The translations under genes were made by a program, and so were the position numbers. Shown here piece after piece: positions 1 to 40,621 of a stretch of 40,621 nucleotides of DNA. Source of the DNA: a phage. Where the stretch lies: the sequence record PX596819.2; one strand, 5' to 3'. How positions within the stretch are numbered: the first letter of the stretch is position 1; each line of letters opens with the position of its first letter. The notes below the pieces were generated by a model, which did not search any database, had not been told where the DNA came from, and worked only from the letters and a program-made list of their open reading frames with translations.

Positions 1-180
1 AGAGACTCAGAGACAGACCCATAGTCCCAACCTATCGTCTCCACCACCACCGATAGTCATGACCTATCGTTGACCTGAAGTCTTGACAATCGGTCCAACC
101 TTATGATAGACTTGGGTATGGCCTTTGGTCCGGACTGAAAGAGGGACTATGGGGATACTTGAGGTTCTTGAACTGTGAGA
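1..180 (-). repeat. Terminal-repeat-like region (single copy in this window); minus-strand reading begins TCTCACAG and ends GAGTCTCT at window position 1
   Basis: Minus strand of 173-180 reads TCTCACAG, as at the start of the T7 terminal repeat; it lies just beyond gene 19.5 and is flanked by ACTGTAGG-type short repeats. Window start and end are not identical, so the repeat is present once. Confidence 0.4.
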
Positions 181-204
181 TGTGGTCTCAAACTTTTGGT
201 CCAA

Positions 205-400
205 AACTCATCGTCACTACTGTAGGCCACAGCCACTGTAGGTCAAGGACCGTAGGTCAGGCGACACTAGGATAGACCAATAAGTAGGATGACCCTAAGT
301 GAGCTTCTATTAAGGTGTTACCTAAAGTCCTTGACTACAGTAGCTAAGGTCAGTAGAGTAGCGTCAGCTATGAACTGACCTTAGGTCCGTCTTTCGTTGA
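205..400. repeat. Array of short degenerate repeats (ACTGTAGG / CCTAAGG / CCTAAAG-like) next to the terminal repeat
   Basis: Repeated cactgtagg, accgtaggtc, gaccctaagt, cctaaagtcc, gaccttaggtcc motifs visible in sequence; analogous to the short repeat arrays flanking the T7 terminal repeat. Confidence 0.4.
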
Positions 401-417
401 TTGTTACCATGATTGCG

Positions 418-576
418 TTAACCACACTGAGACACCAGAGAACATACGAGAGTCTCGACCCACCCGACCCACTGACTTCCAGCAGTAATGCCAGCAGCAA
501 GTAGAACAGCAGCAAGAAACCTGTATGTAGCTCGATTGGTCGCCAGAGCTTTAAGTACAGCTTTGGTCTTTGCCAT
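418..576 (-). CDS. Small hydrophobic protein at the gene 19.5 position (52 aa)
   Basis: ATG preceded by GGAGGT; lies between the terminase gene and the terminal repeat, as gene 19.5 does in T7. Assigned by position only. Confidence 0.35.
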   Translation of the reverse strand: MAKTKAVLKALATNRATYRFLAAVLLAAGITAGSQWVGWVETLVCSLVSQCG

Positions 577-756
577 ATGCTACATACCTCCTGTATCTAT
601 GGTCGGTGACTATCTGTATTGGAGGGATTATGATTAATATCACCCTCCTTCCATCGGTGCAATCCTTAGGTAAGAACTCGGAGTCTGCCTCCTAAGGTCT
701 TGCATAAAGTCTGCATATGTATATTCACTACAGTAATACTATAAGTAACCATTGGT

Positions 757-779
757 CTTTCCTATAGTGATAGTTAAGT
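757..779 (-). promoter_or_regulatory. Phage RNAP promoter (phiOR-like), minus strand TTAACTATCACTATAGGAAAG
   Basis: Match to the 11-copy promoter consensus of this genome; located after gene 19 as phiOR is in T7. Confidence 0.6.
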
Positions 780-873
780 CCAAACTTCTTATAAAACAGT
801 AGGTTAGACTAGTAGTAACTATAGGTTACTAACTGCGTATTAATTCAGTTTTCGCCTATAGTTATTCATTCAG

Positions 874-2637
874 CTAGTGGAACGTAACGTATGACCCAAG
901 TCCAAGCTCATCGTCCGTATCGTGAGTTACCCTGACACCATTGTCCCAGAACTCAGTGTGGATGGACTCGAAGCCTTTCCGTGGGTTCTCCATCTGTTCC
1001 TCCAGCCACTCCTCAGTGACTTCACGTTCGCCTTTGTTGGCATCCTTAGCCATAGACTCAACGAAGAACTGTACACCGATAGCCAGCGCATCAAGTCGGT
1101 CATCGTGTGCCAAGGCTCCACGTTCACGAGATATACGTGTCATCTGGTAGAAGAGAGAGTAGATAGGGTTACGAACACCATCCTTATCAGAGGCTGACTG
1201 GTAGTCTTGGACGATAGCAGCAGCGTTAACGATAAGTCTGTGAGACCCCATGATAGGCTCCAGAACGTCACAGATTCGGAGTTCTTTCTGACCCTTACTC
1301 TTCACTTCAGTTACAGCAGCAGGATGGATACGGGCCGCTACAGGCTTGAATAACTCAAGGTACATACCATCACCGAAGTTACCCTCAATGACGTATTCGT
1401 TGACCTTCCACTTACGACCAATCTTAGCCAGAGCTTCCAGCGTAGAGTCTTCATAACCGCCACGCATACCACCAACTTCCATCGCGAAGATGTAGCCGTT
1501 GAGCTGGTACAATACAGCATAGCCAGTTTCATCCTTACCACGACCACTAGGGTCAATGACAAGAATCTTCTGGGTGTATGAACTGAAGGCAGAACCTACA
1601 GTCTGATACGTGTGGTATGAGTCACCCATGAGTCCAACGTTAGGAACGTCCTCACGCTTGTTCTGAGGGTTTGGCAGCCATTGGTAGACCATTGGGCTGG
1701 ACGCTGGGTCCAAGTCTGCTACGATAAGGTCACGGAGCTTCAGAGGGTACTTCTCGGCATCACTCAGGTTCGGGTTAAGCATGAACTGTAGAGCGAAGCC
1801 AGCTTTACCATAGGACAGCTCACGTTCCTTCAGGTCAATATCATCGAAGCGTACTTCATCAGTCGGACGCCAGTAGAAGGCCTCAGGGTCCTCTTCCAGC
1901 TCTGCTTGAAGCATAGGAGCCAGACGGTCGCCGTAAGACTGCCAGTCCTTCCTGTCGCGTGGATAACGAGCTGGCCAGATAGTAGTGGTGTACCCACGAC
2001 CTTCCAGCTCACGGTACAGGGTCATCTCGTTCTGAGGAGTACCCAGATAGATGATTGTACCTCCCGGCTTCAGGATAGCGTCGAACTCTTTCACAAGCTC
2101 TGATAGACGGTCTCGCGCAGCCTGAGTAGCAGAGTTGTTTGGAACCTCCACGTCATCGGCAATCAGGATGTCAGCACGACTACCAGTTAACTGACCAGTG
2201 ATACCAACTGACTTAACCGAAGGTGAGTGGTCTGGCTTGGCTGGCCCAACGTCGAAGCTAATAACCGCGTCCCTCTGTCCCTGCTTAGGCTTGAGTTCCT
2301 GAAGCTGAGGCATGAGGTCGATGATACGCTTGATGAAGATGGAGTTCGCATCGGCTCGTTCCTTTGAGGCCGACACAATCATGAACTTCAAGTCTGGGTT
2401 GTTCCATAGCTTCCAGACAACGAAACCACAGGTTAGAAACGACTTACCAATACCACGGAAAGCCTGAAGGATGAAGCGGCGATTATCCCCAGCAGCCAGC
2501 TTCTTACACATATCTATCTGGCAGCGGGTTGGAACCGGAAGGCTAAGAGCTTTCCAGAGAACGAAGATGAAGAACACGAAGTCTGCCTTCATACGGGCAG
2601 TCATTAGCGCCTGACGCGCCACTAAGTCTTTACTCAA
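874..2637 (-). CDS. gp19: Terminase large subunit (DNA maturase B, gp19)
   Basis: 587 aa, same size class as T7 gp19; last large gene of the map; ATPase and nuclease regions recognisable. Confidence 0.93.
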
Positions 2638-3083
2638 TGCGTCGCCTCCTTATCTTGCTGTAAGGCTCTCACAGTGTCCTGAAGTGCCTTAATCCACTTG
2701 TCTCCTTTCACTCCGATGGCGATAAGACGTTTAGCATCTCGTTCGTCAAGTTCGGCGTAACTAGCAATGACGCATCGACCGTCACTTTGTGTGGTTCCAC
2801 TCGTTGGTTTGACTCGGATGCGCAGCCGCTTATTGTCAGACTGAAGGTCAGCAATAATCCTATCAGTGCTGCCTTCCAGCGAGGACATTTCGTCCTGAAA
2901 CCGTTTTGACACTTTGTTGACTTCAGCTTGGACAGCAAGCCTTGTATCTTCCGATGCCTTAAGATTCGAGGTGTATTCTGCATTGACCTTAGCCTCCCAC
3001 TTATTGTTAGCGGTGTGGTAGCCACCAGCAAACATCACTGCTGCAAGTAACCACGGAGCCGCTCTCTTTAAAAATTCGAGCAT
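2634..3083 (-). CDS. gp18.5: i-spanin (Rz-like, gp18.5)
   Basis: 149 aa, N-terminal TM segment ([12 protein letters not shown]) then charged coiled-coil region; sits between small and large terminase genes as in T7. Confidence 0.75.
2708..2983 (-). CDS. gp18.7: o-spanin lipoprotein (Rz1-like, gp18.7) embedded out of frame in gp18.5
   Basis: Alternative frame inside the i-spanin gene encodes a lipobox LTISGC followed by ASESNQ; start taken at the internal Met of the 107-aa ORF, so the exact start is uncertain. Confidence 0.6.
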   Translation of the reverse strand: MQNTPRILRHRKIQGLLSKLKSTKCQNGFRTKCPRWKAALIGLLLTFSLTISGCASESNQRVEPHKVTVDASLLVTPNLTNEMLNVLSPSE

Positions 3084-3143
3084 AGTTGCCCTCCCGGTTT
3101 ATCAGATTTTCACGTAGAGTCTCCTCCACTAGTTAGTGTTAAC

Positions 3144-3185
3144 CATAAAGGCCACTACACATAGTAATGACCTTGAGTCTAACAC
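3144..3185 (-). other. Conserved hairpin motif (copy 1 of 3), candidate RNase III processing site (R18.5-like position)
   Basis: Motif cat(a/g)aaggccac-N13-15-atgaccttgagtcta recurs three times; the transcript folds as an ~11 bp stem (AAGGUCAU.. / ..GUGGCCUU) with a 5 nt loop. Confidence 0.4.
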
Positions 3186-3449
3186 TTATTGAACTCCATA
3201 CCCTGTGTCATTATCTTCCGTAGCGGAGAGCACCTTATCGTACTCTGCGTTCAGGGCCTCCATATCAGCCAGCGTCTTCTCGTCCACAGACACCTTACTT
3301 AACACAAAGTTGTGACGAGCCAGTAGCTTCTCAATGGCGTTGTAAAGCTGAGGCGAACGCTTAGAGTCATCCCGCAGGTCTTGCAGCATGAGTCTAGCAC
3401 GTTCAGTATCTAGCATTAAGAGGAACTTCTCTAAGTCCATCTGCGTCAT
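3186..3449 (-). CDS. gp18: Terminase small subunit (DNA maturase A, gp18)
   Basis: 87 aa; size and position as T7 gp18 between the holin and Rz genes. Confidence 0.75.
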   Translation of the reverse strand: MTQMDLEKFLLMLDTERARLMLQDLRDDSKRSPQLYNAIEKLLARHNFVLSKVSVDEKTLADMEALNAEYDKVLSATEDNDTGYGVQ

Positions 3450-3640
3450 GTTTTACCACCTCCTTTAATCGTTTTGTAGACTAGCACACCAATCTGGACA
3501 ACGGTGTACGCGATAGCTGCAACGTAGAACCATTCGTTCAGTGTAAGTCCGAAGAAGAACCGACTGGCACCATCAGCCGCAGCGGTCCCGACGATAGGAG
3601 AGGCTTTAAGGACCTCATTCTTGAAGTCTAACTCAATCAT
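3446..3640 (-). CDS. gp17.5: Holin (gp17.5-like)
   Basis: 64 aa with a hydrophobic TM segment (WFYVAAIAYTVVQIGVLVY) and charged C-terminus; follows the tail fibre gene as in T7. Confidence 0.75.
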   Translation of the reverse strand: MIELDFKNEVLKASPIVGTAAADGASRFFFGLTLNEWFYVAAIAYTVVQIGVLVYKTIKGGGKT

Positions 3641-3799
3641 AAAACCTCCAGTTTAAAGCGGGTCGTCCGTTACCCAAAGTTGTTACCATACGTTGGTCAG
3701 CGTGTAGTTAGCCTCTACCTCCACAACCTTCGATGGATTTTGATGATGAAATTCCATTCTGATACCATCAACCGCTTCTAAATAACGGGCCATTATTAT

Positions 3800-5995
3800 T
3801 TATACGATATTGTTCCCCATCGGTACCATGCTCATCGTAGGCGCTACGGAGTAGGATACAATAAGAGAATCACCGGGGGCGAGCATAACAAAGCCAGATG
3901 TCATACCTGTCACAGTTTGTGACCCACCGCGATTGAATTGGATACTCGTCACTGTGCCTCCAGTTGTAAGCACATTCTGGTACTCGCCTGTAGTATTTGT
4001 GTAGGTGAACGGGGAAGCCGTAACCGTGATAGGTTGGCGCAATTTTGTCGGGTACACATAAGCATTAGCGTCCAAGTCAAAAACATTACGGAAGCTACTA
4101 TTCGTGCCTGAATCGTAAATGCCTCCGCTGCCAGTGTCAAAATAGTTAACAGTCAGGTTTTCGATGTTCGCGGCAGAACAACCAGACTGCATTTCGATAC
4201 GCTCATGTAAGCCACCTACAATTCTCGCCCGGCGAGATGAACTGAGCAGAACGATGCTTTTGCCTGTATAACAGTTCTCCAGTACCGTATCTTGCCCACC
4301 ATCCAGCAGGTCTGCTGTCCCGTTAGCCTCAAAACCCATACCTACGAACTTATTCTGGCGTGACCCGCCTGAGGTAGTTATACCGTAGGTTCCGTTAGCC
4401 TCAGAAGTTCCGCCTATGAAGGTATTCAGGTCAGTGTCATTCAGGCGAATACCTGTACCCCCAACGCCTTCCATGATGGTATTAATAAACAGGTTTGCTG
4501 TTGACTTCAGGTTTCTGGACGGAGAAGTGCCAAGTACAAGACCGTAGTAAGGCTTGTTAGTAACTGGTTGCTCATTGATGGAATATGTTATGTTCTCGAA
4601 TACACTGGCAACGGTCCATAATAAACTCATAACCTTACCTGTTGTTGGGCTGGCCTCCCTTAAATTGATATTACGCATAGTTAGGTGTGAAGAATTCTCT
4701 ACATATAGAATGTGCTGGGTATTCGCATGACCTTCTATACCAATGTTTTCCACCACAACGTCGTAAACAGCTTGCAAACCATATTCTGAACCGTCGATCT
4801 TAAAAGCCTTCTCACCGGATGTACTTTTAAGGATAGTGTTATTTTTACCGTCCCCGAAAATATGAACACCTTTAACAGCAAAGTTTGGACCAGTCGCATA
4901 CGCATAAATACCAGCAGGGATGTATCCGCGTCGCTTATCTGTCTGGGCCACTACCGCGTTCCTGAATGCTGCCAGCTGTGCACTATTGTCAGTCACACCA
5001 TCACCGACGGCACCGAACCACAAGGCATTAATAGGGCCATCAAAGTCTCTCACCCAGCAACCGCTACCTGAAGGGTCTGATTCTCCGGTACCAGCCAAGA
5101 AAGCTGAGATGGAACTATACGGTACCGATGGGCTTATGATAGTACCACCATTGTGCGACGTTTTTGGCATGGTCGGTACGAAAATAAACTCGCCACCACC
5201 AGTAGGTTTTCCACCTGTTACTAATATATAATCAGAAGACCATGATTTTAGTTTTACCCTTGAGGTATCCCTCCCATATAAGCCATAAAATCCAGAAACG
5301 GAATCTAATTCCCCTATTAATGAATATCCAAGTTTGCTAGCAAGATGACTACGCAATGATGCATCACCAACACTAACCCACGCACCTACTCCAATCCCAC
5401 CGGAAGATTCAGGAGTTGAACCAGTAGGAACGTTCTTTGGAAGCGTACCATCCCAGCGGTAATAATCACTATCCTCCTCCCATAGCAGTACCTCGTTCCA
5501 TGTTGTAATGTTGAAGCCTTTCTCGAAGGAGCGACGGGTAATATAGCCAATTTTACCAGATGCCTTGATACTCTCAGCGATTCGTCGTGCTTCGTCCTCG
5601 CTATCCTTAGCGTTGCCAGCAGAGCTACCAGCGGCATCGGCATATTCCTTCGCTAAGTCAACCGTTTGGTCTCGACCTTCTTCTGCAATATGGATAGCCT
5701 GAAGCTCTGAATTGGTCAGGTCACTAGCTGTCAACACTGAGCCATTCCTGAAGTCTACCACTAAGTCAGTTCCAGTCTGACGGTGAATACGAACGATGTC
5801 GAAACCTGATTGGTCAACCAACATCTCAATCATCGTTGGATTAAAGAATCGGTAATCTCGGCCAACTTCCAGTACACGGTTCATGGTAGGGTTAGAGCTA
5901 TTCACCAGCGTAACAACAACAAACGTTCTGGCTAGGTAGTCGAACTCAATCCTGTAATGAGTGTTTCCTGAAGGGAATTGTGTAATAGTGGACAT
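3800..5995 (-). CDS. gp17: Tail fibre / tail spike (gp17) with T7-like N-terminal anchor and a distinct C-terminal beta-helix-like domain
   Basis: N-terminal ~150 aa (EFDYLARTFVVVTL, VDFRNGSVL, HIAEEGRD) resemble the T7 gp17 tail-attachment domain; the remainder is Gly/Asn/Thr-rich with repeated short strands, typical of tailspike beta-helices. Confidence 0.85.
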   Translation of the reverse strand: MSTITQFPSGNTHYRIEFDYLARTFVVVTLVNSSNPTMNRVLEVGRDYRFFNPTMIEMLVDQSGFDIVRIHRQTGTDLVVDFRNGSVLTASDLTNSELQAIHIAEEGRDQTVDLAKEYADAAGSSAGNAKDSEDEARRIAESIKASGKIGYITRRSFEKGFNITTWNEVLLWEEDSDYYRWDGTLPKNVPTGSTPESSGGIGVGAWVSVGDASLRSHLASKLGYSLIGELDSVSGFYGLYGRDTSRVKLKSWSSDYILVTGGKPTGGGEFIFVPTMPKTSHNGGTIISPSVPYSSISAFLAGTGESDPSGSGCWVRDFDGPINALWFGAVGDGVTDNSAQLAAFRNAVVAQTDKRRGYIPAGIYAYATGPNFAVKGVHIFGDGKNNTILKSTSGEKAFKIDGSEYGLQAVYDVVVENIGIEGHANTQHILYVENSSHLTMRNINLREASPTTGKVMSLLWTVASVFENITYSINEQPVTNKPYYGLVLGTSPSRNLKSTANLFINTIMEGVGGTGIRLNDTDLNTFIGGTSEANGTYGITTSGGSRQNKFVGMGFEANGTADLLDGGQDTVLENCYTGKSIVLLSSSRRARIVGGLHERIEMQSGCSAANIENLTVNYFDTGSGGIYDSGTNSSFRNVFDLDANAYVYPTKLRQPITVTASPFTYTNTTGEYQNVLTTGGTVTSIQFNRGGSQTVTGMTSGFVMLAPGDSLIVSYSVAPTMSMVPMGNNIV

Positions 5996-6043
5996 TATGC
6001 CTCCTGTTATGAATTAAAATGGAGACCTATGGTAGCGCCTCCA

Positions 6044-6066
6044 GTTTCCTATAGTGATAGTTTAGT
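6044..6066 (-). promoter_or_regulatory. Phage RNAP promoter (phi17-like)
   Basis: Minus strand ACTAAACTATCACTATAGGAAACTGGAGG just upstream of gene 17, overlapping the gene 16 stop. Confidence 0.65.
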
Positions 6067-9000
6067 CCTTGATGTGAATGCCTTGTTCCTCAAACGTTCC
6101 AAGCAACAGCTTCTGGGTAATGGGGTCGTTCGGAACCAGTTCACGGAGCGTATTATACATCCCGGTCATGTAGTCACGCTCGTTGACACGAGTATCAGCC
6201 TTGAGGTAGCCAGCCAAGTTGTAAGCCGAAGCGCCAACGTTAGCAGCATATCCGAAAGCTGGAACCTGCTCCAAGAAGTTACCAACAACATTCATCACAG
6301 GGTCACTTGTAGCTGCACCATACGCGATGGCACGTTCAGGCTTCTCTGTAGGAGAACGAGGTAGGATAGACGAACGGAGCATCTTAGTGTCCTCATACCC
6401 AGCGATGCCACCCAGAATGTTAGCTACCCCAAGTGGGCCACCCAGATGTGAACTACGGGACAGAGACGCATAACCAATCATCGTCGGGTCCAGAGCTTGC
6501 TTAAGGTAATCACGGTCTCGACCATCCTGCATGGCATAAGCCTTGACGTGCGCCTGAGCCATGTAGTAGATACCAGCCAGGCCCATAGACATCACGGTCG
6601 ATAGTGCAGCATCAATCGCTCGGTTGTTCTTCGTGGCGTTATAGAAGGTACGCATGGTTCGCCCATTGATGGACTTGATTACGAAGTTCTTAAACTGAAG
6701 GACAGTCTTAGCGATAGGACCATAAGCCTTGGCGTCCATGTTGGACAGCTTATAAGGACGGAGTAACGTTTCGTCAGCGATGGTGTCACCCATACGCCAC
6801 AGGTCCATAGCCCTTGGGTCCTGACTGAACGCCTTCTTATCCTTGATGGTATACTTCCCGTCTGGACCACGAGTCACTGACTCACGGATTAGGGACTTAA
6901 TACCATTCCACTGCTCGTTAGAGATACCAGCGGTCTTCAGCCATCGGTCATCGAACTTACGCTTACTACCAGTCAGGCTATGCTCCACGATGTCAGACAG
7001 GAAGCCTTGACGTCCAGCGTCTAACAGGTAGTTTGTTGTACCGTTGAGGACTTTAGTTAACGGCGAGCGTACTGCAAGTTCACCAGTGTAATACTTGGCA
7101 GTCCCAAGAGCTGTAGCCGCCCCGCGACCTAGGTCGCTATAGGAGCGAAGACGGTCAATGACATCCTGTTTAGACGGGCGGATTGAGTCATCAAGTTCCT
7201 TACCGAAGAGAACATTGTGAAGGTCCTTAATCTCTGAGGCTCCGACCTTCTTGTTACGGAAGGCTAGGTCACGGAACATCGGGACTCCATGAAGCATTGC
7301 GCGAACGTTACCGCGAGCCAGCATACCGCCAATCTCCGTTAAGTTCTGAACACCCATGTAGGCATTCTTAGCGAAGAACGATAGGTCCGTCATTGTGCGC
7401 ATCACGGTAGCGAAGGCCGCATCGTCAGCACCATCACGTCGAGCACGTCCAGTGAGAATCTTCAAGGTGTCACGCAAGGTAGATACCTCACCTTTCAACT
7501 TTCCGTCATCACCAGCTTTGTTCATCATGGTCTCAACTAAGTCCTTCATTTCCTTCGTGGTCTTTCCTGTACCAGCCATGATAGCAATGTCACCATTAAT
7601 TCGACGGTTGTAGGCCGGGACAATCTTGTCCATGTCCCACTCGCGAAGACTATTGACGCTGAACTGCTTACCATTTGGCAAGGTGATTTCCATGTCGTTA
7701 TCGAACAGGTTGCGAGCCTCAAGGAAGTTATTGTTCTCCAGACCAACCAGACCGTTGATGTTTTCTTCCATTACGGATGAACGCTCAAACTGCTCTGTAT
7801 GGGAGATACCATAAGCCTTATCATTAGCATACTTCTCTACCATATCCATAGTCACCTCTGGTGCTGCTTGAGATGCGTTGCCAGATGTAGTTTCACCAGA
7901 TGTAGTGTCCTGACCATCTACAGAAGACTTCTGCCCTTTGGCAGCTGCCACAGCCGATTCAGCTTCAGTTGTTGCTTTGGTGATTCTGTCTCGAACCTTA
8001 TCAGCCTGTCCTTTCATGTAGTCGAGACGCTCGGTGTTAATACGGACGTGAGACTTCTGTGTCTCAATCATCTGCTTCCGACTCTCAATCTTAACAGGAA
8101 TGGTCTTGCTATTAGGCTTAGCAGCTAGCTTTTCTTCCAACTCCTTCAGCTTAGCTTCATGAGAATCCAGTCGGTCCTTGGAGTTCTGGAGTTTCTTTTC
8201 ACGGTCTGCAACTCGCTTCTCAGCGTTGGTAAGGACATCTTTGAGTTCCGCTACCTTATCAATTGCCTGTGTAGCTGCATCGTCCAGTTTCATCTGGTCA
8301 CGAGCTGCTTCTACAGAAGAACGATGATTTGATGCAGTACCTACAGTCTTACCTGCCGCTGGTTGAGATGCCCGTAACTGCTCTGCTAACATCTCGTCCA
8401 CTCGCGCCTTGACTTCAGGTCTTGACGCATAGCTTGTCAACCATGACTTCTTGATGGCCTCCTGTAATGCCTCTGGGCTTCCAAGCTCATTGATATAAAG
8501 CTGCTTCATCTGAGAACTGTAGACTACAGGAACGTAGGTTCCCTTGAATCTACTACCCGGAAAGATAGACTTAGCGTCTGTACGACCAAACATCGCTGGG
8601 TTCTCCATCATTTCACGCTTTGCGTCAAACTGGTTCTTCAGCATGTCATAGACTTTCAGTTCCCCCGGAGTAAGTTCAGACTTCAGGTTCCCGCTACCAT
8701 CCTCAATAGCCAAAGCTACGCGCTTATAAACATCCTCACGCAGAGCTGAGTTATCTCGCCAGAACGCTGTCTGGAAGTACGGGTCCTTGAGAGCCTCAGT
8801 AACCGCATCGTCGATGTCGTTGTAGAACCGATGGTCCACAGCACGAAGTCTCTCGAATACGTCTGACGCAGTGGTCCCGATTTTACCTGAGGCCCCTGAC
8901 TGCATACCAGTCGGTGAACGCACTAGGTCAGCAGCGACTCCACGAATCTCAGGGTTCTCGGACCGAAGCAGCTTCAGGCCAATCTCAGTCAGACCACCAA

Positions 9001-10468
9001 GGTTCACACCAGCAGCGGCACGTTCAGGCTCAATCACTTCGTCAAATACTTGGCGTGTCTTAGGGTTCAGAGGGTTCTCACCAATCAGGATTGAACCATC
9101 TTCAAGTCGTACACTACCCGGCTCATTCGGAACGTCAGCGAACTTAACGCCTTGATGGCTAAAGGTCTGCTCACCATCCTGAATAGGTAGACGAGACAGG
9201 TCCTGACCATCAGTGTTGCGAGCTGTCTCACGAGCTTCCAGACGTGTAGCTGGGCCAGCGAACTCGTTAGTGTTGCGACCCAAGGCTCTGCCTAGACCAT
9301 CAGCGATAGCAGTCATACCTCCACCGAAGAGAGCACCACCAAGGATAGCCTCAGCCACATGAGCATCACCACCAGCCACTGATGTACGGGCCATCTCTGA
9401 CACACCAGCAAGTGCTCCAGATTGAGCAGCCACTGTGAACATCTTGTTGACCAGCTTACCACCTTTGCCAACCTGTCCAGCGATAGGAACGTAGGTCAGC
9501 GGGTCTACACCAGCACCAATCACACCAGCGGCTAACTGAGCACCAACCCCGGCCTTGGCCTTCTCTTGGTCCAACTTCTGGTTCTCAAGCGCCAAGTTAA
9601 TAAGCTCGGTCAGGTTCTGAGGGGAGCCACCAGTAATGACCCCGTAATACTGAGGAAGAACTCCAGCGTTACGAATCTGGTCCAGCTCCTCACGAGACCA
9701 CTTATGGTTGTTCCATCGTGTCGGGTTAAACACATCGCCAATGACATCAAGTGAGTCCTCGGTCTGACCAGCGCGGATAGCCACCCCGACCATAGAGTTC
9801 TTCACTTCAGCTTCTGTAGCCGCGCCGAAACCGAACCACGTAGAGCGATCCTCTCGTTCCTGCATGGTCTCGCCAGTAGATTTATAGAACATCTCACCGA
9901 ACGATTCGTTAGGAGCTTCAGGTGATTGACCCTCAATGTTTAGACCAGCAGCGGTCGGAAGGTTCTCGCCCAGAGCTACTTTAGGTTTCGCCTTTAATCC
10001 TTCCGTGAGTGCGTCAAATACGTTAGCGCTTACTGGTGGAGTCTTTGGGCTAATGCCATTGAGTGCTCGTGCGACTCCCTTCCGATAGACTTCAGGGTCG
10101 TACCTGGAGCCTGTCTCGTGGTAGCCGATAGCTTGAGCCAGAGAAGACAGGGTGTCAGGGTCCGATAGGTCGAGACTCTGGGTAGCTGGAATACCAGTCG
10201 CAGCAACCACTGAGTTAATATAAGACTGAGTGTCGTTCTCGTTAGGAGGAGCCCATCGGTTGATAATCTTCTCGATGGAGTCATAACCTTGGCGACCGTA
10301 GCTTTGAAGGTTTTTCGCTAATGCTCTTACTCCTGATTCAGGACTATCGAAGATAACGAATGCACCATCATCGCCCACAGCACCTTCCCATTGGTCCTTA
10401 CTTACCCGGAGGTTACCCAGATTATTATTGCGAATACCACGAGTCGCCATTATGTTACTCCTTACCAA
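6062..10468 (-). CDS. gp16: Internal virion protein D (gp16) with N-terminal lytic transglycosylase-like domain
   Basis: 1468 aa; N-terminus (GIRNNNLGNLR.., SPESGVRALAKNL) resembles the T7 gp16 transglycosylase domain; long coiled-coil segment mid-protein; position after gp15. Confidence 0.9.
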   Translation of the reverse strand: MVRSNIMATRGIRNNNLGNLRVSKDQWEGAVGDDGAFVIFDSPESGVRALAKNLQSYGRQGYDSIEKIINRWAPPNENDTQSYINSVVAATGIPATQSLDLSDPDTLSSLAQAIGYHETGSRYDPEVYRKGVARALNGISPKTPPVSANVFDALTEGLKAKPKVALGENLPTAAGLNIEGQSPEAPNESFGEMFYKSTGETMQEREDRSTWFGFGAATEAEVKNSMVGVAIRAGQTEDSLDVIGDVFNPTRWNNHKWSREELDQIRNAGVLPQYYGVITGGSPQNLTELINLALENQKLDQEKAKAGVGAQLAAGVIGAGVDPLTYVPIAGQVGKGGKLVNKMFTVAAQSGALAGVSEMARTSVAGGDAHVAEAILGGALFGGGMTAIADGLGRALGRNTNEFAGPATRLEARETARNTDGQDLSRLPIQDGEQTFSHQGVKFADVPNEPGSVRLEDGSILIGENPLNPKTRQVFDEVIEPERAAAGVNLGGLTEIGLKLLRSENPEIRGVAADLVRSPTGMQSGASGKIGTTASDVFERLRAVDHRFYNDIDDAVTEALKDPYFQTAFWRDNSALREDVYKRVALAIEDGSGNLKSELTPGELKVYDMLKNQFDAKREMMENPAMFGRTDAKSIFPGSRFKGTYVPVVYSSQMKQLYINELGSPEALQEAIKKSWLTSYASRPEVKARVDEMLAEQLRASQPAAGKTVGTASNHRSSVEAARDQMKLDDAATQAIDKVAELKDVLTNAEKRVADREKKLQNSKDRLDSHEAKLKELEEKLAAKPNSKTIPVKIESRKQMIETQKSHVRINTERLDYMKGQADKVRDRITKATTEAESAVAAAKGQKSSVDGQDTTSGETTSGNASQAAPEVTMDMVEKYANDKAYGISHTEQFERSSVMEENINGLVGLENNNFLEARNLFDNDMEITLPNGKQFSVNSLREWDMDKIVPAYNRRINGDIAIMAGTGKTTKEMKDLVETMMNKAGDDGKLKGEVSTLRDTLKILTGRARRDGADDAAFATVMRTMTDLSFFAKNAYMGVQNLTEIGGMLARGNVRAMLHGVPMFRDLAFRNKKVGASEIKDLHNVLFGKELDDSIRPSKQDVIDRLRSYSDLGRGAATALGTAKYYTGELAVRSPLTKVLNGTTNYLLDAGRQGFLSDIVEHSLTGSKRKFDDRWLKTAGISNEQWNGIKSLIRESVTRGPDGKYTIKDKKAFSQDPRAMDLWRMGDTIADETLLRPYKLSNMDAKAYGPIAKTVLQFKNFVIKSINGRTMRTFYNATKNNRAIDAALSTVMSMGLAGIYYMAQAHVKAYAMQDGRDRDYLKQALDPTMIGYASLSRSSHLGGPLGVANILGGIAGYEDTKMLRSSILPRSPTEKPERAIAYGAATSDPVMNVVGNFLEQVPAFGYAANVGASAYNLAGYLKADTRVNERDYMTGMYNTLRELVPNDPITQKLLLGTFEEQGIHIKD

Positions 10469-12737
10469 TTAGTACGTTTGCGATACCCTCCAGTGAGACG
10501 TCATTGTACATCCCACCGCGCTTCTCGATGTTGTCCTCTCGGTCAGCTCGACGTTTGTCACCAGCAGCTTTAGTCCAGACGATACGCGCTCGCTTGTTAG
10601 CGTCACGTTCTGCCTGAGCATATGCGGCATCTTGTTCCTTCTGCTGTTGTTCGCGGTAGAGTTTACCTACAAGTTCTTTATCGTAGCGAATACGAATAGT
10701 CCCTGTAGCGTCTTGGAGGAAGATAGAGCCGTTCTGTTCAAAAACGGACAACTGAGAGTTCACTACCCAAGGGTTGGCCTTAATGAGCTGCTTACGAGCG
10801 GTGTCGATAATGTCTCGACCCACCTGCCACGACTCTAGGTTATCCCCGACAATAAGCTGGTGCTTGGACACCATGCCGATGGACTTACCGTCAGAACCTT
10901 CAGACTGGAACGTTACTGTGTTCTCATTCAGCCAGCGTTGAGTCTGCTGAGTTGCATCGTCAGCGTTACCTGTACGATAGTACCATGAGTCCCAGACCTT
11001 ACGAGCACTTGCGTCCAGAGACGTAGGAATACGCGAAAGGTCCTTATTCCGAGAGTCGTTCTTCAGCTCCTGCCACGCCTTGTCTGACTCCATGCGCATC
11101 TCACGGCTTTGACTTGCAGCTTGCTTATCAGCTTCAATCATCGTCTGAGGGTCCAGACCCATCTTGTCCATCTGGTCGAACGTAGAGAACAACTGAGCTT
11201 GGTCAGGATACAGAGCAGCGAAACTTGAAGGGTCCTGAGTGTAGGCACGACGAAGAGACTCGAAGCGTTTCATCTTGTCTGGGTCGTACTGTCCACGGAT
11301 GACCGCAGCTTGCCACTCACCAGCAGCGTCCTGAGTAAGCGTCTGGAAGGCATTACGGAACGGACCGTTGTTAGTGTCAGCCCTCAACAATGCCACCTTC
11401 TGAGCGTCCTTAGCGGCCTCAGGGATGTCCATCTGGTCAATCTGCTGTAGCTTGGCAGACGCATAGTTGTTCATGTCAGAACGCTTGAACTCGCCTGTAG
11501 CGTCAGAGACCGGAAGGTCCTCATAGTTGGTGGACACGTTGTCCCCAGCCAGACGTCGCTGATACACTTGGTCAATGACCAGTTGCTTGTTCTGGGTCTG
11601 GATTAACTTAGTGTTCTCCTTCGCCTGTTCAGCAGACTTACGCTTTACAGCTTCAAGCAAGCTAGCTTCGGCATTAATAAGCATCTGACGCTGAGGCGTT
11701 AGTTCTTCACCTGGCTGAAGCAGGTTGTTCTGCTCCTTGAGTTTCTGAATCTGGGCAAGACCGATGGTTGGGTCATCCTGAAGAATCGCAGACTGAACGC
11801 CTAACGCTAAGTCTTCCTGATACTTAGCCACCAGCTTGTACTCAGTACCTTGAGCCTCAACCACAGCAGCATTGAATACGTCAGGGCCTACAATCTCTTC
11901 GATGGTAGCGTCAACACCATTAAGGGTGATACGCTCGCCACGGACTTGCTGTAGGAAGTTTGAGCCTCCTGACTTCTGGATTGCGTCACGGACCGTCTGG
12001 GTGATGACCTCTCGTGCTCTCTGGTCCGAAGGTATAGCAGCAGTCGTCAGTCCATCCCGAAGGTAGGCCATGAAGGTCTTTCCAGACTCAGGCGAACGCA
12101 TCAGGTCCCCATCGTTAAGGAACGAGTTCATCTCAATACGAGTGTTCAACATTGCTGTCTCTTCAGACTGCTTGCTGAAATACTTATTGAATGACCCGTA
12201 GATAGCGATGTTTCGGTCCGTGATGTTATCGTTGAAGCCACGCTGGAAGAACTCGTCGGTAGGGTTAATACCCGCCTCTTCAGCATAGGACTTAGCGGCA
12301 TCCTGAAGTCGCTGGTGGCGATACTCTTCCATGTCCTGACGCGTACGGAACTCACCGTTCTGAATCTTAACGTTAATCTCGTCGTCTACAGCAAAGGCAG
12401 CATTACGACCAGTCTTGACTCGAAGTGCTTCCATAGCGTAAGGGTCATCCTGATACAGCAATGTGCCGTTCTGGATAGCCTCACGTCTTTGCTGAGGTGT
12501 CAGCTTACGGATAATCTCGTTAGACCGCTCGTCGGCCCGTGTTTTCTCCTCGTCTTTGAACTGCTTGTATAGTCCAGTACCAGACTCAACGAAGTTGGTT
12601 AACGCCCGAGCCAGACCTGAGTCACCAGTTGGAGCCTGAACGCTGGCTGCTTGATAGTTGACGGCGATAGTTTTACCCGGCGCTCTGCCACGACCCATAG
12701 TCCGATTAGCAAGAGCTGATTCAATATTACTAGCCAT
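10455..12737 (-). CDS. gp15: Internal virion protein C (gp15)
   Basis: 760 aa vs 747 in T7; position between gp14 and gp16. Confidence 0.88.
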   Translation of the reverse strand: MASNIESALANRTMGRGRAPGKTIAVNYQAASVQAPTGDSGLARALTNFVESGTGLYKQFKDEEKTRADERSNEIIRKLTPQQRREAIQNGTLLYQDDPYAMEALRVKTGRNAAFAVDDEINVKIQNGEFRTRQDMEEYRHQRLQDAAKSYAEEAGINPTDEFFQRGFNDNITDRNIAIYGSFNKYFSKQSEETAMLNTRIEMNSFLNDGDLMRSPESGKTFMAYLRDGLTTAAIPSDQRAREVITQTVRDAIQKSGGSNFLQQVRGERITLNGVDATIEEIVGPDVFNAAVVEAQGTEYKLVAKYQEDLALGVQSAILQDDPTIGLAQIQKLKEQNNLLQPGEELTPQRQMLINAEASLLEAVKRKSAEQAKENTKLIQTQNKQLVIDQVYQRRLAGDNVSTNYEDLPVSDATGEFKRSDMNNYASAKLQQIDQMDIPEAAKDAQKVALLRADTNNGPFRNAFQTLTQDAAGEWQAAVIRGQYDPDKMKRFESLRRAYTQDPSSFAALYPDQAQLFSTFDQMDKMGLDPQTMIEADKQAASQSREMRMESDKAWQELKNDSRNKDLSRIPTSLDASARKVWDSWYYRTGNADDATQQTQRWLNENTVTFQSEGSDGKSIGMVSKHQLIVGDNLESWQVGRDIIDTARKQLIKANPWVVNSQLSVFEQNGSIFLQDATGTIRIRYDKELVGKLYREQQQKEQDAAYAQAERDANKRARIVWTKAAGDKRRADREDNIEKRGGMYNDVSLEGIANVLIGKE

Positions 12738-12748
12738 TAGTCCTCCTC

Positions 12749-13336
12749 TTAGCTATGACCTGTAGGTGTGCCTTTAGCAGCACTAATTGGTGCAGCACCA
12801 CCAGAGCTTGATGCCCCAGATATTGATTTACCAGCGGCGTACCCCTGCATCCCGGCGCTTGCAACATTAAGTGCATGAGCCAGTGGGCTGGTCTTGATGA
12901 TTCTACCTTGACCTCGGATAGCAGACTTGGTGTTCTCAATGTTGGCGATACGGTTCCCGAAGATAGCCGCATAGTCGCGGTTGTAACTTTCGGTAATCCC
13001 TACTCTCTCCTTGACTGTATCTCCTTCGACCTGACGTTCAATCCTGTCCATAGAGTTACCTTCCAGACCGGACTCAGCCACCGCAGCTCGTACCATACCC
13101 TGATTGCGTACACCGTTGAGCGTGGTCTCTGTAAGTTCAGCCATCTGCTGCTCCTTCAGGTCTCGCTCCTGCATCTTCAGGTTGGCGTCAGAGTAGTTCA
13201 TCTGCTTAACCATTTCCTGAGCCTGTCGGTTCTGAGCGTCAATTGCTGCTCCTTCAGCCTTGGCCTGTTGTGATGCGGACATAGTGGCCCCGGCTACAGA
13301 CATGACTCCTAGACCGATACTTATGGGTTCACACAT
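12749..13336 (-). CDS. gp14: Internal virion protein B (gp14)
   Basis: 195 aa vs 196 in T7; synteny. Confidence 0.8.
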   Translation of the reverse strand: MCEPISIGLGVMSVAGATMSASQQAKAEGAAIDAQNRQAQEMVKQMNYSDANLKMQERDLKEQQMAELTETTLNGVRNQGMVRAAVAESGLEGNSMDRIERQVEGDTVKERVGITESYNRDYAAIFGNRIANIENTKSAIRGQGRIIKTSPLAHALNVASAGMQGYAAGKSISGASSSGGAAPISAAKGTPTGHS

Positions 13337-13791
13337 ACGTCCTCCTTAGAGATAGTGAATAGTTGAAAACGCTCACCAGTTACTGGGCTTACAGTCCAAT
13401 CATCATGGAATTTAGCGCCAAGCAACTTCAAGAATTTAATGTGAGACTTATTGCCTGACCACACGTAGTTCCAGATGGTACCGTATTGGTCTAACATTAA
13501 GTCCCTGTACTCAGAGATACGCTTTATGAACTCTCGCTTCTCTTTAGGTCTCAGCTTGTTGACCAGACCTGAAGTCAAGAACCATACGTTATCCCCTTGG
13601 TTTCCACCATAGGCAAACACTTCTCCTACACCGTTCGTTAAAACCACAGATGACGGAGATAGGTGCTTAAGCAGTCTTTCAGAGAGACCCACGGTTGACC
13701 CGTAGTTTGCTTTGCATTCATTAACATCATCTGCTGAAAGATGCCACAGAAAGTAATGGACATCTGGTTCCGTAGCCTTGCGAATATACAT
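13321..13791 (-). CDS. gp13: Internal virion protein A (gp13-like)
   Basis: 156 aa at the gene 13 position, directly downstream of a phage promoter. Confidence 0.65.
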   Translation of the reverse strand: MYIRKATEPDVHYFLWHLSADDVNECKANYGSTVGLSERLLKHLSPSSVVLTNGVGEVFAYGGNQGDNVWFLTSGLVNKLRPKEKREFIKRISEYRDLMLDQYGTIWNYVWSGNKSHIKFLKLLGAKFHDDWTVSPVTGERFQLFTISKEDVCVNP

Positions 13792-13820
13792 AAAGTCTCC
13801 TTATAACCTTAAGGGCCTAT

Positions 13821-13843
13821 AGTCCCTATAGTGATAGTTAAGG
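13821..13843 (-). promoter_or_regulatory. Phage RNAP promoter (phi13-like)
   Basis: Minus strand CCTTAACTATCACTATAGGGACTATAGG upstream of gene 13. Confidence 0.65.
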
Positions 13844-13867
13844 TAAATCTATAGGCCCTTCAATAAG

Positions 13868-16225
13868 TTAGACGGAACGAGCTTTCTTAGCGTATGACGC
13901 CTCCCAGCCACAACCAACGATGGACACTGGGGTAGGATAATCTGACTCTAAGGTTAGACTCGTGGTTAATGCGTTACCATTCATAGCGAAGCGATACTGA
14001 CCATCCCCAATGTTGGTAGTCCCGATGGTTTGCTGACCAAGGGTGTACCCGTTGAAGGTATTCACGAACTCCCGCTCACCGTTTCTGACAATGAGTCTCA
14101 GAGCGCCAGTGTCTTTGTAGTTGATCCAAGCCCGACGAAGCTGTAGACGACCAGTGTCTTCAGACTGAGTGCCACTATCATCTTCAATCTTAATCAGGAA
14201 CCGTGAGAACTTGTAGGACATCAGATAGGACCGTCCGATGAACACTGTGCGTCCTGACCAATCGCCGTTGAGGATAACAACAGTAGAGATACTGGTCAAG
14301 TCCCCAAGGTCCACATAAGCACCCTGACTGTCAATTAGATAGTACCGACCGGGAGACGGAGCGTTGCCGCCATAAGCAGCACCAATGTCAACCGTAGTCT
14401 TATAGGTGTCAGCATTATATGAGCCAATTGGAATTACCATAGACACCTTGGAGTCAACGTGTAGTCTATATGGCTCTGACGGTAAGTCAGTTGCCTCCTT
14501 GATGAACTTAAGGTGCTCAATGTCTACCCCTCCTTGGTGCTGACGAACGATGAACATGGTAGAGCCAATAGAAGCAGACGCCAGAATCTTATCATCTTTA
14601 GGGAACTCCCAGTGTGACCAAGAGGCTTGAAGCTGTACGCCGTCCTTAAACAAGAACTTGTAGATGTAGATACGGTTGTATGCACCTGTAGAGTTGACGC
14701 AGATGTAGTTCTCAGTCCCTGTACCTTGAATATCAAACACCCCGTTAGGGATGTAGGACAGTACGTGACCAGTTGTATCATCGGCATCCTTCACATCAGA
14801 CACATCAGCTACAGCGAAGTATCGCTTAATGCTGGTGAATGACCCACGAGGAGCTGAGAAGAAGACTGAGCGTCCTACAGCGAACGGTCTGGCATTATCA
14901 CCTAAGGCAAACTCTGAGCCTACATCAAGCTGGATAGACTTCGCAGTTAGGACCCCAGAGCTTGTCATCACGAACTGCACCTCGTCTGACCAAAGTAGTA
15001 GTTGCTCGCTAAACGGGACTGCATACTTAAGGATTGAGATTCTAGGGTGACTTACGGCTACGTCAATAGGGTCGTCATCACTAAGTGTCGCCACACTCTT
15101 AGGGAAGAACGCAAAGTAGCTGGCTGAACGACTCATGATTACGTTCTCTCCTGACAGGAACCCCAGCCTGTTCCTGTAGAAGAACACATCGTTAATCGTA
15201 GCATCCACGAAGCTAGGCATGGGGTTTGTGTCATCATTACCAGCACCACGCTTAGACCAGTCCAGAGTCTTGAACTCAAAGGAGCCGTCAGATTGTCTCA
15301 CCAGAGCGTGAGGCATTGTGGTGTTATCGAACCCAGTGACCACTCCCGGCTCTACTGTCTCCTTCCACGTCTTAGTGTTGGAGTCATACATCACGTAATA
15401 TTCATCTGCACTACTGTTGGTCTCACCTTGGATCTTAATGATATACCCATTAGGAGCTGCAAGAGGTAGTTTAGAGATTGTCTGCACAGTGTCTAGGACT
15501 GGGCTTATTAGCTGATTAGCGTAGCCATCCTCCGTCTCCACTGAGTTAATGTTGGTCCCTGAAGGGGCTGTGATTAGCAGGAAGCCAGACCCAAGGTCGA
15601 ACGTGAAGGTAGGATAGGCAGCAACAAGAAGGTCTCTCAGAGCTGCACCGATGGCCTGAGCATCCACCTTAGGTGGGTCATTCTCGGCATCATTACCTGC
15701 TGGCAACTTATGTGAAACCTTAACGCCTCCATTGATTCCAACCTTAAGGGTGCGACCATACTGTCCACCACGCAGGTTGATTAAAGCACGAGCTTTACGA
15801 TTATAACCAGAGTGTGACTTCTCGCTTCCACCTTTAACGACAACCTTACGGTTAACAACGAACGTATAGTCTGCCACGGTAACGACACGGATGTCATCTC
15901 GTGGGTTGGAGGACTTAACGTAGTCTACCGCACCGGAAACTGAGTATTGATTACCACTCAAGTCAACTACCTGAATGTTGGACCCGTTGAACACGATGTA
16001 ATACTGCTCCTGCTCATCACGGTTAATCAGGTGGAACTTAGGGTTGCTCCCAACGTCGATGTCAAGACGTCGCTTGAAGACTGTAGGCGGGCGCTTCTGG
16101 AGGCCATCACTCTCTGAGGACCAGCAGTTAACCTGTGACTCGCCTTGGTCTGAGAACCTCAGTATATCAGGCTGCTGGCTAATGCCCCCTTTAAGATTTT
16201 TTATACTCTGTGTGATAAGCGGCAT
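13868..16225 (-). CDS. gp12: Tail tubular protein B (gp12)
   Basis: 785 aa vs 794 in T7; synteny. Confidence 0.9.
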   Translation of the reverse strand: MPLITQSIKNLKGGISQQPDILRFSDQGESQVNCWSSESDGLQKRPPTVFKRRLDIDVGSNPKFHLINRDEQEQYYIVFNGSNIQVVDLSGNQYSVSGAVDYVKSSNPRDDIRVVTVADYTFVVNRKVVVKGGSEKSHSGYNRKARALINLRGGQYGRTLKVGINGGVKVSHKLPAGNDAENDPPKVDAQAIGAALRDLLVAAYPTFTFDLGSGFLLITAPSGTNINSVETEDGYANQLISPVLDTVQTISKLPLAAPNGYIIKIQGETNSSADEYYVMYDSNTKTWKETVEPGVVTGFDNTTMPHALVRQSDGSFEFKTLDWSKRGAGNDDTNPMPSFVDATINDVFFYRNRLGFLSGENVIMSRSASYFAFFPKSVATLSDDDPIDVAVSHPRISILKYAVPFSEQLLLWSDEVQFVMTSSGVLTAKSIQLDVGSEFALGDNARPFAVGRSVFFSAPRGSFTSIKRYFAVADVSDVKDADDTTGHVLSYIPNGVFDIQGTGTENYICVNSTGAYNRIYIYKFLFKDGVQLQASWSHWEFPKDDKILASASIGSTMFIVRQHQGGVDIEHLKFIKEATDLPSEPYRLHVDSKVSMVIPIGSYNADTYKTTVDIGAAYGGNAPSPGRYYLIDSQGAYVDLGDLTSISTVVILNGDWSGRTVFIGRSYLMSYKFSRFLIKIEDDSGTQSEDTGRLQLRRAWINYKDTGALRLIVRNGEREFVNTFNGYTLGQQTIGTTNIGDGQYRFAMNGNALTTSLTLESDYPTPVSIVGCGWEASYAKKARSV

Positions 16226-16234
16226 AGTCCCTCC

Positions 16235-16462
16235 TTAAATCATACTCATTATGACGTATCCTTCAGCAATGTCGCCAACGTCGGAAATGTGGACAACCTT
16301 ACGCGCTACCTGTTGTCCAGTATACCCGTTGTCCCACTCATTCAGGATAAGCCAGTCGCCAACCTTAAAGTCCCGGTCGTTAAGTCTCAGCTCTGCTGTC
16401 TTTAGACCTAGTTGTATCGGACCAAAGTGCTGGCGGTGAATCTTCAGGTTGTGACTAGCCAT
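16235..16462 (-). CDS. DUF3850 / ASCH-like small protein inserted between tail tubular genes
   Basis: 75 aa with the pattern LKIHRQHFGPIQLGLKTAELRLNDRDFKVGDWLILNEWD..GYTGQ..GYVIM, which I recognise as the DUF3850 (ASCH/PUA-like) family signature; T7 has no gene at this position. Confidence 0.55.
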   Translation of the reverse strand: MASHNLKIHRQHFGPIQLGLKTAELRLNDRDFKVGDWLILNEWDNGYTGQQVARKVVHISDVGDIAEGYVIMSMI

Positions 16463-17028
16463 TAGTCCCTCCCGATGTCAGACATCATGTTGTAACGACC
16501 AGTGTCCATCTCGTATTCCATGACCTGCTGATAGAGTTCTGCTTCCTGCTCACGAAGGTACAGTTCAGACTCTGGGCTACCGAAGAACTTAGCGTTGAAC
16601 TCACGGCTAGCCTTTGTAACGATGTAGTCCCTGAAGACCACTGGCATCTCAGAGAATGGTTTCATCTCAACAAGCTCTACCGTTATAGGGTCGGTGAAGG
16701 TGGTTGACTGAGTGGACAGGTCGTACAGGTATCCACCCATGTTGCTATAATAGCTGGTGGCCCCGGCAGTCATTACACGAAGGTATGACGGTAGGAATCG
16801 AATCCTGTTGTCTTTGACATCAGGTGTCAGGATAGCAGCTTCGTTGATGTTAAAGTTCCAGCCTTTAGCTTGGACCTGACGATTGACACGATGCAGGATA
16901 CGCTGAGCGTTCGAGATGTCAGCGTTCCCCTCGTCAAGCTGTAGGACTGCTGGTTCACCGATAGCAGCTAACATATCGTTGATGGCATCTAAATCATCGT
17001 TAGCGTTAAGTGGAATGTATTGAGCCAT
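16462..17028 (-). CDS. gp11: Tail tubular protein A (gp11)
   Basis: 188 aa vs 196 in T7; synteny. Confidence 0.88.
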   Translation of the reverse strand: MAQYIPLNANDDLDAINDMLAAIGEPAVLQLDEGNADISNAQRILHRVNRQVQAKGWNFNINEAAILTPDVKDNRIRFLPSYLRVMTAGATSYYSNMGGYLYDLSTQSTTFTDPITVELVEMKPFSEMPVVFRDYIVTKASREFNAKFFGSPESELYLREQEAELYQQVMEYEMDTGRYNMMSDIGRD

Positions 17029-17040
17029 AGGCCCTCCTTA

Positions 17041-17086
17041 AGCAAAAAAAAAAACCCTCAAGCACCCGAAGGCACCCAAGGGGTTT
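17041..17086 (-). terminator. Tphi-like intrinsic terminator after the capsid gene
   Basis: Minus strand AACCCCTTGGGTGCC-TTCG-GGTGCTTGAGGG followed by T11: GC-rich stem, UUCG tetraloop and U-tract; same position as T7 Tphi. Confidence 0.7.
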
Positions 17087-17089
17087 CAA

Positions 17090-18402
17090 TTAGTTTGTGA
17101 AAGATACGTTGAAGGAACGCACAGGCGAACCGTCATACAAAACAATCACTGGACCTTCCACGCCAGAGGTGGCCCTGAAGTAGAGACTGTTGGTTCTACG
17201 GGAGTAACTAACACCATCAGGCGTAGTAACATCAAGAAGCGACCAGTCGGTCACATCTGAAAGCTCCGGGAAGTCAACCTTCAAGCTGGTTCCCACCGTA
17301 GAACTATACGTCTCTAAGGTAGGACCCTCTGTAGAGAGGGCCTTAAGGGTCGTTAACCCCCTGCCGCTGCTGTGAAAACCAGTGCGCCAGCAGCTTCAGG
17401 ACGCAGGCCACCGTGTCCCATAGCGTACTTACCAACAATCAGGTCGCCCTGAGCATCGACGTCACGGTCACGTTCCAGTGCCAAATCACGCAGCTTAACA
17501 GTACCAACAGCAGAACGGTGAGAGAACAGGCCAACAACGTTGTCAAGAGCAACTTTAGTATCACCACCAGCAGTAGCTGGGAAGGCGTGCTTCTGACCAC
17601 TCGCAATAGTGATGCCGTCAGCGCCACGAGTTTCACCAGCACCACCCTGAGTCAAGTGTGGAACTTCAACAACAACGAAGCCCATCACGTTACGGATGTT
17701 ACCAGTCTCTGGGTCAATCAGCGCAGCATAGTTAGCAGCGTTAGGCATCAGAGCAGCGAGGATTGCAGAGTAGTTGTCAGGTGTGGTGTAGAAGTAACGG
17801 TCGCCAGCAGGAACGTAGTTGGCGGTCAGCTTCGCACGAGCAATAGTCAATTGACCAATGATTGCTTCACCTAGTTTAGCTGGAGTGTTGAGGTCAGCTT
17901 TCTTACCAACTTCCAGTACGGACGCAGTACCTAGACCAGCGATGTTCTCGTTGGATGCGGATGGTAGGTTGCACAGGATAGCCATTTCAGCCAGAACAGC
18001 ACCATCAGCAGCGATAGCCAGAGCTTCACCCAACTGGTTGGAATACTCACCAGCAACGTCATAGTGGTTCATCGCGTCTTCAATGTCGAAAATCATCACA
18101 TCGGCAGTCAGAAGACCATCAATGGTAATCACTTTCTCGGTATGTTTGATACCTTTGCGCTTATCGGACAGTCGCTCACCGGGAGCCAGATACACACCAG
18201 AGGTGCGACCCATGACCGGGAACTGAGCAGACTTGCCATTCTGAATGGTACGGACAATATGCTTGTCAGCCGTTACAGAGCGGCGAGTGAATGCGGTCAG
18301 GACTTCACCAGCAAATACCTTCAGGAACAACGCTAGAGCATCGGAACTGGATTTACCTTTACCTTGGTCTGTACCAATTTTCTGACCAGGAACGTTTGCC
18401 AT
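17090..18402 (-). CDS. gp10B: Minor capsid protein 10B, predicted -1 frameshift product of gene 10
   Basis: Slippery heptamer G GTT TTC (plus-strand gaaaacc at about 17374-17380) about 6 codons before the 10A stop; the -1 frame stays open to 17090, adding roughly 94 aa. The 68-aa track ORF 17090..17296 is in exactly that -1 frame. Confidence 0.5.
17353..18402 (-). CDS. gp10A: Major capsid protein 10A
   Basis: 349 aa vs 345 in T7; ends ..ALVFTAAAGG; strong promoter and leader upstream, terminator downstream. Confidence 0.93.
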   Translation of the reverse strand: MANVPGQKIGTDQGKGKSSSDALALFLKVFAGEVLTAFTRRSVTADKHIVRTIQNGKSAQFPVMGRTSGVYLAPGERLSDKRKGIKHTEKVITIDGLLTADVMIFDIEDAMNHYDVAGEYSNQLGEALAIAADGAVLAEMAILCNLPSASNENIAGLGTASVLEVGKKADLNTPAKLGEAIIGQLTIARAKLTANYVPAGDRYFYTTPDNYSAILAALMPNAANYAALIDPETGNIRNVMGFVVVEVPHLTQGGAGETRGADGITIASGQKHAFPATAGGDTKVALDNVVGLFSHRSAVGTVKLRDLALERDRDVDAQGDLIVGKYAMGHGGLRPEAAGALVFTAAAGG

Positions 18403-18505
18403 ATGATAATTCTCCTATTCAATTGAAAGATAAAGTTTATTACTTACTGTACGCCCAATCCGTATGGACTGAAGTAATATGGGAAACCTTGAGTCTTTCT
18501 CTTGG

Positions 18506-18528
18506 TCTCCCTATAGTGATAGTTTAGT
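18506..18528 (-). promoter_or_regulatory. Phage RNAP promoter (phi10-like), ACTAAACTATCACTATAGGGAGA
   Basis: Identical to the T7 promoter from -8 to +6 (TCACTATAGGGAGA) and different at -12 to -9; upstream of the capsid gene. Confidence 0.7.
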
Positions 18529-18529
18529 C

Positions 18530-19489
18530 CTACAGGCTTGAGGCTGCTACCTTAGCGCGAACTTCCATCGTGTACTTAGCGTCACGCAGGTATCGCGGGT
18601 CACTCATAGCCTTAATCATGTCAGCCTTGGAGCTGAATGCTTCGGTCTTAGGAGACTTAGGTGCTACCACAGGTTTAGCCTGAGTGGTGATGGTACGCTT
18701 AGGTTTAACACCTACAGCTTTACCCAGAGTCTTTCCAGCCAGATTGAGCAGAGCTTTGGTAGTCGCAATGTCCTTACGAACGATAGCAGCTTCAAGTGCT
18801 TCACGAGTTGACGGGTCGTTTGACTCAAGGTGGTACAGGATTCGATTAAACTGTTCAGCACCACCAGCGTAGCGAACCACACCAGCAGCATACTGTTCAG
18901 CCAGAGCTTCCTGACCCCGTACAAACGAATCTACGAAACGCTTGGTGTAACCTGCTTCCTGCAACTTAGCGTAGGATGCGTCAGACAGCTTACCGTCCTT
19001 GGCGTATTCAGCCTTGATAGCGGTAATTTCATCAGCAGTGACCTTGCCAGCTTCTACAGCAGAAGACACCATGTCGTCGAATGCAGCTTCGTTTTCATCC
19101 AGAGCGGTGACACTTTCGGTCAGATCTTTTGGTGCATCACCTAGTTCGATGAACTCAGGCTGCTCACCATCGGTCTCAGACTCTTCGTCATCTGACTCGT
19201 GGTCTTCTTCACCTTCAGTCTCTTCGACGTTCCCGTCTTCTTCGGTCGCCTCTTCGTTTTCGGCTTCCAGTTGCTTGAAGGTAATAGCGTCGTCGCCATC
19301 ACGAACAGCTACGTCCTGTTCAAGCATAGACTTCTGGTGTTCGTTCAGGTCCTCAACGGAACCAGTGATTGCATTAGAGCTAACGCCGAACTCGGCATAA
19401 ACTGATTGAGACATTAAGTCGTTCTCCTTTAAGTCGTTAATAGGAAACACAACAACCTGCCAGTCAGTTACGGCTGGCCATGCGTTCAC
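18530..19489 (-). CDS. gp9: Scaffolding protein (gp9)
   Basis: 319 aa, highly acidic with Glu/Asp runs; position between portal and capsid. Confidence 0.85.
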   Translation of the reverse strand: MNAWPAVTDWQVVVFPINDLKENDLMSQSVYAEFGVSSNAITGSVEDLNEHQKSMLEQDVAVRDGDDAITFKQLEAENEEATEEDGNVEETEGEEDHESDDEESETDGEQPEFIELGDAPKDLTESVTALDENEAAFDDMVSSAVEAGKVTADEITAIKAEYAKDGKLSDASYAKLQEAGYTKRFVDSFVRGQEALAEQYAAGVVRYAGGAEQFNRILYHLESNDPSTREALEAAIVRKDIATTKALLNLAGKTLGKAVGVKPKRTITTQAKPVVAPKSPKTEAFSSKADMIKAMSDPRYLRDAKYTMEVRAKVAASSL

Positions 19490-19504
19490 TCACTCAAGTT
19501 GTGT

Positions 19505-19527
19505 TGTTCCTATAGTGATAGTTTAGG
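19505..19527 (-). promoter_or_regulatory. Phage RNAP promoter (phi9-like)
   Basis: Consensus match upstream of gene 9. Confidence 0.65.
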
Positions 19528-21091
19528 CTTGAGCCATGTCCTCACCAGCTCCCTGACCTACAGCAGCACCCATGTTAGCGCCAGCAGCTGACGCACCGTT
19601 GACCACAGCTCCTTGAGCGGATTGTTCAGCCATGCGCTGAATCTTCTCGTCTTGCGTCAGGAGTAGGCCAGCGGTGTCAATACCAAGAGCGTTCAGGAGT
19701 CGCAGCTTAAGGGTTGGCAAGTTGATGTCAGGGTCCTGAGCTAGCGGCTGAAGACCAGTCATCATGTTAACCGCCTGAGTCAGCTTCTCCAAGTCCTGAC
19801 CACGACCTAACGCTTCCAGACCAGTGGAGACCGTAGGCTCTACCGCTTCTTTCGGAAGTTCAGGAATCATGCCAGCAGACTGAAGTTGGTTCATCAACAC
19901 ACGGACGATAGGTAACTGAAGCTCTTGTGATTGTACTGAGTACACGCCACCTAAGGTCGCCTCCAGTTCGCCAGCAACATAACGAATCTCTTCAGCAGTA
20001 ACTCGCTCAGCATTACGCTGAACAGCACTATTAAGAAGGAAGGCCCAGCCTAAACGTTGCTCGATAGCGTCAGCCACCGACTTGGCAATCGTAAAGTCCT
20101 GACCTTTCGTCAGTTGCAGGAAGTTGATGTCCTCGACGCGACCAGCCACGAACTCACCTGTGGCTGCCTTGTTCAGACGACGAGGCTGCGTGATGCCGTT
20201 CGGGTTAACGAGGCCAACCACCTTGGAGGCTACCTTAGCCATTTTGGTGATAGCTTCTGTAATCGTCTCCAGCGAGTTCAGGTCTCCCAGATACTCCTCG
20301 CAATAAGAACGACCATAGTCTTCACCATCCAGTCGAACCATTCGTACCGGGATGTATGGACATGCAGTCAGTGGGTAGGAACCCTCGGTCCCTGCTACCT
20401 CAATTCCTTCCACTTCCTCATAGCGTAGATACTCGTCGTCCTGACGGTAGATGTGCGTGTACACTTCCAGCTCTGTGTCAGGCTCATAGTCTTCTGCGTT
20501 GAGTTGAGACTTCACGTCTTCTGGTAGAGCACTAAACGCTACCTTGTCGAGAGTCACAATCTGTAAGACGTTACCGAAAGCATCACGTTGAACAACGTAG
20601 GACACTAAGCGGTACATTCGCATAGGACTGTAGGTTCCCTGTTCAGGCTCTGGAATGTAGAGCAGACAGTTACCGGAGACGATAAGCTGCTTCAGAGCTT
20701 CGAACAATGGGACACGGAAACTGTTAGTCTCCATGTAGGCCATCAATACACGCTCGACCATAGCAAGCCCTTCGTCAACACGAGCAGCAGCCTCTGAGTC
20801 CTGACTCAAGGTCTTGGCTTCATATTCTGAGACTGTCAGTCGCATCCACGGTGACTGAGGGAATAACGCCAACATCAGCTTTGCAGCTAAGTTGTTCAAA
20901 CAGCGAGCACCTACAGCTTGCCACGGCGTCACGTATTCCGTAGACGAGTTGTCGGACTCCTTAGGAAACAGTGACGGGATGGTAACGGCAGCACAGTTTT
21001 GTGCGCGGGTCTCGTAAGGCTGTCGTCCGTTCTTCAGTCTATCATAAACTGCCTTCGCTCCTTCAGCAGCAAACCCTTCACGTTCAGCCAT
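19523..21091 (-). CDS. gp8: Portal (head-tail connector, gp8)
   Basis: 522 aa vs 536 in T7; synteny. Confidence 0.9.
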   Translation of the reverse strand: MAEREGFAAEGAKAVYDRLKNGRQPYETRAQNCAAVTIPSLFPKESDNSSTEYVTPWQAVGARCLNNLAAKLMLALFPQSPWMRLTVSEYEAKTLSQDSEAAARVDEGLAMVERVLMAYMETNSFRVPLFEALKQLIVSGNCLLYIPEPEQGTYSPMRMYRLVSYVVQRDAFGNVLQIVTLDKVAFSALPEDVKSQLNAEDYEPDTELEVYTHIYRQDDEYLRYEEVEGIEVAGTEGSYPLTACPYIPVRMVRLDGEDYGRSYCEEYLGDLNSLETITEAITKMAKVASKVVGLVNPNGITQPRRLNKAATGEFVAGRVEDINFLQLTKGQDFTIAKSVADAIEQRLGWAFLLNSAVQRNAERVTAEEIRYVAGELEATLGGVYSVQSQELQLPIVRVLMNQLQSAGMIPELPKEAVEPTVSTGLEALGRGQDLEKLTQAVNMMTGLQPLAQDPDINLPTLKLRLLNALGIDTAGLLLTQDEKIQRMAEQSAQGAVVNGASAAGANMGAAVGQGAGEDMAQA

Positions 21092-21101
21092 TCGTCACCT
21101 C

Positions 21102-21350
21102 CTATATAGAAATACCGCCACCAGAGGAGCGAGAGACCTGAAGGCTACGCTTACCGGAACGCTTCACTTTCTTCTCGTCAGATGCGGTTGTTTCAATATC
21201 CACATCCTCAACTTTGTCGTTCGGTACTTCCACTGGTGCTGCTGGGGTCTGAGCCTCAACAACCTTAGGTGCATCGTCAGCTCCAAGACCAACGGTCCCT
21301 AGCGTACTTTTCACCACTTTCTTGAAGGCCTTACTGATTGATTTACCCAC
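21102..21350 (-). CDS. gp7.3: gp7.3-like virion / tail assembly protein
   Basis: 82 aa, basic N-terminus (MGKSISKAFKKVVK) and C-terminus ..RSSGGGISI; position before the portal gene. Confidence 0.6.
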   Translation of the reverse strand: MGKSISKAFKKVVKSTLGTVGLGADDAPKVVEAQTPAAPVEVPNDKVEDVDIETTASDEKKVKRSGKRSLQVSRSSGGGISI

Positions 21351-21765
21351 GATTAATCTCCTTGTTCGTGCTAACGCACTTTGTTGTTACGATGTCTACC
21401 GACCCAGAAACATGCTTGATACGAGAATACCAGCCAAGACCCCAACGCTTGCACTCTTCGTTTACGATGTGCCTGACAGTCTCAAGAACCTTGCGGGAGG
21501 ACTGCGAGTCACGACGAATAGCGACGATTGAAAGGTCAAGACCGGGAGTCGGTCGGTGCCAAGATGTGGTAGCCAGCATGTAGAGATACGCTACTGGTTG
21601 ACCTGAGACATCGTAGATTGTGTACTCTTCACCGTCGAACTCGTCAGCCATACGGTAAGTATGAACCTTGAAGTCCTCGAATGACTTGAAGTTAGACTGC
21701 CCGTCTTCCCAGAGGCGACAAGCGCACATGTGGCGACCTTCGCGTGAGTTGAGATATGGTAGCAT
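21343..21765 (-). CDS. Hypothetical protein at the gene 7 position
   Basis: 140 aa ORF between gp6.7 and gp7.3; assigned by position only. Confidence 0.45.
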   Translation of the reverse strand: MLPYLNSREGRHMCACRLWEDGQSNFKSFEDFKVHTYRMADEFDGEEYTIYDVSGQPVAYLYMLATTSWHRPTPGLDLSIVAIRRDSQSSRKVLETVRHIVNEECKRWGLGWYSRIKHVSGSVDIVTTKCVSTNKEINRG

Positions 21766-21769
21766 TGTC

Positions 21770-21994
21770 TTACCCCATGTTGACGCCAGAGGCTCGCATA
21801 GCGCGGCTAACTGACGATTTATCTTTAGGTGCAGACTCCTTCTTGACCTTCAGGTCTTTGATACCTTTGGTCTCGTTGGTGTCCACATCCGATTCAGCCC
21901 CGATGTCAACTGACGCAACTTCCTCACTCAGAGGTGCTGGTTCAGGTGCTTGGACCGAAGGCTTCGGAGTGCTAATCTTTGGACTGAAACACAT
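21770..21994 (-). CDS. gp6.7: gp6.7-like virion protein
   Basis: 74 aa starting MCFSPKISTPK, the same start as T7 gp6.7 (MCFSPKIKTPK); synteny. Confidence 0.75.
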   Translation of the reverse strand: MCFSPKISTPKPSVQAPEPAPLSEEVASVDIGAESDVDTNETKGIKDLKVKKESAPKDKSSVSRAMRASGVNMG

Positions 21995-22008
21995 AGTCCC
22001 TCCTACAG

Positions 22009-22281
22009 TTAATCGAACTGAACGGTATCTTTCAGCTCACGACGCATAGCAATCGCAGAGTCGAGAGTGTCCGAGCAATACTGGAGACCCTTGATGAACC
22101 CGGCGATGAACGCATCGCTATAGCCTTGCTGCTTTAGGAGACTGATAACTCCCATCTTCTCAGCGTAGCTTGCGTTGAACAGTACGTGCAGGAACTGGAT
22201 GGCAGACTGGGAGATGTTCGGGACATCAAGTCTTTCTTCCTGTAACTGCTTAACAACGTTTTCAATAGCATTAATCGCCAT
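22009..22281 (-). CDS. gp6.5: gp6.5-like protein
   Basis: 90 aa at the gene 6.5 position, directly downstream of a phage promoter. Confidence 0.6.
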   Translation of the reverse strand: MAINAIENVVKQLQEERLDVPNISQSAIQFLHVLFNASYAEKMGVISLLKQQGYSDAFIAGFIKGLQYCSDTLDSAIAMRRELKDTVQFD

Positions 22282-22342
22282 CTTGAATCTCCTCTTTAAG
22301 TTAAGACTAAAGTCTATCTTATAGTCATATCTTAGGTCCTAA

Positions 22343-22365
22343 AGTCCCTATAGTGATAGTTTAGT
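22343..22365 (-). promoter_or_regulatory. Phage RNAP promoter (phi6.5-like)
   Basis: Consensus match (minus strand ACTAAACTATCACTATAGGGACTTTAGG). Confidence 0.65.
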
Positions 22366-22414
22366 GTTTCACCTATGGATGACTGTTGGATTGATAGGAT
22401 ATGACTATCGGTTA

Positions 22415-22510
22415 GACTCAGTGTTTAGGGCGGTTGTTCGACTCGAACCACTTGTACATGCAGTAAAGGGCTAGAAGTCCGGCCCAGTAAATTACACGGA
22501 TGGTGTCCAC
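22415..22510 (-). CDS. Possible small hydrophobic ORF at the gene 6.3 position (about 31 aa, GTG start)
   Basis: AGGAGGT 6 nt upstream of GTG; overlaps the gene 6 stop; too short for the ORF track. Weak. Confidence 0.25.
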
Positions 22511-23361
22511 AGGATGACCTCCTTGGACTTAGGATCATAGTCAGATGCTCGACAAATACGAGCGACCTGAGCTTGGACCAGAAGTTCCTCCTCGGTCATT
22601 CCAGCTTTAGCAGCAAGAGTCACCATGCAGTCCCATAGCGTCATGTCTTCACGCTTTGGATACTTCTTCCACTCAGTCTTAATCTGGCCTTTGTTCCTAC
22701 CAGTCTTAAGCTCACGGCTCTCCTGCACGAAGTAGTATGGCTCGTCAAGGAATGCACGAGTGGTATCCTCACCCATCCCCGGAATCCCACCGTATCCATC
22801 TGTAGTGTCACCCTTGATGGTCTGCTCCATGTGCCAGTAGTCTGCCTCAGCAGTCGTATGGCTTAGAATTTCACCAGTGGTTAACCAGAAGAACTCACAG
22901 TTCGGGATAGTCTTAAAGTCCTTATCGCAGGACACCAGCACCGCATGGTCACAGCCCACAATCTGAGGTCGTGTCCCGATGATACCCATACAGTCATCAC
23001 CCTCAAGCGTAGGACGCAGGAAGCTGTTGAACCGTGGGTCAGCCATCACTTCTGCTACGAACTTCTTGTACCCTACAGGCTTGCGAGAACCTTTACGGTT
23101 GGCCTTATAGGTAGGAAGAACGTCCTTGCGCCAGTTAGCGTCATCAGTGAAGCACATCACAATCTTAGCGTCTTTCCATGCCTTACGCTTCTTAACGATT
23201 TCAGCGATGGTGTTCTCAAGGATACGACGAGCCTTGGCATGGTCGCAGATAATGGTCCAGATGTCATCACCCCAGTCTGTCTCGTCCTCGGCAGCAGCCA
23301 TAGATGAAAACACTAAGTAGTCACCATCCAGAACAAGAGCTATCTTCTTATTCGAAGTCAT
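22492..23361 (-). CDS. gp6: 5'-3' exonuclease (gp6)
   Basis: Track ORF is 300 aa (to 23394); motifs LVLDGDYLVF, CDHAKAR, PVGYKKF, DKDFKTIPNC, TEWKK resemble T7 gp6. Start placed at the internal ATG that overlaps the upstream stop (ATGA); may extend to 23394. Confidence 0.88.
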   Translation of the reverse strand: MTSNKKIALVLDGDYLVFSSMAAAEDETDWGDDIWTIICDHAKARRILENTIAEIVKKRKAWKDAKIVMCFTDDANWRKDVLPTYKANRKGSRKPVGYKKFVAEVMADPRFNSFLRPTLEGDDCMGIIGTRPQIVGCDHAVLVSCDKDFKTIPNCEFFWLTTGEILSHTTAEADYWHMEQTIKGDTTDGYGGIPGMGEDTTRAFLDEPYYFVQESRELKTGRNKGQIKTEWKKYPKREDMTLWDCMVTLAAKAGMTEEELLVQAQVARICRASDYDPKSKEVILWTPSV

Positions 23362-23486
23362 TCTTTCACCTCCTTGTTGCATTTGAGACACCACCAGTAT
23401 GAGCTACCAGCATATCCCTCCAGCATAGGATGTTGTCCACACTTTTTACACTTTAACCTAGATGCAAATAAACCTTTCAGGCTCAT
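23358..23486 (-). CDS. Small Cys4 zinc-ribbon protein at the gene 5.9 position
   Basis: CKKC-N17-CLKC; the 42-aa form starts at an ATG overlapping the gp5.7 stop and ends overlapping the gp6 start (ATGA at both ends). The track gives a longer 60-aa form to 23540. Confidence 0.45.
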   Translation of the reverse strand: MSLKGLFASRLKCKKCGQHPMLEGYAGSSYWWCLKCNKEVKE

Positions 23487-23692
23487 AGACAGCCTCCGTG
23501 TTGATTCAGGAACTTGGTGCCAGCAGCGGTAATCTCCCACGCACCATTGTTACGCCCATCCATAGACAGGCAGCTTAGATGTCCACGACTCGCAGCCTCA
23601 GCCACAAGTGCAGCGTTGTTGCGCACATAGTTGGACTGGAAGGTCTTCGGGCAGGACTTAAGGGCCGCTAGGACCCGTAAGTATTCACTCAT
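23483..23692 (-). CDS. gp5.7: gp5.7-like protein
   Basis: 69 aa starting MSEYLRVLAALK..FQSNYVRNNAALVAEAASRGH, as I recall for T7 gp5.7; synteny. Confidence 0.7.
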   Translation of the reverse strand: MSEYLRVLAALKSCPKTFQSNYVRNNAALVAEAASRGHLSCLSMDGRNNGAWEITAAGTKFLNQHGGCL

Positions 23693-23973
23693 TGCTTGAC
23701 CTCGAATCGCAGGTTGGACACGCCGAACTGGTGATCATCAAAGGCGTACATCAGCTCCTTCTTGACGTACTTCTTGACGGCAATCTCAATGGCAGACTCA
23801 GGGCCTGACTCGATTGCTGCTTTGACCATGGCAAACTGAAGTCCATCCAGCTTCTCACCCTCAGCGTAGGCTTTAGTAACCTCAGCCAATTGGCGACACA
23901 TGGTCTCTTCTTCTTTTGAGTTGACAACCATCTTCAGGTCGAAACTTACACGAATACGTTTAGTAATAGCCAT
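23689..23973 (-). CDS. gp5.5: gp5.5-like protein
   Basis: Track ORF starts at GTG (23991); I place the start at ATG 23973 (MAITKRIRVSFD), which overlaps the DNA polymerase stop as TAATG. Confidence 0.6.
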   Translation of the reverse strand: MAITKRIRVSFDLKMVVNSKEEETMCRQLAEVTKAYAEGEKLDGLQFAMVKAAIESGPESAIEIAVKKYVKKELMYAFDDHQFGVSNLRFEVKQ

Positions 23974-23975
23974 TA

Positions 23976-24128
23976 GTGACACTCCTTCCACGTTGGTCCA
24001 ATCTTACCTTCGGTATCAAGGACACATTTAAAGTTATAGAACTCACCCACCTTACGCATAGCAAGTTGAGCAATTTCGACTGTACGTTCTGCTATTTCTT
24101 GAGTACGACAAGCAATCTGTAACTCATC
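23976..24128 (-). CDS. gp5: DNA polymerase, 3' exon (C-terminal 51 aa: DELQIACRTQEIAERTVEIAQLAMRKVGEFYNFKCVLDTEGKIGPTWKECH)
   Basis: No start codon or RBS; translation continues the polymerase exactly where the upstream ORF stops, and resembles the T7 DNAP C-terminus (DEIQVGCRTEE...LDTEGKMGPNWAICH). Confidence 0.8.
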
Positions 24129-24728
24129 CTTTCTGTATTCTCCCATTACTGGAAGTGTCGGACTATATCATCAGTCTTTGAGGTGACTGTCTGGCGCTTC
24201 GGGTTACGTGGGAATCTCACCCACGGCCCTACTCCTTTCGGATAGTCTCTACGCCTTCCACTCTCTCTAATCCACCCACAGGCGGCTGAGAACGACACAT
24301 TGAATACTTCGGCTAACTTCGTTCCAGTACACCCAGTCTCTACCCAGTAGTCTCGTGCTTCTAGCTTCCTAGCAGCGTATCGCTCTTGGTTTGTCTTGAC
24401 TAAGTGTGAGTCCCGGTCTAATACTTGTAGATGTTCGACGTTGCAGCAAGCTCTATTATGACACTTGTGGTCTACTTCGAAACCTTCAGGTATTGGACCA
24501 TTAGCTTTAGTCCATAAAGTTCTATGATACATCTCTAGGACACCGTTAGTCCTCTTTCGGAAGTATCCATCCTGATTCAATTTATGTGACGTAGGGATTA
24601 TGCAGCCAGTCTCAGTGGCCTCAAGAATTAACTTCTTGCCTCTCATACATCCTCCCTATGGCTTGGCTCGGTATTGTCCCATTAGGAGTTCACCGAGTTC
24701 ACCAGATTTAATGTGCACCATGATGTTA
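24129..24728 (-). mobile_element. Intervening sequence (about 600 nt) in the DNA polymerase gene: putative group I intron carrying an HNH homing endonuclease ORF
   Basis: Polymerase reading frame is interrupted after ..AYMAWVH by an in-frame TAA and resumes at DELQ.. 600 nt downstream; the upstream exon ends in T and the insert ends in G (AAAG|GAT), as at group I intron boundaries; the insert encodes an HNH protein. Confidence 0.7.
24146..24646 (-). CDS. HNH homing endonuclease encoded inside the polymerase intervening sequence
   Basis: 166 aa with HNH motif EVDHKCHNRACCNVEHLQV and the upstream GYFRKR..YHRTLW..GPIP pattern typical of phage HNH endonucleases. Confidence 0.8.
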   Translation of the reverse strand: MRGKKLILEATETGCIIPTSHKLNQDGYFRKRTNGVLEMYHRTLWTKANGPIPEGFEVDHKCHNRACCNVEHLQVLDRDSHLVKTNQERYAARKLEARDYWVETGCTGTKLAEVFNVSFSAACGWIRESGRRRDYPKGVGPWVRFPRNPKRQTVTSKTDDIVRHFQ

Positions 24729-26744
24729 ATGCACCCATGCCATGTACGCGAAGTCTCCTTCCCAGCCGTGTACATACCCGGCCTCTTCGAGCATACGTTC
24801 AGTCTCAACAATCCAGTGCTTACAGACTACCGCACCATCACCTTGAAGTAAGGCGTTCAGTGCTGAGTGTGGAGACCGGATGTGAATGCGGCGACCGTCA
24901 AGTCCACGCAGCCAACGGCGTTTCCACTTAACGATGTTCTCTCCGTCAACCCACTTAGAGTCTGAGATTAACGTACTACTCACAGCTTCCCTGAGGTCCT
25001 TGATGGCTGGTGTACCCTCAATGAATTTCTTCATGAGAGCTGAACCTTCCTTCTTACCACCTCCTACTATCAGTCCAATCTTAGCGGCCCCTGCGCCATA
25101 CAGGAACGCATAGATGAACGTCTTAGCGTTGTTACGGAAAGCATCATGGTCGTGGTTAGACTTATCGCGTGGGACGTTAGGTGCTAACCCAGCGTTGACT
25201 GCGTTGGCCCAGTGGATGTCACCTTCGACCACAGTCTTCGCATAGTCACCACCATCAAACGGAGCCGCTCTGTTCCCCAGACAACGAAGCTCAAGACCTG
25301 AGGCATCCACACCTACTTGAATCCAAGGGTCTGGATTACCGTCCTTCTTGTTCCATGCTGCACCGAAAGCACCACGGCAAGTCTCACCATATGGAGCACC
25401 GTTAGCAGGGACCTGAGCCATGTTTGGTGAACTATGAGTAGCACGTCCGGTTACTGCCCCGCATGGGTTGATTGAACCATGCATACGTCCGTCTGGACCT
25501 ACAAGTTTCAACCATGCGTTCTTACCTTCAGCCGCCTGACCAATGCGCTTCTGGACTACCAGATACTCACGGACCAGCTCTACGCAAGCCTGAGCCTCTG
25601 CGTCTGGTAACTTAACGTGTTCTAACGTCTCGTCATCGACTACAGGTTTCCCGGTGTCAGTGAAGTCCACAGGCTCCCAACCACGCTCCATCAGAACTTT
25701 CGCTAAGTGGTCTCCGCTTCCCGGATTAAACTCAACGTAAGTGATAGGTGTGAACGGTGCTCCCTCCATCGTGTCTCGTGAGTCGAACTCACAAGGTTCC
25801 AGACCTAAGCGTTGAGCTTTGTTCTTCGGCTTCTTGAATACTGACCCGACCTTAGGATACACGACTCGCGGATACTTCGGAAGGTCCTTGCCTGTCCGTG
25901 GGTGCTTGAAGAACTCCTTGCCACCCTTCGGTGCATACCAGCTACCGAAAGTCGAACGCAGCTTGTCCAGCAGCTCTGCACGTTTGACGGTGAGTTCACG
26001 ATATAAGCCTTCGACCATCTCGGTGTTCATCGGGTAGCCGTTACGTTCCATCTTCGCACAGGTCCACGCAGCATCATGTTCCAGACGCAACGCATAAATC
26101 TGGTCGAAGGCGAACTGTTCAGACTGGAAGTAATACTTGTCAGTCAGGAACTTCTTGAACAACGCCAGTGTGACCACAACGTCTTGAACGTTATAGTCCA
26201 GCATCTCCTGAGACGGTAACAACCATTCGTCCCCAGCCTTATATTCGATACCTTCAGCCTTGCACTTGGCAACGTAATCGTGTTTGTATTCACCTTTCAT
26301 CTCACCAAGACGATAGCCCCAAGCCTCAAGAGACTGACGTCCCATCATCTTAGGTGGCAGACGACCAGCTTTCACCGCGCCCATGTCTGAGAACTTAATG
26401 TTTGGATACATCAAGCGCCCCAGCACCAAGGTATCAATCATCTTGTGTTTCGGGAAGTTAAAACGTTTCCCAAAGTACAGACGTTTCAGCTTGTCAATAG
26501 CAGGGACGTCATAGTTTATACCATTATGGAAGACAAGCATACCATCAGGTGATGCGGCAATCTCTTCCACTTTATGCACATACTCTTTGAAGCCACCGAC
26601 GATACCGACCATCGGAGCTACCCCATACTTAATGGTCTCATTCGACTCGGCGTTAATCAGGACCCCGCAGTGGAACTGGGAGACTGTATCAAGGAGACCG
26701 TTTGTCTCGATGTCAGAACACCAGATACTCTTAAGGTCAAACAT
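24729..26744 (-). CDS. gp5: DNA polymerase (family A, T7 gp5-like), 5' exon
   Basis: Strong resemblance to T7 DNAP throughout (DIETNGLL, FHCGV, MDYNVQDVVVT, KNKAQR, GRATHSSPNMAQVP, DASGLELRC, FAYMAWVH). Start placed at the internal ATG with GGAGGA 6 nt upstream (MFDLKSIW); the track ORF begins earlier at 26780. Confidence 0.93.
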
Positions 26745-26765
26745 GGTTAATCCTCCGTTTAGTCT

Positions 26766-26806
26766 AATCATAAAGGCCACTCGATGTGAATGACCTTGAG
26801 TCTAGA
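26766..26806 (-). other. Conserved hairpin motif (copy 2 of 3), candidate RNase III site (R4.7-like position)
   Basis: Same motif as at 3144 and 34998; lies between genes 4 and 5. Confidence 0.4.
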
Positions 26807-26807
26807 C

Positions 26808-26936
26808 CTAGAAGTCTGTACGCAAGAAGTGGTACATGAACTTACGGTTAGCCTTCTTCCATGCCTTAGAATCGAACCTATGGTCTCCCAGAATGTTGGA
26901 CAGGCAGGTTGCCTCATCGCTCCACCATTTGTACAT
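26808..26936 (-). CDS. Possible small ORF (about 42 aa) between primase-helicase and DNA polymerase
   Basis: ATG-initiated ORF MYKWWSDEATCLSNILGDHRF.. filling the intergenic gap; no clear RBS. Weak. Confidence 0.2.
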   Translation of the reverse strand: MYKWWSDEATCLSNILGDHRFDSKAWKKANRKFMYHFLRTDF

Positions 26937-26983
26937 GAACCGATGGTAGCGAGCTTTAAGTTTTCTTAGCAATGTACTCCTCC

Positions 26984-28687
<1,704 letters not shown>

Positions 28688-28734
28688 TCACTCCTTAATC
28701 ACAAATGCGAACAAAGGGACAGGACTCATGGTCC

Positions 28735-28757
28735 CATCCCTAAAGTGATAGTTTAGG
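28735..28757 (-). promoter_or_regulatory. Phage RNAP promoter variant (phi4-like) with CACTTTAGGG in place of CACTATAGGG
   Basis: Minus strand CCTAAACTATCACTTTAGGGATGGGAC upstream of gene 4; A-to-T change at -2. Confidence 0.5.
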
Positions 28758-28968
28758 CTTTGAAGAACTTAGACAACTGGTCAGCTTTGGTGTCAGCTTG
28801 ACGCGCCTTCATTCCAGCTTCCAGTGAAGCGATGGTCAGCTTGTCAGCCAGAGCAGCAGCATCAGCCGCACCATCAGCAGTCTTCTTTTCTACCTTTCGT
28901 TCCAGTACCGCAGCACGACGATAACCACGCACCACCAGACGACCAAGAAATTCTATGAGTTTAATCAT
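28753..28968 (-). CDS. Hypothetical small protein (gene 3.7/3.8 position)
   Basis: 71 aa ORF between lysozyme and primase-helicase; Ala/Lys-rich. Confidence 0.45.
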   Translation of the reverse strand: MIKLIEFLGRLVVRGYRRAAVLERKVEKKTADGAADAAALADKLTIASLEAGMKARQADTKADQLSKFFKA

Positions 28969-28992
28969 TGAGTTATTCTCCTTTAGAGTTTA

Positions 28993-29463
28993 TTAACCAC
29001 GGTCGGAAGTGACCAGTTCATTGGTAGACAGCCAGCGTTGCAAGTCGAAACTTGGGCACGCCTTAGGTGCTACGTCATGGTGTGCTTTGATTTCTGCCTG
29101 AGGATACAGGACCTTCAGGTCAGCCAGCTTGCTGCGCAGGGAGTTCATCTGGGCTGGAGTGAAGTTAGCTTCAAACTGACCCTTATCGTTGATTCCACCT
29201 ACAAGGCAGACGCCTACGGACTTGGAGTTCCAGTCCTTAACGTGTGACCCTACGACATTGACCGGGCGACCCTCTTCCACAGTACCATCTCGCTTGATGA
29301 TAAAGTGGTAGCCTGCGTCCAGCCATCCCTGCTGCTTGTGCCACATACGGATGGTATCTACCCCGATGTCCATCTCTGGCTTGGTAGCCGAACAGTGAAC
29401 GAAGATAGCGTCAGTTGACTTGCGTGGCATGAATTGTACTTTACTTCCCATTATTATTTCCAC
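28993..29463 (-). CDS. gp3.5: Lysozyme (N-acetylmuramoyl-L-alanine amidase; gp3.5-like, also the likely RNAP inhibitor)
   Basis: 156 aa; DAIFVHCSATKP, GYHFIIKRDGTVEEGR, GVCLVGGI, APKACPSFD, ending NELVTSDRG, all resembling T7 lysozyme. Confidence 0.93.
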   Translation of the reverse strand: MEIIMGSKVQFMPRKSTDAIFVHCSATKPEMDIGVDTIRMWHKQQGWLDAGYHFIIKRDGTVEEGRPVNVVGSHVKDWNSKSVGVCLVGGINDKGQFEANFTPAQMNSLRSKLADLKVLYPQAEIKAHHDVAPKACPSFDLQRWLSTNELVTSDRG

Positions 29464-29495
29464 CTCTTGTGGTTCCTGATTCGACTTATGGTTGT

Positions 29496-29834
29496 CTAAC
29501 TTACTGAGTATTTTTCAGCCATAAACTTAAGGGTCTCGCTTGAGGTGCGAATATCCCTAACGTCCTCTTCAGTTAGTTTTAAATTAAATGTCCTACATAC
29601 TGAGCAGTCCATCATGTTTTCTTCCTGAGTCCCCAGCTCAAGGTGCTCAATGTTTACGCATGCACGGTTATCACACTTGTGTCTTACGACAAGACCTCCC
29701 GGTATAGCACCATTGGTCTCTATCCAAGCGGCTCGATGAGCACCCATAGATTGGCCACGGAATTTACGTCTACCATAGCCATTCTTATTGCGACTATTAG
29801 TCCACTCGATGCAGTCACTTTCCATTGTAAACAA
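29496..29834 (-). CDS. HNH endonuclease (free-standing)
   Basis: CIEW..NGYGRR..AHRAAWIETNGAIPGGLVVRHKCDNRACVNIEHLELGT is a typical phage HNH pattern; C-terminal LTEEDVRDIR segment. Confidence 0.8.
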   Translation of the reverse strand: MFTMESDCIEWTNSRNKNGYGRRKFRGQSMGAHRAAWIETNGAIPGGLVVRHKCDNRACVNIEHLELGTQEENMMDCSVCRTFNLKLTEEDVRDIRTSSETLKFMAEKYSVS

Positions 29835-30288
29835 CTATCTCTACGACCACCAGATTCAGATGTGACTGGAAGCGCTGTGAGTCAGTCGTGTGCATCTGGA
29901 GACGCTTGTGGTTGAAGACGTGTGATTTGCTAATCTTCACGTAAACTTCGTCAGGCTTGCCGTGGACGATGAACGTCTGACCCACACCAATCTTGTCGAT
30001 TGTCAGGACTTCTCGTTTCACTGTCACAGGAGGTACACTCGAAGCTGGCAGGACCTGAGTTTTCTTCTCACCAGTGCGTTTCCCAGCATCAATAAACTTC
30101 AGGCGCTTACCATACATGGCAGTAATCCAACATTTTCCATCACGAGATATATCCCACAGACCTCCATCAGATGGGTTAGTTGTTTTGCATATATGGCGAA
30201 CGAAGACTTCTTGCCCCTCTTCGAAACCACAGCACACGCTTGTGCTCAAGTCGGACAGGTCAACGATTGTTGCTCTACGCGTCATCAC
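29815..30288 (-). CDS. Hypothetical protein (157 aa), lineage-specific insert between endonuclease I and the HNH/lysozyme genes
   Basis: Start abuts the gp3 stop; 20 nt overlap with the downstream HNH ORF; no motif I recognise. Confidence 0.45.
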   Translation of the reverse strand: MMTRRATIVDLSDLSTSVCCGFEEGQEVFVRHICKTTNPSDGGLWDISRDGKCWITAMYGKRLKFIDAGKRTGEKKTQVLPASSVPPVTVKREVLTIDKIGVGQTFIVHGKPDEVYVKISKSHVFNHKRLQMHTTDSQRFQSHLNLVVVEIVVYNGK

Positions 30289-30737
30289 TTAACTCCTTTC
30301 TTCTTGGGAATGAGTATACCTGAAGGCAGATGTACAGTCGCCTCTCGGAGCCACTCAACCGGGATGAACTTATCGGCATACTTAAAGCCGTTCTTTTCGC
30401 ACCATGCGCCATACGTGGTTGGAGACCCTTTGTATAACTTGGAGCGGGAACTTGAGAACACGAACCGAATGTCTAACTCAGGGTGCTGTTCTTTAATCAA
30501 TAAGTGCTTCTTACGGTCTTCCACTGCGAAGATTCCCTTGGTCTCCACAATGATGCCATTTGGTAGCACAAAGTCTGGACAATAGGTATGAAGGGATTGA
30601 GGGATTGTGTACGCTATTTTATACATCTCGTACTCAGCCTTAACCCCGTTCTTCTCCAGCCACTCTTGGTTTTTTGCTTCCAGTCCAGACCGATAGATTC
30701 CTACCGAGTGTCCCCTACTCATGCTACGTGTCGCCAT
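30285..30737 (-). CDS. gp3: Endonuclease I (Holliday junction resolvase, gp3)
   Basis: 150 aa; HTYCPDFVLPNGIIVETKG, DRKKHLLIKEQHPELDIRFVFSSSRSKLYKGSPTTYG resemble T7 gp3. Confidence 0.93.
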   Translation of the reverse strand: MATRSMSRGHSVGIYRSGLEAKNQEWLEKNGVKAEYEMYKIAYTIPQSLHTYCPDFVLPNGIIVETKGIFAVEDRKKHLLIKEQHPELDIRFVFSSSRSKLYKGSPTTYGAWCEKNGFKYADKFIPVEWLREATVHLPSGILIPKKKGVK

Positions 30738-31168
30738 GTTTCTCTCCTTAGTATCTTACCTATTGTTGGCTGAGACACTCCGTAGATTGTAGCGAGTTGT
30801 CGCTGAGTAAGGCTCGAAGACCTAATTTCCTTGACTTTAGTGTCAGTAAGTTTGGACATACCGCACTTCTCTCCCGGAACATGAGGAGGGTTTACACCGC
30901 GCCCCTTGTTACGCATGTCCTGAAGGTTATCCAATTGGGTCCCTACAGTAAGATGCTCAGGGTTACAACACAGCGGAGTATCACAGGTGTGTAACAGAAC
31001 GCCATTAGGTTCTTCACCTGTAATCAGCTCGTAGGCTACGCGATGTGCAAGCATGGTTTTTCCATTGTGCCTAATCTGACCGTAGCCTTTGTTGTTAACG
31101 CAGCCAGTGAAAAGCCAGCAGCTACCTGAAACCACAAGTCGCTGCTTAAGGCTTTCTACTGTAGCCAT
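30719..31168 (-). CDS. HNH endonuclease with C-terminal HTH (free-standing)
   Basis: CWLFTG..NKGYGQI..AHRVAYELITGEEPNGVLLHTCDTPLCCNPEHL; C-terminal LTQRQLATIYGVSQPTIGKI helix-turn-helix. Confidence 0.8.
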   Translation of the reverse strand: MATVESLKQRLVVSGSCWLFTGCVNNKGYGQIRHNGKTMLAHRVAYELITGEEPNGVLLHTCDTPLCCNPEHLTVGTQLDNLQDMRNKGRGVNPPHVPGEKCGMSKLTDTKVKEIRSSSLTQRQLATIYGVSQPTIGKILRRETWRHVA

Positions 31169-31866
31169 TAGAAGTCGTAATCGCCACCAGAGCTGGAGTC
31201 GTCACCACCTTCGGAACCATCGTCACCGAAGTCATCGTCACCGAAGTCACCATCGGTTGACGCTTTGTAACCAGTGCCTAGGTCTTCATCATCACCCCAT
31301 CCACCATCGCCACCAGCACCATCACCTTTCCATTCCTTCAGTTCTACCAGAAGGCAGGACTCAAGCTGGAGCTTAACGCTTGCACCAGTCGCAGCATTCC
31401 ACTTGAACGGCAGGACTTTAAACTTGACCTTCAGCTTAGACCCAGCACCAATATTCGGGACGTCACGGATGAGTTTAGCATCGGTGTCGTAGAACCGTAA
31501 TACGATAGGCTCGGACTTGCCGTCTTTCAGGTAAGACGCAAAGCATTTAAACTTCATGGTAACAGTACCGTCACCATTCTCAATCCACGGCATGTCGCCT
31601 TCTCGTGGTTCAATAGGCTTCTTGCCACGCTGAACCTGAGGTGGGTTCTTCTCGTGGTCTGCGAGTGCTTTCGCATACGCATCGTCGTGAATCTTCTGTA
31701 AGACATCAATCATCTTACGGACCTTCGGGTTGCTCAGGTCGAATGTCAGGTTAACCTTATGCTCACCACGCTCGTTAAACTTGGTGTCTGCTTTGTTCAG
31801 CCATGCGTAAGGCTCAACGATACCAGCTACCGGAGTGGTGAAAGTCTTCAGTTGCTCTTTAGCCAT
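31168..31866 (-). CDS. gp2.5: Single-stranded DNA-binding protein (gp2.5)
   Basis: 232 aa, the same length as T7 gp2.5; acidic C-terminal tail ending in F (..GGDYDF). Confidence 0.93.
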   Translation of the reverse strand: MAKEQLKTFTTPVAGIVEPYAWLNKADTKFNERGEHKVNLTFDLSNPKVRKMIDVLQKIHDDAYAKALADHEKNPPQVQRGKKPIEPREGDMPWIENGDGTVTMKFKCFASYLKDGKSEPIVLRFYDTDAKLIRDVPNIGAGSKLKVKFKVLPFKWNAATGASVKLQLESCLLVELKEWKGDGAGGDGGWGDDEDLGTGYKASTDGDFGDDDFGDDGSEGGDDSSSGGDYDF

Positions 31867-31906
31867 TGGTGTAAATCTCCTAATTTAAAAGTTACGAACT
31901 GGACGT

Positions 31907-31929
31907 CTGTCCTACAGTGATAGTTTAGG
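31907..31929 (-). promoter_or_regulatory. Phage RNAP promoter variant (phi2.5-like) with CACTGTAGG
   Basis: Minus strand CCTAAACTATCACTGTAGGACAGACG upstream of gene 2.5. Confidence 0.5.
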
Positions 31930-32161
31930 TCTCAGGACGAATCCGTCCGACCACAAACCCAGCGTCCTCATACTCTTGGGACTTCAGGGTAGCCTCTTCA
32001 AGAGACTTTGCGTACACCGGAACCTCGAATGACTGAACGCGACCCTCAAGCTCAACGATGTATTTCTTTTCTACGTCAGTCATAGACCGCGCTCCTTCCA
32101 TTGGTTGTATAACGTAATGTAGTCCGGGTTGAGAGTCTTCTCGTACATCTCCCGGCACCAC
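31925..32161 (-). CDS. gp2: Host RNA polymerase inhibitor (Gp2-like)
   Basis: C-terminal part [14 protein letters not shown]...[13 protein letters not shown] resembles T7 Gp2 (SFEVPIYAETLDEA...AGFEVTRVRP); the true start is probably an internal Met. Confidence 0.6.
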
Positions 32162-32170
32162 TCACTCGGT

Positions 32171-32434
32171 TTAAGCATATCGGTTCACCATTACACAGTC
32201 GTCAGAATGGTCATACTCCTCTACCCTAATAATCATACTAGGAGTCTTCATATAAGCAAACGGTAGGAGGTCATAGTCATAATACTCACTGTGTCCTAAT
32301 GAGAACGCTAACATACCCTTACGCAGCGCCTTGTATGATCGGTAAAAACTGAGCGCTCTACGCTTCACCCCTACAGCTTTAAGTTCTTCATGCGTCATAA
32401 CACTTGTCCTTATGTTTCTCGTAAAGTTCACCAT
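32171..32434 (-). CDS. Hypothetical protein (gene 1.8 position)
   Basis: 87 aa ORF between the 1.7-like gene and gene 2; synteny only. Confidence 0.4.
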   Translation of the reverse strand: MVNFTRNIRTSVMTHEELKAVGVKRRALSFYRSYKALRKGMLAFSLGHSEYYDYDLLPFAYMKTPSMIIRVEEYDHSDDCVMVNRYA

Positions 32435-32714
32435 AGAACTCAGCTTTCGCCATGTCCTTCTCCATAGTAGCTAGCTCTGACTTCTTGCCAGCCCGGAGTC
32501 GATACTTCAGGACGTTCCCCATGCAGAACCCACGAAACTCGCTGACAGTCATAGACCGAGCGATAATCTCAATGGACTCAACACCATCAAAGACCTGATA
32601 GTGGGACGGCTTGCGTACACCGTCATCAGCTACAGCAACTGGATGAGGTGTTGAGACGCCGCATCGATAGGCATCATAACGTTCATAGCACGTCTTGCTT
32701 TCGTAGTGTGACAT
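32388..32714 (-). CDS. gp1.7-like protein (DUF3310-type; putative nucleotide kinase)
   Basis: 108 aa with a GNVLKYRLRAGKK segment that I associate with the DUF3310 / T7 gp1.7 family; position between 1.6 and 2. Family assignment is uncertain. Confidence 0.35.
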   Translation of the reverse strand: MSHYESKTCYERYDAYRCGVSTPHPVAVADDGVRKPSHYQVFDGVESIEIIARSMTVSEFRGFCMGNVLKYRLRAGKKSELATMEKDMAKAEFYGELYEKHKDKCYDA

Positions 32715-32968
32715 TAGAATACCTCCTTCACGAACTCAACGAACAGGCGAACGCGAGGCCACTTAGTGTAGACCACAGGTACGTTGGTCTCACGCTTCTG
32801 GCGAGCCTCTTCGGCTTTGCTCGGAGTAATCAGAGCGAATACTGTAGGTGATAACTTAATGGCCTTCCCGAAGTAGCCCAGCTTCTCGTTGCGCTTAATG
32901 CAAGCGAACGGGTTGTTGGAAAGGTGGAAGGTACTGGAATAACGGTTGAACATTAAGTTCTTAGACAT
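32714..32968 (-). CDS. Hypothetical protein (gene 1.6 position)
   Basis: 84 aa, directly downstream of a phage promoter. Confidence 0.45.
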   Translation of the reverse strand: MSKNLMFNRYSSTFHLSNNPFACIKRNEKLGYFGKAIKLSPTVFALITPSKAEEARQKRETNVPVVYTKWPRVRLFVEFVKEVF

Positions 32969-32992
32969 AGCGTCTCCTTAGGTTGTTGGTTG

Positions 32993-33015
32993 TAGTCCTA
33001 TAGTGATAGCTTAGG
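32993..33015 (-). promoter_or_regulatory. Phage RNAP promoter (phi1.6-like)
   Basis: Minus strand CCCTAAGCTATCACTATAGGACTACAACC; G at -12. Confidence 0.55.
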
Positions 33016-33033
33016 GTCTATATGGTGGCCCAG

Positions 33034-33070
33034 ACGCAAAGAAACCCAGCAGTCAGAAGACCACTGGGTT
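33034..33070 (-). terminator. Intrinsic terminator, candidate early terminator (TE-like) for host RNAP
   Basis: Minus strand ACCCAGUGGUC-UUCU-GACUGCUGGGU stem-loop followed by UUCUUUG; lies after the ligase/HNH block and just before the phi1.6 promoter. Confidence 0.5.
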
Positions 33071-33074
33071 GACG

Positions 33075-33536
33075 TTATAATGAATCCCTTAAGGCTACTG
33101 CCTCGGCTATGGTATCGAACGTACCGTATGACTTACGCTTTATCCGCAGTTGCCAGCGACCAGTTGATTTCTGGTATTGAACGTATTTCTCTCCAGATTG
33201 GCAGTGACTACGGGTTGGAACGTTAGTTAGGTTCACCGCCTGAGTCACACACCTGAGGTTCTCAATCCTGTTATCCGAAGGGTCCCGGTTGATATGGTCA
33301 ATCACCATCCCTTCTGGTATAGGACCGTGGGTTAGTTCCCAGACTACTCGGTGGGCCAGCAGTTGGCCCTTTGTCGTACTTAGAATCCAGTACCCATCCT
33401 TTCGTCTATAACCAAGATGTCTACCGTTTAGGTTTGAGACTCCAGAGGGAGCCGCCCTGTCTGCTTTAAATCTTGACCGTAGGGTCGTCCTCAGTTCCAC
33501 GCCACTGGTCGAACGAGGGATGCCGTAGTAAGCCAC
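33075..33536 (-). CDS. HNH endonuclease with AP2-like C-terminal domain (free-standing)
   Basis: AHRVVWELTHGPIPEGMVIDHINRDPSDNRIENLRCVT; C-terminus GRWQLRIKRKSYGTFDTIAEA. The start overlaps the ligase 3' end by about 70 nt, so the true start may be downstream. Confidence 0.75.
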   Translation of the reverse strand: MAYYGIPRSTSGVELRTTLRSRFKADRAAPSGVSNLNGRHLGYRRKDGYWILSTTKGQLLAHRVVWELTHGPIPEGMVIDHINRDPSDNRIENLRCVTQAVNLTNVPTRSHCQSGEKYVQYQKSTGRWQLRIKRKSYGTFDTIAEAVALRDSL

Positions 33537-34515
33537 TTGGTGTCTCCTCCATGTAGGTAATCTGGCAGGCCCAGCCTTTATAATAATCAGGGTCTGACTT
33601 TACGTTCTCTGTGAACTCGGACATTAGGGCGCGACTAATATTAGTTGCGGAGACCTCCATCCCGTTCTCAAGCATAACGTCAAAGCCTATTACCAGTCCT
33701 TCGTTGGTAAGACCTTCTGTTCCCCATATAGGCCGTACAACGTGACCGTCTGCCTCTTCGCTTGGTTTCATCTTGAACATACCTGACTTCTTTCCACGCT
33801 TCCAGCGTCCCAGTGGGTCTTTAACCACCAGACCCTCATGGCCCTCTTCTCTCTTCTTCTCATACAAGTCAGTAAGCTCGTCTAAGCTAAACACTGTATG
33901 ACTCTCAGATAATACCCAGTCGATTTCCGGGAAGTATTTCTGGAGGAGAGGGACGATAGCTTCGGCCTTCAGGCGCGTGACGCTATGGATAGGACCTTCA
34001 GCTTTCTGGTCGAGGATGACGTTGAGGTCTATGATACCGTAGACGATTACCTTGATATGTTCCGGCTTAAGGTTGAACAGCTCCTTGCGGGACTTGCGGT
34101 CTGTTGGCGTCCCACCCACTGCGAACTCGTGGTTCTTGTGGTCTCGGTACTTCGTGCGGATAAGACCTGAGGATGTGTTGAAGTCTACACCCTTGACCAT
34201 CACCTCGCCATCAATCATCAGGCCAGAGACCTCGTGTCCTGCTTGCTTCAGGAACCAGCGCCAGTCATCTGCTCGTGTTACTACACCTTCGTGCTGACGT
34301 GAGGCTGGGTTGCTTAAGTGACTCAATGCTGGAAGCTCTTTAGACTCACGGCTCAACCATTGAGTCTCACCAGTAGGGAAGACCGGAATATTCAACCGGA
34401 CACCATCGTACTTCACTTCAGCTTCCAGCGACCCAGCAGCTTCCAAAGCCTTCTTAACGCCAGACTCAGAGTAATCTACAGCGCGGTGCGGGTTAGTTTT
34501 GATAGTCGTTGTCAT
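33466..34515 (-). CDS. gp1.3: ATP-dependent DNA ligase (gp1.3)
   Basis: 349 aa; IKTNP start, adenylation motif VKYDGVR, GHEGLVVKDP, GWACQITYMEETP, all resembling T7 ligase. Confidence 0.93.
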   Translation of the reverse strand: MTTTIKTNPHRAVDYSESGVKKALEAAGSLEAEVKYDGVRLNIPVFPTGETQWLSRESKELPALSHLSNPASRQHEGVVTRADDWRWFLKQAGHEVSGLMIDGEVMVKGVDFNTSSGLIRTKYRDHKNHEFAVGGTPTDRKSRKELFNLKPEHIKVIVYGIIDLNVILDQKAEGPIHSVTRLKAEAIVPLLQKYFPEIDWVLSESHTVFSLDELTDLYEKKREEGHEGLVVKDPLGRWKRGKKSGMFKMKPSEEADGHVVRPIWGTEGLTNEGLVIGFDVMLENGMEVSATNISRALMSEFTENVKSDPDYYKGWACQITYMEETPSGLLRHPSFDQWRGTEDDPTVKI

Positions 34516-34777
34516 TATGATTTCTCCATGTGTCTAGTTGGTCAGCGAGACCGTTAAGGAAGTCGGTTGCAGTGTTGTACAGTACGTCTTCATCGTGGTG
34601 TGCGAATGTCTCAAGCGCGAAGATGTTACCAGCTCGGTCCTCAACCCTGAGTTTCATGCACTCTTGTCGAGACGCAGGGTCTTGAAACTCCTGAGAAATG
34701 ACAGCTAAGTCTAACTGATAGAGCCTGTTACACGCTGCTTTGAGAGCGTTGAGGTTGCCACTATAAAGTCGGCCCAT
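34493..34777 (-). CDS. gp1.2: gp1.2-like protein (dGTPase inhibitor homolog)
   Basis: Starts MGRLYSGNLNALKAACNRLYQLDLAVI and contains HHDEDVLYN, closely resembling T7 gp1.2. Confidence 0.75.
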   Translation of the reverse strand: MGRLYSGNLNALKAACNRLYQLDLAVISQEFQDPASRQECMKLRVEDRAGNIFALETFAHHDEDVLYNTATDFLNGLADQLDTWRNHNDNDYQN

Positions 34778-34781
34778 AGCG

Positions 34782-35009
34782 TTATGCTCCTACTAAGTAT
34801 TTTTCTCGGTTTACCAGAGAGTCTTTACCTTCAGCGTTACGGAAAGCACCCTTGACACCACCGCCGCGCTTGGTCTTGTTCAGCTTGCGGCCCTTCGGAA
34901 TGTAATATTCAGTCTTCTGACGTTCACGGATGCGCTCGAAGTTGATAGTGTTCTGATACATGTGGTTAAATCTCCAGTAGTTTACGTTAGGATTAATCAT
35001 GAAGGCCAC
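34782..35009 (-). CDS. gp1.1: gp1.1-like small basic protein
   Basis: Contains KGRKLNKTKR as in T7 gp1.1; the track ORF starts at GTG and the true start is probably an internal ATG. Confidence 0.5.
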   Translation of the reverse strand: MAFMINPNVNYWRFNHMYQNTINFERIRERQKTEYYIPKGRKLNKTKRGGGVKGAFRNAEGKDSLVNREKYLVGA

Positions 35010-35035
35010 GACTTTGAGTCATGACCTTGAGTCTA
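34998..35035 (-). other. Conserved hairpin motif (copy 3 of 3) at the 5' end of the phi1.1 transcript, candidate RNase III site (R1.1-like)
   Basis: Minus strand UAGACUCAAGGUCAUGACUCAAAGUCGUGGCCUUCAUG: 11 bp stem with two G-U pairs and a 5 nt loop, immediately downstream of the promoter. Confidence 0.45.
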
Positions 35036-35055
35036 ATCCTATAGTGATAGTTTAG
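35033..35055 (-). promoter_or_regulatory. Phage RNAP promoter (phi1.1-like)
   Basis: Minus strand CCCTAAACTATCACTATAGGATTAGACTC; first phage promoter downstream of gene 1, as in T7. Confidence 0.65.
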
Positions 35056-35131
35056 GGTTAACCTCTTCTGCGTTGGACTAAAATGAATACTGCGAGTGTT
35101 CCCAGCCACAAGGCCAGCAACTGTAGGTCTG

Positions 35132-35362
35132 TCATTTGGTTGCCTCTTCCCGTAGGGCCTTCTCGTGTGACCACTGTATTACCTGAATCAGCTCCTTCTG
35201 GCTGATACATTTGGCCTTAGCCGTTCCAGTCGGTACCATAGTCACCTTGACCAGACCTTTACCCGCCACTGTGGTTACGGTAACTACCTTGTTGCCACCA
35301 GATACGTTTGATACACGGTGTGCGAATTGCATGTTGTCTCTCCTGTTGTTAAGCGAATGCAA
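35132..35362 (-). CDS. Hypothetical small protein between gene 1 and the phi1.1 promoter (gene 1.05-like position)
   Basis: 76 aa ORF with TTG start overlapping the RNAP stop by 14 nt; an internal ATG (MQFAHRV..) is also possible. Weak. Confidence 0.3.
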   Translation of the reverse strand: MHSLNNRRDNMQFAHRVSNVSGGNKVVTVTTVAGKGLVKVTMVPTGTAKAKCISQKELIQVIQWSHEKALREEATK

Positions 35363-38030
35363 AGTCTGAAGACAAGATGTCTTCGATATTCAGTTTACCT
35401 TTCTTCGGAAGCTCAGGCAACTTGTCGCGCTGGCTCTCGTGAAGCTGGTACTCGAACTGCTCGTAGAAGTCGAGCAGCACATCGTTGTCGCGGTAGGTCT
35501 CGACCATCGTCTCACGGACACCACGGAACAGATACTCAGCATCAGCAGGAATGGTCCCGAAGCTATCGTGAATAACTGCGAATGACATCACACCATACTT
35601 GCGGTGAGTGTGGACTACAGTCTTGCGGAGGTGGCTGCCATCTTGTGAGTGAACGAAGTTCGGGCTAATGCCTGACTCCTGCTTGTGCTTGTCCAGCTCT
35701 TTCTTCGTGCCTTTATTGACTGTAGGTTGAAGGTTAAATGACCCTAAGAACATCAGGTTCAGACGCGTGGTATCCTTCTTGCGGTATTCCTGCCAGACCG
35801 GGAAACCATCAGGTGTTACCCAGTGTACCGGAAGGCAAGGCTTCAGGATTTCACCAGTTTTCTTGTCCTTCACCTCAGCAGCCAGCAGCTTGGCAGCACC
35901 TTGAAGCCACTTCATCGCGTCTACCGCAGCAACCACGGTCACACTCACAGCCTCCCAGATCATCTTAGCCATGAAGCGAGACGCTTGTCTTGGTTCAGTG
36001 AACATAGCGCCAGACCCTGAGTCAATCGCGGGCATCACGATGTCCTCGTACACTTGGTCTGCGAAGCCATACTCTTTCGACCCGTAGGCCAGAGTCATGA
36101 CCGAACGCTTAGTGACCTTGCGTGACATGCCGTAGGTCAGCCACTGACGGGCCAGCTCTCGTGTCCCCAGCTTGAGACGTTCGGTAATCTCACCAGTTTT
36201 CTTGTCCTCGTGAGTCACCATCTCGTTGTCCGTACCGTTAACCAGCAGGACTTTAAGCTCCTCCTCAATGCGGTCAGACACAATGCGGTAGATGTCTTGG
36301 ACCTTACCGGATGGAGTTAGGTTTACTGCATGTCCACCGATGTGGTCACGAAGCATCGCGCTGAAGTGCTGAATACCAGAGCAGGACCCGTCGAACGCTA
36401 TTGGCAGCGAACATGAGTAAGACAGTCCGTGGTGCATTACGCCAGCATACTCGAAGCAGAACGCTAGGAAGCAGAACGGAGAGTCTAACTTGCCCCACCA
36501 CTCAATGCTATCCATCGGTGCTTTGGCAGCAGCCATGATGTTGTCGTGGTTGTCTTCCACCCACTTGATGCGCTCCTCGAAGGTGACTTTATCGACACCC
36601 GCACAGTTTGCACCGTGGACCTTCAGCCATTTGAAACCATCAGCACCAATAGGCTTACCGACTGCCAGAGTCAGTAGACCCTTCTGCATGTCGTTACCCT
36701 GAGGGTTGAACATCGGCACAGCGTAGACGCGACCGCGCCAGTCCATGTTGTACGGGAACCAGATGGCCTTGAACTGAGAGAACTTGTTCGCTTGGTTGAC
36801 GATAAAGCTCAATGATAATCTGCGTGACTGTCTGGCCTTCTCGCGGCGATAGATGCCAGCAGCAGCCTTCTTCCACGCCTTGAGGTCCTCTTCAGTCTCT
36901 CCCACATAGTCTTCAGGCTTCAGTGGTTCCATCTGAGGGATGTCGTCAATAGGCGTGTTGTTCAGCTTCTCGACCATGTTCACTACGTCCAGCACCTTCT
37001 TGTTCACTTTCCAAGGTGTATTCTGGATGATGTTCACAGCGTCATAGACTTCAGGCATGTACACGTCTTCGTAACGTGCTACCGCAGACTTAGACCCTAA
37101 GCGAATCAATGGTAACGGTCTGCGACCTTTGGCCCAGTAACCACCGCCTACGACACCCGTCCACGGCTTAGGTGGAACGACGCACGGTTGGTAGACTGGC
37201 GCGATACCTGCAAGGCTGAAGCCACGTTGCGCCATCTTCTTGACCCAGAAGTCTGACAGGTGGACCATCTCAACATCAGCCGCTGCATTGCCAGCACCAT
37301 AACGCTTAAGCTCGACCAGTTGTGTAGACTGTATGACAATCTCAAGCATCTTGATGCCGACGTGTACCGCTTCTGTAGGACTCCAAGTACCCCACGCATC
37401 TTCCAGTTGGCCTTGCTCCAGCATGGAGGTCTCAACCGCTTGCATGTAGGCTTTCTTGTAGGATACCCCTGCTCGCTTGTTCAGGTTCTCAGCAATCGCC
37501 TTCTTGAAGTGCTCCTGCTCCTTATCACGGATGCGGCCGAAGCGGATTTCATCTTCCAGTGTGCGACCTATCGCGGATGCCATAGGAGTTATCGGAATGC
37601 CTTCAGGCTTGACCAGCTTGCTGAGGATGACTTTCAGTATGATGATCGCAGCAGACTCCGCAGAGATTAGCAGAGAGCGGTCTTTTACAGCCTTCTCGTC
37701 AGTGCTCAGCATGGTAAACGCTACGCTTGGACGCGAGGTCGATGACTTACCGTCCGGGCCTTCATGCCACTCACGGAAAGCCTTAGCGATGGTCGGAACC
37801 AGCGTTTGCATCAAAGGTTTGGCGACCTGATTGTCTGCCAGTTCCCCTCGCTCGGTCTGGCGCTCAAGGTTCTTGATGAAACGTCGCTCGCCTTCAGTGT
37901 ATGCCTCATGCTCAAGCTGAAGCTGTTTGACTGCAAGGTCTTGCCCGTAGTGGTTGGCCAGCAGGTTAAACGGCTCAATGGCGTTCGACACATCAGAGAA
38001 GTCGTGTTTGTCAATAGAGATGACGCTCAT
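35349..38030 (-). CDS. gp1: Single-subunit DNA-directed RNA polymerase (T7 gp1-like)
   Basis: 893 aa vs 883 in T7; ends ..DFAFA like T7 RNAP; AAGGA 8 nt upstream of the ATG. Confidence 0.97.
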   Translation of the reverse strand: MSVISIDKHDFSDVSNAIEPFNLLANHYGQDLAVKQLQLEHEAYTEGERRFIKNLERQTERGELADNQVAKPLMQTLVPTIAKAFREWHEGPDGKSSTSRPSVAFTMLSTDEKAVKDRSLLISAESAAIIILKVILSKLVKPEGIPITPMASAIGRTLEDEIRFGRIRDKEQEHFKKAIAENLNKRAGVSYKKAYMQAVETSMLEQGQLEDAWGTWSPTEAVHVGIKMLEIVIQSTQLVELKRYGAGNAAADVEMVHLSDFWVKKMAQRGFSLAGIAPVYQPCVVPPKPWTGVVGGGYWAKGRRPLPLIRLGSKSAVARYEDVYMPEVYDAVNIIQNTPWKVNKKVLDVVNMVEKLNNTPIDDIPQMEPLKPEDYVGETEEDLKAWKKAAAGIYRREKARQSRRLSLSFIVNQANKFSQFKAIWFPYNMDWRGRVYAVPMFNPQGNDMQKGLLTLAVGKPIGADGFKWLKVHGANCAGVDKVTFEERIKWVEDNHDNIMAAAKAPMDSIEWWGKLDSPFCFLAFCFEYAGVMHHGLSYSCSLPIAFDGSCSGIQHFSAMLRDHIGGHAVNLTPSGKVQDIYRIVSDRIEEELKVLLVNGTDNEMVTHEDKKTGEITERLKLGTRELARQWLTYGMSRKVTKRSVMTLAYGSKEYGFADQVYEDIVMPAIDSGSGAMFTEPRQASRFMAKMIWEAVSVTVVAAVDAMKWLQGAAKLLAAEVKDKKTGEILKPCLPVHWVTPDGFPVWQEYRKKDTTRLNLMFLGSFNLQPTVNKGTKKELDKHKQESGISPNFVHSQDGSHLRKTVVHTHRKYGVMSFAVIHDSFGTIPADAEYLFRGVRETMVETYRDNDVLLDFYEQFEYQLHESQRDKLPELPKKGKLNIEDILSSDFAFA

Positions 38031-38099
38031 ACTTAAAGTCCTTGTTATTAGTCTTTCACTTAAAGTCTCTTTGTTCTTTCACTTGGAGTCTTAGACCTT

Positions 38100-38122
38100 G
38101 AGTCCTATAGTGATAGTTAAGT
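38100..38122 (-). promoter_or_regulatory. Phage-RNAP-type promoter directly upstream of the RNAP gene
   Basis: Minus strand CTTAACTATCACTATAGGACTCAAGGTC, a full match to the consensus core, placed between the last early ORF and gene 1 and oriented into gene 1. Confidence 0.55.
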
Positions 38123-38127
38123 CAGAA

Positions 38128-38520
38128 TTACTTGCATATCAGCTGGTTAGCGTGGAGATGACTGAAGTCACCGTGAGTCGTGTGCTTGATGGTTGACCGT
38201 TGGTCTATCGCCTTCCAGCCTGAGACCAGAAGTTTACCATCGTCGGTGATTGGTCGTCCACCATACGCCAGACACATCTGCTCGGACTTATGGCCCTCGG
38301 CCAGGAGTCGTGCTTGCAGAACCCGGTCGCGCTCCTGCTGTTGACGTGCGGTATGTGACGAGTGGCGATGAACATAAGCGGTCTTGTTCCCTGTCTTCTC
38401 CCAGTAGTTGCGACCGCGAGGGTCCGTGCCGACGTACTTCCACTCTACGCCGTTCTTATCAGTGAATGTGTGAAGCGATGTGATTGAGTCCATTGCATGT
38501 ACCAGATTTGCCATATTCAT
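38128..38520 (-). CDS. Hypothetical early protein (130 aa), His-rich, immediately upstream of RNAP
   Basis: Start overlaps the upstream ORF stop (TAATG); no motif I recognise. Confidence 0.5.
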   Translation of the reverse strand: MNMANLVHAMDSITSLHTFTDKNGVEWKYVGTDPRGRNYWEKTGNKTAYVHRHSSHTARQQQERDRVLQARLLAEGHKSEQMCLAYGGRPITDDGKLLVSGWKAIDQRSTIKHTTHGDFSHLHANQLICK

Positions 38521-38723
38521 TACAGTTTACTCCCAAGAGTTGCTATATCCCAGACGTTCGCTAAGTTGCGCATGAATCGTCCGTTAGGTTGACGCACAGT
38601 CCAGCGACCCAGACGTACATAGTTGAATTTGTAGACTTTACGCGCTTTGTGGATGTCTTTCACCAGCACGTAGGCGATAAGTCCATAGCCTATGGCTATC
38701 AATAGTGCAAGACTCATAGTCAT
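38520..38723 (-). CDS. Small early membrane protein (67 aa, N-terminal TM then basic tail)
   Basis: MTMSLALLIAIGYGLIAYVLV then KDIHKARKVYKF..; ATG overlaps the upstream mini-ORF stop (ATGA). The track shows a 106-aa TTG-initiated extension that I consider less likely. Confidence 0.45.
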   Translation of the reverse strand: MTMSLALLIAIGYGLIAYVLVKDIHKARKVYKFNYVRLGRWTVRQPNGRFMRNLANVWDIATLGSKL

Positions 38724-38824
38724 AAACCCCAGAACAGTTGAGTAAGGACAGGAAGTTTGCCGACTAGAGTAAACATTCCCCACGCTACGAAGCCTGAGAT
38801 AGTCCAGATGATTGCAGTGTTCAT
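38720..38824 (-). CDS. Mini-ORF encoding a 34-aa hydrophobic peptide (MNTAIIWTISGFVAWGMFTLVGKLPVLTQLFWGL)
   Basis: GGAG 7 nt upstream of the ATG; stop overlaps the next start; single TM-like segment. Below the ORF-track size cut-off. Confidence 0.35.
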   Translation of the reverse strand: MNTAIIWTISGFVAWGMFTLVGKLPVLTQLFWGL

Positions 38825-38899
38825 AGTTAACTCCTATCAATGCAAGTGGTAATCTTTGAGGCCACCTGTCAGTTAGATGACCTCTCGTCTATCACTCTC

Positions 38900-39271
38900 C
38901 TACACTTCTACCGCGACGGTTGTCATCTTGGTTACAGTAAGTCCACCAGCCAGCTCAACTGCATAGCGTATCGCCTCGTCTTTGGACCTGAAATCTTTAC
39001 CAGCAAGGTGGTAAATGTCGCCGTTTATTACTTTGGCTGGCTTGCGGCTAACTGCTATAGCGTTGCTAAGGGAAAGCTCACCCTTCGACCACTGAGAGTG
39101 CCAGCGGCATACGCTCTTAGGAGATACGTTGAAGTCACTGGCCACCTTCGCAAGCATAGAGTCAAGTCTAGAAGAGCTACATTGAGGCTGGCGCACCAAG
39201 TCGTATGCCTTTGCTACTCGTATTTTAAAATCTACCGTGTAGCTGTTGCGGCTTTTAGTAGTTGTGTTCAT
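38900..39271 (-). CDS. Early helix-turn-helix DNA-binding protein (IS3-type transposase HTH-like N-terminus)
   Basis: YTVDFKIRVAKAYDL...LAKVASDFNVSPKSVCRWHSQW matches the pattern I associate with HTH_Tnp_1-type domains; no transposase catalytic ORF follows. Confidence 0.45.
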   Translation of the reverse strand: MNTTTKSRNSYTVDFKIRVAKAYDLVRQPQCSSSRLDSMLAKVASDFNVSPKSVCRWHSQWSKGELSLSNAIAVSRKPAKVINGDIYHLAGKDFRSKDEAIRYAVELAGGLTVTKMTTVAVEV

Positions 39272-39344
39272 GAGTGTATCCTTTGTTAATTAATTAAATA
39301 AGTGACAATCAGTCAGGCCACCAGCATTGATGACCTGTAGTCTA

Positions 39345-39494
39345 TCACTTAGCGTGCAAACTGTCGTGTATGCGCTTGCGGCCATCATAGACCGCTTTCA
39401 GGTGACGCATAGCGGCATCATGGTTTAATTGCCCGTTCTTGACCATAATCCGGGCGTTGGTTACGTGGTGTTGACAGAGACCATAAGTTACCAT
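39345..39494 (-). CDS. Possible small basic ORF (about 49 aa) coupled to the end of the kinase-like gene
   Basis: ATG lies 2 codons before the upstream stop with GAGGTGAGG upstream; fills an otherwise empty 216 nt gap. Weak. Confidence 0.25.
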   Translation of the reverse strand: MVTYGLCQHHVTNARIMVKNGQLNHDAAMRHLKAVYDGRKRIHDSLHAK

Positions 39495-40012
39495 CTTGAT
39501 GACCTCACCTCTTGCAGCTTGGAAACAAGGAAGAAGCAGTCCACCAGTATCAGCTTACCATTAATAGCCCGTACATTTCGTGGGCTTATCTCAAATTGAA
39601 TGTCTGACCCGAAGTTAGCGCAAGCATCCAGCGCCATCAGCACATCCATCAGACCTTCCCGCACAGTCTCAGTATCAGACCTGTCGTGTGCAGCTTGGAA
39701 TATCTCGTACCACCTGTGATACAGTTCAGCAGGTCTAGAGAATACAGGAGACCGTGAGAAGCAATCCCGCAGCACCTGATAGAGTTGCCACTGGTCATCA
39801 TCTAAATGCGCTTTGAGACCTCGTGTTGGTGGTATGTAGTCCATCTCATACGTGCCTACCTCAATCATCTTGACTTCAGGGAACAGTGGAGACTCAGGGA
39901 ACCATCCCCACGCCATACACTCCTTTATCGGGTCAGAAGAGACCAGAAGAACACGCTTCCCGCAATCCTTCAGGTAGCACTTAGTGAACGCGCCTTTGCC
40001 TATCAGTTTCAT
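39488..40012 (-). CDS. First early gene: gp0.7-like protein kinase domain protein (174 aa), lacking a shutoff-domain extension
   Basis: Gly-rich loop KLIGKGAFTKCY, then FGSDIQFEISPRNVRAINGKLILVDCFF, resembling the T7 gp0.7 kinase-domain segments LGNGHFSAAY and [25 protein letters not shown] as I recall them; AGGA 8 nt upstream of the ATG. Confidence 0.4.
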   Translation of the reverse strand: MKLIGKGAFTKCYLKDCGKRVLLVSSDPIKECMAWGWFPESPLFPEVKMIEVGTYEMDYIPPTRGLKAHLDDDQWQLYQVLRDCFSRSPVFSRPAELYHRWYEIFQAAHDRSDTETVREGLMDVLMALDACANFGSDIQFEISPRNVRAINGKLILVDCFFLVSKLQEVRSSRW

Positions 40013-40209
40013 GTTGTTTATCCTATAGTTAGTGACTATCAGTCAGGGCCTTCAGATGTAGACTCAAAGACCCTGTAGTTAATCACTATCGCTAGCAAGC
40101 TAGCTATCGGCGCACATTAAGAGTTTATCCAGATTGTTAAAGAGCACTCCCTTCAGTCAGAGGACTTCAGGTAGACCATTTCAGTGTTGGTCATCACCAT
40201 TGTTTCGAT

Positions 40210-40246
40210 GTGGTGCATACTACTTTAAGTCGGTACATCTTGTCAA
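40210..40246 (-). promoter_or_regulatory. Candidate host sigma70 early promoter (TTGACA-18 nt-TAGTAT)
   Basis: Minus strand TTGACAAGATGTACCGACTTAAAGTAGTAT about 200 nt upstream of the first early gene; perfect -35, good -10. Confidence 0.4.
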
Positions 40247-40497
40247 CTGCTTTCTGTCATCTGCCTGTTGTTCGTATGACTTATCAGGCTGTCTACTTAA
40301 CCGTGATGACCCGGCGTCTTCACTATCCGGTTGTTGCCGTGTCGTGTTGACGGAAGCTATTAGGCCATAGTCTAGACCTATAGTCAATAGGTAATTTGAA
40401 TTAATATCAATTAAGCTATCGTCGGCCCCATAGTGACTAAGAGGATATAGTCTTTGACTAAGATGTCTTCGACCTTAAGTCTATAGCTTTGTGTTTA

Positions 40498-40592
40498 TTA
40501 ACTGTAGGTCCTTGACTGTAGGCTGTGAGTGTCTTATGGTTGTGACTGTAGGTTAGTGAGACTGTAGGTTAGTGAGACTGTAGGTGTAGGAC
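40498..40592. repeat. Short direct repeats near the genome left end, including gactgtaggttagtga present about 2.5 times in tandem
   Basis: gactgtagg occurs five or more times in about 95 nt; analogous to the CCTAAAG-type repeats at the T7 left end. Confidence 0.5.
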
Positions 40593-40621
40593 GTAATGTT
40601 ATACTATATCACTATACAGAT

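Follow-up and report, generated by a model that had tools for sequence, protein, structure and literature searches.

The ends of the phage record PX596819.2, whose whole 40,621-nucleotide stretch was analysed (hereafter the window), raise the question of where the corresponding virion DNA begins and ends, and how completely the record represents it. Sequence comparison places the phage in the genus Kayfunavirus (subfamily Studiervirinae) of the T7 family, and the window is very probably a complete unit-length K1F-like genome, written as the reverse complement, with the predicted physical right end first and one copy of the terminal repeat at positions 1-180.

Orientation and the terminal repeat

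The minus strand holds every long ORF with a family match, and the major genes (RNA polymerase, DNA polymerase, portal, capsid, tail fibre, Rz spanin and large terminase, assigned with PHROG) follow each other there in T7 order. The RNA polymerase gene belongs to the early, left part of the genome; its position at 35349-38030 shows that the window is reverse-oriented, as the earlier note had read it. Start and end of the window share no prefix/suffix overlap of at least 5 nt, and self-BLAST of 1-180 against the window matches only that segment, i.e., exactly one repeat copy is present and the second is absent, which bears out the previous description as a unit genome with one terminal repeat copy. 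Positions 4316|4317 of an IMG/VR contig (L009) correspond to window base 1 and base 40621, so that the window ends join with neither gap nor overlap.

In genome orientation, the repeat starts with TCTCACAG and ends with GAGTCTCT; base 1 is the predicted physical right end and base 180 the predicted start of the left end. Read as the reverse complement, positions 1-180 can be aligned in full with the annotated direct terminal repeats (DTRs) of SH3 (184 bp), Vec13 (179 bp) and K1F (178/179 bp), with 88-93% identity and E-values down to 6e-70. The ends of SH3 have been mapped by run-off Sanger sequencing on virion DNA, which gave a repeat of 183 bp (PMC4925675), while the K1F repeat measures 178 bp between the ends of its record and 179 bp according to Scholl and Merril 2005, as quoted in PMC4925675. 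The candidate repeat is consequently homologous, boundary to boundary, to one with mapped ends, and T7 shares both its first 8 nt and the ATCTGT that follows it. Reverse-complemented, the window end reads ATCTGTATAG, the sequence with which unique DNA begins past the left repeat in Vec13, K1F and T7. Both boundaries of the window cut thus coincide with those of homologous DTRs, supporting the proposed cut at the repeat boundary; the view that the ends need experimental definition holds only weakly, as homology to T7, K1F, Vec13 and SH3 places them within about 4 nt. BLAST of the repeat alone matched 293 places in 235 phage records, a repeat-specific 42-mer had zero exact matches in IMG/VR and JGI metagenomes, and the closest GenBank phages showed about 94% identity.

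The octamer TCTCACAG had been called a left-end hallmark at 173-180 on the minus strand. Its position is correct, but the octamer by itself has no statistical weight: it was rejected as a stand-alone hallmark, with 3 matches against 3.08 expected, i.e., chance level. Its meaning comes from homology, because it opens the homologous repeat.

By sequence comparison, the place of the missing second copy is after base 40621 in window orientation, and it is absent either because the assembly collapsed the repeats or because the deposit deliberately follows a convention. The repeat would be present at both ends of the virion DNA, just as the homologous segment is in relatives. To represent capsid DNA, the record needs reverse-complementing and addition of the second 180-bp repeat; with this copy restored, the virion DNA is predicted to be about 40,801 bp long, both ends running TCTCACAG...GAGTCTCT.

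Alternative readings of the record ends

Leaving out the second copy is common deposit practice for such genomes. About three-quarters of related GenBank records carry one repeat copy, as do 40 of 60 rows among the matches listed in the BLAST search with the repeat, and single-copy as well as arbitrary representations of T7-like genomes have been commented on (PMC9503643). The record of Escherichia phage Penshu1 (MK903281) similarly begins at a terminus with the DTR and does not duplicate the other repeat, stating that 'right end of genome sequence not duplicated in this record'; however, it is conventionally oriented and begins at the left end, whereas the window begins at the right end on the complementary strand.

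The exact length of the repeat leaves room for one variant of this reading. The right repeat boundary is uncertain by 3-4 nt, as the SH3 repeat includes ATCT (183 bp by run-off, 184 bp as annotated, with the end ...GAGTCTCTATCT; PMC4925675) and the same ATCT spans the joined ends of the window. A true repeat of 183-184 bp, which would put the window cut 3-4 nt inside it, is unlikely, albeit a serious candidate, since the boundary falls before ATCT in T7 (160 bp, ...CCCT then ATCTGT), K1F (178/179 bp) and Vec13 (179 bp). The unit-length sequence fits both a 180-bp and a 183-184-bp repeat.

Much less probably, a collapsed assembly was circularly permuted in an arbitrary way, and its breakpoint fell on the repeat boundary by chance. 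Many related records are indeed arbitrarily permuted and carry their single repeat copy internally, including the IMG/VR contig mentioned above, but the breakpoint of the window matches the repeat end and the first unique base of T7, K1F and Vec13 to the base. A random cut would hit that base about once in 40,000, and a deliberate or terminus-driven cut is therefore far more likely. Headful (pac) packaging, i.e., circularly permuted, terminally redundant virion DNA without fixed ends, can practically be dismissed: a unit-length contig by itself would be compatible with it, and its sole support is the word 'permuted' in the earlier note, but the large terminase is of T7 gp19 type (phrog_38) rather than pac type, the 180-bp segment corresponds by homology to exact DTRs, the ends of which have been located experimentally in SH3, and the T7-type junction layout is fully conserved, the window cut lying at exact DTR boundaries conserved across the genus.

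The preferred reading thus remains a unit-length genome that opens at its predicted right end. The term 'circularly permuted' fits it poorly, as from this end the sequence runs straight and the second repeat alone is absent; circular or permuted treatment of the record by downstream tools is inadvisable. The main value of the finding lies in annotation. Short exact terminal repeats and a T7-type concatemer junction are established biology, familiar ever since T7 was sequenced and reported for K1F and related phages too.

Sequence elements around the concatemer junction

The elements that surround the repeat in the joined ends are collected in Table 1.

Table 1. Features of the window that define its orientation, ends and concatemer junction.
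Feature	Position	Strand	Evidence or remark
Short direct terminal repeat, single copy	1..180	-	End-to-end alignment with annotated DTRs of SH3, Vec13 and K1F
TCTCACAG, first 8 nt of repeat, predicted left-end terminus	173..180	-	Identical in T7
Block with CCTAC(A/G)G-type heptamers in both orientations	206..384	.	Position comparable to heptamers preceding T7 right repeat
Small ORF (52 aa), T7 gene 19.5 position	418..576	-	phrog_2193, E = 1.5e-24
Phage-RNA-polymerase promoter-like 24-mer, T7 phiOR position	758..781	-	Between terminase gene and gene 19.5 homologue
Large terminase subunit, T7 gp19 type	874..2637	-	phrog_38, E = 7e-131
Single-subunit phage RNA polymerase	35349..38030	-	phrog_414, E = 0
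Sigma-70 promoter-like site, TTGACA-18 nt-TAGTAT	40217..40246	-	Consensus scan, 10/12 matches
Head-to-tail CCTACAG heptamer array	40502..40590	-	5 exact copies and 1 variant
ATCTGTA, first unique bases past repeat in concatemer	40615..40621	-	Position of T7 class II pause/terminator core ATCTGTT (CJ site)

Towards the right end, relatives annotate the homologue of the large terminase gene as terminase large subunit or maturation protein, and its product is predicted to make the cuts at the repeat boundaries. The promoter-like 24-mer downstream of it serves as reference for a family of 10 copies, every member of which contains the promoter-like core CTATCACTATAGG (minus strand, 5' to 3'), and T7 likewise has phiOR between genes 19 and 19.5. 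At the place of the 52-aa ORF, relatives carry an annotated hypothetical protein.

Closer to the right repeat, a short-repeat array had been proposed at 205-400. The excess of heptamers in this stretch holds up modestly (5 against about 1 expected, P ~0.003-0.005), but the array arrangement does not, the copies being mainly inverted repeats rather than head to tail. The minus strand has three CCTAC(A/G)G copies (220-256), the plus strand two with one mismatch each (321 and 334). The heptamers form nested inverted repeats, in which 206-257 pairs with 320-354, as well as a perfect 11-bp hairpin of 344-354 with 374-384. Folded as single-stranded DNA, positions 181-400 reach a z-score of -2.94, a fold matched by 1 of 200 shuffles. 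Among six relatives, about 90% of the block is invariant, which does not set it apart: the entire right end shows the same level, the end of the terminase gene included. Exceptional conservation of the 440 nt left of the repeat, suggested by a first alignment, was rejected with longer flanks.

On the other side of the junction, the short-repeat array noted earlier at 40498-40592 is real, as six CCTACAG-type heptamers, five of them exact and one a variant, were found against 0.47 expected (Poisson P ~1e-5), with a perfect 16-nt tandem repeat (2.6 copies, 40544-40585) inside the array. It adjoins the left repeat, a position comparable to that of the CCTAAAG array after the T7 left repeat, and its unit sequence and copy number vary among relatives. 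It is one of the two least conserved junction stretches. Among six relatives, variability stands out in the distal half of the repeat (41-100) and in this post-repeat array. Beyond it, the sigma-70 promoter-like site points into the early genes and, judged by position only, may be comparable to the T7 A promoters; the consensus scan is statistically undistinctive, with 2 sites against 1.6 expected. The first early ORF was considered as a homologue of the SH3 'ocr-like' gene and rejected, as zero homology was found and it is unrelated to SH3 gp2.

The repeat itself meets the first unique bases as ...GAGTCTCT|ATCTGTATAG in the joined window ends, compared with ...GTGTCCCT|ATCTGTTACA in T7, and GAGTCTCT|ATCTGTA is identical in all 12 Kayfunavirus junctions inspected. 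The junction stretch with the candidate pause motif reads GAGTCTCTATCTGTATAG. The class II motif has been described previously (bioRxiv 10.1101/2021.01.11.426313 and 10.64898/2026.02.12.705533), and T-ATCTGTA sits at the homologous position of the H-ATCTGTT core, deviating from the strict T7 core at base 7. ATCTGTA may be a pause-like motif, although, for T7 RNA polymerase, the signal is reportedly lost with any base change in the class II core (10.1101/2021.01.11.426313). The junction copy is the single ATCTGTA on the window's sense strand; avoidance of the motif on this strand was considered and rejected, as 1 copy against about 3 expected per strand is not significant. The canonical ATCTGTT has two sense-strand sites, both inside genes.

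Putative processing and comparison with T7 and Kayfunavirus

By analogy with T7, replication would yield concatemers with a single repeat between neighbouring unit genomes, and transcription from the phiOR-like promoter (758-781) would cross the repeat and possibly pause at the ATCTGTA just past it. Cleavage at the repeat boundaries by the gp18/gp19 terminase would follow, and duplication of the repeat would provide a copy at both ends of each packaged genome. A hairpin intermediate model for T7 was reportedly put forward by Chung, Nardone and Hinkle in 1990, and this model, together with the one folding z-score given above, makes the inverted-repeat block a candidate for such an intermediate. 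That kayfunaviruses use ATCTGTA as a variant pause at the junction, and that block 206-384 forms a hairpin priming repeat duplication, is a tentative and somewhat doubtful proposal; if true, it would imply co-evolution, in Kayfunavirus, between the junction and the pause specificity of the polymerase.

Besides the identical first octamer and the ATCTGT directly after the repeat, the window resembles T7 in its pyrimidine-rich repeat end (...GTCTCT here, ...GTCCCT in T7) and in the order of phiOR-like promoter, gene 19.5, heptamer block, repeat, heptamer array and early promoters. It differs in repeat length (180 bp instead of 160 bp), in the heptamer (CCTACAG instead of CCTAAAG) and its lower copy number (about 6 and about 5 here against roughly 12 and 5 marked in T7 by a loose pattern), and in the pause-like motif (ATCTGTA instead of ATCTGTT). 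Unlike in T7, the repeat-family scan revealed no phiOL-like phage promoter near the left end.

K1F (DQ111067, the Kayfunavirus type member), SH3 and Vec13 share with the window a homologous repeat, its boundaries and the gene order. In contrast, their records carry both repeat copies in conventional orientation, while the window has one copy and is reversed, and there are differences in the C-terminus of the tail fibre and in several early genes (coverage 76-91%). Identity between the window and this group is 93-96% over the right end and about 88% of the structural half, and with K1F, CLB_P1 and ST31 it is 93-94% over 88-91% of the first 25 kb.

Identity and orientation of the phage

All long ORFs of the window (ORF list, whole window) lie on the minus strand, and their products, assigned by PHROG searches, follow the T7 order along it. 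In megablast searches the first 25 kb of the window show 93-94% identity over 88-91% to K1F, CLB_P1, ST31 and other Kayfunavirus, and nearly all canonical Kayfunavirus records align on the opposite strand. Gene order, identity and opposite-strand matches thus identify the window, at the level of sequence, as a further K1F-like phage in reverse complement of the conventional map, and the reverse orientation proposed in the earlier note is borne out. No identical record was present in the phage collection, and the exact phage was not found in IMG/VR or the JGI metagenomes.

The early region is mosaic, relatives covering 76-81%. Its first sizeable ORF (39488-40012, minus strand, 174 aa) belongs to phrog_11084, of unknown function, and has no detectable similarity to the SH3 "ocr-like anti-restriction" gene at roughly the same position. 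The tail fibre (731 aa) carries a T7 gp17-like N-terminal adaptor of ~230 aa, while its C-terminal part matches other tail/tail-spike families, not the K1F endosialidase annotation, which suggests that the receptor or capsule recognised is a different one.

Features of the window in genome orientation (order, position in the layout around the joined ends)
Feature	Order	Coordinates	Strand	Basis or remark
Single-subunit RNA polymerase		35349-38030	-	PHROG
DNA polymerase		24726-26780	-	PHROG
Portal		19523-21091	-	PHROG
Major capsid protein		17353-18402	-	PHROG
Tail fibre		3800-5995	-	PHROG
Rz-like spanin		2634-3083	-	PHROG
Large terminase	1	874-2637	-	PHROG
Phage-promoter-like 24-mer	2	758-781		Reference copy of 10-copy family; T7 phiOR position
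Gene 19.5 homologue, 52 aa	3	418-576		
Inverted-repeat block	4	205-400		
Repeat	5	1-180	-	
ATCTGTA	6			
Tandem heptamer array	7	40502-40590	-	
Sigma-70-like early promoter	8	40217-40246		Not statistically distinctive

The terminal repeat and the form of the record

The reverse complement of bases 1-260 was aligned with SH3 and Vec13, both with the right end of each genome and with its annotated terminal repeat; in these alignments the homologous repeat began exactly at TCTCACAG (window base 180) and ended in ...GTCTGTCTCTGAGTCTCT (window base 1). This octamer, previously put forward as a T7-like left-end hallmark, does lie at 173-180 on the minus strand, but with 3 matches against 3.08 expected it is uninformative and cannot bear the weight placed on it. 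Matching record start to record end gives repeats of 178 bp in K1F, 179 bp in Vec13, 184 bp in SH3 and 160 bp in T7; the SH3 ends were determined by sequencing off virion DNA ends, and the publication reporting this gives the K1F repeat as 179 bp (PMC4925675).

The opposite window end, reverse-complemented, starts ATCTGTATAG; the first unique bases past the left repeat are ATCTGTAT in Vec13 and K1F, and the T7 boundary reads ...GTGTCCCT followed by ATCTGTTACA. A 43-mer joining both window ends has an exact, internal match in L009, an IMG/VR contig of a related phage (39,300 bp), whose positions 4316 and 4317 correspond to window bases 1 and 40621 without gap or overlap. The junction of GAGTCTCT with ATCTGTA recurs in 12/12 Kayfunavirus inspected (eight IMG/VR contigs, SH3, Vec13, K1F and Penshu1), with repeats of 166 to 191 nt counted from TCTCACAG. 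Window start and end share no prefix/suffix overlap of at least 5 nt, and sensitive self-BLAST of bases 1-180 returns only 1-180 itself. The alignment, the matching unique bases and the absence of overlap and of a second copy together show that the repeat is present once and that the cut coincides, to the base, with its boundary; both had been claimed before, and both window ends indeed coincide with relatives' boundaries. The right boundary is uncertain by 3-4 nt, the measured SH3 repeat taking in ATCT whereas those of K1F, Vec13 and T7 end before it, and either reading fits a unit-length sequence.

The repeat ends are conserved among relatives and its distal half is variable (window 41-100: 27/60 columns invariant, one of the two least conserved stretches in six phages). 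The L009 repeat (4150-4316) is ~14 nt shorter than the window's.

"Circularly permuted", the label used in the earlier note, is not really right, as the window in its own orientation starts at the homology-predicted physical right end and runs on across the entire genome. All that is absent is a second copy of the repeat, its place being past base 40621, and the predicted virion DNA would measure 40,621 + 180 = 40,801 bp. A random cut would fall at exactly this base with a chance of ~1 in 40,000; probably terminus-detection software, homology or the physical end itself determined where the sequence starts. As sole query, the repeat matches 235 phage records in 293 places; of the 60 rows listed, 40 have a single copy, which in most cases lies somewhere inside the record, at no particular place. 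Penshu1 was deposited with the remark "right end of genome sequence not duplicated in this record", the habit of giving T7-like genomes one repeat copy and an arbitrary start has been criticised in print (PMC9503643), and concatemers and collapsed assemblies carry one repeat copy per unit, with doubled read coverage over it (PMC5000459). Single-copy deposit of such genomes is the ordinary format, and what the window shows is a T7-type terminal repeat of the textbook kind, recorded in a common way. The earlier observation is confirmed, and, apart from "permuted" and the emphasis on TCTCACAG, its interpretation was largely right.

The record of Providencia phage EPr2 (OM256482.1; L011 1-679 and L012 584-1262) annotates four 179-bp copies of the terminal repeat (1-179, 501-679, 40583-40761 and 41083-41261), which looks like ~500 bp duplicated at the record ends, not biology.

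Layout and proposed working of the junction

The layout around the joined ends matches that of T7, from which its most likely working would be transferred by analogy. CCTACAG occurs at 40502-40590 in five exact copies and one variant, all on the minus strand, among them a 16-nt unit repeated in perfect tandem at 40544-40585; this is the window's richest 200-nt bin (six versus 0.47 expected, P ~1e-5) and has the position of the T7 CCTAAAG array past the left repeat. Array unit and copy number vary among relatives, and 40542-40601 (20/60 columns invariant) is the other of the two least conserved stretches in six phages.

Of the two flanking arrays reported earlier, this far-end block stands, while 205-400 is weaker (five heptamers versus ~1 expected, P ~0.003-0.005) and is mostly inverted repeats: three minus-strand CCTAC(A/G)G copies (220-256) and two plus-strand one-mismatch copies (321 and 334) are arranged as inverted repeats nested in one another (206-257 with 320-354) and as a perfect 11-bp hairpin (344-354 with 374-384). 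Folded as single-stranded DNA, 181-400 gives z = -2.94 (1/200 shuffles as good), compared with -1.65 for the equivalent T7 stretch. In 1990 Chung, Nardone and Hinkle reportedly put forward a hairpin intermediate for T7, and the block is a candidate for one of this type. The idea, suggested by a first alignment, that the stretch left of the repeat is exceptionally invariant was dropped, since an alignment with longer flanks shows ~90% invariance across the entire right end in six phages. Genome-wide, CCTACAG has 29 copies versus 6.1 expected, a number reached by no shuffle; 22/29 are found elsewhere than in the two terminal blocks, and these occur on either strand.

The T7 concatemer junction holds a class II pause/terminator with a strictly conserved core, ATCTGTT after A, C or T (10.1101/2021.01.11.426313, 10.64898/2026.02.12.705533), and a review of the matter that cites Zhang and Studier 2004 reports that maturation and packaging start when the polymerase-lysozyme complex, once paused, interacts with gp18 and gp19 (PMC3276506). 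At the homologous position the window and all relatives inspected have T-ATCTGTA, and on the window's sense strand ATCTGTA occurs once, at the junction. The last base differs from that of the T7 core, and the sense strand carries canonical ATCTGTT at two intragenic sites (28476-28482 and 35527-35533, minus strand), one of them in the RNA polymerase gene. A pause function at the junction is thus a plausible, putative one; were this phage's polymerase to respond to ATCTGTT like T7's, it would pause inside genes.

Over its first 1500 nt, T7 has a single annotated phage promoter, phiOL, at 405. In the window, the RNA polymerase ORF (start at 38030) is preceded at a distance of ~70 nt by a copy of the promoter-like 24-mer (38101-38124, minus strand), from which the phage polymerase could transcribe its own gene.

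Follow-up and report, generated by a model that had tools for sequence, protein, structure and literature searches.

Eleven phage promoters and their K1F-type RNA polymerase in a Kayfunavirus-like genome

A repeat resembling the T7 promoter occurs eleven times on the minus strand of a 40,621-nt phage sequence (PX596819.2; the whole stretch is referred to as the window), which raises the question of which polymerase reads it and whether that enzyme has a specificity of its own. The repeats are almost certainly middle and late promoters read by the phage's own gene 1 RNA polymerase (RNAP), of K1F type. This promoter/polymerase specificity is already known, being that of the K1F/Kayfunavirus class, in use as an orthogonal expression tool.

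The promoter family and its distribution

The window spans all or nearly all of a K1F-like podophage genome (Kayfunavirus, Studiervirinae) in reverse orientation. Nucleotide identity is 93-94% over 86-91% of the query with K1F, CLB_P1, ST31 and others (93.9% over 88% with K1F when the first 25 kb were used as query). Scanning the whole window for AACTATCACTATAGG with up to two mismatches allowed, we found 11 matches with at most one mismatch, all on the minus strand (761, 6048, 13825, 18510, 19509, 22347, 28739, 31911, 32997, 35038 and 38104). Chance would give 0.09, and none of 100 shuffles reached 11, so the eleven sites listed in the initial annotation are borne out; the coordinates given there are the +6 ends of the 23-mers, exact in ten cases and one base off for 35033. 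The motif is exact at 8 of the 11 sites and has one mismatch at 28739 (CACTTTAGG), 31911 (CACTGTAGG) and 32997 (AGCTAT). The last of these, in phi1.6, is a third variant that the initial annotation lacked. A position-weight scan of the window retrieved the 11 sites alone, with scores of 32-37, plus one degenerate relic (22317-22337, score 15.7).

The conserved block extends from -16 to +2 (CTWAACTATCACTATAGG) and is invariant or nearly so at all 11 sites; upstream, C-16 and T-15 are invariant, followed by W-14 and A-13. Positions -12 to -8 read ACTAT in ten sites and GCTAT in phi1.6, and the reported ACTA at -12 to -9, where T7 has CGAC, is correct. The accompanying statement that -8 to +6 match T7 holds from -8 to +2 (T7 consensus in 9/11 sites, phi2.5 and phi4 deviating at -3) but fails from +3 to +6 everywhere except phi10. 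The identity stops at +2, since +3 is mixed (7 A, 4 G) and +4 to +6 are variable too; a shared "(G)AGA" ending is absent. The general features are those of T7-group promoters: an element of about 23 bp (-17 to +6), a CACTATAGG core and G at +1.

All sites are co-directional with the genes. Each falls between two ORFs or at the 3' end of the preceding one, and in our own gene list the next ORF starts 21-262 nt downstream. The same 11 promoters are found in the same order in K1F, CLB_P1 and Ro45lw, and across the four genomes positions -17 to +3 are 98.3% identical, versus 75-81% in the 40-nt flanks, which points to selection on the promoters. The GenBank entry for Ro45lw lists promoters at these sites.

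In order of transcription, phi1 (38100..38122, +1 at 38105; ACTTAACTATCACTATAGGACTC) lies 75 nt ahead of the start of the RNAP gene and has a K1F counterpart at 2491. It is followed by phi1.1 (35034..35056, +1 at 35039; CCTAAACTATCACTATAGGATTA), a "predicted promoter" at the equivalent site of the Ro45lw annotation, whose transcript starts with an RNase III-like hairpin. The next three are sub-consensus. The phi1.6 promoter (32993..33015, +1 at 32998; CCTAAGCTATCACTATAGGACTA), so named in Ro45lw, has an A-12G substitution also present in K1F, CLB_P1 and Ro45lw. The phi2.5 promoter (31907..31929, +1 at 31912; CCTAAACTATCACTGTAGGACAG), likewise named in Ro45lw, has an A-3G variant identical in the same three phages, and phi4 (28735..28757, +1 at 28740; CCTAAACTATCACTTTAGGGATG) has A-3T, its counterparts in relatives being sub-consensus as well (CACCTTAGG, CACCTAAGG). 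The earlier phi4-like and phi2.5-like labels were right, the next downstream genes being those for primase/helicase and SSB.

Six late promoters have the full consensus. They are phi6.5 (22343..22365, +1 at 22348; ACTAAACTATCACTATAGGGACT); phi9 (19505..19527, +1 at 19510; CCTAAACTATCACTATAGGAACA), overlapping the 3' end of the gene 8 ORF; phi10 (18506..18528, +1 at 18511; ACTAAACTATCACTATAGGGAGA); phi13 (13821..13843, +1 at 13826; CCTTAACTATCACTATAGGGACT); phi17 (6044..6066, +1 at 6049; ACTAAACTATCACTATAGGAAAC), overlapping the 3' end of the gene 16 ORF and named phi17 in Ro45lw; and a phiOR-like promoter after the large terminase gene (757..779, +1 at 762; ACTTAACTATCACTATAGGAAAG). At phi10 (match at 18510), the one promoter that starts with GGGAGA as in T7, the leader contains a 5' stem (GGGAGACC...GGUUUCCC), and a Tphi-like intrinsic terminator with a 12-bp stem followed by T10 lies between genes 10 and 11 (17045..17082, minus strand), where Ro45lw also has an annotated terminator. 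Both features are T7-like.

With phi1 and phi1.1, eight promoters are thus full-consensus. In the DNA-metabolism region phi1.6, phi2.5 and phi4 each deviate by one substitution, and such variants are met again in related genomes of the genus. T7 likewise has consensus late promoters and deviating DNA-metabolism promoters. From conservation and this likeness we infer that phi1.6, phi2.5 and phi4 are the weaker ones, a strength ranking that would correspond to the class II versus class III distinction of T7. The total differs, with 11 promoters in the window and 17 in T7.

The RNA polymerase and its specificity determinants

Gene 1 (35349..38030, minus strand) was recognized from its ORF and Pfam matches (RNA_pol, 1.6e-106; RPOL_N, 6.2e-15) and encodes a single-subunit T7-like RNAP of 893 aa. 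The protein is 97.8% identical to that of K1F, 94.7% to that of Ro45lw and 63.7% to that of T7, and in the PDB it matches T7 RNAP entries best. The catalytic D537, K631, Y639 and D812 are unchanged when it is aligned with the enzymes of T7 and T3.

The specificity loop (codons 35691..35786, minus strand; residues 749-780, corresponding to T7 739-770; YRKKDTTRLNLMFLGSFNLQPTVNKGTKKELD) is identical to those of K1F (32/32 residues) and CLB_P1. The alignment to T7 proposed in the initial annotation as a check shows that the loop is not T7-identical: 13 of 32 positions differ, including Q754S, R756N and I761V, while R746, N748 and Q758 are common to both. The K1F-class set N748, S754, N756, Q758 and V761 (T7 numbering) is complete. 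Two named classes were rejected, that of T7 (Teseptimavirus; CGACT at -12 to -8 with R756) and that of T3 (Teetrevirus; ACCCT with D748), the window having ACTAT with N756 and N748.

A second difference from T7 lies upstream, and the initial annotation had not described it. The N-terminal loop for AT-rich recognition (codons 37719..37760, minus strand; residues 91-104, GPDGKSSTSRPSVA; T7 counterpart about 93-101, KAKRGKRPT) is without the basic KRGKR motif of T7 and covaries with the upstream MCTWA, which is likewise unlike T7. The promoters differ from T7 at -17 to -14 and at -12 to -9, and share with it the 23-bp architecture, the -8 to +2 segment TCACTATAGG and the G start.

By analogy with T7, the specificity-loop beta-hairpin would read the major groove at about -12 to -7 and the N-terminal loop the minor groove further upstream (about -17 to -13), melting would take place in the TATA segment (-4 to -1), and RNA would start at the G of GGR. 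The change from CGACT to ACTAT at -12 to -8 would be matched by N756 in place of the Arg that reads G-9 in T7, together with S754 and V761, while R746, N748 and Q758 are retained. Similarly, MCTWA in place of TAATA may be matched by the N-terminal loop free of the T7 basic residues. The bases at -11 and -10 are not those of T7 but N748 is, and a one-residue-one-base reading is therefore insufficient for the whole switch.

Another member of the genus, EcpYZU01, shares D748/R756 with T3, in an RNAP 85.6% identical to that of the window. The 11 promoters of EcpYZU01 read AACCCTCACTATAGG (two AACACT), have AT-rich upstream bases and accompany a T7-like basic N-terminal loop. At the sequence level this is natural covariation within one genus, N748/N756 going with ACTAT and D748/R756 with ACCCT, and the N-terminal loop changes along with positions -17 to -14.

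The K1F-type pair and alternative readings

The loop and promoter correspond to a published pair. T7 RNAP carrying 632S/754S/756N/761V, together with ACTAT in the promoter, is the K1F graft (PMC11880802, NAR 2025, Table 2), active and orthogonal to T7 and T3 promoters (Temme 2012, PMC3458549). The engineered T7(K1F)/PK1F pair (PMC3458549; Segall-Shapiro 2014, PMC4299498) has the same 754S, 756N and 761V loop with ACTAT at -12 to -8, and was shown orthogonal to T7, T3 and N4-subfamily variants (PMC3458549). It is a chimera with the T7 backbone and the upstream TAATA of T7, whereas the natives in the window have MCTWA and a different N-terminal loop. Native K1F RNAP with PK1F has also been employed as an orthogonal system (PMC12218169), and CTWAACTATCACTATAGG repeats were reported in another Kayfunavirus (PMC13298934).

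The Ro45lw RNAP, which has the same N748/S754/N756/Q758/V761 set and two conservative loop differences (M750L and a distal T to S), uses G as +1 in vitro on the minimal promoter ACTTAACTATCACTATAGGGA (PMC12272871, J Biol Chem 2025). This sequence differs from phi13 of the window only at -17, and the enzyme is 95% identical to that of the window, where initiation is predicted at the +1 positions listed above. Ro45lw differs further in its phi1, which carries T-2A, and in having one promoter more, a twelfth, ahead of the DNA polymerase gene.

It is very improbable that the polymerase has essentially T7 specificity, with the -12 to -9 differences being tolerated drift without functional orthogonality. 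The T7 identity of -8 to +2 and the conservation of three of the four base-reading loop residues (R746, N748, Q758) would favor it, as would the grading of the grafted K1F loop as "limited" in orthogonality (score 8 in Table 2 of PMC11880802), which leaves room for some cross-talk with promoters of T7 type; T7 RNAP, too, may cross-react with the promoters tested in PMC12272871, as noted there. Against it, the Arg with which T7 RNAP reads -9, as established from its structure (cited in PMC11880802), is lost through R756N, and in vivo the K1F graft did prove orthogonal to the T7 promoter (PMC3458549). Over 11 sites and four genomes the four divergent bases show little or no variation, which is not the pattern expected of drift, and in EcpYZU01 loop residues and bases change together. 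No T7 consensus promoter with three or fewer mismatches occurs in the window, and in silico every cross-score between the window and T7 promoter matrices is negative.

The opposite reading, a new specificity class with a new orthogonal enzyme, is even less probable. Positions -12 to -9 do differ from T7, T3 and a K11-like promoter, and the genome is identical to no database record (best full-length matches about 93-94%). However, K1F, sequenced in 2005 (DQ111067, AM084414), has the promoter 15-mer at the same 11 syntenic sites, 8 of them exact, with the same A-12G in phi1.6 and A-3G in phi2.5; its phi4 has two substitutions (T-4C, A-3T) where the window has one (A-3T). The specificity loop is K1F's, the pair is already published and used, some 25 IMG/VR contigs, almost all 39-40 kb long, contain the exact 18-mer many times, and 167 phage records have an RNAP with 95-99% identity to that of the window. 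Database and literature matches thus rule out a new class. The expectation of an RNAP with its own specificity stands insofar as the loop is not that of T7 and the published graft is orthogonal to T7 and T3, but this specificity is of the K1F/Kayfunavirus class and is not new. There are other differences from K1F: a few N-terminal RNAP residues differ (e.g., GKLSTS in the AT-rich loop region versus GKSSTS in the window), and the tail-spike gene encodes 731 aa in the window versus a 1064-aa endosialidase in K1F.

Some T7 promoters double as replication origins. That the repeats are chiefly origins, recombination/packaging signals or RNA-processing sites is nevertheless extremely improbable: the primary origin annotated immediately after phi1.05 in the T3 record, the extra upstream motif shared by phi1, phi13 and phiOR, and the RNase III-like hairpins after some promoters would fit such a role, but the strict co-orientation with genes, the placement ahead of gene blocks, the T7-group core and initiation by the Ro45lw enzyme at such a sequence in vitro (PMC12272871) speak for promoters, and any origin role would add to promoter function, not replace it.

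Possible regulatory features and significance

In the Kayfunavirus layout, with its K1F-type promoters read by the gene 1 RNAP, the full-consensus phi1, 75 nt upstream of gene 1, would make a direct positive-feedback loop. Just ahead of gene 1 the window has a phage promoter, at the place that an E. coli promoter takes in T7, and the T7 and T3 records have no phage promoter annotated at the position of phi1. We found no discussion of a phi1-gene 1 feedback in the literature searched. Moreover, phi1, phi13 and phiOR have in common a T at -14 and an upstream CTAACYNNYTG motif. The motif might mark a further role, for example in starting replication. Tentatively, and with the odds well against it, the feedback or the motif could represent regulation not yet characterised in the genus.

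The significance of the locus beyond its correct annotation is small. The K1F-type pair is documented in genome records, in the biochemistry of the Ro45lw RNAP and in synthetic biology, where it serves as T7(K1F), as the K1FR sigma fragment and in native K1F RNAP expression and mutator systems. Reading the sequence by itself recovered the promoter set and correctly predicted the switch in polymerase specificity. The by-products are an exact promoter map of this genome and a clean example of natural covariation between polymerase and promoter inside one genus.

Promoter sites in the window

Searching the window for AACTATCACTATAGG with up to 2 mismatches returned exactly 11 matches, all on the minus strand (761, 6048, 13825, 18510, 19509, 22347, 28739, 31911, 32997, 35038, and 38104), against a mean of 0.09 and a maximum of 1 in shuffled sequences. 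The eleven-site minus-strand family proposed in the initial annotation is therefore confirmed, and the coordinates reported there are accurate, being the +6 ends of the 23-mers. Based on their position relative to the window ORFs and on synteny with K1F and CLB_P1, the sites were named, in the same order, phiOR, phi17, phi13, phi10, phi9, phi6.5, phi4, phi2.5, phi1.6, phi1.1, and phi1, so that the earlier labels phi4-like and phi2.5-like are correct. Eight of the 11 copies match exactly and the remaining three carry a single mismatch: CACTTTAGG in phi4 (28739), CACTGTAGG in phi2.5 (31911), and AGCTAT in phi1.6 (32997), the last one absent from the initial annotation. A position-weight matrix made from the 11 sites, with which they score 32-37, was used to scan both strands for hidden diverged copies, and nothing was found beyond a degenerate relic at 22317-22337 (score 15.7).

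The promoter consensus is CTWAACTATCACTATAGG, with upstream conservation reaching -16 (C-16 and T-15 invariant, W-14, A-13). At +3, seven sites have A and four have G, positions +4 to +6 are variable, and the GGGAGA start occurs only in phi10 (18510). There is thus no common (G)AGA, and the identity with T7, thought to extend from -8 to +6, holds for -8 to +2 but not for +3 to +6. No match to the T7 consensus was found across the window with up to 3 mismatches. No Rfam family exceeded the threshold in the whole window, as expected since neither these promoters nor RNase III sites are modelled by Rfam. The sequence pattern supports the interpretation of the 11 sites as phage-polymerase promoters with a specificity region unlike that of T7.

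RNA polymerase and the known K1F class

Gene 1 (35349-38030, minus strand) encodes an 893-aa RNAP with the Pfam domains RNA_pol and RPOL_N and conserved catalytic residues D537, K631, Y639, and D812. It is 97.8% identical to the RNAP of K1F, 97.4% to CLB_P1, 94.7% to Ro45lw, 85.6% to EcpYZU01, and 63.7% to both T7 and T3; proteins 95-99% identical to it are encoded by 167 phage records, and the only close solved structures are those of T7 RNAP. The specificity loop (T7 739-770), YRKKDTTRLNLMFLGSFNLQPTVNKGTKKELD, is the same as in K1F and differs from the T7 loop, YKKPIQTRLNLMFLGQFRLQPTINTNKDSEID, at 13 of 32 positions. The changes include R756N, Q754S, and I761V, with R746, N748, and Q758 retained; R746, N748, R756, and Q758 make base-specific contacts in the T7 promoter complex (PMC11880802). 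The loss of Arg756 would fit the replacement of the -9 C:G pair by A:T. The N-terminal AT-rich-recognition loop is also different (GKSSTSRPS in the window versus KAKRGKRPT in T7), a change that parallels the one at promoter positions -17 to -13, where MCTWA replaces TAATA. The loop inspection, which had been proposed as a check, therefore reveals a loop not identical to that of T7, and the idea of an RNAP with its own specificity gains support, as the non-T7 promoter specificity region is matched by a different specificity loop. In silico, the T7 matrix gives negative scores for all window promoters, as does the window matrix for all T7 promoters. The window promoter differs from a K11-like promoter at six positions.

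The Enterobacter phage EcpYZU01 (MK033136), classified in the same genus, shares D748/R756 with T3, and its N-terminal loop, AARGRPQ, is basic. In its 11 promoters the sequence is AACCCTCACTATAGG (AACACT in two of them), with AT-rich upstream bases. The loop residues thus change in step with the promoter bases, which is what would be expected of a recognition pair. EcpYZU01 uses a T3-like specificity, so that specificity has switched within Kayfunavirus.

This promoter and polymerase pair has been described before, to the level of individual residues and bases. The K1F graft of Temme et al. consists of T7 RNAP with 632S/754S/756N/761V and a promoter with ACTAT at -12 to -8 (PMC11880802 Table 2), and both residues and bases equal those of the window. 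T7(K1F) was reported to be active on its own promoter and orthogonal to T7, T3, and N4-subfamily variants (Temme et al., PMC3458549); limited orthogonality has been ascribed to the graft (PMC11880802). The K1F loop was reused by Segall-Shapiro et al. as the K1FR sigma fragment, and the native K1F RNAP is used together with PK1F for orthogonal expression and as a mutator system in both Halomonas and E. coli (PMC12218169). The Ro45lw RNAP has been purified, its +1 mapped to G, and its minimal promoter given as ACTTAACTATCACTATAGGGA (Takatsuki et al., PMC12272871), which is the same as phi13 of the window except at -17. Repeats of CTWAACTATCACTATAGG were reported as promoters in a 2026 Kayfunavirus genome paper. 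By sequence, the promoters and RNAP of the window are those of the published K1F class.

Genome context and conservation among relatives

Megablast against phage genomes places the window as a K1F-like podophage (genus Kayfunavirus, Studiervirinae) in reverse orientation, with all long ORFs on the minus strand. The first 25 kb have 93-94% nucleotide identity over 86-91% to CLB_P1, ST31, K1F, and many others, and the remainder has ~92-94% over ~80%. In K1F, the same 15-mer is matched 11 times, at syntenic positions; CLB_P1 has the same 11 promoters, and Ro45lw has these plus a twelfth ahead of the DNA polymerase gene. The sites are annotated as promoters in the Ro45lw GenBank record, and no promoter annotation is present in the K1F record (AM084414). 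The exact 18-mer is also found, in repeated copies, in ~25 viral contigs of IMG/VR, almost all of them 39-40 kb long.

When the window, K1F, CLB_P1, and Ro45lw are aligned at +1, identity is 98.3% over -17 to +3 and 75-81% in the 40-nt flanks, which shows that the sites are under selection. In all four genomes, phi1.6 carries A-12G, phi2.5 carries A-3G, and phi4 is sub-consensus. This reproduces the pattern of the annotated T7 promoters, where DNA-metabolism (class II) promoters deviate while late (class III) ones keep the consensus, and we infer that phi1.6, phi2.5, and phi4 of the window are weaker than the consensus promoters.

Genes 10 and 11 are separated by a Tphi-like terminator (17045-17082), in which T10 comes after a 12-bp stem. 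The gene 17 product (3800-5995, minus strand) has 731 aa, versus 1064 aa in the K1F endosialidase tail spike. This size difference points to a different receptor-binding module, and the capsule or O-antigen range of the host probably differs as well. No direct terminal repeat of at least 40 nt was found at the window ends (1-200 and 40400-40621), whereas terminal repeats of 190 bp are present in the Ro45lw record; only one copy of the repeat is probably included in the assembly. In the early region, the best sigma-70-like site (40217-40246, minus strand; TTGACA, 18 nt, TAGTAT; 10/12 matches) sits upstream of gene 0.3 and is a candidate early host-polymerase promoter.

Leaders, upstream motif, and phi1

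Three minus-strand copies of a repeat family form hairpins with an internal loop, at 34986-35036 (dG -22.4, z -5.3), 3132-3182 (dG -23.4, z -3.3), and 38842-38892, the last one weaker than the others. In position they correspond to RNase III sites of T7 and T3, namely R1.1, R18.5, and one in the early region. As in the T3 annotation, the phi1.1 transcript enters the first hairpin at +3. The phi10 leader (18400-18511, minus strand) has a T7-like 5' stem, GGGAGACC...GGUUUCCC (dG -27.9, z -3.1). The relic ACCTAAGATATGACTATAAGA (22317-22337, minus strand) starts 29 nt past the phi6.5 initiation site and is conserved in K1F, CLB_P1, and Ro45lw, with no significant RNA fold in the phi6.5 leader and relic region.

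The phi1 promoter (38100-38122, minus strand) has the full consensus and precedes gene 1 (start 38030) by 75 nt. It is also present in K1F, CLB_P1, Ro45lw (T-2A variant), and EcpYZU01 (A-3G variant), while the T7 and T3 records have an annotated E. coli promoter at this place. Folding of the phi1 leader revealed no RNase III-like hairpin (z = 0.04). Among the promoters, only phi1, phi13, and phiOR have T at -14, and they share CTAACYNNYTG at -45 to -35 (38140-38150, 13861-13871, and 797-807, respectively, all minus strand), a motif marginally enriched in the window (4 sites versus 1.6 expected).

What is left as mildly interesting is the consensus phi1 before the RNAP gene and the motif upstream of phi1, phi13, and phiOR. 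Given its location directly upstream of gene 1, phi1 can be predicted to let the RNAP transcribe its own gene in a positive feedback, and the shared motif could reflect either duplication ancestry or an additional role, for example in the initiation of replication.

Follow-up and report, generated by a model that had tools for sequence, protein, structure and literature searches.

The RNase III sites of phage T7 (R0.3, R0.5, R1, R1.1, R1.3, R4.7, R6.5 and R18.5) consist of a lower stem, a 4/5-nt internal loop and an upper stem, the same architecture as the hairpins described here, with which they also have intergenic placement on the sense strand and map positions in common. Other E. coli RNase III substrates, such as the 30S precursor stems of the rRNA operon, the lambda N-leader, sib and the rnc leader, are about two turns of dsRNA and are acted on by the same host enzyme. 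The rRNA precursor, lambda and rnc substrates, most of which form long and almost perfect helices that the enzyme cleaves in both strands, are not known to have a sequence signature in common with the T7-group family. In phage T3, ten curated stem-loops are annotated (AJ318471), of which R4.7 lies directly before gene 5 and R18.5 overlaps the end of gene 18; both arrangements recur in the phage studied here, although T3 belongs to another genus (Teetrevirus) and has another promoter sequence.

Internal loops in such substrates restrict RNase III to a single phosphodiester and leave a protective 3' hairpin, about 11 bp from the cut to the loop being sufficient and the loop sequence not critical (PMC1540722). 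Strong cleavage sites of T7 include R3.8, R4.7, R6.5 and R18.5 (PMC5592923). T7 is able to grow in E. coli strains without RNase III (PMC6938266), so that growth may not require the sites. Among the papers searched, none deals with RNase III in phage K1F or the genus Kayfunavirus, and the enzyme goes unmentioned in the genome papers of Kvp1 and AP5. The K1F records AM084414 and DQ111067 are without RNase III features, and RNase III sites were not among the features returned for the T7 records NC_001604 and V01146.

The window, meaning the whole stretch of 40,621 nucleotides analysed (PX596819.2), is a complete Kayfunavirus (K1F-like, T7-related) genome in reverse complement, so that all genes lie on the minus strand. 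A pattern search of the whole window finds AAGGCCAC-N-ATGACCTTGAGTCTA exactly three times on the plus strand, at 3148-3181, 26773-26804 and 35002-35035, with none expected by chance (0 of 100 dinucleotide shuffles). The complete CATRAAGGCCAC half begins at 3144, 26769 and 34998. These are the three repeated copies of the original prediction, which are therefore real, although it placed some ends (3185 and 26766/26806) a few bases off and gave a spacer of 13-15 nt where the actual gap from ...CCAC to ATGA... is 11, 9 and 11 nt. Three copies is also an undercount. Relaxed pattern and covariance-model searches add the elements at 39353-39295, 38900-38839 and 40091-40025, for a family of six on the transcribed (minus) strand with one core sequence, (A)CUCAAGGUC...GUGGCCUUUAUGAUU, common to all six sense-strand elements:

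40025 to 40091, minus strand: site A, two-tier RNase III-type hairpin at the T7/T3 R0.3 position, about 17 nt 5' of the first early gene (ATG at 40012)
40041^40040, minus strand: predicted cut in site A, by homology
39295 to 39353, minus strand: site B, two-tier hairpin at the T7 R0.5 position, before an ORF with its ATG at 39271
39311^39310, minus strand: predicted cut in site B, by homology
38839 to 38900, minus strand: site C, two-tier hairpin directly 3' of the TAG stop (38902-38900) of a 123-aa ORF and before an ORF at 38825
38855^38854, minus strand: predicted cut in site C, by homology
35038 to 35054, minus strand: phage RNA polymerase promoter TAAACTATCACTATAGG, the phi1.1 equivalent, one of 11 promoter matches
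34983 to 35044, minus strand: site D (earlier copy 3), two-tier hairpin from promoter +1, at the T7/T3 R1.1 position
34999^34998, minus strand: predicted cut in site D, about 41 nt after G35039, the inferred start
26754 to 26813, minus strand: site E (earlier copy 2), two-tier hairpin at the R4.7 position of T3 and T7
26770^26769, minus strand: predicted cut in site E, by homology
3129 to 3190, minus strand: site F (earlier copy 1), two-tier hairpin at the R18.5 position
3145^3144, minus strand: predicted cut in site F, by homology

All six sites lie between ORFs or at the end of a gene, on the same strand as all genes and as the phage promoters, every one of whose 11 matches is on the minus strand (0.07 expected by chance). 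The original assignments to R18.5, R4.7 and R1.1 hold up. Site F sits between gene 18 (terminase small subunit) and gene 18.5 (Rz-like spanin) and encloses the TAG stop of the former (3188-3186). Site E immediately precedes the DNA polymerase gene (SD GGAGG, ATG at 26753), as its counterpart does in T3. Site D begins at +1 of its promoter, and the transcript from that promoter opens with the 5' arm of the site; the distance from the inferred transcript start to the predicted cut, about 41 nt, compares with about 40 nt from the phi1.1A start (5848) to the cut in T7. By position, A corresponds to R0.3 and B to R0.5, the 5' arm of site B containing the TGA stop (39347-39345) of the preceding 49-aa ORF. 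Site C is an additional early-region site without a named T7 counterpart. A sigma-70-like promoter is present at 40246-40217, upstream of site A.

Folding with flanking sequence gives the same two-tier structure at all six sites, as minimum free energy or centroid structure: a lower stem of 7-10 bp, an internal loop of about 4/5 nt, an upper stem of 10-12 bp and an apical loop of 3-7 nt, together about 20 bp of dsRNA. Fold z scores range from -1.9 to -5.3, with -3.8 for site A and -5.3 for site D, for which none of 200 shuffles is as stable; site B has a lower stem of 10 bp, a 4/5-nt internal loop and an upper stem of 10 bp, and site C folds in two tiers with one lower-stem pair mismatched. 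The asymmetric internal loop, ACUC on the 5' side and UAUGA on the 3' side, is conserved between two coaxial helices of about 10 bp. The simple hairpin of the original prediction missed the second, lower helix beneath each copy. Its stem of about 11 bp with a 5-nt loop describes the upper tier of the minus-strand copy at 3165 exactly, whereas the copy at 26789 has about 10 bp and 5 nt (its minimum free energy pairing differs slightly from the centroid) and the copy at 35019 has 12 bp and 3 nt.

The likeness to T7 extends to the sequence. The six sites align base for base with seven T7 sites (alignment A1), and the core (A)CUCAAGGUC-loop-GUGGCCUUUAUGAUU of the window sites matches T7 R0.5, R1.1, R4.7 and R18.5. 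In all 10 upper-stem pairs (AAGGUCAUUC/GAGUGGCCUU) and in both strands of the internal loop, site E is identical to T7 R1.1, the reference RNase III substrate. Sites D and F have the first 8 upper-stem pairs of R1.1, and B, C and A are of the CAGG/CCUG type of T7 R1. The 3' loop of site B, ...GGCCUGACUGAUU, is similar to that of T7 R1, and site A aligns with the R0.3 and R1 sites of T7 and T3. The apical loops differ, being ACAUC, CUAUG and CAA in the window and GCAA in T7. The cut coordinates used for T7 are reportedly those of Dunn & Studier 1983, cross-checked by sequence only.

R2, a covariance model whose training set consists solely of T7 sites, retrieves exactly the six sites from the window, with E values from 9e-11 to 8e-5; the next match has E = 3. 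Sites F (54.8 bits, E 9.1e-11), B (50.0 bits, E 1.4e-9), E (48.7 bits, E 2.9e-9) and D (47.2 bits, E 6.9e-9) score above C (32.2 bits, E 3.6e-5) and A (30.8 bits, E 7.8e-5). Applied to T3, the model picks out 8 of the 10 stem-loops curated as "RNase III recognition sites" (AJ318471) with no further T3 matches, and it also finds T7 R6.5, which was absent from its training set. The original view that the hairpins are simpler than T7 RNase III substrates is thus not supported, in view of the two-tier fold with its asymmetric internal loop, the base-for-base alignment with T7 and T3 sites and the retrieval of all three original copies with a T7-only model; what stands of that prediction is the action on the transcript and the map positions. 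A search of the whole window against 4227 Rfam models gives no match at the gathering score, which reflects the coverage of the library rather than novelty.

Both helices covary among 57 distinct sites from related phages and 111 distinct IMG/VR sites, and compensatory substitutions in related phages maintain both. In the related-phage alignment, 90.7% of cells are paired (26-46% with partners slid), double changes occur in 15 of 19 pairs and all 10 lower-helix pairs covary; the IMG/VR set repeats the result, with double changes in 16 of 19 pairs. Over both sets about 90% of cells are paired (26-48% in slid controls), although the fitting of alignments A3 and A5 to the model favours pairing, and the IMG/VR loci were chosen with part of the upper stem fixed. 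The signal is specific to the sense strand (64 bits, against 13.6 bits antisense), conserved U-G pairs becoming A-C mismatches on the opposite strand. Internal-loop bases are 75-97% conserved, the sole variable one being the first base of the 3' loop. Across more than 150 distinct sites from dozens of phages, the loop bases (ACUC/UAUGA) and two U-G wobble pairs are about 75-100% conserved.

Taken together, sequence, structure and position indicate, with a probability of roughly 90%, that these hairpins are RNase III processing signals in polycistronic transcripts, homologous to R0.3, R0.5, R1.1, R4.7 and R18.5 of T7 and T3. Cleavage itself and the exact cut positions are predicted for the window phage from this homology with T7. 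By analogy with T7 biochemistry, host RNase III would bind the quasi-continuous helix of about two turns, and the internal loop would confine cleavage to a single bond in the 3' strand, ...CCUUUAU^GAUU.... The upper hairpin would then stay on the 3' end of the upstream mRNA as a shield from 3'-5' exonucleases, and the downstream mRNA would start a few to about 50 nt before the next ribosome-binding site. Early read-through transcripts of the host polymerase and late ones of the phage polymerase would in this way be resolved into discrete, stable mRNAs.

Hairpins of this kind could also serve as passive 3' stabilisers or exonuclease barriers that RNase III never cuts, the transcript ends arising by another nuclease or by termination. 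Stable upper stems such as these would shield a 3' end, as the original prediction proposed, but a passive barrier needs neither a covarying, spanning lower helix nor internal-loop bases conserved at 75-97%, and in sequence the sites agree with proven RNase III substrates. A protective 3' hairpin is, moreover, the documented consequence of the single RNase III cut at internal-loop substrates (PMC1540722) and so is no alternative to processing; we regard a purely passive role as very unlikely. That the sites terminate or pause transcription by the host or phage RNA polymerase has still less to recommend it and seems extremely improbable. Like intrinsic terminators, the sites combine a stable hairpin with a few U after it (UUUAU), and MZ726794.1 carries a "terminator" feature under the homologue of site D (annotated "terminator | promoter"). 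Unlike intrinsic terminators, all six lack a U-tract of at least 5, have a conserved spanning lower helix and are followed by essential genes immediately 3', such as the DNA polymerase gene after site E. A terminator scan makes no call that coincides with any of the six, whose tails read UUUAUGAUU, UUCAUGAUU, UGACUGAUU or UCAAAGAUU with just three U after the stem, and we rejected the terminator reading on these grounds. The sequence 3' of the short U run also pairs and covaries with sequence 5' of the hairpin, a feature for which a terminator has no need.

Unpaired loop bases and U-G wobbles are conserved beyond the needs of pairing, which could instead point to protein-binding sites, for a phage factor or for RNase III as a non-cleaving regulator, that control translation of the next gene. 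The helix of site E stops a few nucleotides before the gene 5 SD, and E. coli RNase III does bind certain motifs without cutting (PMC1540722). The published motif of that kind is a bulge-helix-bulge, however, and the hairpins here show none; their conserved loops and the stem sequence next to them are those of cleaved T7 sites, and the next start codon lies anywhere from about 8 to about 50 nt away, so that a common operator geometry is lacking. We judge this highly unlikely, a shade below the passive barrier. A role at the DNA level, as linkers for homologous recombination between T7-like modules or as part of a replication origin near phi1.1, receives almost no credence from us. Near-identical segments of 15-16 bp do recur in this genome and in many phages at module boundaries, and the T3 primary origin is annotated near phi1.05/phi1.1, but compensatory changes keep RNA pairing, including G-U pairs possible on one strand only, and every copy is in sense orientation. 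Recombination could be a side effect and would leave the structure unexplained. Alongside RNase III processing, a second, undescribed constraint on the family may be considered because conservation of the loop and U-G pairs exceeds the weak sequence preference usually assumed for RNase III: a factor of phage or host origin that recognises the loop, or use of the 15-16-bp segments as recombination linkers that shuffle modules among T7-like phages. We consider such a constraint improbable.

Two further elements may be divergent members of the RNase III site set:

22317 to 22412, minus strand: candidate divergent R6.5-like site, a long hairpin with a lower stem of about 11 bp between genes 6 and 6.5
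28713 to 28740, minus strand: candidate site of the R3.8 type before gene 4, with a 10-bp hairpin at +1 of the promoter at 28739-28755 and then UUUGUUCGCAUU
28713^28712, minus strand: predicted cut of the R3.8-type candidate, by homology

The lower stem of the R6.5-like candidate encloses the phage promoter at 22347-22363, the arrangement found in R6.5 of T7 and in that of T3, which encloses phi6.5. Compared with T7 R6.5 it is strongly diverged, matching the model weakly (11 bits) with a fold z of -3.8, and its lower stem is kept with compensatory changes in K1F, Dev2, EcL30g and CR8. The 3' flank of the R3.8-type candidate, CCCTTTGTTCGCATT, is the same as in T7 R3.8 and lines up with the R3.8 stem-loop annotated in T3.

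Neither gene 1 nor the ligase gene is preceded by a detectable site, so that T7 R1 and R1.3 have no detected equivalents in the window; the same holds for R1, R1.3 and R13 of T3. Before gene 1, the promoter is followed only by the half-motif GGACTCAAGGTC, which has no stable fold (z = +0.8) and was rejected as an R1 equivalent. R13-type sites were sought by folding the leaders of the 11 phage promoters, and structure proved to be confined to the phi3.8-like, phi1.1-like and capsid-gene leaders. In T7, the gp0.7 kinase stimulates RNase III. The first early gene (39488-40012) was considered as a gp0.7-like kinase and rejected, with no Pfam match and no BLASTP match to T7 gp0.7 or Dev2 gp0.5, and tblastn with T7 gp0.7, T7 Ocr, Dev2 gp0.5 and CR8 0.7 gives no match in the window, which thus has no detectable gp0.7 homologue, a point against the processing reading.

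Mechanical ORF calling places GTG starts within hairpins, at 26780 and 35009.

The element type is already known, and the finding is real but ordinary, adding no biology beyond that of T7 and T3. Its chief value lies in annotation. Recognising the sites fixes mRNA boundaries and probable start codons, and it provides six to eight precise predicted cut positions that could serve transcriptome studies or the engineering of therapeutic phages of the K1F type.

The phage belongs to Kayfunavirus, a K1F-like group related to T7, with 92-95% megablast identity to several Escherichia phages. The minus strand carries all long ORFs and every one of the 11 sites matching the phage promoter TAAACTATCACTATAGG, which makes the window a whole genome written in reverse complement, with transcripts read from that strand. 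The pattern AAGGCCAC-N-ATGACCTTGAGTCTA has exactly three instances (3148-3181, 26773-26804 and 35002-35035) and none in 100 shuffles, so the repeat noticed in the original prediction is real, with spacers of 11, 9 and 11 nt in place of the 13-15 nt given there. Its minus-strand form is TAGACTCAAGGTCAT-loop-GTGGCCTTYATGRTTA. A relaxed pattern search recovers two further minus-strand copies in the early region (39344-39315 and 38891-38859), and one further element at about 40075-40035, diverged more strongly, brings the supposed three-copy family to six.

Hairpin sites A-F, with T7/T3 counterparts and RNase III cuts predicted by homology:
Site A: 40091-40025, minus strand, between a sigma-70-like promoter and the first early gene, which begins about 17 nt further on; counterpart R0.3; predicted cut 40041^40040
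Site B: 39353-39295, minus strand, following a 49-aa ORF that ends at a TGA within the 5' arm; counterpart R0.5; predicted cut 39311^39310
Site C: 38900-38839, minus strand, after a 123-aa ORF; no named T7/T3 counterpart; predicted cut 38855^38854
Site D: 35044-34983, minus strand, starting at +1 of promoter 35038-35054; counterpart R1.1; predicted cut 34999^34998
Site E: 26813-26754, minus strand, directly before the DNA polymerase gene, like T3 R4.7; counterpart R4.7; predicted cut 26770^26769
Site F: 3190-3129, minus strand, between the terminase small subunit and Rz-like spanin genes; counterpart R18.5; predicted cut 3145^3144

Gene and promoter context bears out the three positions first proposed, R18.5, R4.7 and R1.1 for sites F, E and D. 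The predicted cut in site D falls about 41 nt downstream of the promoter's +1, compared with 40 nt from T7 phi1.1A to the cut, and site F contains the stop codon of gene 18, as T3 R18.5 does. Upstream-gene stop codons at 3186-3188, 39345-39347 and 38900-38902 (minus strand) fall within the 5' arm or just ahead of it, an arrangement also seen in T3 R18.5 and T7 R0.5; in sites B and C the stops are tandem (UGAUAG), covering two frames.

When about 25 nt of flanking sequence is included, every one of the six sites folds into a common two-tier hairpin, with z-scores of -1.9 to -5.3. Each has a lower stem of 7-10 bp and an upper stem of 10-12 bp, separated by an internal loop that is asymmetric (5' ACUC or ACUA; 3' UAUGA, CAUGA or ACUGA) and capped by an apical loop of 3-7 nt. 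The hairpins had seemed simpler than T7 substrates because only the upper stem had been noticed.

RNase III sites are not listed in the T7 records examined, and T7 sequence was extracted at ten RNase III cut positions, reportedly those of Dunn & Studier (1983). The core of the window sites recurs in T7 R0.5, R1.1, R4.7, R18.5, R1 and R1.3. In R1.1 it reads ACTCAAGGTCATTC-GCAA-GAGTGGCCTTTAT^GATTG, and site E, at 26789, reads ACTCAAGGTCATTC-ACATC-GAGTGGCCTTTATGATTA, identical in ten of ten upper-stem pairs and both internal-loop strands. The consensus of an alignment joining the six window sites to seven T7 sites is AGTGnTAnACTCAAGGTCATT...AGTGGCCTTnATGATTAnCACT. R2, a covariance model trained on the seven T7 sites alone and run with filters off, finds exactly these six elements (54.8 to 30.8 bits, E 9e-11 to 8e-5); its next match in the window is one of the six read on the opposite strand (E = 3). 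Of ten stem-loops annotated as 'RNase III recognition site' in the curated T3 record AJ318471, R2 recovers eight at matching coordinates (R0.3, R0.5, R1, R1.1, R1.3, R4.7, R6.5 and R18.5) and finds nothing further in T3. It also recovers T7 R6.5, which lies outside its training set, and gives six matches in K1F, whose two GenBank records both leave such sites unannotated.

Comparative data point to a maintained RNA structure. Across ten genomes (60 matches, 57 distinct), in alignments fitted to the model, 90.7% of cells hold standard pairs, falling to 26-46% when the 3' partners are slid; both partners change in 15 of 19 pairs (164 cells), and covariation extends to all ten pairs of the lower helix. 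Scanning IMG/VR with ACTCAAGGTC-N10-24-TGGCCTT, a pattern that fixes part of the upper stem and leaves the lower helix free, returns at least 120 stretches, almost all on 38-41 kb contigs. Among the matches listed, the model finds at least 141 sites (at least 111 distinct), 90.5% paired in an alignment likewise fitted to it, with double changes in 16 of 19 pairs (326 cells). The unpaired internal-loop bases rank with the best-conserved columns (5' side, 60-97%; 3' side, 75-97% for four of five bases and 49-59% for the first). The sense strand scores 64.2 bits against 13.6 for the antisense, and the structure is strand-specific because of conserved U-G pairs. What the comparisons show is an RNA element of two covarying helices, conserved on the sense strand, that matches proven RNase III substrates.

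Judged by sequence, structure and map position, sites A-F are ordinary orthologues of the RNase III processing sites of the T7 group, which are textbook knowledge. Terminators are rejected: a terminator scan matches none of the six, the stem is followed by only three U, and sequence further 3' is paired to the 5' flank. A pure protein-binding or otherwise non-cleaving role is disfavoured by the identity of the sequences to those of cleaved T7 sites, and a DNA-level role would leave both the strand-specific G-U pairing and the covariation unexplained.

The substrate recognised by E. coli RNase III is about two helix turns, which coaxial stacking may supply; about 11 bp from cut to loop suffices, loop sequence is not critical, and internal loops limit the enzyme to one phosphodiester (PMC1540722). 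By analogy with T7, host RNase III would bind the roughly two-turn helix of each site and, owing to the internal loop, cut once. The residual 3' stem-loop would then protect against 3'-5' exonucleases, as such stem-loops do (PMC1540722); the 'stabilising 3' hairpin' first offered as a rival to processing is therefore part of the RNase III mechanism. T7 sites R3.8, R4.7, R6.5 and R18.5 are strong (PMC5592923), and E. coli strains without RNase III can support growth of T7 (PMC6938266).

No gp0.7-type kinase or Ocr homologue is detectable in the window. In T7, gp0.7 kinase stimulates RNase III. The first early gene (39488-40012, minus strand; 174 aa, phrog_11084), named 'ocr' or 'antirestriction' in K1F records, has no Pfam match and resembles neither T7 Ocr nor gp0.7. 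By eye, the N-terminal GKGAFTKCY looks like a kinase glycine loop; BLASTP comparisons are empty.

Further candidates lie outside the six. Between genes 6 and 6.5, a long hairpin (22412-22317, minus strand; z = -3.8) encloses promoter 22347-22363, the arrangement of T7 and T3 R6.5. Compensatory changes in K1F, Dev2, EcL30g and CR8 preserve its lower stem of about 11 bp, and it is probably the diverged counterpart of R6.5. At the pre-gene-4 promoter (28713-28755, minus strand), the transcript opens with a 10-bp hairpin followed by CCCUUUGUUCGCAUU; this hairpin, different in shape from the six, is likely an R3.8-type site because its flank is identical to the T7 R3.8 3' flank; the window flank also aligns with the T3 R3.8 stem-loop. 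No R1 or R1.3 equivalent was found in the window. At 38090-38120 (minus strand), directly upstream of gene 1 (phage RNA polymerase), a phage-type promoter precedes GGACTCAAGGTC. This unpaired sequence corresponds to the RNase III motif's 5' half, has no 3' partner or stable fold, and may be a decayed R1 site. T7 lacks a promoter directly before this gene, whereas CR8 has a predicted one. The major capsid gene promoter leader (18470-18511, minus strand; z = -4.8) begins GGGAGACC...GGUUUCCC and resembles the 5' stem-loop of the T7 phi10 leader. Short direct repeats at the genome left end (40500-40621, minus strand), cctacagtctcactaa and related, resemble those annotated near the terminal repeat of CR8, a related phage (acctacagtcaac, three copies).

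No Rfam family matches the sites, RNase III sites are unannotated in K1F-type GenBank records, and a literature search found no paper on them in Kayfunavirus. In the 99%-identical relative MZ726794.1, 'terminator' and 'promoter' features (6208-6323) lie beneath the homologue of the site D region, and this 'terminator' is probably a mis-annotated RNase III hairpin. In mechanical ORF calls, the DNA polymerase gene and the small gene that follows site D begin at hairpin-internal GTG codons (GUGGCC; 26780 and 35009 respectively, minus strand); the true starts are probably ATG 26753 and ATG 34964, each with an upstream Shine-Dalgarno, and gene callers may over-extend both genes. What recognising sites A-F brings is solely a gain in annotation.

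What the first reader, a model, noticed from the sequence alone, without database searches (positions are those of the whole stretch)
3800..5995. Chimeric tail spike: T7 gp17-like anchor fused to a beta-helix enzyme-like receptor-binding domain
Only the first ~150 aa resemble the T7 tail fibre attachment domain. The remaining ~580 aa are unlike the T7 fibre shaft and knob, and are rich in Gly/Asn/Thr/Ser with short repeated strands (for example NNTILKSTSGE, GIEGHANTQHILYVENSSHLTMRNINL), typical of right-handed beta-helix polysaccharide depolymerases or lyases. This domain likely defines host range and may degrade capsule or LPS.
Basis: inference. Interest (0 to 1): 0.6.

Follow-up and report, generated by a model that had tools for sequence, protein, structure and literature searches.

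The report
Kayfunavirus tailspike with swapped beta-helix depolymerase
This is the single tailspike gene of a K1F-like (T7-family) phage: a conserved tail-attachment end joined to a horizontally acquired beta-helix sugar-cutting module that sets host range, which is a well-known design carrying a so far uncharacterised module.

Summary
Window 3800-5995 (minus strand) encodes a 731-aa protein with its own phage promoter and ribosome-binding site, sitting between gp16 and the holin in a Kayfunavirus genome.

Residues 6-116 match the T7 gp17 tail-attachment domain, and nothing beyond them resembles the T7 shaft or knob. One correction is needed. The genus-conserved N-terminal module is about 215 aa, not about 150 aa, because it also holds a helical linker and a Tail_spike_N domain (151-211).

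The exchanged cassette is aa 216-731 plus 68 nt downstream (window 3732-5351). It begins exactly at a junction motif shared by tailspikes of many phage genera.

The same cassette (85-94% identical) sits behind at least five other anchors, including an E. coli Kagunavirus siphophage. No deposited phage exceeds 31% identity.

A near-invariant E556/D562 pair favours a glycoside hydrolase. Substrate and chemistry remain untested. Verdict: interpretation supported, ordinary architecture, new member of a known kind.

The parts
6048..6061 (-). Phage RNA-polymerase promoter core (ACTATCACTATAGG) directly upstream of the gene, the counterpart of T7 phi17
   Evidence: 11 copies in the window, all on the minus strand, against 0.37 expected by chance; sequence read
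6000..6005 (-). Ribosome-binding site AGGAGG, 4 nt before the ATG at 5995
   Evidence: Read directly from the sequence
3800..5995 (-). Tailspike gene (gene 17 equivalent), 731 aa plus stop codon
   Evidence: ORF. It lies between gp16 (6062-10450) and the holin (3446-3640), as in Kayfunavirus ZCEC02 and contig L005
5648..5995 (-). aa 1-116: T7 gp17-like tail-attachment (anchor) domain
   Evidence: PF03906 aa 10-115, E 1.2e-15; T7 gp17 7boz aa 6-116, E 9e-16; 9vvr tail spike nearly identical
5546..5647 (-). aa 117-150: alpha-helical linker (helices predicted over aa 95-145)
   Evidence: DSSP of the full-length AlphaFold model, at low confidence; region is conserved with 9vvr
5357..5545 (-). aa 151-213: Tail_spike_N beta domain, still part of the genus-conserved module
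   Evidence: PF18668 E 2.3e-20; matches CBA120 TSP1/3/4 and other tailspike N-terminal domains; model pLDDT 76-88
5335..5450 (-). Junction motif (encodes ...YRWDGTLPKNVPxGSTPESSGGIGxGAWVSVGDASLRSHL); the 5' recombination breakpoint is at 5351/5352 (aa 215/216)
   Evidence: This 116-nt piece matches 544 phage records from several genera at 72-97% nt identity. Homology to ZCEC02 ends at 5352. Model hinge aa 214-224 has pLDDT below 50. Recombination motif described in PMC10408124
3732..5351 (-). Exchanged receptor-binding cassette (aa 216-731, stop codon and 68 nt of 3' non-coding DNA)
   Evidence: blastn breakpoints against L006. GC is 45.6% against 49.6% for the genome, in the lowest 0.5% of equal-sized windows. 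No nucleotide match in 50,697 phage records
5036..5344 (-). aa 218-320: small alpha/beta neck domain (PF27114 'Phage_tail_beta' on homologues)
   Evidence: Model. PF27114 is precomputed on homologues. It is shared separately with other tailspikes: 53% identity to P0057, which has a P22-type head-binding domain, and 38-45% to the Providencia, Cronobacter and Pseudomonas phages
4046..5035 (-). aa 321-650: right-handed parallel beta-helix (FGAVGDGVTDN cap at 327-337, then about 12 rungs), the putative catalytic domain
4310..4471 (-). aa 509-562: candidate active site. E509, E532 and E556 occupy the same position on three successive rungs, and D562 lies on the third rung
   Evidence: Conservation in 144 family representatives: E556 99%, D562 95%, E532 85%, E509 84%; rung register shown
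3803..4045 (-). aa 651-731: C-terminal beta-sandwich domain. No intramolecular chaperone was detected
   Evidence: Eight strands in the model. Conserved S661, P662, N667 (99%), P707, D709, P719. No Peptidase_S74 hit

Best explanation
The gene encodes the single receptor-binding tailspike of a K1F-like (Kayfunavirus, T7-family) podophage.

By analogy with T7 gp17 and K1F gp17, it should form homotrimers, with six per virion. The N-terminal ~215 aa (gp17-like anchor, helical linker, Tail_spike_N domain) fix it to the tail. This part is held constant within the genus.

The C-terminal 516 aa are a self-contained cassette of three domains: a neck domain, a right-handed beta-helix and a C-terminal beta-sandwich. 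The cassette most likely binds a host surface polysaccharide (O-antigen or capsule) along the beta-helix. It then most likely cleaves it endolytically, so the phage can work its way down to the outer membrane.

The most likely chemistry is glycoside hydrolysis by the near-invariant E556/D562 pair, helped by E532 and E509 on the adjacent rungs.

The cassette was brought in by recombination. The 5' crossover is at the conserved '...VGDAxLRxxL' junction motif. The 3' crossover is about 69 nt past the stop codon. The cassette is still being shuffled among phages of different morphotypes.

What is shown: gene, domains, fold, breakpoints, cassette sharing and residue conservation. What is inferred: trimer formation, enzymatic activity, hydrolase chemistry, the substrate and the host.
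For: The genome is a Kayfunavirus, 93-94% nt identical to ZH4, PH1061 and K1F over 24 kb.

Anchor: PF03906 and PF18668. The solved tail spike 9vvr (18 chains) is nearly identical over aa 1-215, with E 1e-133. 164 phage records match only nt 1-650 of the gene.

Chimera: breakpoints at window 5352 and 3731; low GC; junction motif present in 544 phage records across genera. This matches the recombination motifs reported for Kayfuna-, Kaguna-, Kutter- and Gamaleyaviruses (PMC10408124).

Cassette mobility: copies 85-94% identical sit behind at least five unrelated N termini. One carrier is an E. coli-type Kagunavirus siphophage, 85.9% nt identical over the cassette. Another copy, at 58% identity, is in a Citrobacter farmeri prophage.

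Enzyme inference: E556 99%, D562 95%, E532 85% and E509 84% conserved in 144 cluster representatives. No His, Lys, Arg or Tyr reaches 70% in the helix. Paenibacillus homologues at about 50% identity carry a Tat signal, and one lies in a sugar-utilisation locus rather than a prophage.
Against: No activity, substrate or host is known. No characterised protein is more than 31% identical.

The Pfam beta-helix score is only just above its cutoff (28.9 against 27).

I could not inspect model coordinates, so I have not verified that the conserved acidic residues face a groove.

Only monomers were modelled. The N-terminal 150 aa of the full-length model are of low confidence.
Confidence: 0.85

Rival explanations
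1. The same tailspike, but the beta-helix is a polysaccharide lyase (or an epimerase/lyase-type enzyme) that acts by beta-elimination on a uronic-acid-containing capsule, not a hydrolase.
Against: The most conserved polar residues are four carboxylates. No Lys, Arg, His or Tyr in the helix is conserved at 70% or more across 144 representatives. The AlgE motif YG(F/I)DPH(D/E) is absent. Hydrolase tailspikes (Depo32, K2-2 TSP, CBA120 TSP2, WceF) score as well or better in Foldseek.
Confidence: 0.2
2. The beta-helix is a non-catalytic adhesin. It only binds the receptor glycan and does not cleave it.
Against: The Glu/Asp set is near-invariant at equivalent rung positions over sequences that are only 30-40% identical. 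Tat-secreted cellular homologues sit in a carbohydrate-utilisation locus. Most tailspikes with this fold that have been tested are depolymerases (PMC6966330).
Confidence: 0.1
3. A T7-type fibre: beyond the anchor the protein forms a fibrous shaft and distal knob that binds rough LPS or a porin.
For: Only the homology of the N-terminal anchor to T7 gp17.
Confidence: 0.01
4. A branched receptor-binding system: the Tail_spike_N domain serves as a docking platform for a second tailspike, as in KP32-like or Ackermannviridae phages.
For: The Tail_spike_N domain is homologous to the N-terminal domains of the CBA120 TSPs, which form a branched complex.
Against: No second tailspike gene follows. Downstream are the holin, small terminase, Rz and large terminase, and no other beta-helix ORF was seen in the window. 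K1F-type phages carry a single tailspike (PMC6966330).
Confidence: 0.04

Closest known systems
K1F gp17 endosialidase and other Kayfunavirus tailspikes (e.g. ZCEC02, LM33_P1, PE3-1; solved tail spike 9vvr)
   Same: Same genome position, promoter and N-terminal 215 aa (94-97% nt identity). Same logic of a conserved anchor plus an exchangeable C-terminal enzyme (PMC6966330; PMC10408124).
   Different: The C-terminal module is unrelated. There is no GH58 beta-propeller endosialidase and no C-terminal intramolecular chaperone (no Peptidase_S74 hit). No deposited Kayfunavirus carries this cassette.
T7 gp17 tail fibre
   Same: Homologous N-terminal tail-attachment domain, aa 6-116.
   Different: T7 has a coiled-coil shaft, a pyramid domain and a tip domain. 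Here there is a Tail_spike_N domain followed by a beta-helix enzyme module.
Beta-helix tailspike depolymerases with solved structures (Klebsiella Depo32 7vz3, K2-2 TSP 8iq5, CBA120 TSP2 5w6p, Acinetobacter tailspikes, Pantoea WceF 6tgf)
   Different: Only 11-19% sequence identity. The catalytic residues cannot be transferred, and the substrate is unknown.
AlgE4 A-module (2pyg) and Geobacillus virus E2 ORF18 (7chu)
   Different: The AlgE catalytic motif is absent. AlgE4 is a secreted, Ca-dependent epimerase and not a virion protein. No tested function for 7chu was found in the papers searched.
Citrobacter phage CVT22 tail protein and Acinetobacter phage Bphi-R2919 protein
   Same: Nearest proteins from isolated phages over the beta-helix and C-terminal domain (79% coverage).
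   Different: Only 29-31% identity. Their anchors differ and they are themselves uncharacterised.

Membership tests
T7 gp17-type tail fibre/tailspike anchor (Pfam PF03906) | N-terminal domain scores above the Pfam gathering threshold and aligns to solved T7 gp17 | tested here: met
   57.9 bits against a cutoff of 25.2, aa 10-115; 7boz aa 6-116, E 9e-16
Kayfunavirus gene-17 tailspike | Genus-conserved N-terminal module of about 215 aa | tested here: met
   94-97% nt identity over nt 1-650 to 164 records, mostly Escherichia and Salmonella Kayfunaviruses; 9vvr E 1e-133
Kayfunavirus gene-17 tailspike | Synteny (gp16, tailspike, holin, small terminase, Rz, large terminase) and its own phage promoter | tested here: met
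Kayfunavirus gene-17 tailspike | [quoted passage not shown] | tested here: met
   Breakpoint at aa 215/216. The 116-nt junction is conserved in 544 records across genera. The paper's logo itself could not be compared because figures are not held
Pectate-lyase superfamily beta-helix (Pfam PF12708) | Score above the gathering threshold | tested here: met
   28.9 bits against a cutoff of 27, aa 322-519, so only marginally above. Also precomputed on most homologues
Pectate-lyase superfamily beta-helix (Pfam PF12708) | Right-handed parallel beta-helix fold | tested here: met
Phage tailspike depolymerase | Homotrimer | not testable with these tools
   Only monomer prediction is available. Inferred from 9vvr (18 chains) and from the trimeric structural neighbours
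Phage tailspike depolymerase | Conserved catalytic carboxylates in a substrate groove | tested here: inconclusive
   E556 99%, D562 95%, E532 85% and E509 84% conserved, but model coordinates could not be inspected to confirm that they face a groove
Phage tailspike depolymerase | Degradation of host capsule, O-antigen or EPS | not testable with these tools
   Needs the host and a biochemical assay
Glycoside hydrolase family 28 (the name NCBI gives to homologues: 'GH28-related') | Conserved catalytic motifs NTD, G/DDD, GHG and RIK | tested here: not met
   None of these motifs occurs in aa 321-731. The NCBI name reflects only the generic PF12708 hit
K1F-type endosialidase (GH58) | Beta-propeller sialidase domain and C-terminal intramolecular chaperone | tested here: not met
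   Homology to the endosialidase gene of ZCEC02 stops at aa 215. No such Pfam domains were found
AlgE-type mannuronan C5-epimerase | Catalytic motif YG(F/I)DPH(D/E). The motif is recalled from the literature, not checked against a source here | tested here: not met
   The motif is absent. The sequence-profile alignment to 2pyg covers only the N-terminal cap

The most novel reading that the evidence does not exclude
The cassette (neck domain, beta-helix with an invariant FE..G..D rung, and a conserved C-terminal beta-sandwich) may represent an uncharacterised glycanase family. It is shared between phage tailspikes on at least five anchor types and Tat-secreted Paenibacillus enzymes in sugar-utilisation loci. 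In this phage it may target an enterobacterial O-antigen or capsule type for which no phage depolymerase has yet been described.
Probability: 0.35. Interest if true: 0.4.

Novelty: new member of a known kind. Interest (0 to 1): 0.25.

Why it matters
Tailspike cassettes decide which strains a phage can infect, and they are used as stand-alone anti-capsule or serotyping enzymes. This cassette has no characterised relative above 31% identity, yet it circulates among E. coli-type podophages and siphophages. Identifying its substrate would add one specificity to the depolymerase toolbox. It would also provide a clean natural example of cassette exchange at the conserved junction motif. It does not change how tailspikes are understood to work.

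Tried and rejected
- NCBIfam and PADLOC gave no hits.
- blastn (distant mode) of the cassette against 5,426 complete E. coli genomes gave no match, so there was no prophage clue to serotype.
- A scan of 185,579 species-representative genomes with two cassette peptides found no relatives. IMG/VR yielded a single locus at 58% identity.
- The terminator scan found no convincing terminator in the 3' tail of the cassette. The counts were at shuffle level, so the 'motif three/terminator' of PMC10408124 could not be confirmed here.
- A literature search for PDB codes 9VVR and 9LNA found nothing relevant.
- I tried to transfer catalytic residues from AlgE4 through the profile alignment. It covers only the N-terminal cap, so no transfer was possible. 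GH28 and AlgE motifs are absent.
- The T7-like shaft-and-knob reading was rejected on the basis of the model and the fold searches.
- A second tailspike or branched system was rejected because no such gene is in the window.
- The full-length model gave low confidence for aa 1-150 because the alignment is shallow there. For that part I rely on the solved homologue 9vvr.

Full report
**What is there.** Window 3800-5995 on the minus strand is a 731-aa ORF. An AGGAGG site lies 4 nt before its ATG. A copy of ACTATCACTATAGG sits at 6048-6061. That motif occurs 11 times in the window, always on the minus strand, against 0.37 expected by chance. It is therefore the phage RNA-polymerase promoter core. 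The window as a whole is a Kayfunavirus (K1F-like, T7-family) genome: 24 kb of it is 93-94% identical to phages ZH4, PH1061, CLB_P1, ST31 and K1F. The ORF lies between gp16 and the holin, small terminase, Rz and large terminase genes. This is the gene-17 position, exactly as in phage ZCEC02 and in the uncultured sister contig L005.

**Check of the observation.** Similarity to T7 gp17 is confined to the N terminus. Pfam Phage_T7_tail covers aa 10-115 and solved T7 gp17 aligns to aa 6-116. G+N+T+S make up 39% of aa 151-731, against 24% in the other long ORFs of the window.

One correction is needed. Residues 151-211 are a separate conserved domain, Tail_spike_N (PF18668, E 2.3e-20). It is homologous to the N-terminal domains of the CBA120 TSPs and other tailspikes. 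It belongs to the conserved part of the protein, not the variable part.

**Where the chimera is joined.**
- 164 deposited phages match nt 1 to about 650 of the gene at 94-97% identity. None matches the remainder.
- Against ZCEC02, which carries an endosialidase, homology runs from gp16 to window 5352 (aa 215). It resumes at window 3731, which is 69 nt after the stop codon.
- The exchanged block is therefore window 3732-5351. Its GC content is 45.6% against 49.6% for the genome, in the lowest 0.5% of equal-sized windows.
- The full-length model has a low-confidence hinge at aa 214-224, between two well-predicted domains.
- The 116 nt ending at the junction encode ...WDGTLPKNVPxGSTPESSGGIGxGAWVSVGDASLRSHL. 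They match 544 phage records at 72-97% identity. These include Kayfunaviruses, siphophages of about 45 kb, Ackermannviridae (up to three places per genome) and larger myophages.

**What the cassette is.** An AlphaFold model of aa 218-731, built on 58 homologues, is confident (pLDDT 92.3, pTM 0.88). It has three parts:
- a small alpha/beta neck domain (aa ~218-320), annotated PF27114 'Phage_tail_beta' on homologues;
- a right-handed beta-helix (aa ~321-650) that starts with the FGAVGDGVTDN cap typical of PF12708;
- an eight-stranded C-terminal beta-sandwich (aa ~651-731).

**The cassette is mobile.**
- The large protein database holds copies 85-94% identical to aa 218-731 that are fused to unrelated N termini, giving proteins of 638, 643, 670, 721 and 760 aa. 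Versions at 58-61% identity occur in Citrobacter farmeri and Yersinia kristensenii genomes.
- The 638-aa form sits after the tape-measure and distal tail genes of a 42.8-kb siphophage. That phage's backbone is about 91% identical to E. coli Kagunaviruses. Its cassette DNA is 85.9% identical to the window from aa 266 to 16 nt past the stop codon.
- The Citrobacter copy ends a prophage next to pepN.
- Sister Kayfunavirus contigs of about 40 kb carry the same 731-aa gene.
- The cassette is mosaic inside. Window aa 321-480 are 98-99% identical to a protein with a different anchor (P0001) but only 86-91% identical to the sister Kayfunaviruses. Residues 218-320 show the opposite pattern. At DNA level, the beta-helix is 84% identical to L005 while the flanking segments are 98% identical.
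- The neck domain alone is shared at 53% identity with a tailspike that has a P22-type head-binding domain.
- The exact protein is not in the 15-billion-sequence collection. No isolated phage has more than 31% identity to the cassette.

**How it probably works.** An exhaustive search of 1.84 billion cluster representatives finds 187 relatives at E <= 1e-30 and 875 at E <= 1e-10. Most of them cover the beta-helix and the C-terminal domain at 30-40% identity.

In an alignment of 144 of these, the best conserved polar residues are E556 (99%), D562 (95%), E532 (85%, otherwise Gln) and E509 (84%). No His, Lys, Arg or Tyr in the helix reaches 70%. E509, E532 and E556 are 23 to 24 residues apart. They occupy the same position in three successive rungs: F-x5-E-x-N/x-G.

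Paenibacillus homologues at about 50% identity keep these residues and carry a twin-arginine signal peptide. One lies among AraC regulators, sugar-binding proteins and glycosidase-like genes rather than in a prophage.

Together this favours a real glycan-cleaving enzyme, most likely a hydrolase using a Glu/Asp pair. The GH28 motifs and the AlgE motif are absent. The family should therefore not be called GH28 despite NCBI's generic name for its homologues. Lyase chemistry (about 0.2) and pure binding (about 0.1) remain possible. Trimer formation, groove geometry, substrate and host are inferred.

The host is probably E. coli or a close relative, because both backbones that carry the near-identical cassette are E. 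coli-type phages. However, no complete E. coli genome contains the cassette.

**Comparison and verdict.** A gp17-like anchor fused to an exchangeable depolymerase is the textbook architecture of K1F and many other T7-like phages (PMC6966330). Its exchange across genera at conserved motifs has been described specifically for Kayfunavirus (PMC10408124). Its only novelty is an uncharacterised specificity and enzyme subfamily. Interest is 0.25.

Noticed in passing
window 7862-8380 (minus strand), inside gp16 (6062-10450): gp16 (internal virion/ejectosome protein) is about 1462 aa here against 1295 aa in phage ZCEC02. The extra ~173 aa form a Lys/Glu/Ala-rich, coiled-coil-looking insert. The same insert is present in about 20 deposited phages (ST31, ZH4, PH1061, NC-A, some Klebsiella and Enterobacter phages), so it is an ordinary presence/absence polymorphism.
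   Followed up: yes
window 761, 6048, 13825, 18510, 19509, 22347, 28739, 31911, 32997, 35038, 38104 (all minus strand): Eleven copies of the phage RNA-polymerase promoter core ACTATCACTATAGG (up to 1 mismatch), against 0.37 expected by chance. All are on the coding strand.
   Followed up: partly
L008 8001-9722 (Paenibacillus sp. GYB003, GCA_036577625.1): A cellular homologue of the cassette (51% identity over 92% of it) has a twin-arginine signal peptide. It sits among AraC regulators, three sugar-binding proteins, a glycosidase-like gene and a CBM96 protein, not in a prophage. A Gram-positive secreted enzyme therefore shares this tailspike module with enterobacterial phages.
   Followed up: partly
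window 4046-5035 compared with L005 and with proteins P0001 and P0005: The cassette is itself mosaic. The first half of the beta-helix (aa 321-480) is 98-99% identical to a protein with a different anchor but only 86-91% identical to the sister Kayfunaviruses, while aa 218-320 show the reverse pattern. This implies further crossovers near the FGAVGDG cap.
   Followed up: partly
L005 11144-11686: The sister Kayfunavirus contig encodes a 180-aa HNH_3 endonuclease just after the large terminase gene. The ORF list for the window shows no ORF of 100 aa or more in the corresponding region 1-873. This may be a homing-endonuclease presence/absence difference.
   Followed up: no
window 5335-5450 compared with Ackermannviridae genomes (e.g. 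CBA120, Mutine): The junction motif occurs up to three times per Ackermannviridae genome, apparently once in each of several tailspike genes.
   Followed up: no

What the first reader, a model, noticed from the sequence alone, without database searches (positions are those of the whole stretch)
16235..16462. DUF3850 / ASCH-like small gene inserted between tail tubular protein genes 11 and 12
T7 has no gene between 11 and 12. The 75-aa protein shows the DUF3850 pattern (KIHRQHF..LKTAELRLNDRDFKVGDWLILNEWD..GYTGQ..GYVIM). ASCH/PUA-like folds are predicted RNA or modified-nucleic-acid binders of unknown function in phages. The location inside the late structural operon suggests an acquired accessory gene expressed late.
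Basis: partly seen in the sequence, partly recalled or inferred. Interest (0 to 1): 0.55.

Follow-up and report, generated by a model that had tools for sequence, protein, structure and literature searches.

The report
Small ASCH-like gene between tail genes
A 75-codon gene between the two tail-tube genes of this K1F-like (T7-family) phage is a real, conserved but dispensable accessory gene for a minimal ASCH/PUA-like (DUF3850) protein; it is already annotated in many related phage genomes and its function has never been tested.

Summary

It is a real gene. It has a Shine-Dalgarno site, a TAATG overlap with gene 11, and dN/dS of 0.14 across 16 orthologues. It is also dispensable. About 165 of ~212 related GenBank genomes carry it, but K1F, ZG49, Ro45lw and SH3 do not. 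The difference is a clean 237-bp cassette bounded by a duplicated ribosome-binding site.

The gene is already annotated: gene 11.05 in CR44b, "DUF3850" or "RNA-binding protein" elsewhere. The CR44b record does not flag it among virion proteins seen by mass spectrometry.

All family-invariant polar residues are kept, including the Lys/Glu/Arg ASCH motif needed for ac4C deacetylation in other ASCH proteins. The protein is acidic.

Best guess (about 0.35): a non-structural, late-made small enzyme or binder for a modified base. The finding is ordinary and of low novelty.

The parts
16235..16462 (-). CDS of the 75-aa DUF3850/ASCH-like protein (stop TAA at 16237..16235)
   Evidence: ORF list and sequence. 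Pfam DUF3850 E 7.9e-20. dN/dS 0.14 and an excess of third-position variation, 29/21/51 variable sites by codon position.
16468..16472 (-). Shine-Dalgarno GGAGG, 5 nt upstream of the ATG. The ATG (16462..16460) overlaps the gene 11 stop codon (TAATG)
   Evidence: Read directly from the sequence. The same arrangement is conserved in CtuP_B1 and LET1.
16463..16472 (-). Direct repeat copy 1, GGAGGGACTA (3' end of gene 11 plus RBS)
   Evidence: Exact 10-nt repeat found at 16472..16463 and 16234..16225 and visible in the alignment.
16225..16234 (-). Direct repeat copy 2, GGAGGGACTA (RBS and first base of the gene 12 start codon)
16223..16459 (-). 237-bp cassette absent from K1F and ZG49. It comprises codons 2-75, the stop codon, a second RBS and the ATG of gene 12
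   Evidence: Junction alignment: K1F and ZG49 read GGGAG(G/A)GACTAATG|CCG/CCA with nothing in between. The gp11-gp12 gap is 239 nt in carriers against 2-16 nt in non-carriers.
16462..17028 (-). Gene 11 (tail tubular protein A), upstream neighbour
   Evidence: 98% identical to K1F gp11.
13868..16225 (-). Gene 12 (tail tubular protein B), downstream neighbour
17055..17082 (-). Tphi-like intrinsic terminator upstream of gene 11 (12-bp stem plus T10). It sets the transcription context of genes 11, 11.05 and 12
   Evidence: Terminator scan. It occupies the same position as T7 Tphi and as the terminator annotated in Ro45lw.

Best explanation
The gene encodes a stand-alone, minimal ASCH/PUA-like beta-barrel protein of the DUF3850 family. 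It is a non-structural accessory gene, carried as a 237-bp cassette with its own copy of the gene 12 ribosome-binding site. It is translated by coupling to gene 11 from late transcripts that read through the Tphi-like terminator. These steps are shown, or follow directly from the sequence. The next step is inference. The protein forms a small pocket from the family-invariant residues H4, K7, K21, E24, R26, N28-D29-R30, D36 and E42. This pocket accepts a modified base or nucleoside. Most probably the protein acts as a hydrolase of the ASCH type, deacylating N4-acyl-cytosine (for example ac4C) on a free nucleoside or on host tRNA. It would act alone, without a phage partner, as a host-takeover or counter-defence function that is useful but not essential. 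My confidence in the family and fold is about 0.97, in the accessory, non-virion status about 0.85, and in the enzymatic mechanism about 0.35.

For: Real gene. dN/dS is 0.14, against 0.027 for gp11, and the gene has an RBS and a TAATG overlap.

Dispensable. It is absent from about 22% of related genomes, at a clean junction.

Not seen in the virion. The CR44b record marks gp11 and gp12 as 'matches in mass spectrometry' but does not mark 11.05.

No partner gene. In 4 carriers against 4 non-carriers, no plausible second gene family co-varied with DUF3850; the only other ORF family found (3 of 4 carriers) was a <=56-codon ORF taken as spurious.

Active-site-like conservation. In 149 representatives from an index-free search, identity to the window residue is H4 0.99, K7 0.96, K21 0.98, E24 0.96, R26 0.98, N28 0.91, D29 0.99, R30 0.98, D36 0.98 and E42 0.99.

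Link to characterised enzymes. hhalign against YqfB gives 90% probability, with K21, E24/T24 and R26 in register. YqfB K21A, T24A and R26A mutants are inactive (PMC6972931). A Lys/Glu pair is essential for tRNA ac4C removal in 'GKER'-type ASCH proteins, and all 19 ASCH proteins tested removed ac4C from tRNA in vitro (bioRxiv 10.64898/2026.02.27.708502).

Charge. The protein is acidic like YqfB: pI 6.4, and 85% of 106 stand-alone homologues have pI below 7.
Against: No DUF3850 protein has ever been assayed. DUF3850 lacks the C-terminal helical part of ASCH that carries YqfB His70 and Glu74; Glu74Ala lowers kcat 100- to 1000-fold. An earlier study reported that some Glu-type ASCH proteins (ZmASCH, TRIP4) do not hydrolyse ac4C nucleoside (cited). 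The motif segment, residues 21-30, is the least confident part of the model (mean pLDDT 67). Fusions to DNA-binding modules (LexA wHTH, ParB-CTPase) and occasional DNA-methyltransferase neighbours point to DNA rather than tRNA. No benefit to a lytic phage from removing ac4C from tRNA-Met is known. Two orthologues (CR44b, LET1) have lost N28-D29-R30, so the function may be decaying in some lineages.
Confidence: 0.35

Rival explanations
1. The protein is a non-catalytic reader of a modified DNA base (N6-methyladenine, or N4- or 5-methylcytosine). It would bind methylated host or phage DNA and modulate DNA transactions, for example by shielding sites from modification-dependent nucleases or by marking DNA for replication or packaging.
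Against: Only 12 of 80 diverse loci have a detectable methyltransferase nearby, which could simply reflect a shared location in early prophage regions. T1-like and Webervirus contexts have no adjacent methylase. Kayfunaviruses encode no methyltransferase. The protein is acidic and only 75 aa long, and it has many invariant charged residues typical of catalysis rather than an aromatic cage.
Confidence: 0.22
2. The protein is a general RNA-binding protein or translational regulator, as the common database label 'RNA-binding protein' implies. It would act on late phage mRNAs or on host RNA.
For: PHROG 986 is labelled 'RNA-binding protein', and many GenBank records repeat the label. PUA/ASCH domains were originally predicted to be RNA-associated (Iyer et al. 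2006, cited). In Caulobacter a chromosomal DUF3850 gene lies just downstream of yidC and a 50S-ribosome-binding-type GTPase gene (PF01926; engB is inferred from the synteny).
Against: The label is transferred annotation with no experiment behind it. The protein has a net negative charge (pI 6.4; family median 6.0). YqfB, the closest characterised relative, was used as a non-binder of nucleic acid. The strict invariance of 10 polar residues suggests a defined pocket rather than a binding surface.
Confidence: 0.1
3. The protein is a sponge or decoy for a modified-nucleotide alarm signal. It would sequester, or destroy, a nucleotide such as m6-dAMP that is released when the phage degrades the Dam-methylated host chromosome, and so blind PUA-domain sensors of abortive-infection systems.
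For: A PUA/ASCH-clan sensor domain that binds m6-dAMP triggers the PUA-Cal-HAD defence in E. coli (bioRxiv 10.64898/2026.01.15.699771). The window's relatives encode gp3 endonuclease and gp6 exonuclease, which in T7 degrade host DNA (established knowledge). The protein is small, acidic, made late and probably abundant, acts alone and is variably present, all typical of anti-defence genes.
Against: This is pure analogy. No binding data exist. The counter-defences reported in that paper are DNA mimics, not sponges. Late expression may be too late to intercept an early signal. Homologues are also found in temperate phages and as a Caulobacter chromosomal gene.
Confidence: 0.07
4. The protein is a tail assembly factor or minor virion component, as its position between the two tail-tube genes might suggest.
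Against: It is absent from K1F and ZG49, whose gp11 and gp12 are 98% identical to those of the window. The CR44b record does not flag it in virion mass spectrometry although its two neighbours are flagged. Homologues in siphoviruses, myoviruses and prophages sit in early and replication modules.
Confidence: 0.03
5. The ORF is a decaying or non-functional passenger with no current role.
For: It evolves about five times faster at non-synonymous sites than gp11 relative to synonymous change. It has been lost repeatedly. The CR44b and LET1 variants have lost invariant residues.
Against: dN/dS of 0.14, an intact reading frame in about 165 genomes, and all family-invariant residues retained in the window copy.
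Confidence: 0.03

Closest known systems
Orthologous gene in other Kayfunaviruses: gene 11.05 of Citrobacter phage CR44b (HG818823), 'activating signal cointegrator' in JSS1, and 'DUF3850 domain-containing protein' or 'RNA-binding protein' in EPr2, Bas105, LM33_P1, ST31 and others
   Same: Same position between genes 11 and 12, same 75-aa length, and 90-96% identity in most records.
   Different: Nothing of substance; the window copy differs by about 3 residues from its nearest relatives. The CR44b copy is only 46% identical and has a degenerate motif.
Pfam PF12961 (DUF3850) and PDB 3IUW, a structural-genomics entry for 'activating signal cointegrator' from Enterococcus faecalis
   Different: None known. 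Neither protein has an assigned function.
E. coli YqfB, an ASCH-domain N4-acetylcytidine amidohydrolase (PDB 1TE7, 9KYF)
   Different: Glu replaces the essential Thr24. The roughly 28-residue C-terminal helical segment with His70 and Glu74 is missing. Identity is only about 21%. DUF3850 has its own extra invariants: H4, K7, N28-D29-R30 and E42.
Glu-type ('GKER') ASCH proteins reported as tRNA ac4C deacetylases (TthASCH, EOLA1, TRIP4-ASCH; bioRxiv 10.64898/2026.02.27.708502)
   Same: Same G-x-K-x-x-E-x-R octapeptide. The Lys and Glu are the residues found essential for tRNA deacetylation.
   Different: Those proteins are larger canonical ASCH domains. No DUF3850 or phage protein was tested.
ZmASCH, a single-strand-specific ribonuclease from Zymomonas mobilis (PDB 5GUQ)
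   Different: 143 aa, 11% identity, and a different activity.
YTH and EVE readers of modified bases (m6A, 5mC)
   Different: No sequence similarity. Those domains use aromatic cages, whereas DUF3850's invariant residues are mostly charged.

Membership tests
Pfam PF12961 (DUF3850) | HMM score above the gathering threshold over the whole profile | tested here: met
   71.3 bits against 22.9, covering profile positions 2-76 of 77.
Pfam PF12961 (DUF3850) | Family signature residues H4, K7, G19, K21, E24, R26, N28-D29-R30, G35-D36, E42, G49 | tested here: met
   All are present in the window protein. Each is 0.90-0.99 conserved in 149 representatives from an index-free search, and also in 105 distant members (that set is partly biased by word seeding).
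Pfam PF12961 (DUF3850) | Fold of the family's solved structure, 3IUW | tested here: met
ASCH superfamily (PF04266) | HMM score above the gathering threshold | tested here: met
   26.9 bits against 21.2, but only profile positions 2-61 of 103 are matched.
ASCH superfamily (PF04266) | G-x-K-x-x-E-x-R octapeptide | tested here: met
   G19-L-K21-T-A-E24-L-R26, in register with YqfB G19/K21/T24/R26.
ASCH superfamily (PF04266) | C-terminal helical segment of the canonical domain of about 100 aa | tested here: not met
   The protein ends at residue 75. The hhalign alignment to YqfB stops at YqfB residue 60. DUF3850 is a truncated, minimal version of the domain.
YqfB-type N4-acetylcytidine amidohydrolases | Catalytic Lys21 and Arg26 | tested here: met
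   K21 and R26 align. Their role is shown in PMC6972931.
YqfB-type N4-acetylcytidine amidohydrolases | Thr24 in the octapeptide | tested here: not met
   Glu24 takes its place.
YqfB-type N4-acetylcytidine amidohydrolases | His70 and Glu74 (general acid) | tested here: not met
   No counterpart: the segment is absent. Whether E42 or D36 substitutes could not be tested.
YqfB-type N4-acetylcytidine amidohydrolases | Hydrolysis of ac4C or N4-acylcytosines | not testable with these tools
   Needs an enzyme assay.
Glu-type ASCH tRNA ac4C deacetylases (preprint 2026) | Lys and Glu of the octapeptide | tested here: met
   K21 and E24 are present.
Glu-type ASCH tRNA ac4C deacetylases (preprint 2026) | Removal of ac4C from tRNA | not testable with these tools
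   Needs LC-MS of tRNA after expression or in vitro incubation.
T7-like virion or tail structural proteins | Present in all phages that share the same tail proteins, and found in virions | tested here: not met
   Absent from K1F and ZG49, whose gp11 and gp12 are 98% identical. The CR44b record does not flag it in virion mass spectrometry, although gp11 and gp12 are flagged.
Known anti-phage defence components (PADLOC) | Significant match to a defence-system model | tested here: not met
   The only hit is a partial one at E 0.0074 to PDC-M07B.

The most novel reading that the evidence does not exclude
DUF3850 proteins may be a very large family (more than 5,000 clusters at 50% identity), found mainly in phages and prophages in the contexts sampled here, of minimal ASCH enzymes or decoys. 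[quoted passage not shown] The natural carrier and non-carrier Kayfunaviruses would then be a ready-made isogenic test system.
Probability: 0.12. Interest if true: 0.7.

Novelty: already known. Interest (0 to 1): 0.25.

Why it matters
The gene itself is ordinary and already annotated. Its modest value is as an entry point to a large uncharacterised family. DUF3850 has 5,486 clusters at 50% identity, and nearly all the contexts sampled were phage or prophage. It has ten near-invariant polar residues, and no member has ever been assayed. ASCH relatives have recently been reported to be ac4C amidohydrolases and tRNA deacetylases, and a PUA-clan domain has been shown to sense a methylated nucleotide in phage defence. 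A 75-residue stand-alone member is therefore a cheap biochemical target. Here it is carried or omitted by otherwise near-identical lytic phages as a clean 237-bp cassette, which also makes it a cheap genetic target.

Tried and rejected
(1) DNA-methyltransferase association. Yersinia, E. coli, Gordonia and P2-like cases are striking. However, only 12 of 80 diverse bacterial loci have a detectable methyltransferase within 5 kb, by my seed-HMM and motif scan of limited sensitivity. T1-like and Webervirus neighbours are not methylases. I kept this as a lead for a rival explanation, not as a finding.

(2) RNA-repair association. A polynucleotide kinase lies near the gene in pSf-2 and an RNA ligase near it in Listeria LP-101. 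These are two anecdotes and I did not pursue them.

(3) Neighbour-family clustering in 80 loci gave only generic prophage genes (CI/LexA-like repressor, integrase, DnaC, SSB, HNH, terminase) plus the Caulobacter yidC-engB context.

(4) A search for a co-inherited partner gene in 4 carrier and 4 non-carrier Kayfunavirus genomes found none. The sample is small.

(5) Rfam and sigma-70 promoter scans of the region found nothing relevant inside the gene.

(6) PADLOC and NCBIfam gave no meaningful hit.

(7) Literature: the seven papers that mention DUF3850 contain no functional data, and no paper was found on the Kayfunavirus gene.

(8) C-terminal extensions of longer DUF3850 proteins have no Pfam domain in ten cases sampled.

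(9) Base composition of the cassette is indistinguishable from its neighbours, so it gives no sign of recent import.

Full report
**Observation.** The window is a K1F-like member of the T7 family (genus Kayfunavirus), with its genes on the minus strand. It is 93-94% identical over 87-91% of its first 25 kb to phages CLB_P1, ST31 and K1F. It lies between gene 11 (tail tubular protein A, 16462..17028) and gene 12 (tail tubular protein B, 13868..16225). Pfam gives DUF3850 at E 7.9e-20 (71.3 bits, cut-off 22.9, whole profile) and ASCH at E 8.1e-6 (26.9 bits, cut-off 21.2, N-terminal 61 of 103 positions). PHROG 986 matches at E 1e-34. T7 itself has only a 23-nt spacer between genes 11 and 12.

**It is a real gene.** A GGAGG Shine-Dalgarno site (16472..16468) lies 5 nt upstream of the ATG. 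The ATG overlaps the gene 11 stop codon (TAATG). Nine nucleotides, including a second GGAGG, separate its stop from the gene 12 ATG. Across 16 orthologues the median pairwise dN/dS is 0.14, and variable sites fall 29/21/51 by codon position. Gene 11 in the same genomes gives 0.027. The gene is therefore under purifying selection, but a more relaxed one than its structural neighbour.

**Transcription context.** A strong intrinsic terminator (12-bp stem plus T10) lies at 17082..17055, just upstream of gene 11. No sigma-70-like promoter of note and no terminator lie inside the gene. This is the T7 layout: Tphi before gene 11 and phi13 after gene 12. The promoter maps of CR44b and Ro45lw likewise show no phage promoter between genes 10 and 13. 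Late expression by read-through, coupled to gene 11, is therefore inferred from the anatomy and has not been measured.

**It is an accessory cassette.** About 165 phage records carry a copy at least 60% identical, all between genes 11 and 12. K1F itself does not: in AM084414 gene 11 ends where gene 12 starts. ZG49, Ro45lw, SH3, SH4, IMM-002, SFPH2 and others also lack it. That is 14 of 60 evenly sampled records, or about 22%. In IMG/VR, 13 of 24 related contigs carry it.

The junction alignment shows a clean difference of 237 bp (16459..16223). K1F reads GGGAGGGACTAATG|CCG. The window reads GGGAGGGACTAATG|GCT...TAAGGAGGGACTATG|CCG. The cassette thus carries a second copy of the 10-nt GGAGGGACTA ribosome-binding and start region, at 16472..16463 and 16234..16225.

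Carriers and non-carriers occur in both gp12 sequence types, so there has been repeated loss, gain or recombination. The nearest relatives of even the most divergent Kayfunavirus copies are other Kayfunavirus-type 75-aa proteins. GC and GC3 equal those of the neighbouring genes. Both facts fit a long residence in the genus rather than a recent import. The junction is also used by other insertions: Hafnia phage yong1 has an extra endonuclease gene right after the DUF3850 gene.

The family is large. An index-free search found 5,486 clusters at 50% identity with E at or below 1e-3. A word-seeded profile search found 5,016 clusters at 90% identity.

**Signature residues.** In 149 representatives from the unbiased search, identity to the window residue is as follows: H4 0.99, K7 0.96, G19 0.90, K21 0.98, E24 0.96, R26 0.98, N28 0.91, D29 0.99, R30 0.98, G35 0.97, D36 0.98, E42 0.99 and G49 0.96. 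Ten near-invariant polar residues in 75 is the pattern of a defined pocket or active site.

G19-x-K21-x-x-E24-x-R26 is the ASCH octapeptide. A profile alignment to YqfB (90% probability) puts K21, E24/T24 and R26 in register (the YqfB sequence was verified against 1TE7). In YqfB, the K21A, T24A and R26A mutants are inactive and E74A is 100- to 1000-fold down (PMC6972931). A 2026 preprint reports that 19 ASCH proteins of both the Thr and the Glu type remove ac4C from tRNA in vitro, with the Lys and Glu essential in Glu-type members. It also notes an earlier contrary report for some Glu-type proteins on the free nucleoside.

DUF3850 lacks the C-terminal helical part of ASCH that holds YqfB His70 and Glu74. 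The window protein is acidic (pI 6.4), as are 85% of 106 stand-alone homologues and YqfB itself (pI 4.7). That does not suit the database label 'RNA-binding protein'.

**Contexts elsewhere.**
- In other phages and prophages the gene sits in early, replication or recombination modules, not in tail operons.
- It lies next to DUF3987 and primase/helicase genes in a Klebsiella siphovirus.
- It lies among small early genes in T1-like pSf-2.
- It lies after gene A in a P2-like phage, fused to DUF7415 and followed by a C5 methylase.
- It lies in Listeria, Gordonia, Enterococcus and Guernseyvirinae replication regions.
- It lies in the nin region of E. coli lambdoid prophages, before NinB and Dam.
- In Yersinia prophages it lies two genes before N6-adenine methyltransferases of three different families.

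Fusions seen are a tandem DUF3850, DUF7415, a LexA-type wHTH and a zinc ribbon. The literature adds ParB-CTPase fusions that are enriched in phages.

Methyltransferase-like ORFs cluster within 5 kb of the gene (16 of 16), but occur in only 12 of 80 diverse bacterial loci. In Caulobacter a 159-aa DUF3850 protein is chromosomal, just downstream of yidC and a 50S-ribosome-binding-type GTPase gene (engB by synteny). These contexts do not settle whether the target is DNA or RNA.

**Not structural, no partner.** The CR44b GenBank record marks gp11, gp12 and nine other proteins as 'matches in mass spectrometry', but not gene 11.05. This is indirect evidence, because small proteins can be missed. K1F and ZG49 build the same tail (gp11 and gp12 98% identical) without the gene. 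Comparing 4 carrier with 4 non-carrier genomes, no plausible second gene family co-varied with DUF3850. Kayfunaviruses encode no methyltransferase.

**Mechanism.** I commit to the following, with about 0.35 confidence for the enzymatic step. The protein is a non-structural protein made late. It uses the invariant K21/E24/R26 motif together with H4, K7, N28-D29-R30, D36 and E42 to hold a modified base or nucleoside. It probably hydrolyses an N4-acyl-cytosine-type substrate, as characterised ASCH enzymes do, and this gives a conditional advantage in host takeover or counter-defence.

The rivals are:
- a non-catalytic reader of methylated DNA (0.22), favoured by the DNA-binding fusions and the methylase neighbours;
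- a generic RNA binder (0.10);
- a sponge for a modified-nucleotide alarm such as m6-dAMP, by analogy with the PUA-Cal-HAD sensor (0.07);
- a tail factor (0.03);
- a decaying passenger (0.03).

CR44b and LET1 copies have lost N28-D29-R30, which may mark decay or a change of function in those lineages.

**Comparison with what is known, and verdict.** This is a member of Pfam DUF3850: all membership tests were met. It is a truncated member of the ASCH superfamily: the motif and barrel tests were met and the C-terminal segment test was not. It is not a YqfB-type enzyme in the strict sense, because Thr24, His70 and Glu74 are not met. The same gene is annotated in many GenBank records: as gene 11.05 in the CR44b record (the genome announcement dates from 2014), as 'activating signal cointegrator', and as 'DUF3850' or 'RNA-binding protein'.

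The finding is real but ordinary, and its novelty class is 'already known'. Its remaining interest is that no DUF3850 protein has been characterised, and that this genus offers natural carrier and non-carrier pairs.

Noticed in passing
window 17090-17296 (minus strand), and the end of gene 10A at 17353-17400: A 68-codon ORF lies in the -1 frame relative to the major capsid gene 10A (17353..18402). That frame is open from within the last ~12 codons of 10A, where the heptamer GGTTTTC occurs. It looks like the T7-type gene 10B frameshift extension. CR44b annotates it that way, but several relatives list it as a separate hypothetical protein.
   Followed up: partly
window 17055-17082 (minus strand): A strong Tphi-like intrinsic terminator (12-bp stem, T10 tail) lies between genes 10 and 11. 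It gives a weak sub-threshold Rfam hit to NsiR1, which is presumably just the hairpin.
   Followed up: partly
L002 1878-2318 (Hafnia phage vB_HpaA_yong1): An extra 'endonuclease' gene is inserted between the DUF3850 gene and gene 12, overlapping the start of gene 12. A Klebsiella phage (PRA1340) also has a homing endonuclease annotated at this junction. The 11/12 junction seems to be an insertion hot spot.
   Followed up: no
L079 3567-3791 (= Citrobacter phage CR44b gene 11.05) and L007 1501-1719 (Pectobacterium phage LET1): These orthologues at the same locus have lost the otherwise invariant N28-D29-R30. CR44b reads KTCDLRPSIPE and LET1 reads KTAELRPYDEG, and CR44b has also lost K7. This may reflect decay or a change of function.
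   Followed up: partly
L034, L035, L036, L037 at 6001-8001 (Yersinia prophages): An identical 84-aa DUF3850 gene is followed by the same 72-aa ORF, and then (after one extra 236-aa ORF in L035) by an N6-adenine methyltransferase. That methyltransferase belongs to three different Pfam families in different strains: Dam PF05869, D12 PF02086 and MT-A70 PF05063.
   Followed up: partly
L139 7204-10480 (Caulobacter sp. RHG1), similar in about 12 Caulobacter genomes: A chromosomal, non-prophage DUF3850 protein (159 aa, with an Ala-rich C-terminal tail) is encoded directly downstream of yidC and a 50S-ribosome-binding-type GTPase gene (engB by synteny). A cheW-like gene lies opposite.
   Followed up: partly
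L020 and L021 6001-6543; L023 and L024 5995-6375; L026 5986-6543: Viral contigs encode DUF3850 fused to an unknown ~100-aa C-terminal domain, to a CxxC...CxxC zinc ribbon, and to a LexA-type winged-helix DNA-binding domain.
   Followed up: partly
representative proteins P0152, P0161, P0168, P0176, P0181, P0183: Many cluster representatives of 200-400 aa have DUF3850 at residues ~9-85, followed by long regions with no Pfam match. These may be unknown partner domains or over-extended gene calls.
   Followed up: no

What the first reader, a model, noticed from the sequence alone, without database searches (positions are those of the whole stretch)
17090..17400. Conserved -1 programmed frameshift site (G GTT TTC) producing an extended capsid protein 10B
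The heptamer GGTTTTC lies about six codons before the 10A stop. The -1 frame is open from there to 17090, adding roughly 94 aa, and the 68-aa track ORF is exactly in that frame. A strong terminator with a UUCG tetraloop and a U11 tract follows at about 17041-17086. This mirrors T7 gene 10A/10B but with a longer extension.
Basis: partly seen in the sequence, partly recalled or inferred. Interest (0 to 1): 0.45.

Follow-up and report, generated by a model that had tools for sequence, protein, structure and literature searches.

The report
T7-type capsid gene frameshift (10A/10B)
This is the well-known trick of T7-like phages, in which a small share of ribosomes slip back one base near the end of the major capsid gene and add an extra surface domain; it is genuine here but ordinary, and close relatives already carry the annotation.

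Summary
The window is a whole T7-like (Kayfunavirus-type) phage genome read in reverse.

- **Site:** Gene 10A (18402..17353, minus strand, 349 aa) has G GTT TTC at 17380..17374. It sits in the same phase and at the same codons as the experimentally proven T7 gene 10 site.
- **Extension:** The -1 frame is open only from 17395. It runs 94 codons past the slip to TAA at 17092..17090, giving a 437-aa, 45.9-kDa 10B, 9.7 kDa larger than 10A. The 68-aa ORF is its 3' part.
- **Terminator:** A T-phi-type terminator follows (17083..17044, UUCG loop, T11).
- **Comparative evidence:** In all 61 related loci scored (plus the window itself), the tail domain lies in the -1 frame and overlaps an NGTTTTC site. 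The domain is under purifying selection only in that frame (pN/pS 0.20, against 2.09 and 1.31). No start codon or Shine-Dalgarno is conserved.
- **Fold:** The predicted fold is a seven-strand Ig-like sandwich whose first strand lies upstream of the 68-aa ORF's GTG.

Phage Peacock (tail 86/94 identical) already annotates this joined minor capsid protein. K1F gene10b has been used experimentally for capsid display. The tail is a third module type, unrelated in sequence to the T7/K1F tail and the T3 Big_2 tail. Verdict: real, supported, already known, low interest.

The parts
17353..18402 (-). Gene 10A, the major capsid protein. 349 aa, ATG at 18402, TAA at 17355..17353.
   Evidence: ORF list. 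Pfam Gp10A-like PF21703, E 5e-105. Closest solved capsid chains are 9vvq, 7y23 and T7 2xvr.
17374..17380 (-). Slippery heptamer G GTT TTC. Zero-frame codons are GTT (342) and TTC (343). After a -1 slip the tRNAs re-pair on GGT and TTT, and the next codon read is CAC at 17374..17372.
   Evidence: Sequence. Same phase and homologous codons as T7, K1F and all relatives. GTT and TTC are invariant in 43 of 43 distinct sequences, while the neighbouring Ala and Gly third positions vary freely.
17353..17395 (-). The only stretch in which a shift into the -1 frame can yield the long product. The -1 frame has a TGA at 17398..17396, and the zero frame stops at 17355..17353.
   Evidence: Overlap of 40 nt for the window; 31-85 nt in relatives, always containing the heptamer. 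Sequence.
17315..17374 (-). Tail residues 1-20 (HSSGRGLTTLKALSTEGPTL), a flexible linker. The first six codons are dual-coding with the end of 10A.
   Evidence: AlphaFold2 pLDDT is about 48 for residues 1-20. No frame-specific selection is detectable here.
17093..17314 (-). Tail residues 21-94, a seven-strand Ig-like beta-sandwich domain (phrog_7473). The stop TAA follows at 17092..17090.
17090..17296 (-). It is the 3' part of the 10B tail reading frame, not a separate gene.
   Evidence: Same frame. No Shine-Dalgarno lies upstream, and the start position varies from tail residue 8 to 33 among relatives. Beta-strand 1 (residues 21-26) lies upstream of this GTG.
17345..17361 (-). Small predicted hairpin (GGGGGUU-AAC-GACCCUU) starting 12 nt 3' of the heptamer. 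The 10A stop codon spans the last stem base and the loop. It is stronger in this phage than in its relatives.
   Evidence: RNAfold. The relatives have GCGGG and ACCTTT here.
17321..17343 (-). Predicted hairpin GGCCCUCU-CUAC-AGAGGGUCC, 31 nt 3' of the heptamer. It is a possible frameshift stimulator or other RNA element; its function is unproven.
   Evidence: RNAfold. It is kept in PE3-1 despite three substitutions. The analogous Przondovirus hairpin shows two compensatory pairs.
17044..17083 (-). Homologue of T7 T-phi, the main late transcription terminator. The foot is CCCC (17083..17080), the loop is UUCG and a T11 run follows.
   Evidence: Terminator scan. Alignment with T7, K1F and 30 or more relatives, all of the form AACCCCTTGGG...TTGAGGGG-Tn.
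18504..18526 (-). phi10-type phage RNA polymerase promoter (TAAACTATCACTATAGGGAGAC) that drives gene 10. Context only.
   Evidence: Sequence. A promoter is annotated at the equivalent position in PE3-1 and T7.

Best explanation
This is programmed -1 ribosomal frameshifting at G GUU UUC (17380..17374) near the end of the major capsid gene.

- Most ribosomes read on for six more codons and release the 349-aa 10A. A minority slip back one base, with tRNA-Val and tRNA-Phe re-pairing on GGU and UUU. The share is about 10% in T7 and unknown here.
- **The product:** Those ribosomes read 94 further codons and release a 437-aa 10B. It is the complete capsid fold plus a roughly 20-residue flexible linker and a roughly 74-residue Ig-like beta-sandwich.
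- **Where it goes:** 10B co-assembles with 10A, so a fraction of capsid subunits display the domain on the outer surface.
- **Likely role:** By analogy with other phage Ig-like decorations, the domain probably makes weak contacts with carbohydrate or cell-surface material.

Shown here:
- the site, its phase and the open frame;
- their conservation across relatives;
- purifying selection on the -1 frame;
- the lack of an independent start;
- the predicted fold.

Inferred:
- that the protein is made and built into virions, by homology with T7 and K1F;
- its abundance;
- what the domain binds;
- which RNA element, if any, stimulates the slip. Candidates are the local hairpins at 17361..17345 and 17343..17321 and the T-phi terminator foot CCCC, as in T7.
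For: - **Same site as T7:** Heptamer, phase and codon position match T7's proven site. The same extraction gives T7's annotated 398-aa 10B and K1F's tail. T7's G_GU-type site and its roughly 10% efficiency are described in PMC5009743 and PMC1635266.
- **Frame conserved:** All 61 related loci scored, plus the window, have the tail domain in the -1 frame with an overlap of 31-85 nt that always contains NGTTTTC.
- **Selection:** Nei-Gojobori pN/pS for the domain is 0.20 in the -1 frame, against 2.09 and 1.31 in the other two frames. Variable sites number 50 at third codon positions, against 17 and 14 at first and second.
- **No own start:** No start codon is conserved. The first ATG, GTG or TTG falls anywhere from tail residue 8 to 33, and almost none has a Shine-Dalgarno. 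The flanking genes 10A and 11 have strong ones.
- **Fold needs upstream residues:** Beta-strand 1 of the predicted domain (residues 21-26) precedes the only available start, GTG at residue 27.
- **Already annotated:** Phage Peacock, whose tail is 86/94 identical, annotates the joined -1 frameshift minor capsid protein.
- **Experimental support in the genus:** K1F gene10b is described as a -1 frameshift product. GFP or adhesins fused to its 3' end give fluorescent or adherent phages (PMC6277420; PMC13370021).
- **Terminator:** A T-phi homologue with the CCCC foot is present.
Against: - No protein data exist for this phage or, in what I could find, for any phage with this 94-96 aa tail type. The SH4 virion proteomics searched only a database of predicted ORFs, and none was predicted here.
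- No canonical stimulatory structure lies 5-9 nt 3' of the heptamer. The predicted hairpins start 12 and 31 nt away.
- The heptamer is not a perfect X XXY YYZ. Four relatives have AGTTTTC or CGTTTTC.
- The linker shows no frame-specific selection.
- Two natural genomes carry deletions in the tail, so it is dispensable.
- Some lineages, such as PE3-1, have an ATG overlapping the 10A stop (TAATG) that could permit coupled re-initiation. This window has ACG there.
Confidence: 0.87

Rival explanations
1. The tail is made as a free small protein ('gp10.1', 68 aa or similar). Translation would start independently or by coupled re-initiation after 10A terminates, with no frameshift.
For: Many GenBank records and gene callers annotate a separate 54-87 aa hypothetical protein or 'minor capsid protein' here. 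In the PE3-1 lineage an ATG overlaps the 10A stop (TAATG), a classical coupling arrangement.
Against: - In this window the position equivalent to that ATG is ACG. The first start codon is GTG at tail residue 27, with no Shine-Dalgarno.
- Start positions are scattered from residue 8 to 33 among relatives.
- Starting at GTG would delete beta-strand 1 of the predicted domain.
- The frame relation to 10A and the overlap with the slippery site hold in all 61 related loci, which an independent gene would not require.
Confidence: 0.07
2. The -1 product arises from RNA polymerase slippage on the T run, giving mRNA with one T fewer or more, and not from the ribosome.
For: Both mechanisms would produce the same fused protein. 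Phage RNA polymerases can slip on long homopolymer runs (general knowledge).
Against: The run is only four T, well below the lengths at which transcriptional slippage is usually seen (general knowledge). The identical T7 site is treated in the literature as ribosomal frameshifting at a G_GU-type heptamer (PMC5009743).
Confidence: 0.03
3. The open -1 frame is a fortuitous or decaying remnant and nothing functional is made from it.
For: Two natural genomes (L022, L062) have deletions in the tail. T7 10B is non-essential (general knowledge).
Against: Purifying selection is specific to the -1 frame. The domain is conserved across four genera at 37-93% identity. The predicted fold is confident. An open run of 94 codons has a chance probability of about 0.011.
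Confidence: 0.03

Closest known systems
Phage T7 gene 10A/10B -1 programmed ribosomal frameshift (Condron, Atkins and Gesteland 1991; reviewed in PMC5009743)
   Same: Identical heptamer G GUU UUC at the homologous Val-Phe codons a few codons before the 10A stop. The capsid fold is the same. The T-phi terminator with its AACCCC foot lies just after the 10B stop.
   Different: The T7 tail is 56 aa, matches no Pfam family, and is described in the review as not an Ig-like domain. Here the tail is 94 aa with an Ig-like sandwich and no sequence similarity to T7's. The terminator is about 290 nt from the site, where T7's is 'over 200 nt' away.
Phage K1F gene10b (type species of the genus Kayfunavirus)
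   Same: Same genus-level backbone and the same slip site. gene10b is used experimentally as a low-copy capsid display anchor (PMC6277420, PMC13370021).
   Different: The K1F tail is the short T7 type: 48 aa by my reading, '44 triplets' in the paper. It carries the EETLTPxQxAARTRAAN motif and is not homologous to the window's tail.
Joined 'minor capsid protein' annotated in Escherichia phage Peacock (MK903279, QEG09703.1); the record's note cites Citrobacter phage CR8
   Same: Same 437-aa architecture, the same site, and a tail 86/94 identical.
   Different: Only sequence-level differences. Examples are the 10A C-terminus (AAGG against ASAG) and a stronger hairpin around the stop in the window.
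Phage T3 gene 10B, an Ig-like Big_2 tail added by -1 frameshift
   Same: A T7-group capsid gene gaining an Ig-like surface domain through -1 frameshifting (PMC5009743; annotation).
   Different: T3 slips at C CCA AAG, a different position. Its tail is Pfam Big_2 (E 7.8e-10). It shows no detectable sequence relation to this tail.
Ig-like decoration domains of tailed phages (lambda gpV C-terminal domain, T4 Hoc, phage N4 capsid chains)
   Different: No Pfam Ig family matches. Any binding activity is unknown.

Membership tests
T7-group gene 10 -1 frameshift (10A/10B) | The host gene is the T7-type HK97-fold major capsid protein | tested here: met
   Pfam Gp10A-like, E 5e-105. PDB T7 10A 2xvr, E 6.5e-147.
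T7-group gene 10 -1 frameshift (10A/10B) | Slippery heptamer G GUU UUC in X XXY YYZ phase at the homologous Val-Phe codons just before the 10A stop | tested here: met
   17380..17374, phase 2, codons 342-343. Same as T7 (341-342) and K1F.
T7-group gene 10 -1 frameshift (10A/10B) | The -1 frame is open from the site and carries a conserved, selected coding sequence | tested here: met
   94 codons. All 61 related loci in the -1 frame. pN/pS 0.20, against 2.09 and 1.31.
T7-group gene 10 -1 frameshift (10A/10B) | No independent translation start for the tail | tested here: met
   No conserved start codon or Shine-Dalgarno. The window has ACG where PE3-1 has ATG.
T7-group gene 10 -1 frameshift (10A/10B) | Distal 3' stimulator: a T-phi terminator with CCCC downstream of the 10B stop | tested here: inconclusive
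   The homologous terminator with its CCCC foot is present (17083..17044). Whether it stimulates the slip cannot be tested in silico. The T7 requirement is itself unexplained (PMC5009743).
T7-group gene 10 -1 frameshift (10A/10B) | A 10B protein is made at a low ratio and incorporated into capsids | not testable with these tools
   Shown for T7 (about 10%; PMC1635266) and implied for K1F by display experiments. No data exist for this tail type.
Ig-like domains appended to phage structural proteins by frameshift | The appended domain has an Ig-like beta-sandwich fold | tested here: met
Ig-like domains appended to phage structural proteins by frameshift | Sequence membership of a recognised Ig family (Big_2, I-set, FN3, PKD) | tested here: not met
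   No Pfam match at E up to 1. Only phrog_7473, of unknown function. A PDB profile search found nothing significant.
T3-type 10B (Big_2 tail, C CCA AAG site) | Homology of tail and slip site to T3 | tested here: not met
   BLASTP E of 22 and a negative hmmsearch score. The T3 site is CCCAAAG at another position. The T3 tail is Big_2.

The most novel reading that the evidence does not exclude
The 94-96 aa Ig-like tail (phrog_7473) may be a distinct, mobile '10B cassette'. It would be exchanged among Studiervirinae genera between two fixed joints, the G GUU UUC site and the T-phi terminator.

Its frameshifting may be tuned by an unconventional long-spacer RNA element. One candidate is the lineage-specific hairpin 19-31 nt 3' of the site. 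It is supported by compensatory changes in Przondovirus that alter amino acids on both arms. Another candidate is pairing of the GGGGUU next to the 10A stop (17360..17355) with the AACCCC foot of the terminator (17085..17080).

If that pairing exists, it could finally explain T7's puzzling CCCC requirement.
Probability: 0.15. Interest if true: 0.45.

Novelty: already known. Interest (0 to 1): 0.12.

Why it matters
For annotation, this region should be recorded as one joined 10B coding sequence of 437 aa. Most related GenBank records instead list it as a free-standing 'hypothetical protein'.

In practice, the 10B tail is the natural low-copy display site of T7 and K1F-type phages. Knowing that this phage carries a folded Ig-like module there is useful for engineering, and for thinking about adherence to mucus or cell surfaces.

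Scientifically it adds nothing unexpected. The mechanism has been textbook material since 1991, and close relatives already carry the annotation.

Tried and rejected
- **Rfam:** A scan of 16950..17500 at E up to 1 gave only sub-threshold chance hits and no frameshift-element family.
- **Pfam and PDB sequence searches of the tail:** No family and no solved relative.
- **Folding the fused 437-aa protein:** I folded the tail alone, with an alignment of 20 sequences.
- **Virion proteomics for this tail type:** The SH4 study searched only predicted ORFs and so could not have seen it. Searches on Kayfunavirus or Przondovirus with 'frameshift' returned nothing relevant.
- **The 1991 Condron papers and the Sipley paper:** These are not held in the library. 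T7 details are therefore taken from the 2016 review and from general knowledge.
- **Covariation in the window's own hairpins:** Its lineage has too little variation to test them.
- **Heptamer count:** Not informative as evidence, with 3 observed against 3.9 expected.
- **Homology with the T3 tail:** Tested and rejected.

Full report
**What is there**

Read on the minus strand, the window is a complete T7-like phage genome. Its late genes run from high to low coordinates. The best DNA matches, at 92-94% identity over the capsid region, are Kayfunavirus phages such as CLB_P1, LM33_P1 and Peacock.

Gene 10A runs from ATG at 18402 to TAA at 17355..17353 and encodes 349 aa. It is a T7-type major capsid protein: Pfam Gp10A-like at E 5e-105 and PDB T7 10A at E 6.5e-147.

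The heptamer G GTT TTC lies at 17380..17374, with GTT and TTC as zero-frame codons 342 and 343. Six sense codons follow before the stop.

In the -1 frame there is a TGA at 17398..17396. From there the frame stays open to TAA at 17092..17090. A ribosome that slips on the heptamer reads CAC at 17374 and 93 further codons.

The 68-aa GTG ORF (17296..17090) is the 3' part of this frame.

A 12-pair hairpin with a UUCG loop and a run of 11 T (17082..17044) follows the 10B stop. It precedes the strong Shine-Dalgarno and the ATG (17028) of gene 11.

The predicted masses are 36.3 kDa for 10A and 45.9 kDa for 10B.

**Is it more than chance?**

The heptamer alone is not: there are 3 copies in the window against 3.9 expected. 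An open run of 94 codons has a chance probability of about 0.011. The decisive evidence is comparative.

- **Method check.** I extracted the end of gene 10 from annotated GenBank relatives and from T7 and K1F. GGTTTTC sits in the same phase at the homologous Val-Phe codons in T7, K1F and the window's relatives. The same procedure reproduces T7's annotated 398-aa 10B.
- **Frame conservation.** A scan of IMG/VR with the tail profile returned 56 further loci. In all 61 related loci that could be scored, and in the window, the tail domain is in the -1 frame relative to 10A. The two frames overlap by 31-85 nt, and the overlap always contains NGTTTTC. Among the related loci, the site is GGTTTTC in 57, AGTTTTC in 2 and CGTTTTC in 2.
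- **Site invariance.** GTT and TTC are invariant in 43 of 43 distinct sequences, while the third positions of adjacent Ala and Gly codons vary freely.

**Is the -1 frame really coding?**

On a codon alignment of 60 distinct tails, I excluded two with deletions and calculated pN/pS by the Nei-Gojobori method. For the domain part within the Kayfunavirus-type group:

| Frame | pN/pS |
|---|---|
| -1 frame (tail) | 0.20 |
| Zero frame of 10A | 2.09 |
| +1 frame | 1.31 |

Variable sites number 17, 14 and 50 at codon positions 1, 2 and 3. Over all lineages the values are 0.49, against 1.08 and 1.42.

The first 20 residues show no frame-specific signal. That fits a flexible linker that is partly dual-coding with the end of 10A.

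**Is it translated by frameshift or from its own start?**

No start is conserved. The first ATG, GTG or TTG of the -1 frame falls anywhere between tail residues 8 and 33 in different phages, and almost none has a Shine-Dalgarno-like sequence. This explains why gene callers produce 'proteins' of 54 to 87 aa here.

In this window the only candidate is GTG at residue 27, with no Shine-Dalgarno. At the position where the PE3-1 lineage has an ATG overlapping the 10A stop, the window has ACG.

AlphaFold2 on an alignment of 20 sequences gives a mean pLDDT of 81, about 90 over residues 21-94 and about 48 over residues 1-20. The model is a seven-strand sandwich whose first strand (residues 21-26) lies upstream of that GTG. 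The complete domain can therefore only be made by ribosomes arriving from gene 10A.

**What the tail is**

It matches no Pfam family, has no solved relative by sequence and belongs to phrog_7473, of unknown function.

The structural matches of the model are Ig-like domains:

- **Foldseek:** the lambda tail-tube protein V C-terminal Ig-like domain (E 2.7e-3, TM 0.56) and chains of the phage N4 capsid reconstruction.
- **Viral structure library:** the Pectobacterium phage PP81 'minor capsid protein' at E 7.5e-9.

By tblastn the domain occurs in 454 phage records. These include Kayfunavirus, Przondovirus (K11 group), Pektosvirus and a Dickeya phage.

It is unrelated in sequence to the T7/K1F tail (48-56 aa, EETLTPxQxAARTRAAN motif). 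It is also unrelated to the T3 tail, which is Pfam Big_2 and is reached from a different site, C CCA AAG.

**Mechanism**

The site is the G_GU-type heptamer described for T7 gene 10 (PMC5009743). T7 makes 10B in about 10% of translations (PMC1635266).

No hairpin lies at the classical 5-9 nt spacing. RNAfold predicts two hairpins:

- **Nearer hairpin:** small, 12 nt downstream (17361..17345), with the 10A stop codon spanning its last stem base and loop.
- **Farther hairpin:** stronger, 31 nt downstream (17343..17321).

The 106-nt region folds better than shuffled controls (z = -2.6). Covariation cannot be tested in this lineage.

In Przondovirus an 18-pair hairpin 19 nt downstream is paired in 98.7% of cells. 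Two of its pairs show compensatory double changes that alter amino acids on both arms.

The review also records that T7 frameshifting depends, for unexplained reasons, on a CCCC in the T-phi terminator more than 200 nt downstream. The window has the homologous terminator with the same AACCCC foot (17085..17080), as do all relatives. GGGGTT next to the 10A stop (17360..17355) is complementary to that foot. I record this only as a lead.

**What is known already**

- T7 10A/10B has been textbook material since 1991.
- T3's Ig-like 10B is discussed in the 2016 review.
- K1F gene10b is described as a -1 frameshift product. It is used to display GFP and adhesins on a subset of capsid subunits (PMC6277420; PMC13370021).
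- Phage Peacock's GenBank record annotates the joined 437-aa minor capsid protein, with a tail 86/94 identical to this one.
- Other relatives label the tail 'minor capsid protein', but most call it 'hypothetical protein'.
- I found no proteomic confirmation for this tail type. The SH4 virion study searched only predicted ORFs.

**Rivals**

- **Independent or coupled initiation:** contradicted by the missing start and Shine-Dalgarno, by the fold, and by the invariant frame relation with the slip site.
- **Transcriptional slippage:** unlikely on four T.
- **A decaying remnant:** contradicted by frame-specific purifying selection and by conservation across four genera. Two natural deletion variants (L022, L062) do show that the tail is dispensable.

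**Verdict**

It is an ordinary, already-annotated feature of this phage group. The points worth keeping are:

- the annotation lesson: record one joined CDS, not a free 'gp10.1';
- the existence of three non-homologous 10B modules on one conserved joint;
- the unexplained hairpins downstream of the site.

Noticed in passing
window 17090..17374 (-); L008 (K1F), L009 (T7), L067 (T3): At least three non-homologous tails hang on the same capsid gene within the Studiervirinae. They are the T7/K1F short tail, the T3 Big_2 tail (different slip site, CCCAAAG) and this phrog_7473 Ig-like tail. K1F and the window phage belong to the same genus but carry different tails. This suggests cassette exchange between the slip site and the T-phi terminator.
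   Followed up: partly
L006, L007, L027-L064 (Przondovirus), 20-62 nt 3' of the heptamer; window equivalent 17343..17321: Each lineage with the long tail has a stable hairpin 19-31 nt 3' of the heptamer, inside the linker-coding part. In Przondovirus it has 18 pairs, is 98.7% paired across 29 sequences and shows two compensatory pairs (AU/GC and CG/UA) that change amino acids on both arms. It lies too far from the site for a classical frameshift stimulator. Its function is unknown.
   Followed up: partly
window 17345..17361 (-) and 17080..17085 (-): Two window-specific substitutions (GCGGG to GGGGG, ACCTTT to ACCCTT) strengthen a small hairpin around the 10A stop codon. They change the 10A C-terminus from ASAG to AAGG. 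The resulting GGGGTT is complementary to the AACCCC foot of the terminator about 270 nt downstream. This recalls T7's unexplained dependence on a terminator CCCC.
   Followed up: no
L022 (IMGVR_UViG_2974604219_000001) and L062 (IMGVR_UViG_3300045988_007064): Two natural genomes carry deletions that remove the 3' part of the tail domain. In L022 the deletion also removes the terminator and joins the frame directly to the gene 11 ribosome-binding site. The tail is therefore dispensable, unless these are assembly artefacts.
   Followed up: partly
window 17044..17059 (-): The terminator here ends in GAGGG plus T11, where relatives have GAGGGG plus T5-8. One stem G is replaced and the U tract is lengthened.
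   Followed up: no
window 18504..18526 (-): A phage-polymerase promoter of the phi10 type (TAAACTATCACTATAGGGAGAC) lies about 100 nt upstream of gene 10A, at the position annotated in PE3-1 and T7.
   Followed up: no
L003 (PE3-1) 1519..1524 and proteins P0001, P0002, P0004, P0006: In the PE3-1 sub-lineage an ATG overlaps the 10A stop (TAATG) in the tail frame. In those phages the tail could also be made as a free 87-aa protein by termination-reinitiation. The window has ACG at this position.
   Followed up: partly

Follow-up and report, generated by a model that had tools for sequence, protein, structure and literature searches.

A 42-codon open reading frame (ORF) lodged between gp5.7 and the gene 6 exonuclease of a T7-group phage is, as comparison with its homologs indicates, a genuine conserved protein-coding gene (positions 23358..23486), and its product is predicted to be a small, basic zinc-ribbon protein. 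The ORF lies in the window, by which we mean the whole 40,621-nt stretch of DNA analyzed (sequence record PX596819.2). Our working interpretation, held tentatively and with somewhat less than even confidence, is that it is an accessory cassette gene of Kayfunavirus encoding a zinc-stabilized module that binds nucleic acid or a DNA-processing enzyme and does not stand in for gp5.9.

The minigene, its signals, and its coding capacity

The ORF, its signals, and its neighbors are all on the minus strand:

23358..23486, minus strand: zinc-ribbon mini-protein ORF, 42 codons plus stop, translation MSLKGLFASRLKCKKCGQHPMLEGYAGSSYWWCLKCNKEVKE (42 aa)
23486, minus strand: ATG start of the ORF, with its TGA stop at 23358-23360, both read from the sequence
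23483..23486, minus strand: ATGA overlap of 4 nt joining the gp5.7 stop and the ORF start
23358..23361, minus strand: ATGA overlap of 4 nt joining the ORF stop and the gene 6 exonuclease start
23493..23497, minus strand: GGAGG Shine-Dalgarno (SD) for the ORF, 6 nt 5′ of the ATG and within the final gp5.7 codons (..HGGCL, then stop)
23439..23450, minus strand: first zinc knuckle, C13-K-K-C16, with C13, K15, and C16 invariant in 11 homologs
23379..23390, minus strand: second zinc knuckle, C33-L-K-C36, following the invariant Y30-W31-W32, these columns being invariant in 11 homologs
23367..23375, minus strand: AAGGAGGTG, comprising ORF codons K38-E39-V40 and the SD of the gene 6 exonuclease, read from the sequence
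23483..23692, minus strand: gp5.7, 69 aa, the upstream neighbor (phrog_1334, E 7e-39)
22492..23361, minus strand: gene 6 5′-3′ exonuclease, the downstream neighbor, 289 aa when started at its ATG (23361) (phrog_107, E 5e-80; PF02739, E 5e-9)
28736..28759, minus strand: putative phage-RNAP promoter nearest upstream of the ORF, CTAAACTATCACTTTAGGGAT, from repeat family D1/D2 (10-11 copies)

The placement proposed in the initial annotation, between gp5.7 and the gene 6 exonuclease with overlapping ATGA at both ends, was confirmed. The same annotation described a basic Cys4 protein of 42-60 aa with the motif CKKC-N17-CLKC. Its basic, four-cysteine character is borne out by a calculated pI of 9.3 and a net charge of about +4.5 (homologs have a pI of 8.7-9.1), and the CKKC and CLKC knuckles are present, but the spacer between them is N16 (residues 17-32) rather than N17. 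The 42-aa length likewise stands, whereas the 60-aa form initiating at GTG was rejected: the extension is kept in no homolog and would overlap gp5.7 by 57 nt. Every homolog begins with MSL, even in copies behind unrelated upstream genes, which argues for 42 aa as the true length. A GGAGG or GGAG sequence followed by N4-7 and ATG is common to all homologs of the minigene.

The D1/D2 repeats are taken as promoters because of their likeness to T7-group promoters. Since the nearest upstream copy is at 28736..28759 and the next copy downstream of the ORF is at 22344-22367, the ORF would fall within a transcription unit for DNA metabolism running from gene 4 to gene 6. The host phage would be a K1F-like Kayfunavirus of the T7 group, with the minigene expressed together with the middle (DNA-metabolism) genes.

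A stop-free run of 42 codons is weak evidence by itself, as about 13% of random stretches contain one. Among 11 homologs, however, which are 60-100% identical in sequence within the family, pS was 0.6-1.0 in most pairs (synonymous sites saturated) while pN was 0.01-0.28, and omega was 0.02-0.26 wherever it could be estimated, indicating purifying selection on amino acids along the whole ORF. Twenty columns are invariant in the 11 homologs, including the four cysteines, the two knuckle lysines, and YWW, and C13, C16, C33, and C36 are also invariant in an extended 15-sequence alignment. The family motifs are an MSLxGL N terminus, CxKC-N16-CxKC, and an invariant P..L.G[YF].G..YWW hairpin. That the ORF has no protein function, being a chance frame, an RNA element, or a spacer that serves solely to give the next gene a strong ribosome-binding site and translational coupling, would be compatible with the last conserved codons serving as the next gene's SD and with the absence of the family from curated libraries. 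We nevertheless consider it scarcely credible: besides the selection on amino acids, the four cysteines and YWW are invariant across copies with different neighbors, the fold prediction is confident, and an RNA structure signal is absent. The RNA element was specifically rejected, the ORF region having no Rfam match and a fold z-score of 0.12.

The mini-protein is predicted to begin with a short N-terminal helix and to continue as a zinc ribbon of the classical type, with zinc binding also predicted. The AlphaFold model (mean pLDDT 73.6) places the helix at residues 4-9 and strands at residues 21-25, 28-33, and 38-40, giving the zinc-ribbon topology of knuckle, β-hairpin, knuckle, and third strand.

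Distribution, gene junctions, and cassette structure

The minigene is carried by 39 of 50,697 phage records, was absent from the bacterial genomes and plasmids searched, and is limited to lytic Autographiviridae of Enterobacterales. A related-locus search returned three viral and no bacterial loci, and a scan of IMG/VR with a degenerate DNA pattern gave matches that were mostly due to chance. Homolog searches in a 5.8-billion-protein collection, and a profile search against 1.84 billion representatives, recovered about nine tiny family clusters and a few weak multidomain relatives. Annotated family members are labeled only hypothetical or uncharacterized, and the ORF is unannotated in many genomes, including those of TM1 (100% identical), Dev2, SH5, Ninurta, and Kp7. 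T7-group phages are among the best-annotated viruses, yet the minigene is missing from many of their annotations and from Pfam, PHROGs, and NCBIfam, which shows how easily mini-proteins escape notice.

At least six junctions in the Autographiviridae contain the minigene: 5.7|6, 5.9|6, 5.7|x|6, 13|14, and two beside DNA ligase, with translational coupling at most of them. In Dev2, SH5, vB_EclP_26, and ESh23 the minigene, 42-43 aa long, is at the 13/14 junction. In SP6-like phages the minigene is found next to DNA ligase, and one and the same 64-aa gene either follows or precedes it. The gp5.7/gene 6 slot also varies in its occupant. In ST1749, whose gp5.7 protein is 100% identical to that of the window and whose flanking genes are 93-97% identical, gene 5.7 is followed directly by gene 6 and the slot is empty; in CLB_P1, the closest relative, a 78-aa gp5.9-like acidic protein is found instead; and in phiYIO1-1 the slot holds a 151-aa protein. 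These comparisons indicate that the slot is a variable accessory-gene position. The Ninurta copy of the minigene is 88.9% nucleotide-identical to that of the window, against only 65-69% for the flanking genes, indicating that one copy passed between genera fairly recently. Taken at the sequence level, the distribution is that of a rare accessory gene that has moved between several gene junctions in related phages.

A cassette is supported by Dev2, whose 13/14 junction matches that of the window except for about 121 nt of additional sequence inserted between GGAGGacgtATG and GGAGGtgaaagATG. The C-terminal K/R-E-V codons (A/C-GG-GAG-GTG) are conserved and contain the SD for the gene that follows. 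Whichever gene that is, codon 39 reads GAG in 11/11 homologs and codon 40 reads GTG or GTT, against a background of saturation at other synonymous sites. The minigene would thus be a self-contained mini-cassette spanning one SD/ATG to the next, its first codons overlapping the upstream stop and its last conserved codons forming the ribosome-binding site of the downstream gene. Because such a cassette brings its own coupling signals, it could be inserted between two coupled genes with their translation undisturbed. Insertion would have occurred at six or more junctions in the Studiervirinae and Molineuxvirinae, for which we infer recombination, probably at short SD-ATG homologies.

Candidate functions

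T7 gp5.9 is an inhibitor of RecBCD and MukBEF, a small protein of the class II region that is dispensable or accessory. The initial annotation assigned the ORF to the gp5.9 locus, and this placement agrees with T7-type genomes in which gp5.9 uses the same slot, namely PHB19 and PGX1, where it is annotated as "gene 5.9" and "inhibitor of recBCD nuclease," respectively. The accompanying implication, that the mini-protein has taken over the role of gp5.9, is not borne out. As a functional replacement it would be a nonhomologous inhibitor of RecBCD or another host exonuclease, for instance one that caps DNA ends instead of mimicking DNA. The shared slot, the gp5.9-like acidic protein that occupies it in CLB_P1, and the capacity of a basic zinc ribbon in principle to bind DNA ends speak for such a role, as does the window itself, in which tblastn with the PGX1 and PHB19 gp5.9 proteins and CLB_P1 gp5.8 found no gp5.9 homolog (best E about 1, none in the slot). 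However, PHB19 and PGX1 carry both gp5.9 and the minigene in tandem, in the order 5.7, 5.9, ORF, 6, which argues that one does not substitute for the other; in other phages the minigene is placed next to ligase or at the 13/14 junction; numerous close relatives lack both genes; and the charge and fold are opposite to those of gp5.9, a parallel coiled-coil DNA mimic with a pI of 4.0 (PMC9836394; see also PMC7617805). We regard replacement as improbable and judge the mini-protein to be neither a homolog nor a functional stand-in of gp5.9. Less probable again is a restriction-alleviation zinc ribbon of the Lar/RalR kind, or a regulator of the Mu Com or P2 Ogr type. Two family members have weak matches to Pfam Lar_restr_allev (PF14354; E 0.019-0.035), and a distant relative with repeated ribbons (P0009; hhalign 91% to the mini-protein family) reaches the Lar gathering score. 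Yet the top score within the family is 15.6 bits (E 0.019), well short of the Pfam gathering threshold of 28.6, the window protein has no match at E ≤ 1, hhalign against E. coli RalR gives 4.2% with the ribbon alone aligned, and the C-terminal helix (..EALERWNKR) is missing, the mini-protein ending six residues past its last cysteine. For Com and Ogr there was no family match even at E ≤ 10.

A counter-defense or host-takeover effector is a possible reading, although on the unlikely side. It would inhibit a host protein, either an anti-phage component or a conserved Enterobacterales protein, rather than act on DNA or phage replication enzymes. The minigene is rare, patchy, and horizontally mobile, with near-identical relatives that do not carry it, and its recent passage between genera, its restriction to lytic Autographiviridae of Enterobacterales, and its absence from bacterial genomes and plasmids all suit such a role. 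Elsewhere the slot is occupied by anti-RecBCD gp5.9 or other acidic proteins, and the minigene lies next to genes 5.5 and 5.7, which are known host-takeover genes. Because it is found in both middle and late regions, its function is evidently position independent, which also favors an effector. As a general argument, accessory regions are enriched in anti-defense genes (bioRxiv 10.1101/2023.04.06.535777). Against this, the mini-protein has no similarity to described anti-defense proteins or families, the family, with 60-100% identity and a low omega, is fairly well conserved and not fast evolving, and distant relatives are found in replication/recombination modules or fused to an exonuclease.

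Those relatives and the gene neighborhoods favor a binding module in DNA metabolism. In most carriers the minigene immediately precedes the gene 6 exonuclease, in another (L025) it immediately precedes DNA ligase, and still others have it one gene from ligase. The nearest of the longer relatives (P0012; hhalign 97%, E 2.5e-11) is encoded with a PDDEXK exonuclease and a Rad52-like annealase on one side and a DnaB-type helicase and PolB on the other, and a further relative (P0011; hhalign 94%) is a fusion of three ribbons of this kind with an exonuclease of the RNase T/DnaQ type. While phage DNA is being replicated, recombined, or processed at its ends, the mini-protein would contact nucleic acid or an enzyme acting on DNA, and the contact surface would be formed by the invariant lysine of each knuckle together with the aromatic hairpin, which is exposed. 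Action on host nucleases or DNA, which the initial annotation had raised, is also possible, since the minigene usually lies among DNA-metabolism genes. A nucleic-acid- or DNA-enzyme-binding module is our best guess, with counter-defense about as likely.

The broadest interpretation, a new small zinc-ribbon factor for counter-defense or DNA-end handling that has spread in the Autographiviridae as a "plug-and-play" SD-to-SD cassette, is speculative and rather unlikely as a whole. If true, it would define an uncharacterized effector family and a general mechanism for the shuffling of very small accessory genes among the compact genomes of lytic phages. Such a gene would be mobile in that its own coding sequence holds the coupling signals needed for entry between any two coupled genes. 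A minigene without a function is a modest finding by itself; as a gene-sized cassette with its own coupling signals that lands precisely between other genes, this one would be a clean example. Since it competes for the gp5.9 slot and often immediately precedes a gene for an exonuclease or ligase, it offers a cheap, well-defined candidate for screens, by deletion or expression, aimed at new interactions of phage with host or with phage DNA metabolism.

Comparison with known systems

Scans of Pfam, PHROGs, and NCBIfam with the window protein and the 11 homologs gave subthreshold matches to generic zinc ribbons, and no significant family match was obtained in PHROGs v4, NCBIfam 20, Pfam-A, or the PDB (best PHROG match E 0.004, best NCBIfam match E 0.013, all Pfam matches under their cutoffs). 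One relative has a precomputed "faint" match to DUF8118. The Pfam families of Mu Com and P2 Ogr/Delta gave no match with 11 members at E ≤ 10, a result in which HMMER filters may hide very weak matches. Literature searches on the motif, on zinc together with gp5.9, and on accessory-gene screens did not find a description of the mini-protein.

Among the closest known systems are generic zinc-ribbon modules: the TFIIB/Brf1 ribbon, the RPB9/TFS C-ribbon, the NrdR N-terminal ribbon, the NudC ribbon, YfgJ, and eIF2-β/eIF5. The zinc-binding domain of the T7-type primase-helicase gp4 resembles the mini-protein in being a Cys4 ribbon of similar spacing from the same phage, and the four cysteines align, but the spacing is 15 rather than 16 residues, there is no common motif, and identity with this domain was rejected on an hhalign probability of 5.6% against the window's own gp4. 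The Rac zinc-binding protein YdaE was rejected as well (hhalign 1.5%). Lar/RalR (PF14354) shares the form of a small phage or prophage Cys4 ribbon, some members having CPxCG as their first knuckle, but was rejected as an identity (hhalign 4%). Like gp5.9, the mini-protein is a small phage protein whose gene lies between 5.7 and the gene 6 exonuclease; unlike gp5.9, with which it has no sequence similarity, it lacks an acidic composition (pI 9.3 versus 4.0), and its AlphaFold model combines a six-residue helix with a three-stranded ribbon where gp5.9 is a coiled-coil dimer. The database homologs from PHB19 (QHI00755.1; UniProt A0A6B9RPP3), K11 (CAK8273850.1), PGX1 (WGL32426.1), F5M1D (UNA05465.1), and vB_EclP_26 (XBW52431.1) belong to the same family and share its size class and coupling.

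The zinc-ribbon gene and its setting

Every gene in the window lies on the minus strand, and a 1.8-kb query around the zinc-ribbon ORF matched Kayfunavirus (K1F-like Studiervirinae) genomes at 91–93% identity over 86–93% of its length. In minus-strand gene order the ORF follows gp5.7 and precedes the gene 6 exonuclease, which is the gp5.9 slot in T7-type genomes, as the initial annotation had it; no gp5.9 was detectable in the window.

Features around the zinc-ribbon ORF
24726..26780, minus strand: DNA polymerase
24146..24646, minus strand: HNH endonuclease gene, 166 aa
23973..24146, minus strand: polymerase C-terminal piece, 57 aa
23689..23991, minus strand: gp5.5 (phrog_1452, E 2.5e-25)
23483..23692, minus strand: gp5.7 (phrog_1334, E 7e-39)
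23439–23450, minus strand: knuckle 1 (CxxC zinc-binding motif), CKKC
23379–23390, minus strand: knuckle 2, CLKC
22492..23361, minus strand: gene 6 exonuclease (phrog_107, E 5e-80)
Minus-strand copies at plus coordinates 758, 6045, 13822, 18507, 19506, 22344, 28736, 31908, 32986, 35035 and 38101: promoter-like repeats

The ORF runs on the minus strand from an ATG at 23486, with a Shine-Dalgarno (SD) sequence GGAGG 6 nt 5′ of it, to a TGA at 23358–23360, and encodes the 42-aa product MSLKGLFASRLKCKKCGQHPMLEGYAGSSYWWCLKCNKEVKE. The stop/start overlaps first described on both sides are present as ATGA, at 23483–23486 with gp5.7 and at 23358–23361 with gene 6, and the protein is indeed basic (pI 9.3, charge about +4.5). 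Both knuckles stand as originally read, with a spacer of 16 residues rather than 17. They share an invariant lysine at the same position (CxKC, two in all), and the hairpin carries an invariant Y-W-W. Of the 42–60 aa first allowed, only the shorter form holds: the 60-aa ORF-finder alternative, from a GTG start, would need a 57-nt overlap with gp5.7 and was rejected because all homologues begin MSL, even with unrelated genes upstream.

The repeat CCTATAGTGATAGTT(T/A)AG (coding-strand form CT(A/T)AACTATCACTATAGG), present in ten to eleven copies in the window, likely represents phage-RNA-polymerase promoters delimiting transcription units. The closest copy upstream of the ORF lies at 28736–28759 and the next downstream at 22344–22367, so the ORF would be cotranscribed with genes 4–6, the DNA-metabolism class. 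Its translation in this phage is coupled to that of the exonuclease gene.

The DNA polymerase gene is itself interrupted, with the HNH ORF inside it and the 57-aa C-terminal piece following. A match at 24139..24738 (minus strand) to the full length of RF00028, Rfam's group I intron model, spans the HNH ORF; it scores 35.5 bits (E 6e-7), short of the 50-bit gathering threshold. The CLB_P1 equivalent is annotated as a joined two-piece polymerase CDS with a homing endonuclease within. The zinc-ribbon gene lies about 650 nt downstream of the intron, and one may speculate that co-conversion during intron homing could help nearby accessory genes spread.

Junctions occupied by the gene

The gene was found at at least six distinct junctions.

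Junctions carrying the zinc-ribbon ORF
gp5.7, ORF, gene 6: window, TM1, K11-like przondoviruses, metagenomic contigs L018 and L019
gp5.9, ORF, gene 6: PHB19, PGX1
gp5.7, ORF, 120–123-aa protein, gene 6: Ninurta, Citrof5, NJ2
gene 13, ORF, gene 14: Dev2, SH5, vB_EclP_26, ESh23
MazG-like gene, ORF, 64-aa gene, DNA ligase: Molineuxvirinae F5M1D and Kp7; contig L017, which stops before any ligase gene
MazG-like gene, same 64-aa gene, ORF, DNA ligase: loci L025–L027

The 13/14 junction of Dev2 aligns on both sides with the window's own, with some 121 nt inserted in between: the empty site in the window reads ..AAGGAGGACGTATG/TGTGAACCC and the filled site in Dev2 reads ..AAGGAGGACGTATG/AGCC...CGGGAGGTGAAAGATG/TGTGAACCC. 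Such filled-versus-empty comparisons are precise. In ST1749, which shares 96.6% identity with the window in gp5.7 and 92.7% in gene 6, gene 6 directly follows gp5.7 with no ORF, and in CLB_P1, as close to the window as ST1749, the slot holds a different 78-aa acidic protein. The Ninurta mini-gene is 88.9% identical to the window copy in nucleotides, versus 68.9% for the flanking gp5.7 and 65.3% for gene 6, which points to a fairly recent inter-genus transfer.

An ATGA or GTGA overlap joins the ORF start to the upstream stop codon at most junctions; the L025 copy lacks an ATGA overlap and instead follows a 33-nt spacer, with an AGGAG of its own. The downstream gene's ribosome-binding site lies, in all copies examined, within ORF codons K/R38-E39-V40, (A/C)(A/G)G-GAG-GT(G/T), and codon 39 is GAG in 11 of 11 versions despite saturation of other synonymous sites. 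The mobile unit thus extends from SD-ATG to SD-ATG, with a coupling signal for any downstream gene, and recombination at short SD-ATG homologies would be the obvious mechanism for moving the cassette. This evolutionary side is the most interesting: a 126-bp gene with its own coupling signals, cleanly inserted at many junctions.

Between the MazG-like (dGTP_diPhyd_N) gene and the ligase, the 64-aa gene (MKFIVK...VRVIPVGGL) and the mini-gene occur in both orders (L009, L017 and L025; SP6-like/Molineuxvirinae). The 120-aa protein following the ORF in the Dickeya phage Ninurta (L007 1626–1988) begins MSHYDCKKCGAYPTCDC; in its opening codons (ATGAGCC) and in a CKKCG knuckle it looks like the mini-gene's own start and knuckle 1, and it may be left over from a partial duplication or fusion. 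In the Shigella phage ESh23 (L006, UNVERIFIED ON528733.1) the record is permuted and carries the homologue at its extreme end, where a "nonfunctional terminase" misc_feature is annotated on the minus strand; the flanking sequence is that of the gene 13/gene 14 junction in Dev2 and SH5, so the annotation there looks unreliable.

Conservation and distribution

Clear homologues were detected by tblastn in 39 of 50,697 phage records (E 2e-7 to 5e-21); the other 6 of 45 matches were chance (E ≥ 1). Codon-by-codon alignment of the 11 distinct nucleotide versions gave pS of 0.6–1.0 in most pairs, essentially saturated, with pN of 0.01–0.28 and omega of 0.02–0.26 where dS was estimable. Of the 42 columns, 20 do not vary (M1 S2 L3 G5 L6 C13 K15 C16 P20 L22 G24 G27 Y30 W31 W32 C33 K35 C36 E39 V40). 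The ORF region showed no excess RNA folding stability over shuffles (z = 0.12) and matched no Rfam family. It is thus the protein that is conserved, and we give almost no credence to the ORF having no protein function.

The window protein and all 11 homologues gave only subthreshold, generic matches in Pfam, PHROGs v4 and NCBIfam, so that no curated family claims the protein, and a PDB sequence profile search gave no match below E 0.2. The window's own primase zinc-binding domain aligned Cys to Cys at a probability of only 5.6% and was rejected as a relative. Searching a 5.8-billion-protein collection, and separately 1.84 billion representatives by profile, yielded only about nine tiny clusters of 41–46-aa proteins and a few weak longer relatives; IMG/VR held three relatives, and none were detected in plasmids or in bacterial and archaeal genomes (one per species, 185,579 species). 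The family is small and restricted to lytic Autographiviridae of Enterobacterales, with carriers infecting Escherichia, Klebsiella, Enterobacter, Citrobacter, Cronobacter, Shigella and Dickeya. Public genomes already contain identical or similar sequences, mostly without annotation: annotated homologues are all labeled "hypothetical protein", and those of TM1 (100% identical), Dev2, SH5, Ninurta and Kp7 are unannotated. We found no description of the protein in the literature.

Possible function and comparison with gp5.9

We tentatively favor a zinc-stabilized module whose binding partner would be nucleic acid or a DNA-processing enzyme, based on the DNA-metabolism transcription unit, the neighboring genes, the invariant CxKC lysines and Y-W-W, and the two nearest longer relatives. 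Most often the ORF is followed directly by the 5′–3′ exonuclease gene; DNA ligase takes that place in L025 and lies one gene further on in F5M1D and Kp7. An N-terminal ribbon is present in P0012 (123 aa; hhalign 97%, E 2.5e-11), whose gene has a PDDEXK exonuclease and a Rad52-like annealase on one side and a DnaB-type helicase with PolB on the other. P0011 (474 aa, metagenomic; L023 5001–6425) carries three tandem ribbons (CK[KT]CG..PGGS[FY]WWCSHC) fused ahead of an exonuclease domain of the RNase T/DnaQ type, and its gene adjoins an IS3-type transposase, so the signature also occurs outside phages as a nuclease-attached module. Against a binding module, a position between genes 13 and 14 implies that the phages concerned express it late, structural matches are generic, and all conserved residues could be purely structural. 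A counter-defense or host-takeover binder, to which the patchy distribution, the mobility and the neighborhood of gp5.5, gp5.7 and the gp5.9 slot would be suited, is the main rival and nearly as likely. Restriction alleviation of the Lar type is very improbable: Lar_restr_allev matches were weak (15.6 bits against a 28.6-bit cutoff), and identity with Lar/RalR was rejected, since hhalign put the probability for E. coli RalR (Rac prophage) at 4% and the protein has no counterpart of Lar's C-terminal helix. Inhibition of RecBCD specifically is scarcely less improbable.

The slot itself varies. In CLB_P1, the closest relative, the 78-aa acidic slot protein is gp5.8 (L001 2215–2451). A GVDNW(C/S)G(Y/F) motif is common to it and the gp5.9 proteins (L004 1331–1504, L010 1322–1504) that PGX1 and PHB19 encode, indicating alternate use of the slot, and gp5.8 may have diverged from a gp5.9 homologue. 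The FDELMSHLNGEEN segment at its N-terminus recurs C-terminally in 123–151-aa slot proteins of Citrof5 and phiYIO1-1. These sequences give the slot the look of a mosaic in which acidic modules have been shuffled. The proposal of a different small effector survives as a distinct effector in a variable slot, and not as a gp5.9 surrogate. The zinc-ribbon protein is a new, uncharacterized example of small zinc-ribbon phage accessory proteins. In PHB19 and PGX1 its gene stands in tandem with gp5.9, and in other phages at other sites; gp5.9, a DNA mimic of pI 4.0 folded as a parallel coiled coil, blocks the RecBCD DNA-binding site (PMC9836394). The zinc-ribbon protein is opposite to it in both charge and fold and is therefore neither a gp5.9 family member nor an evident functional replacement.
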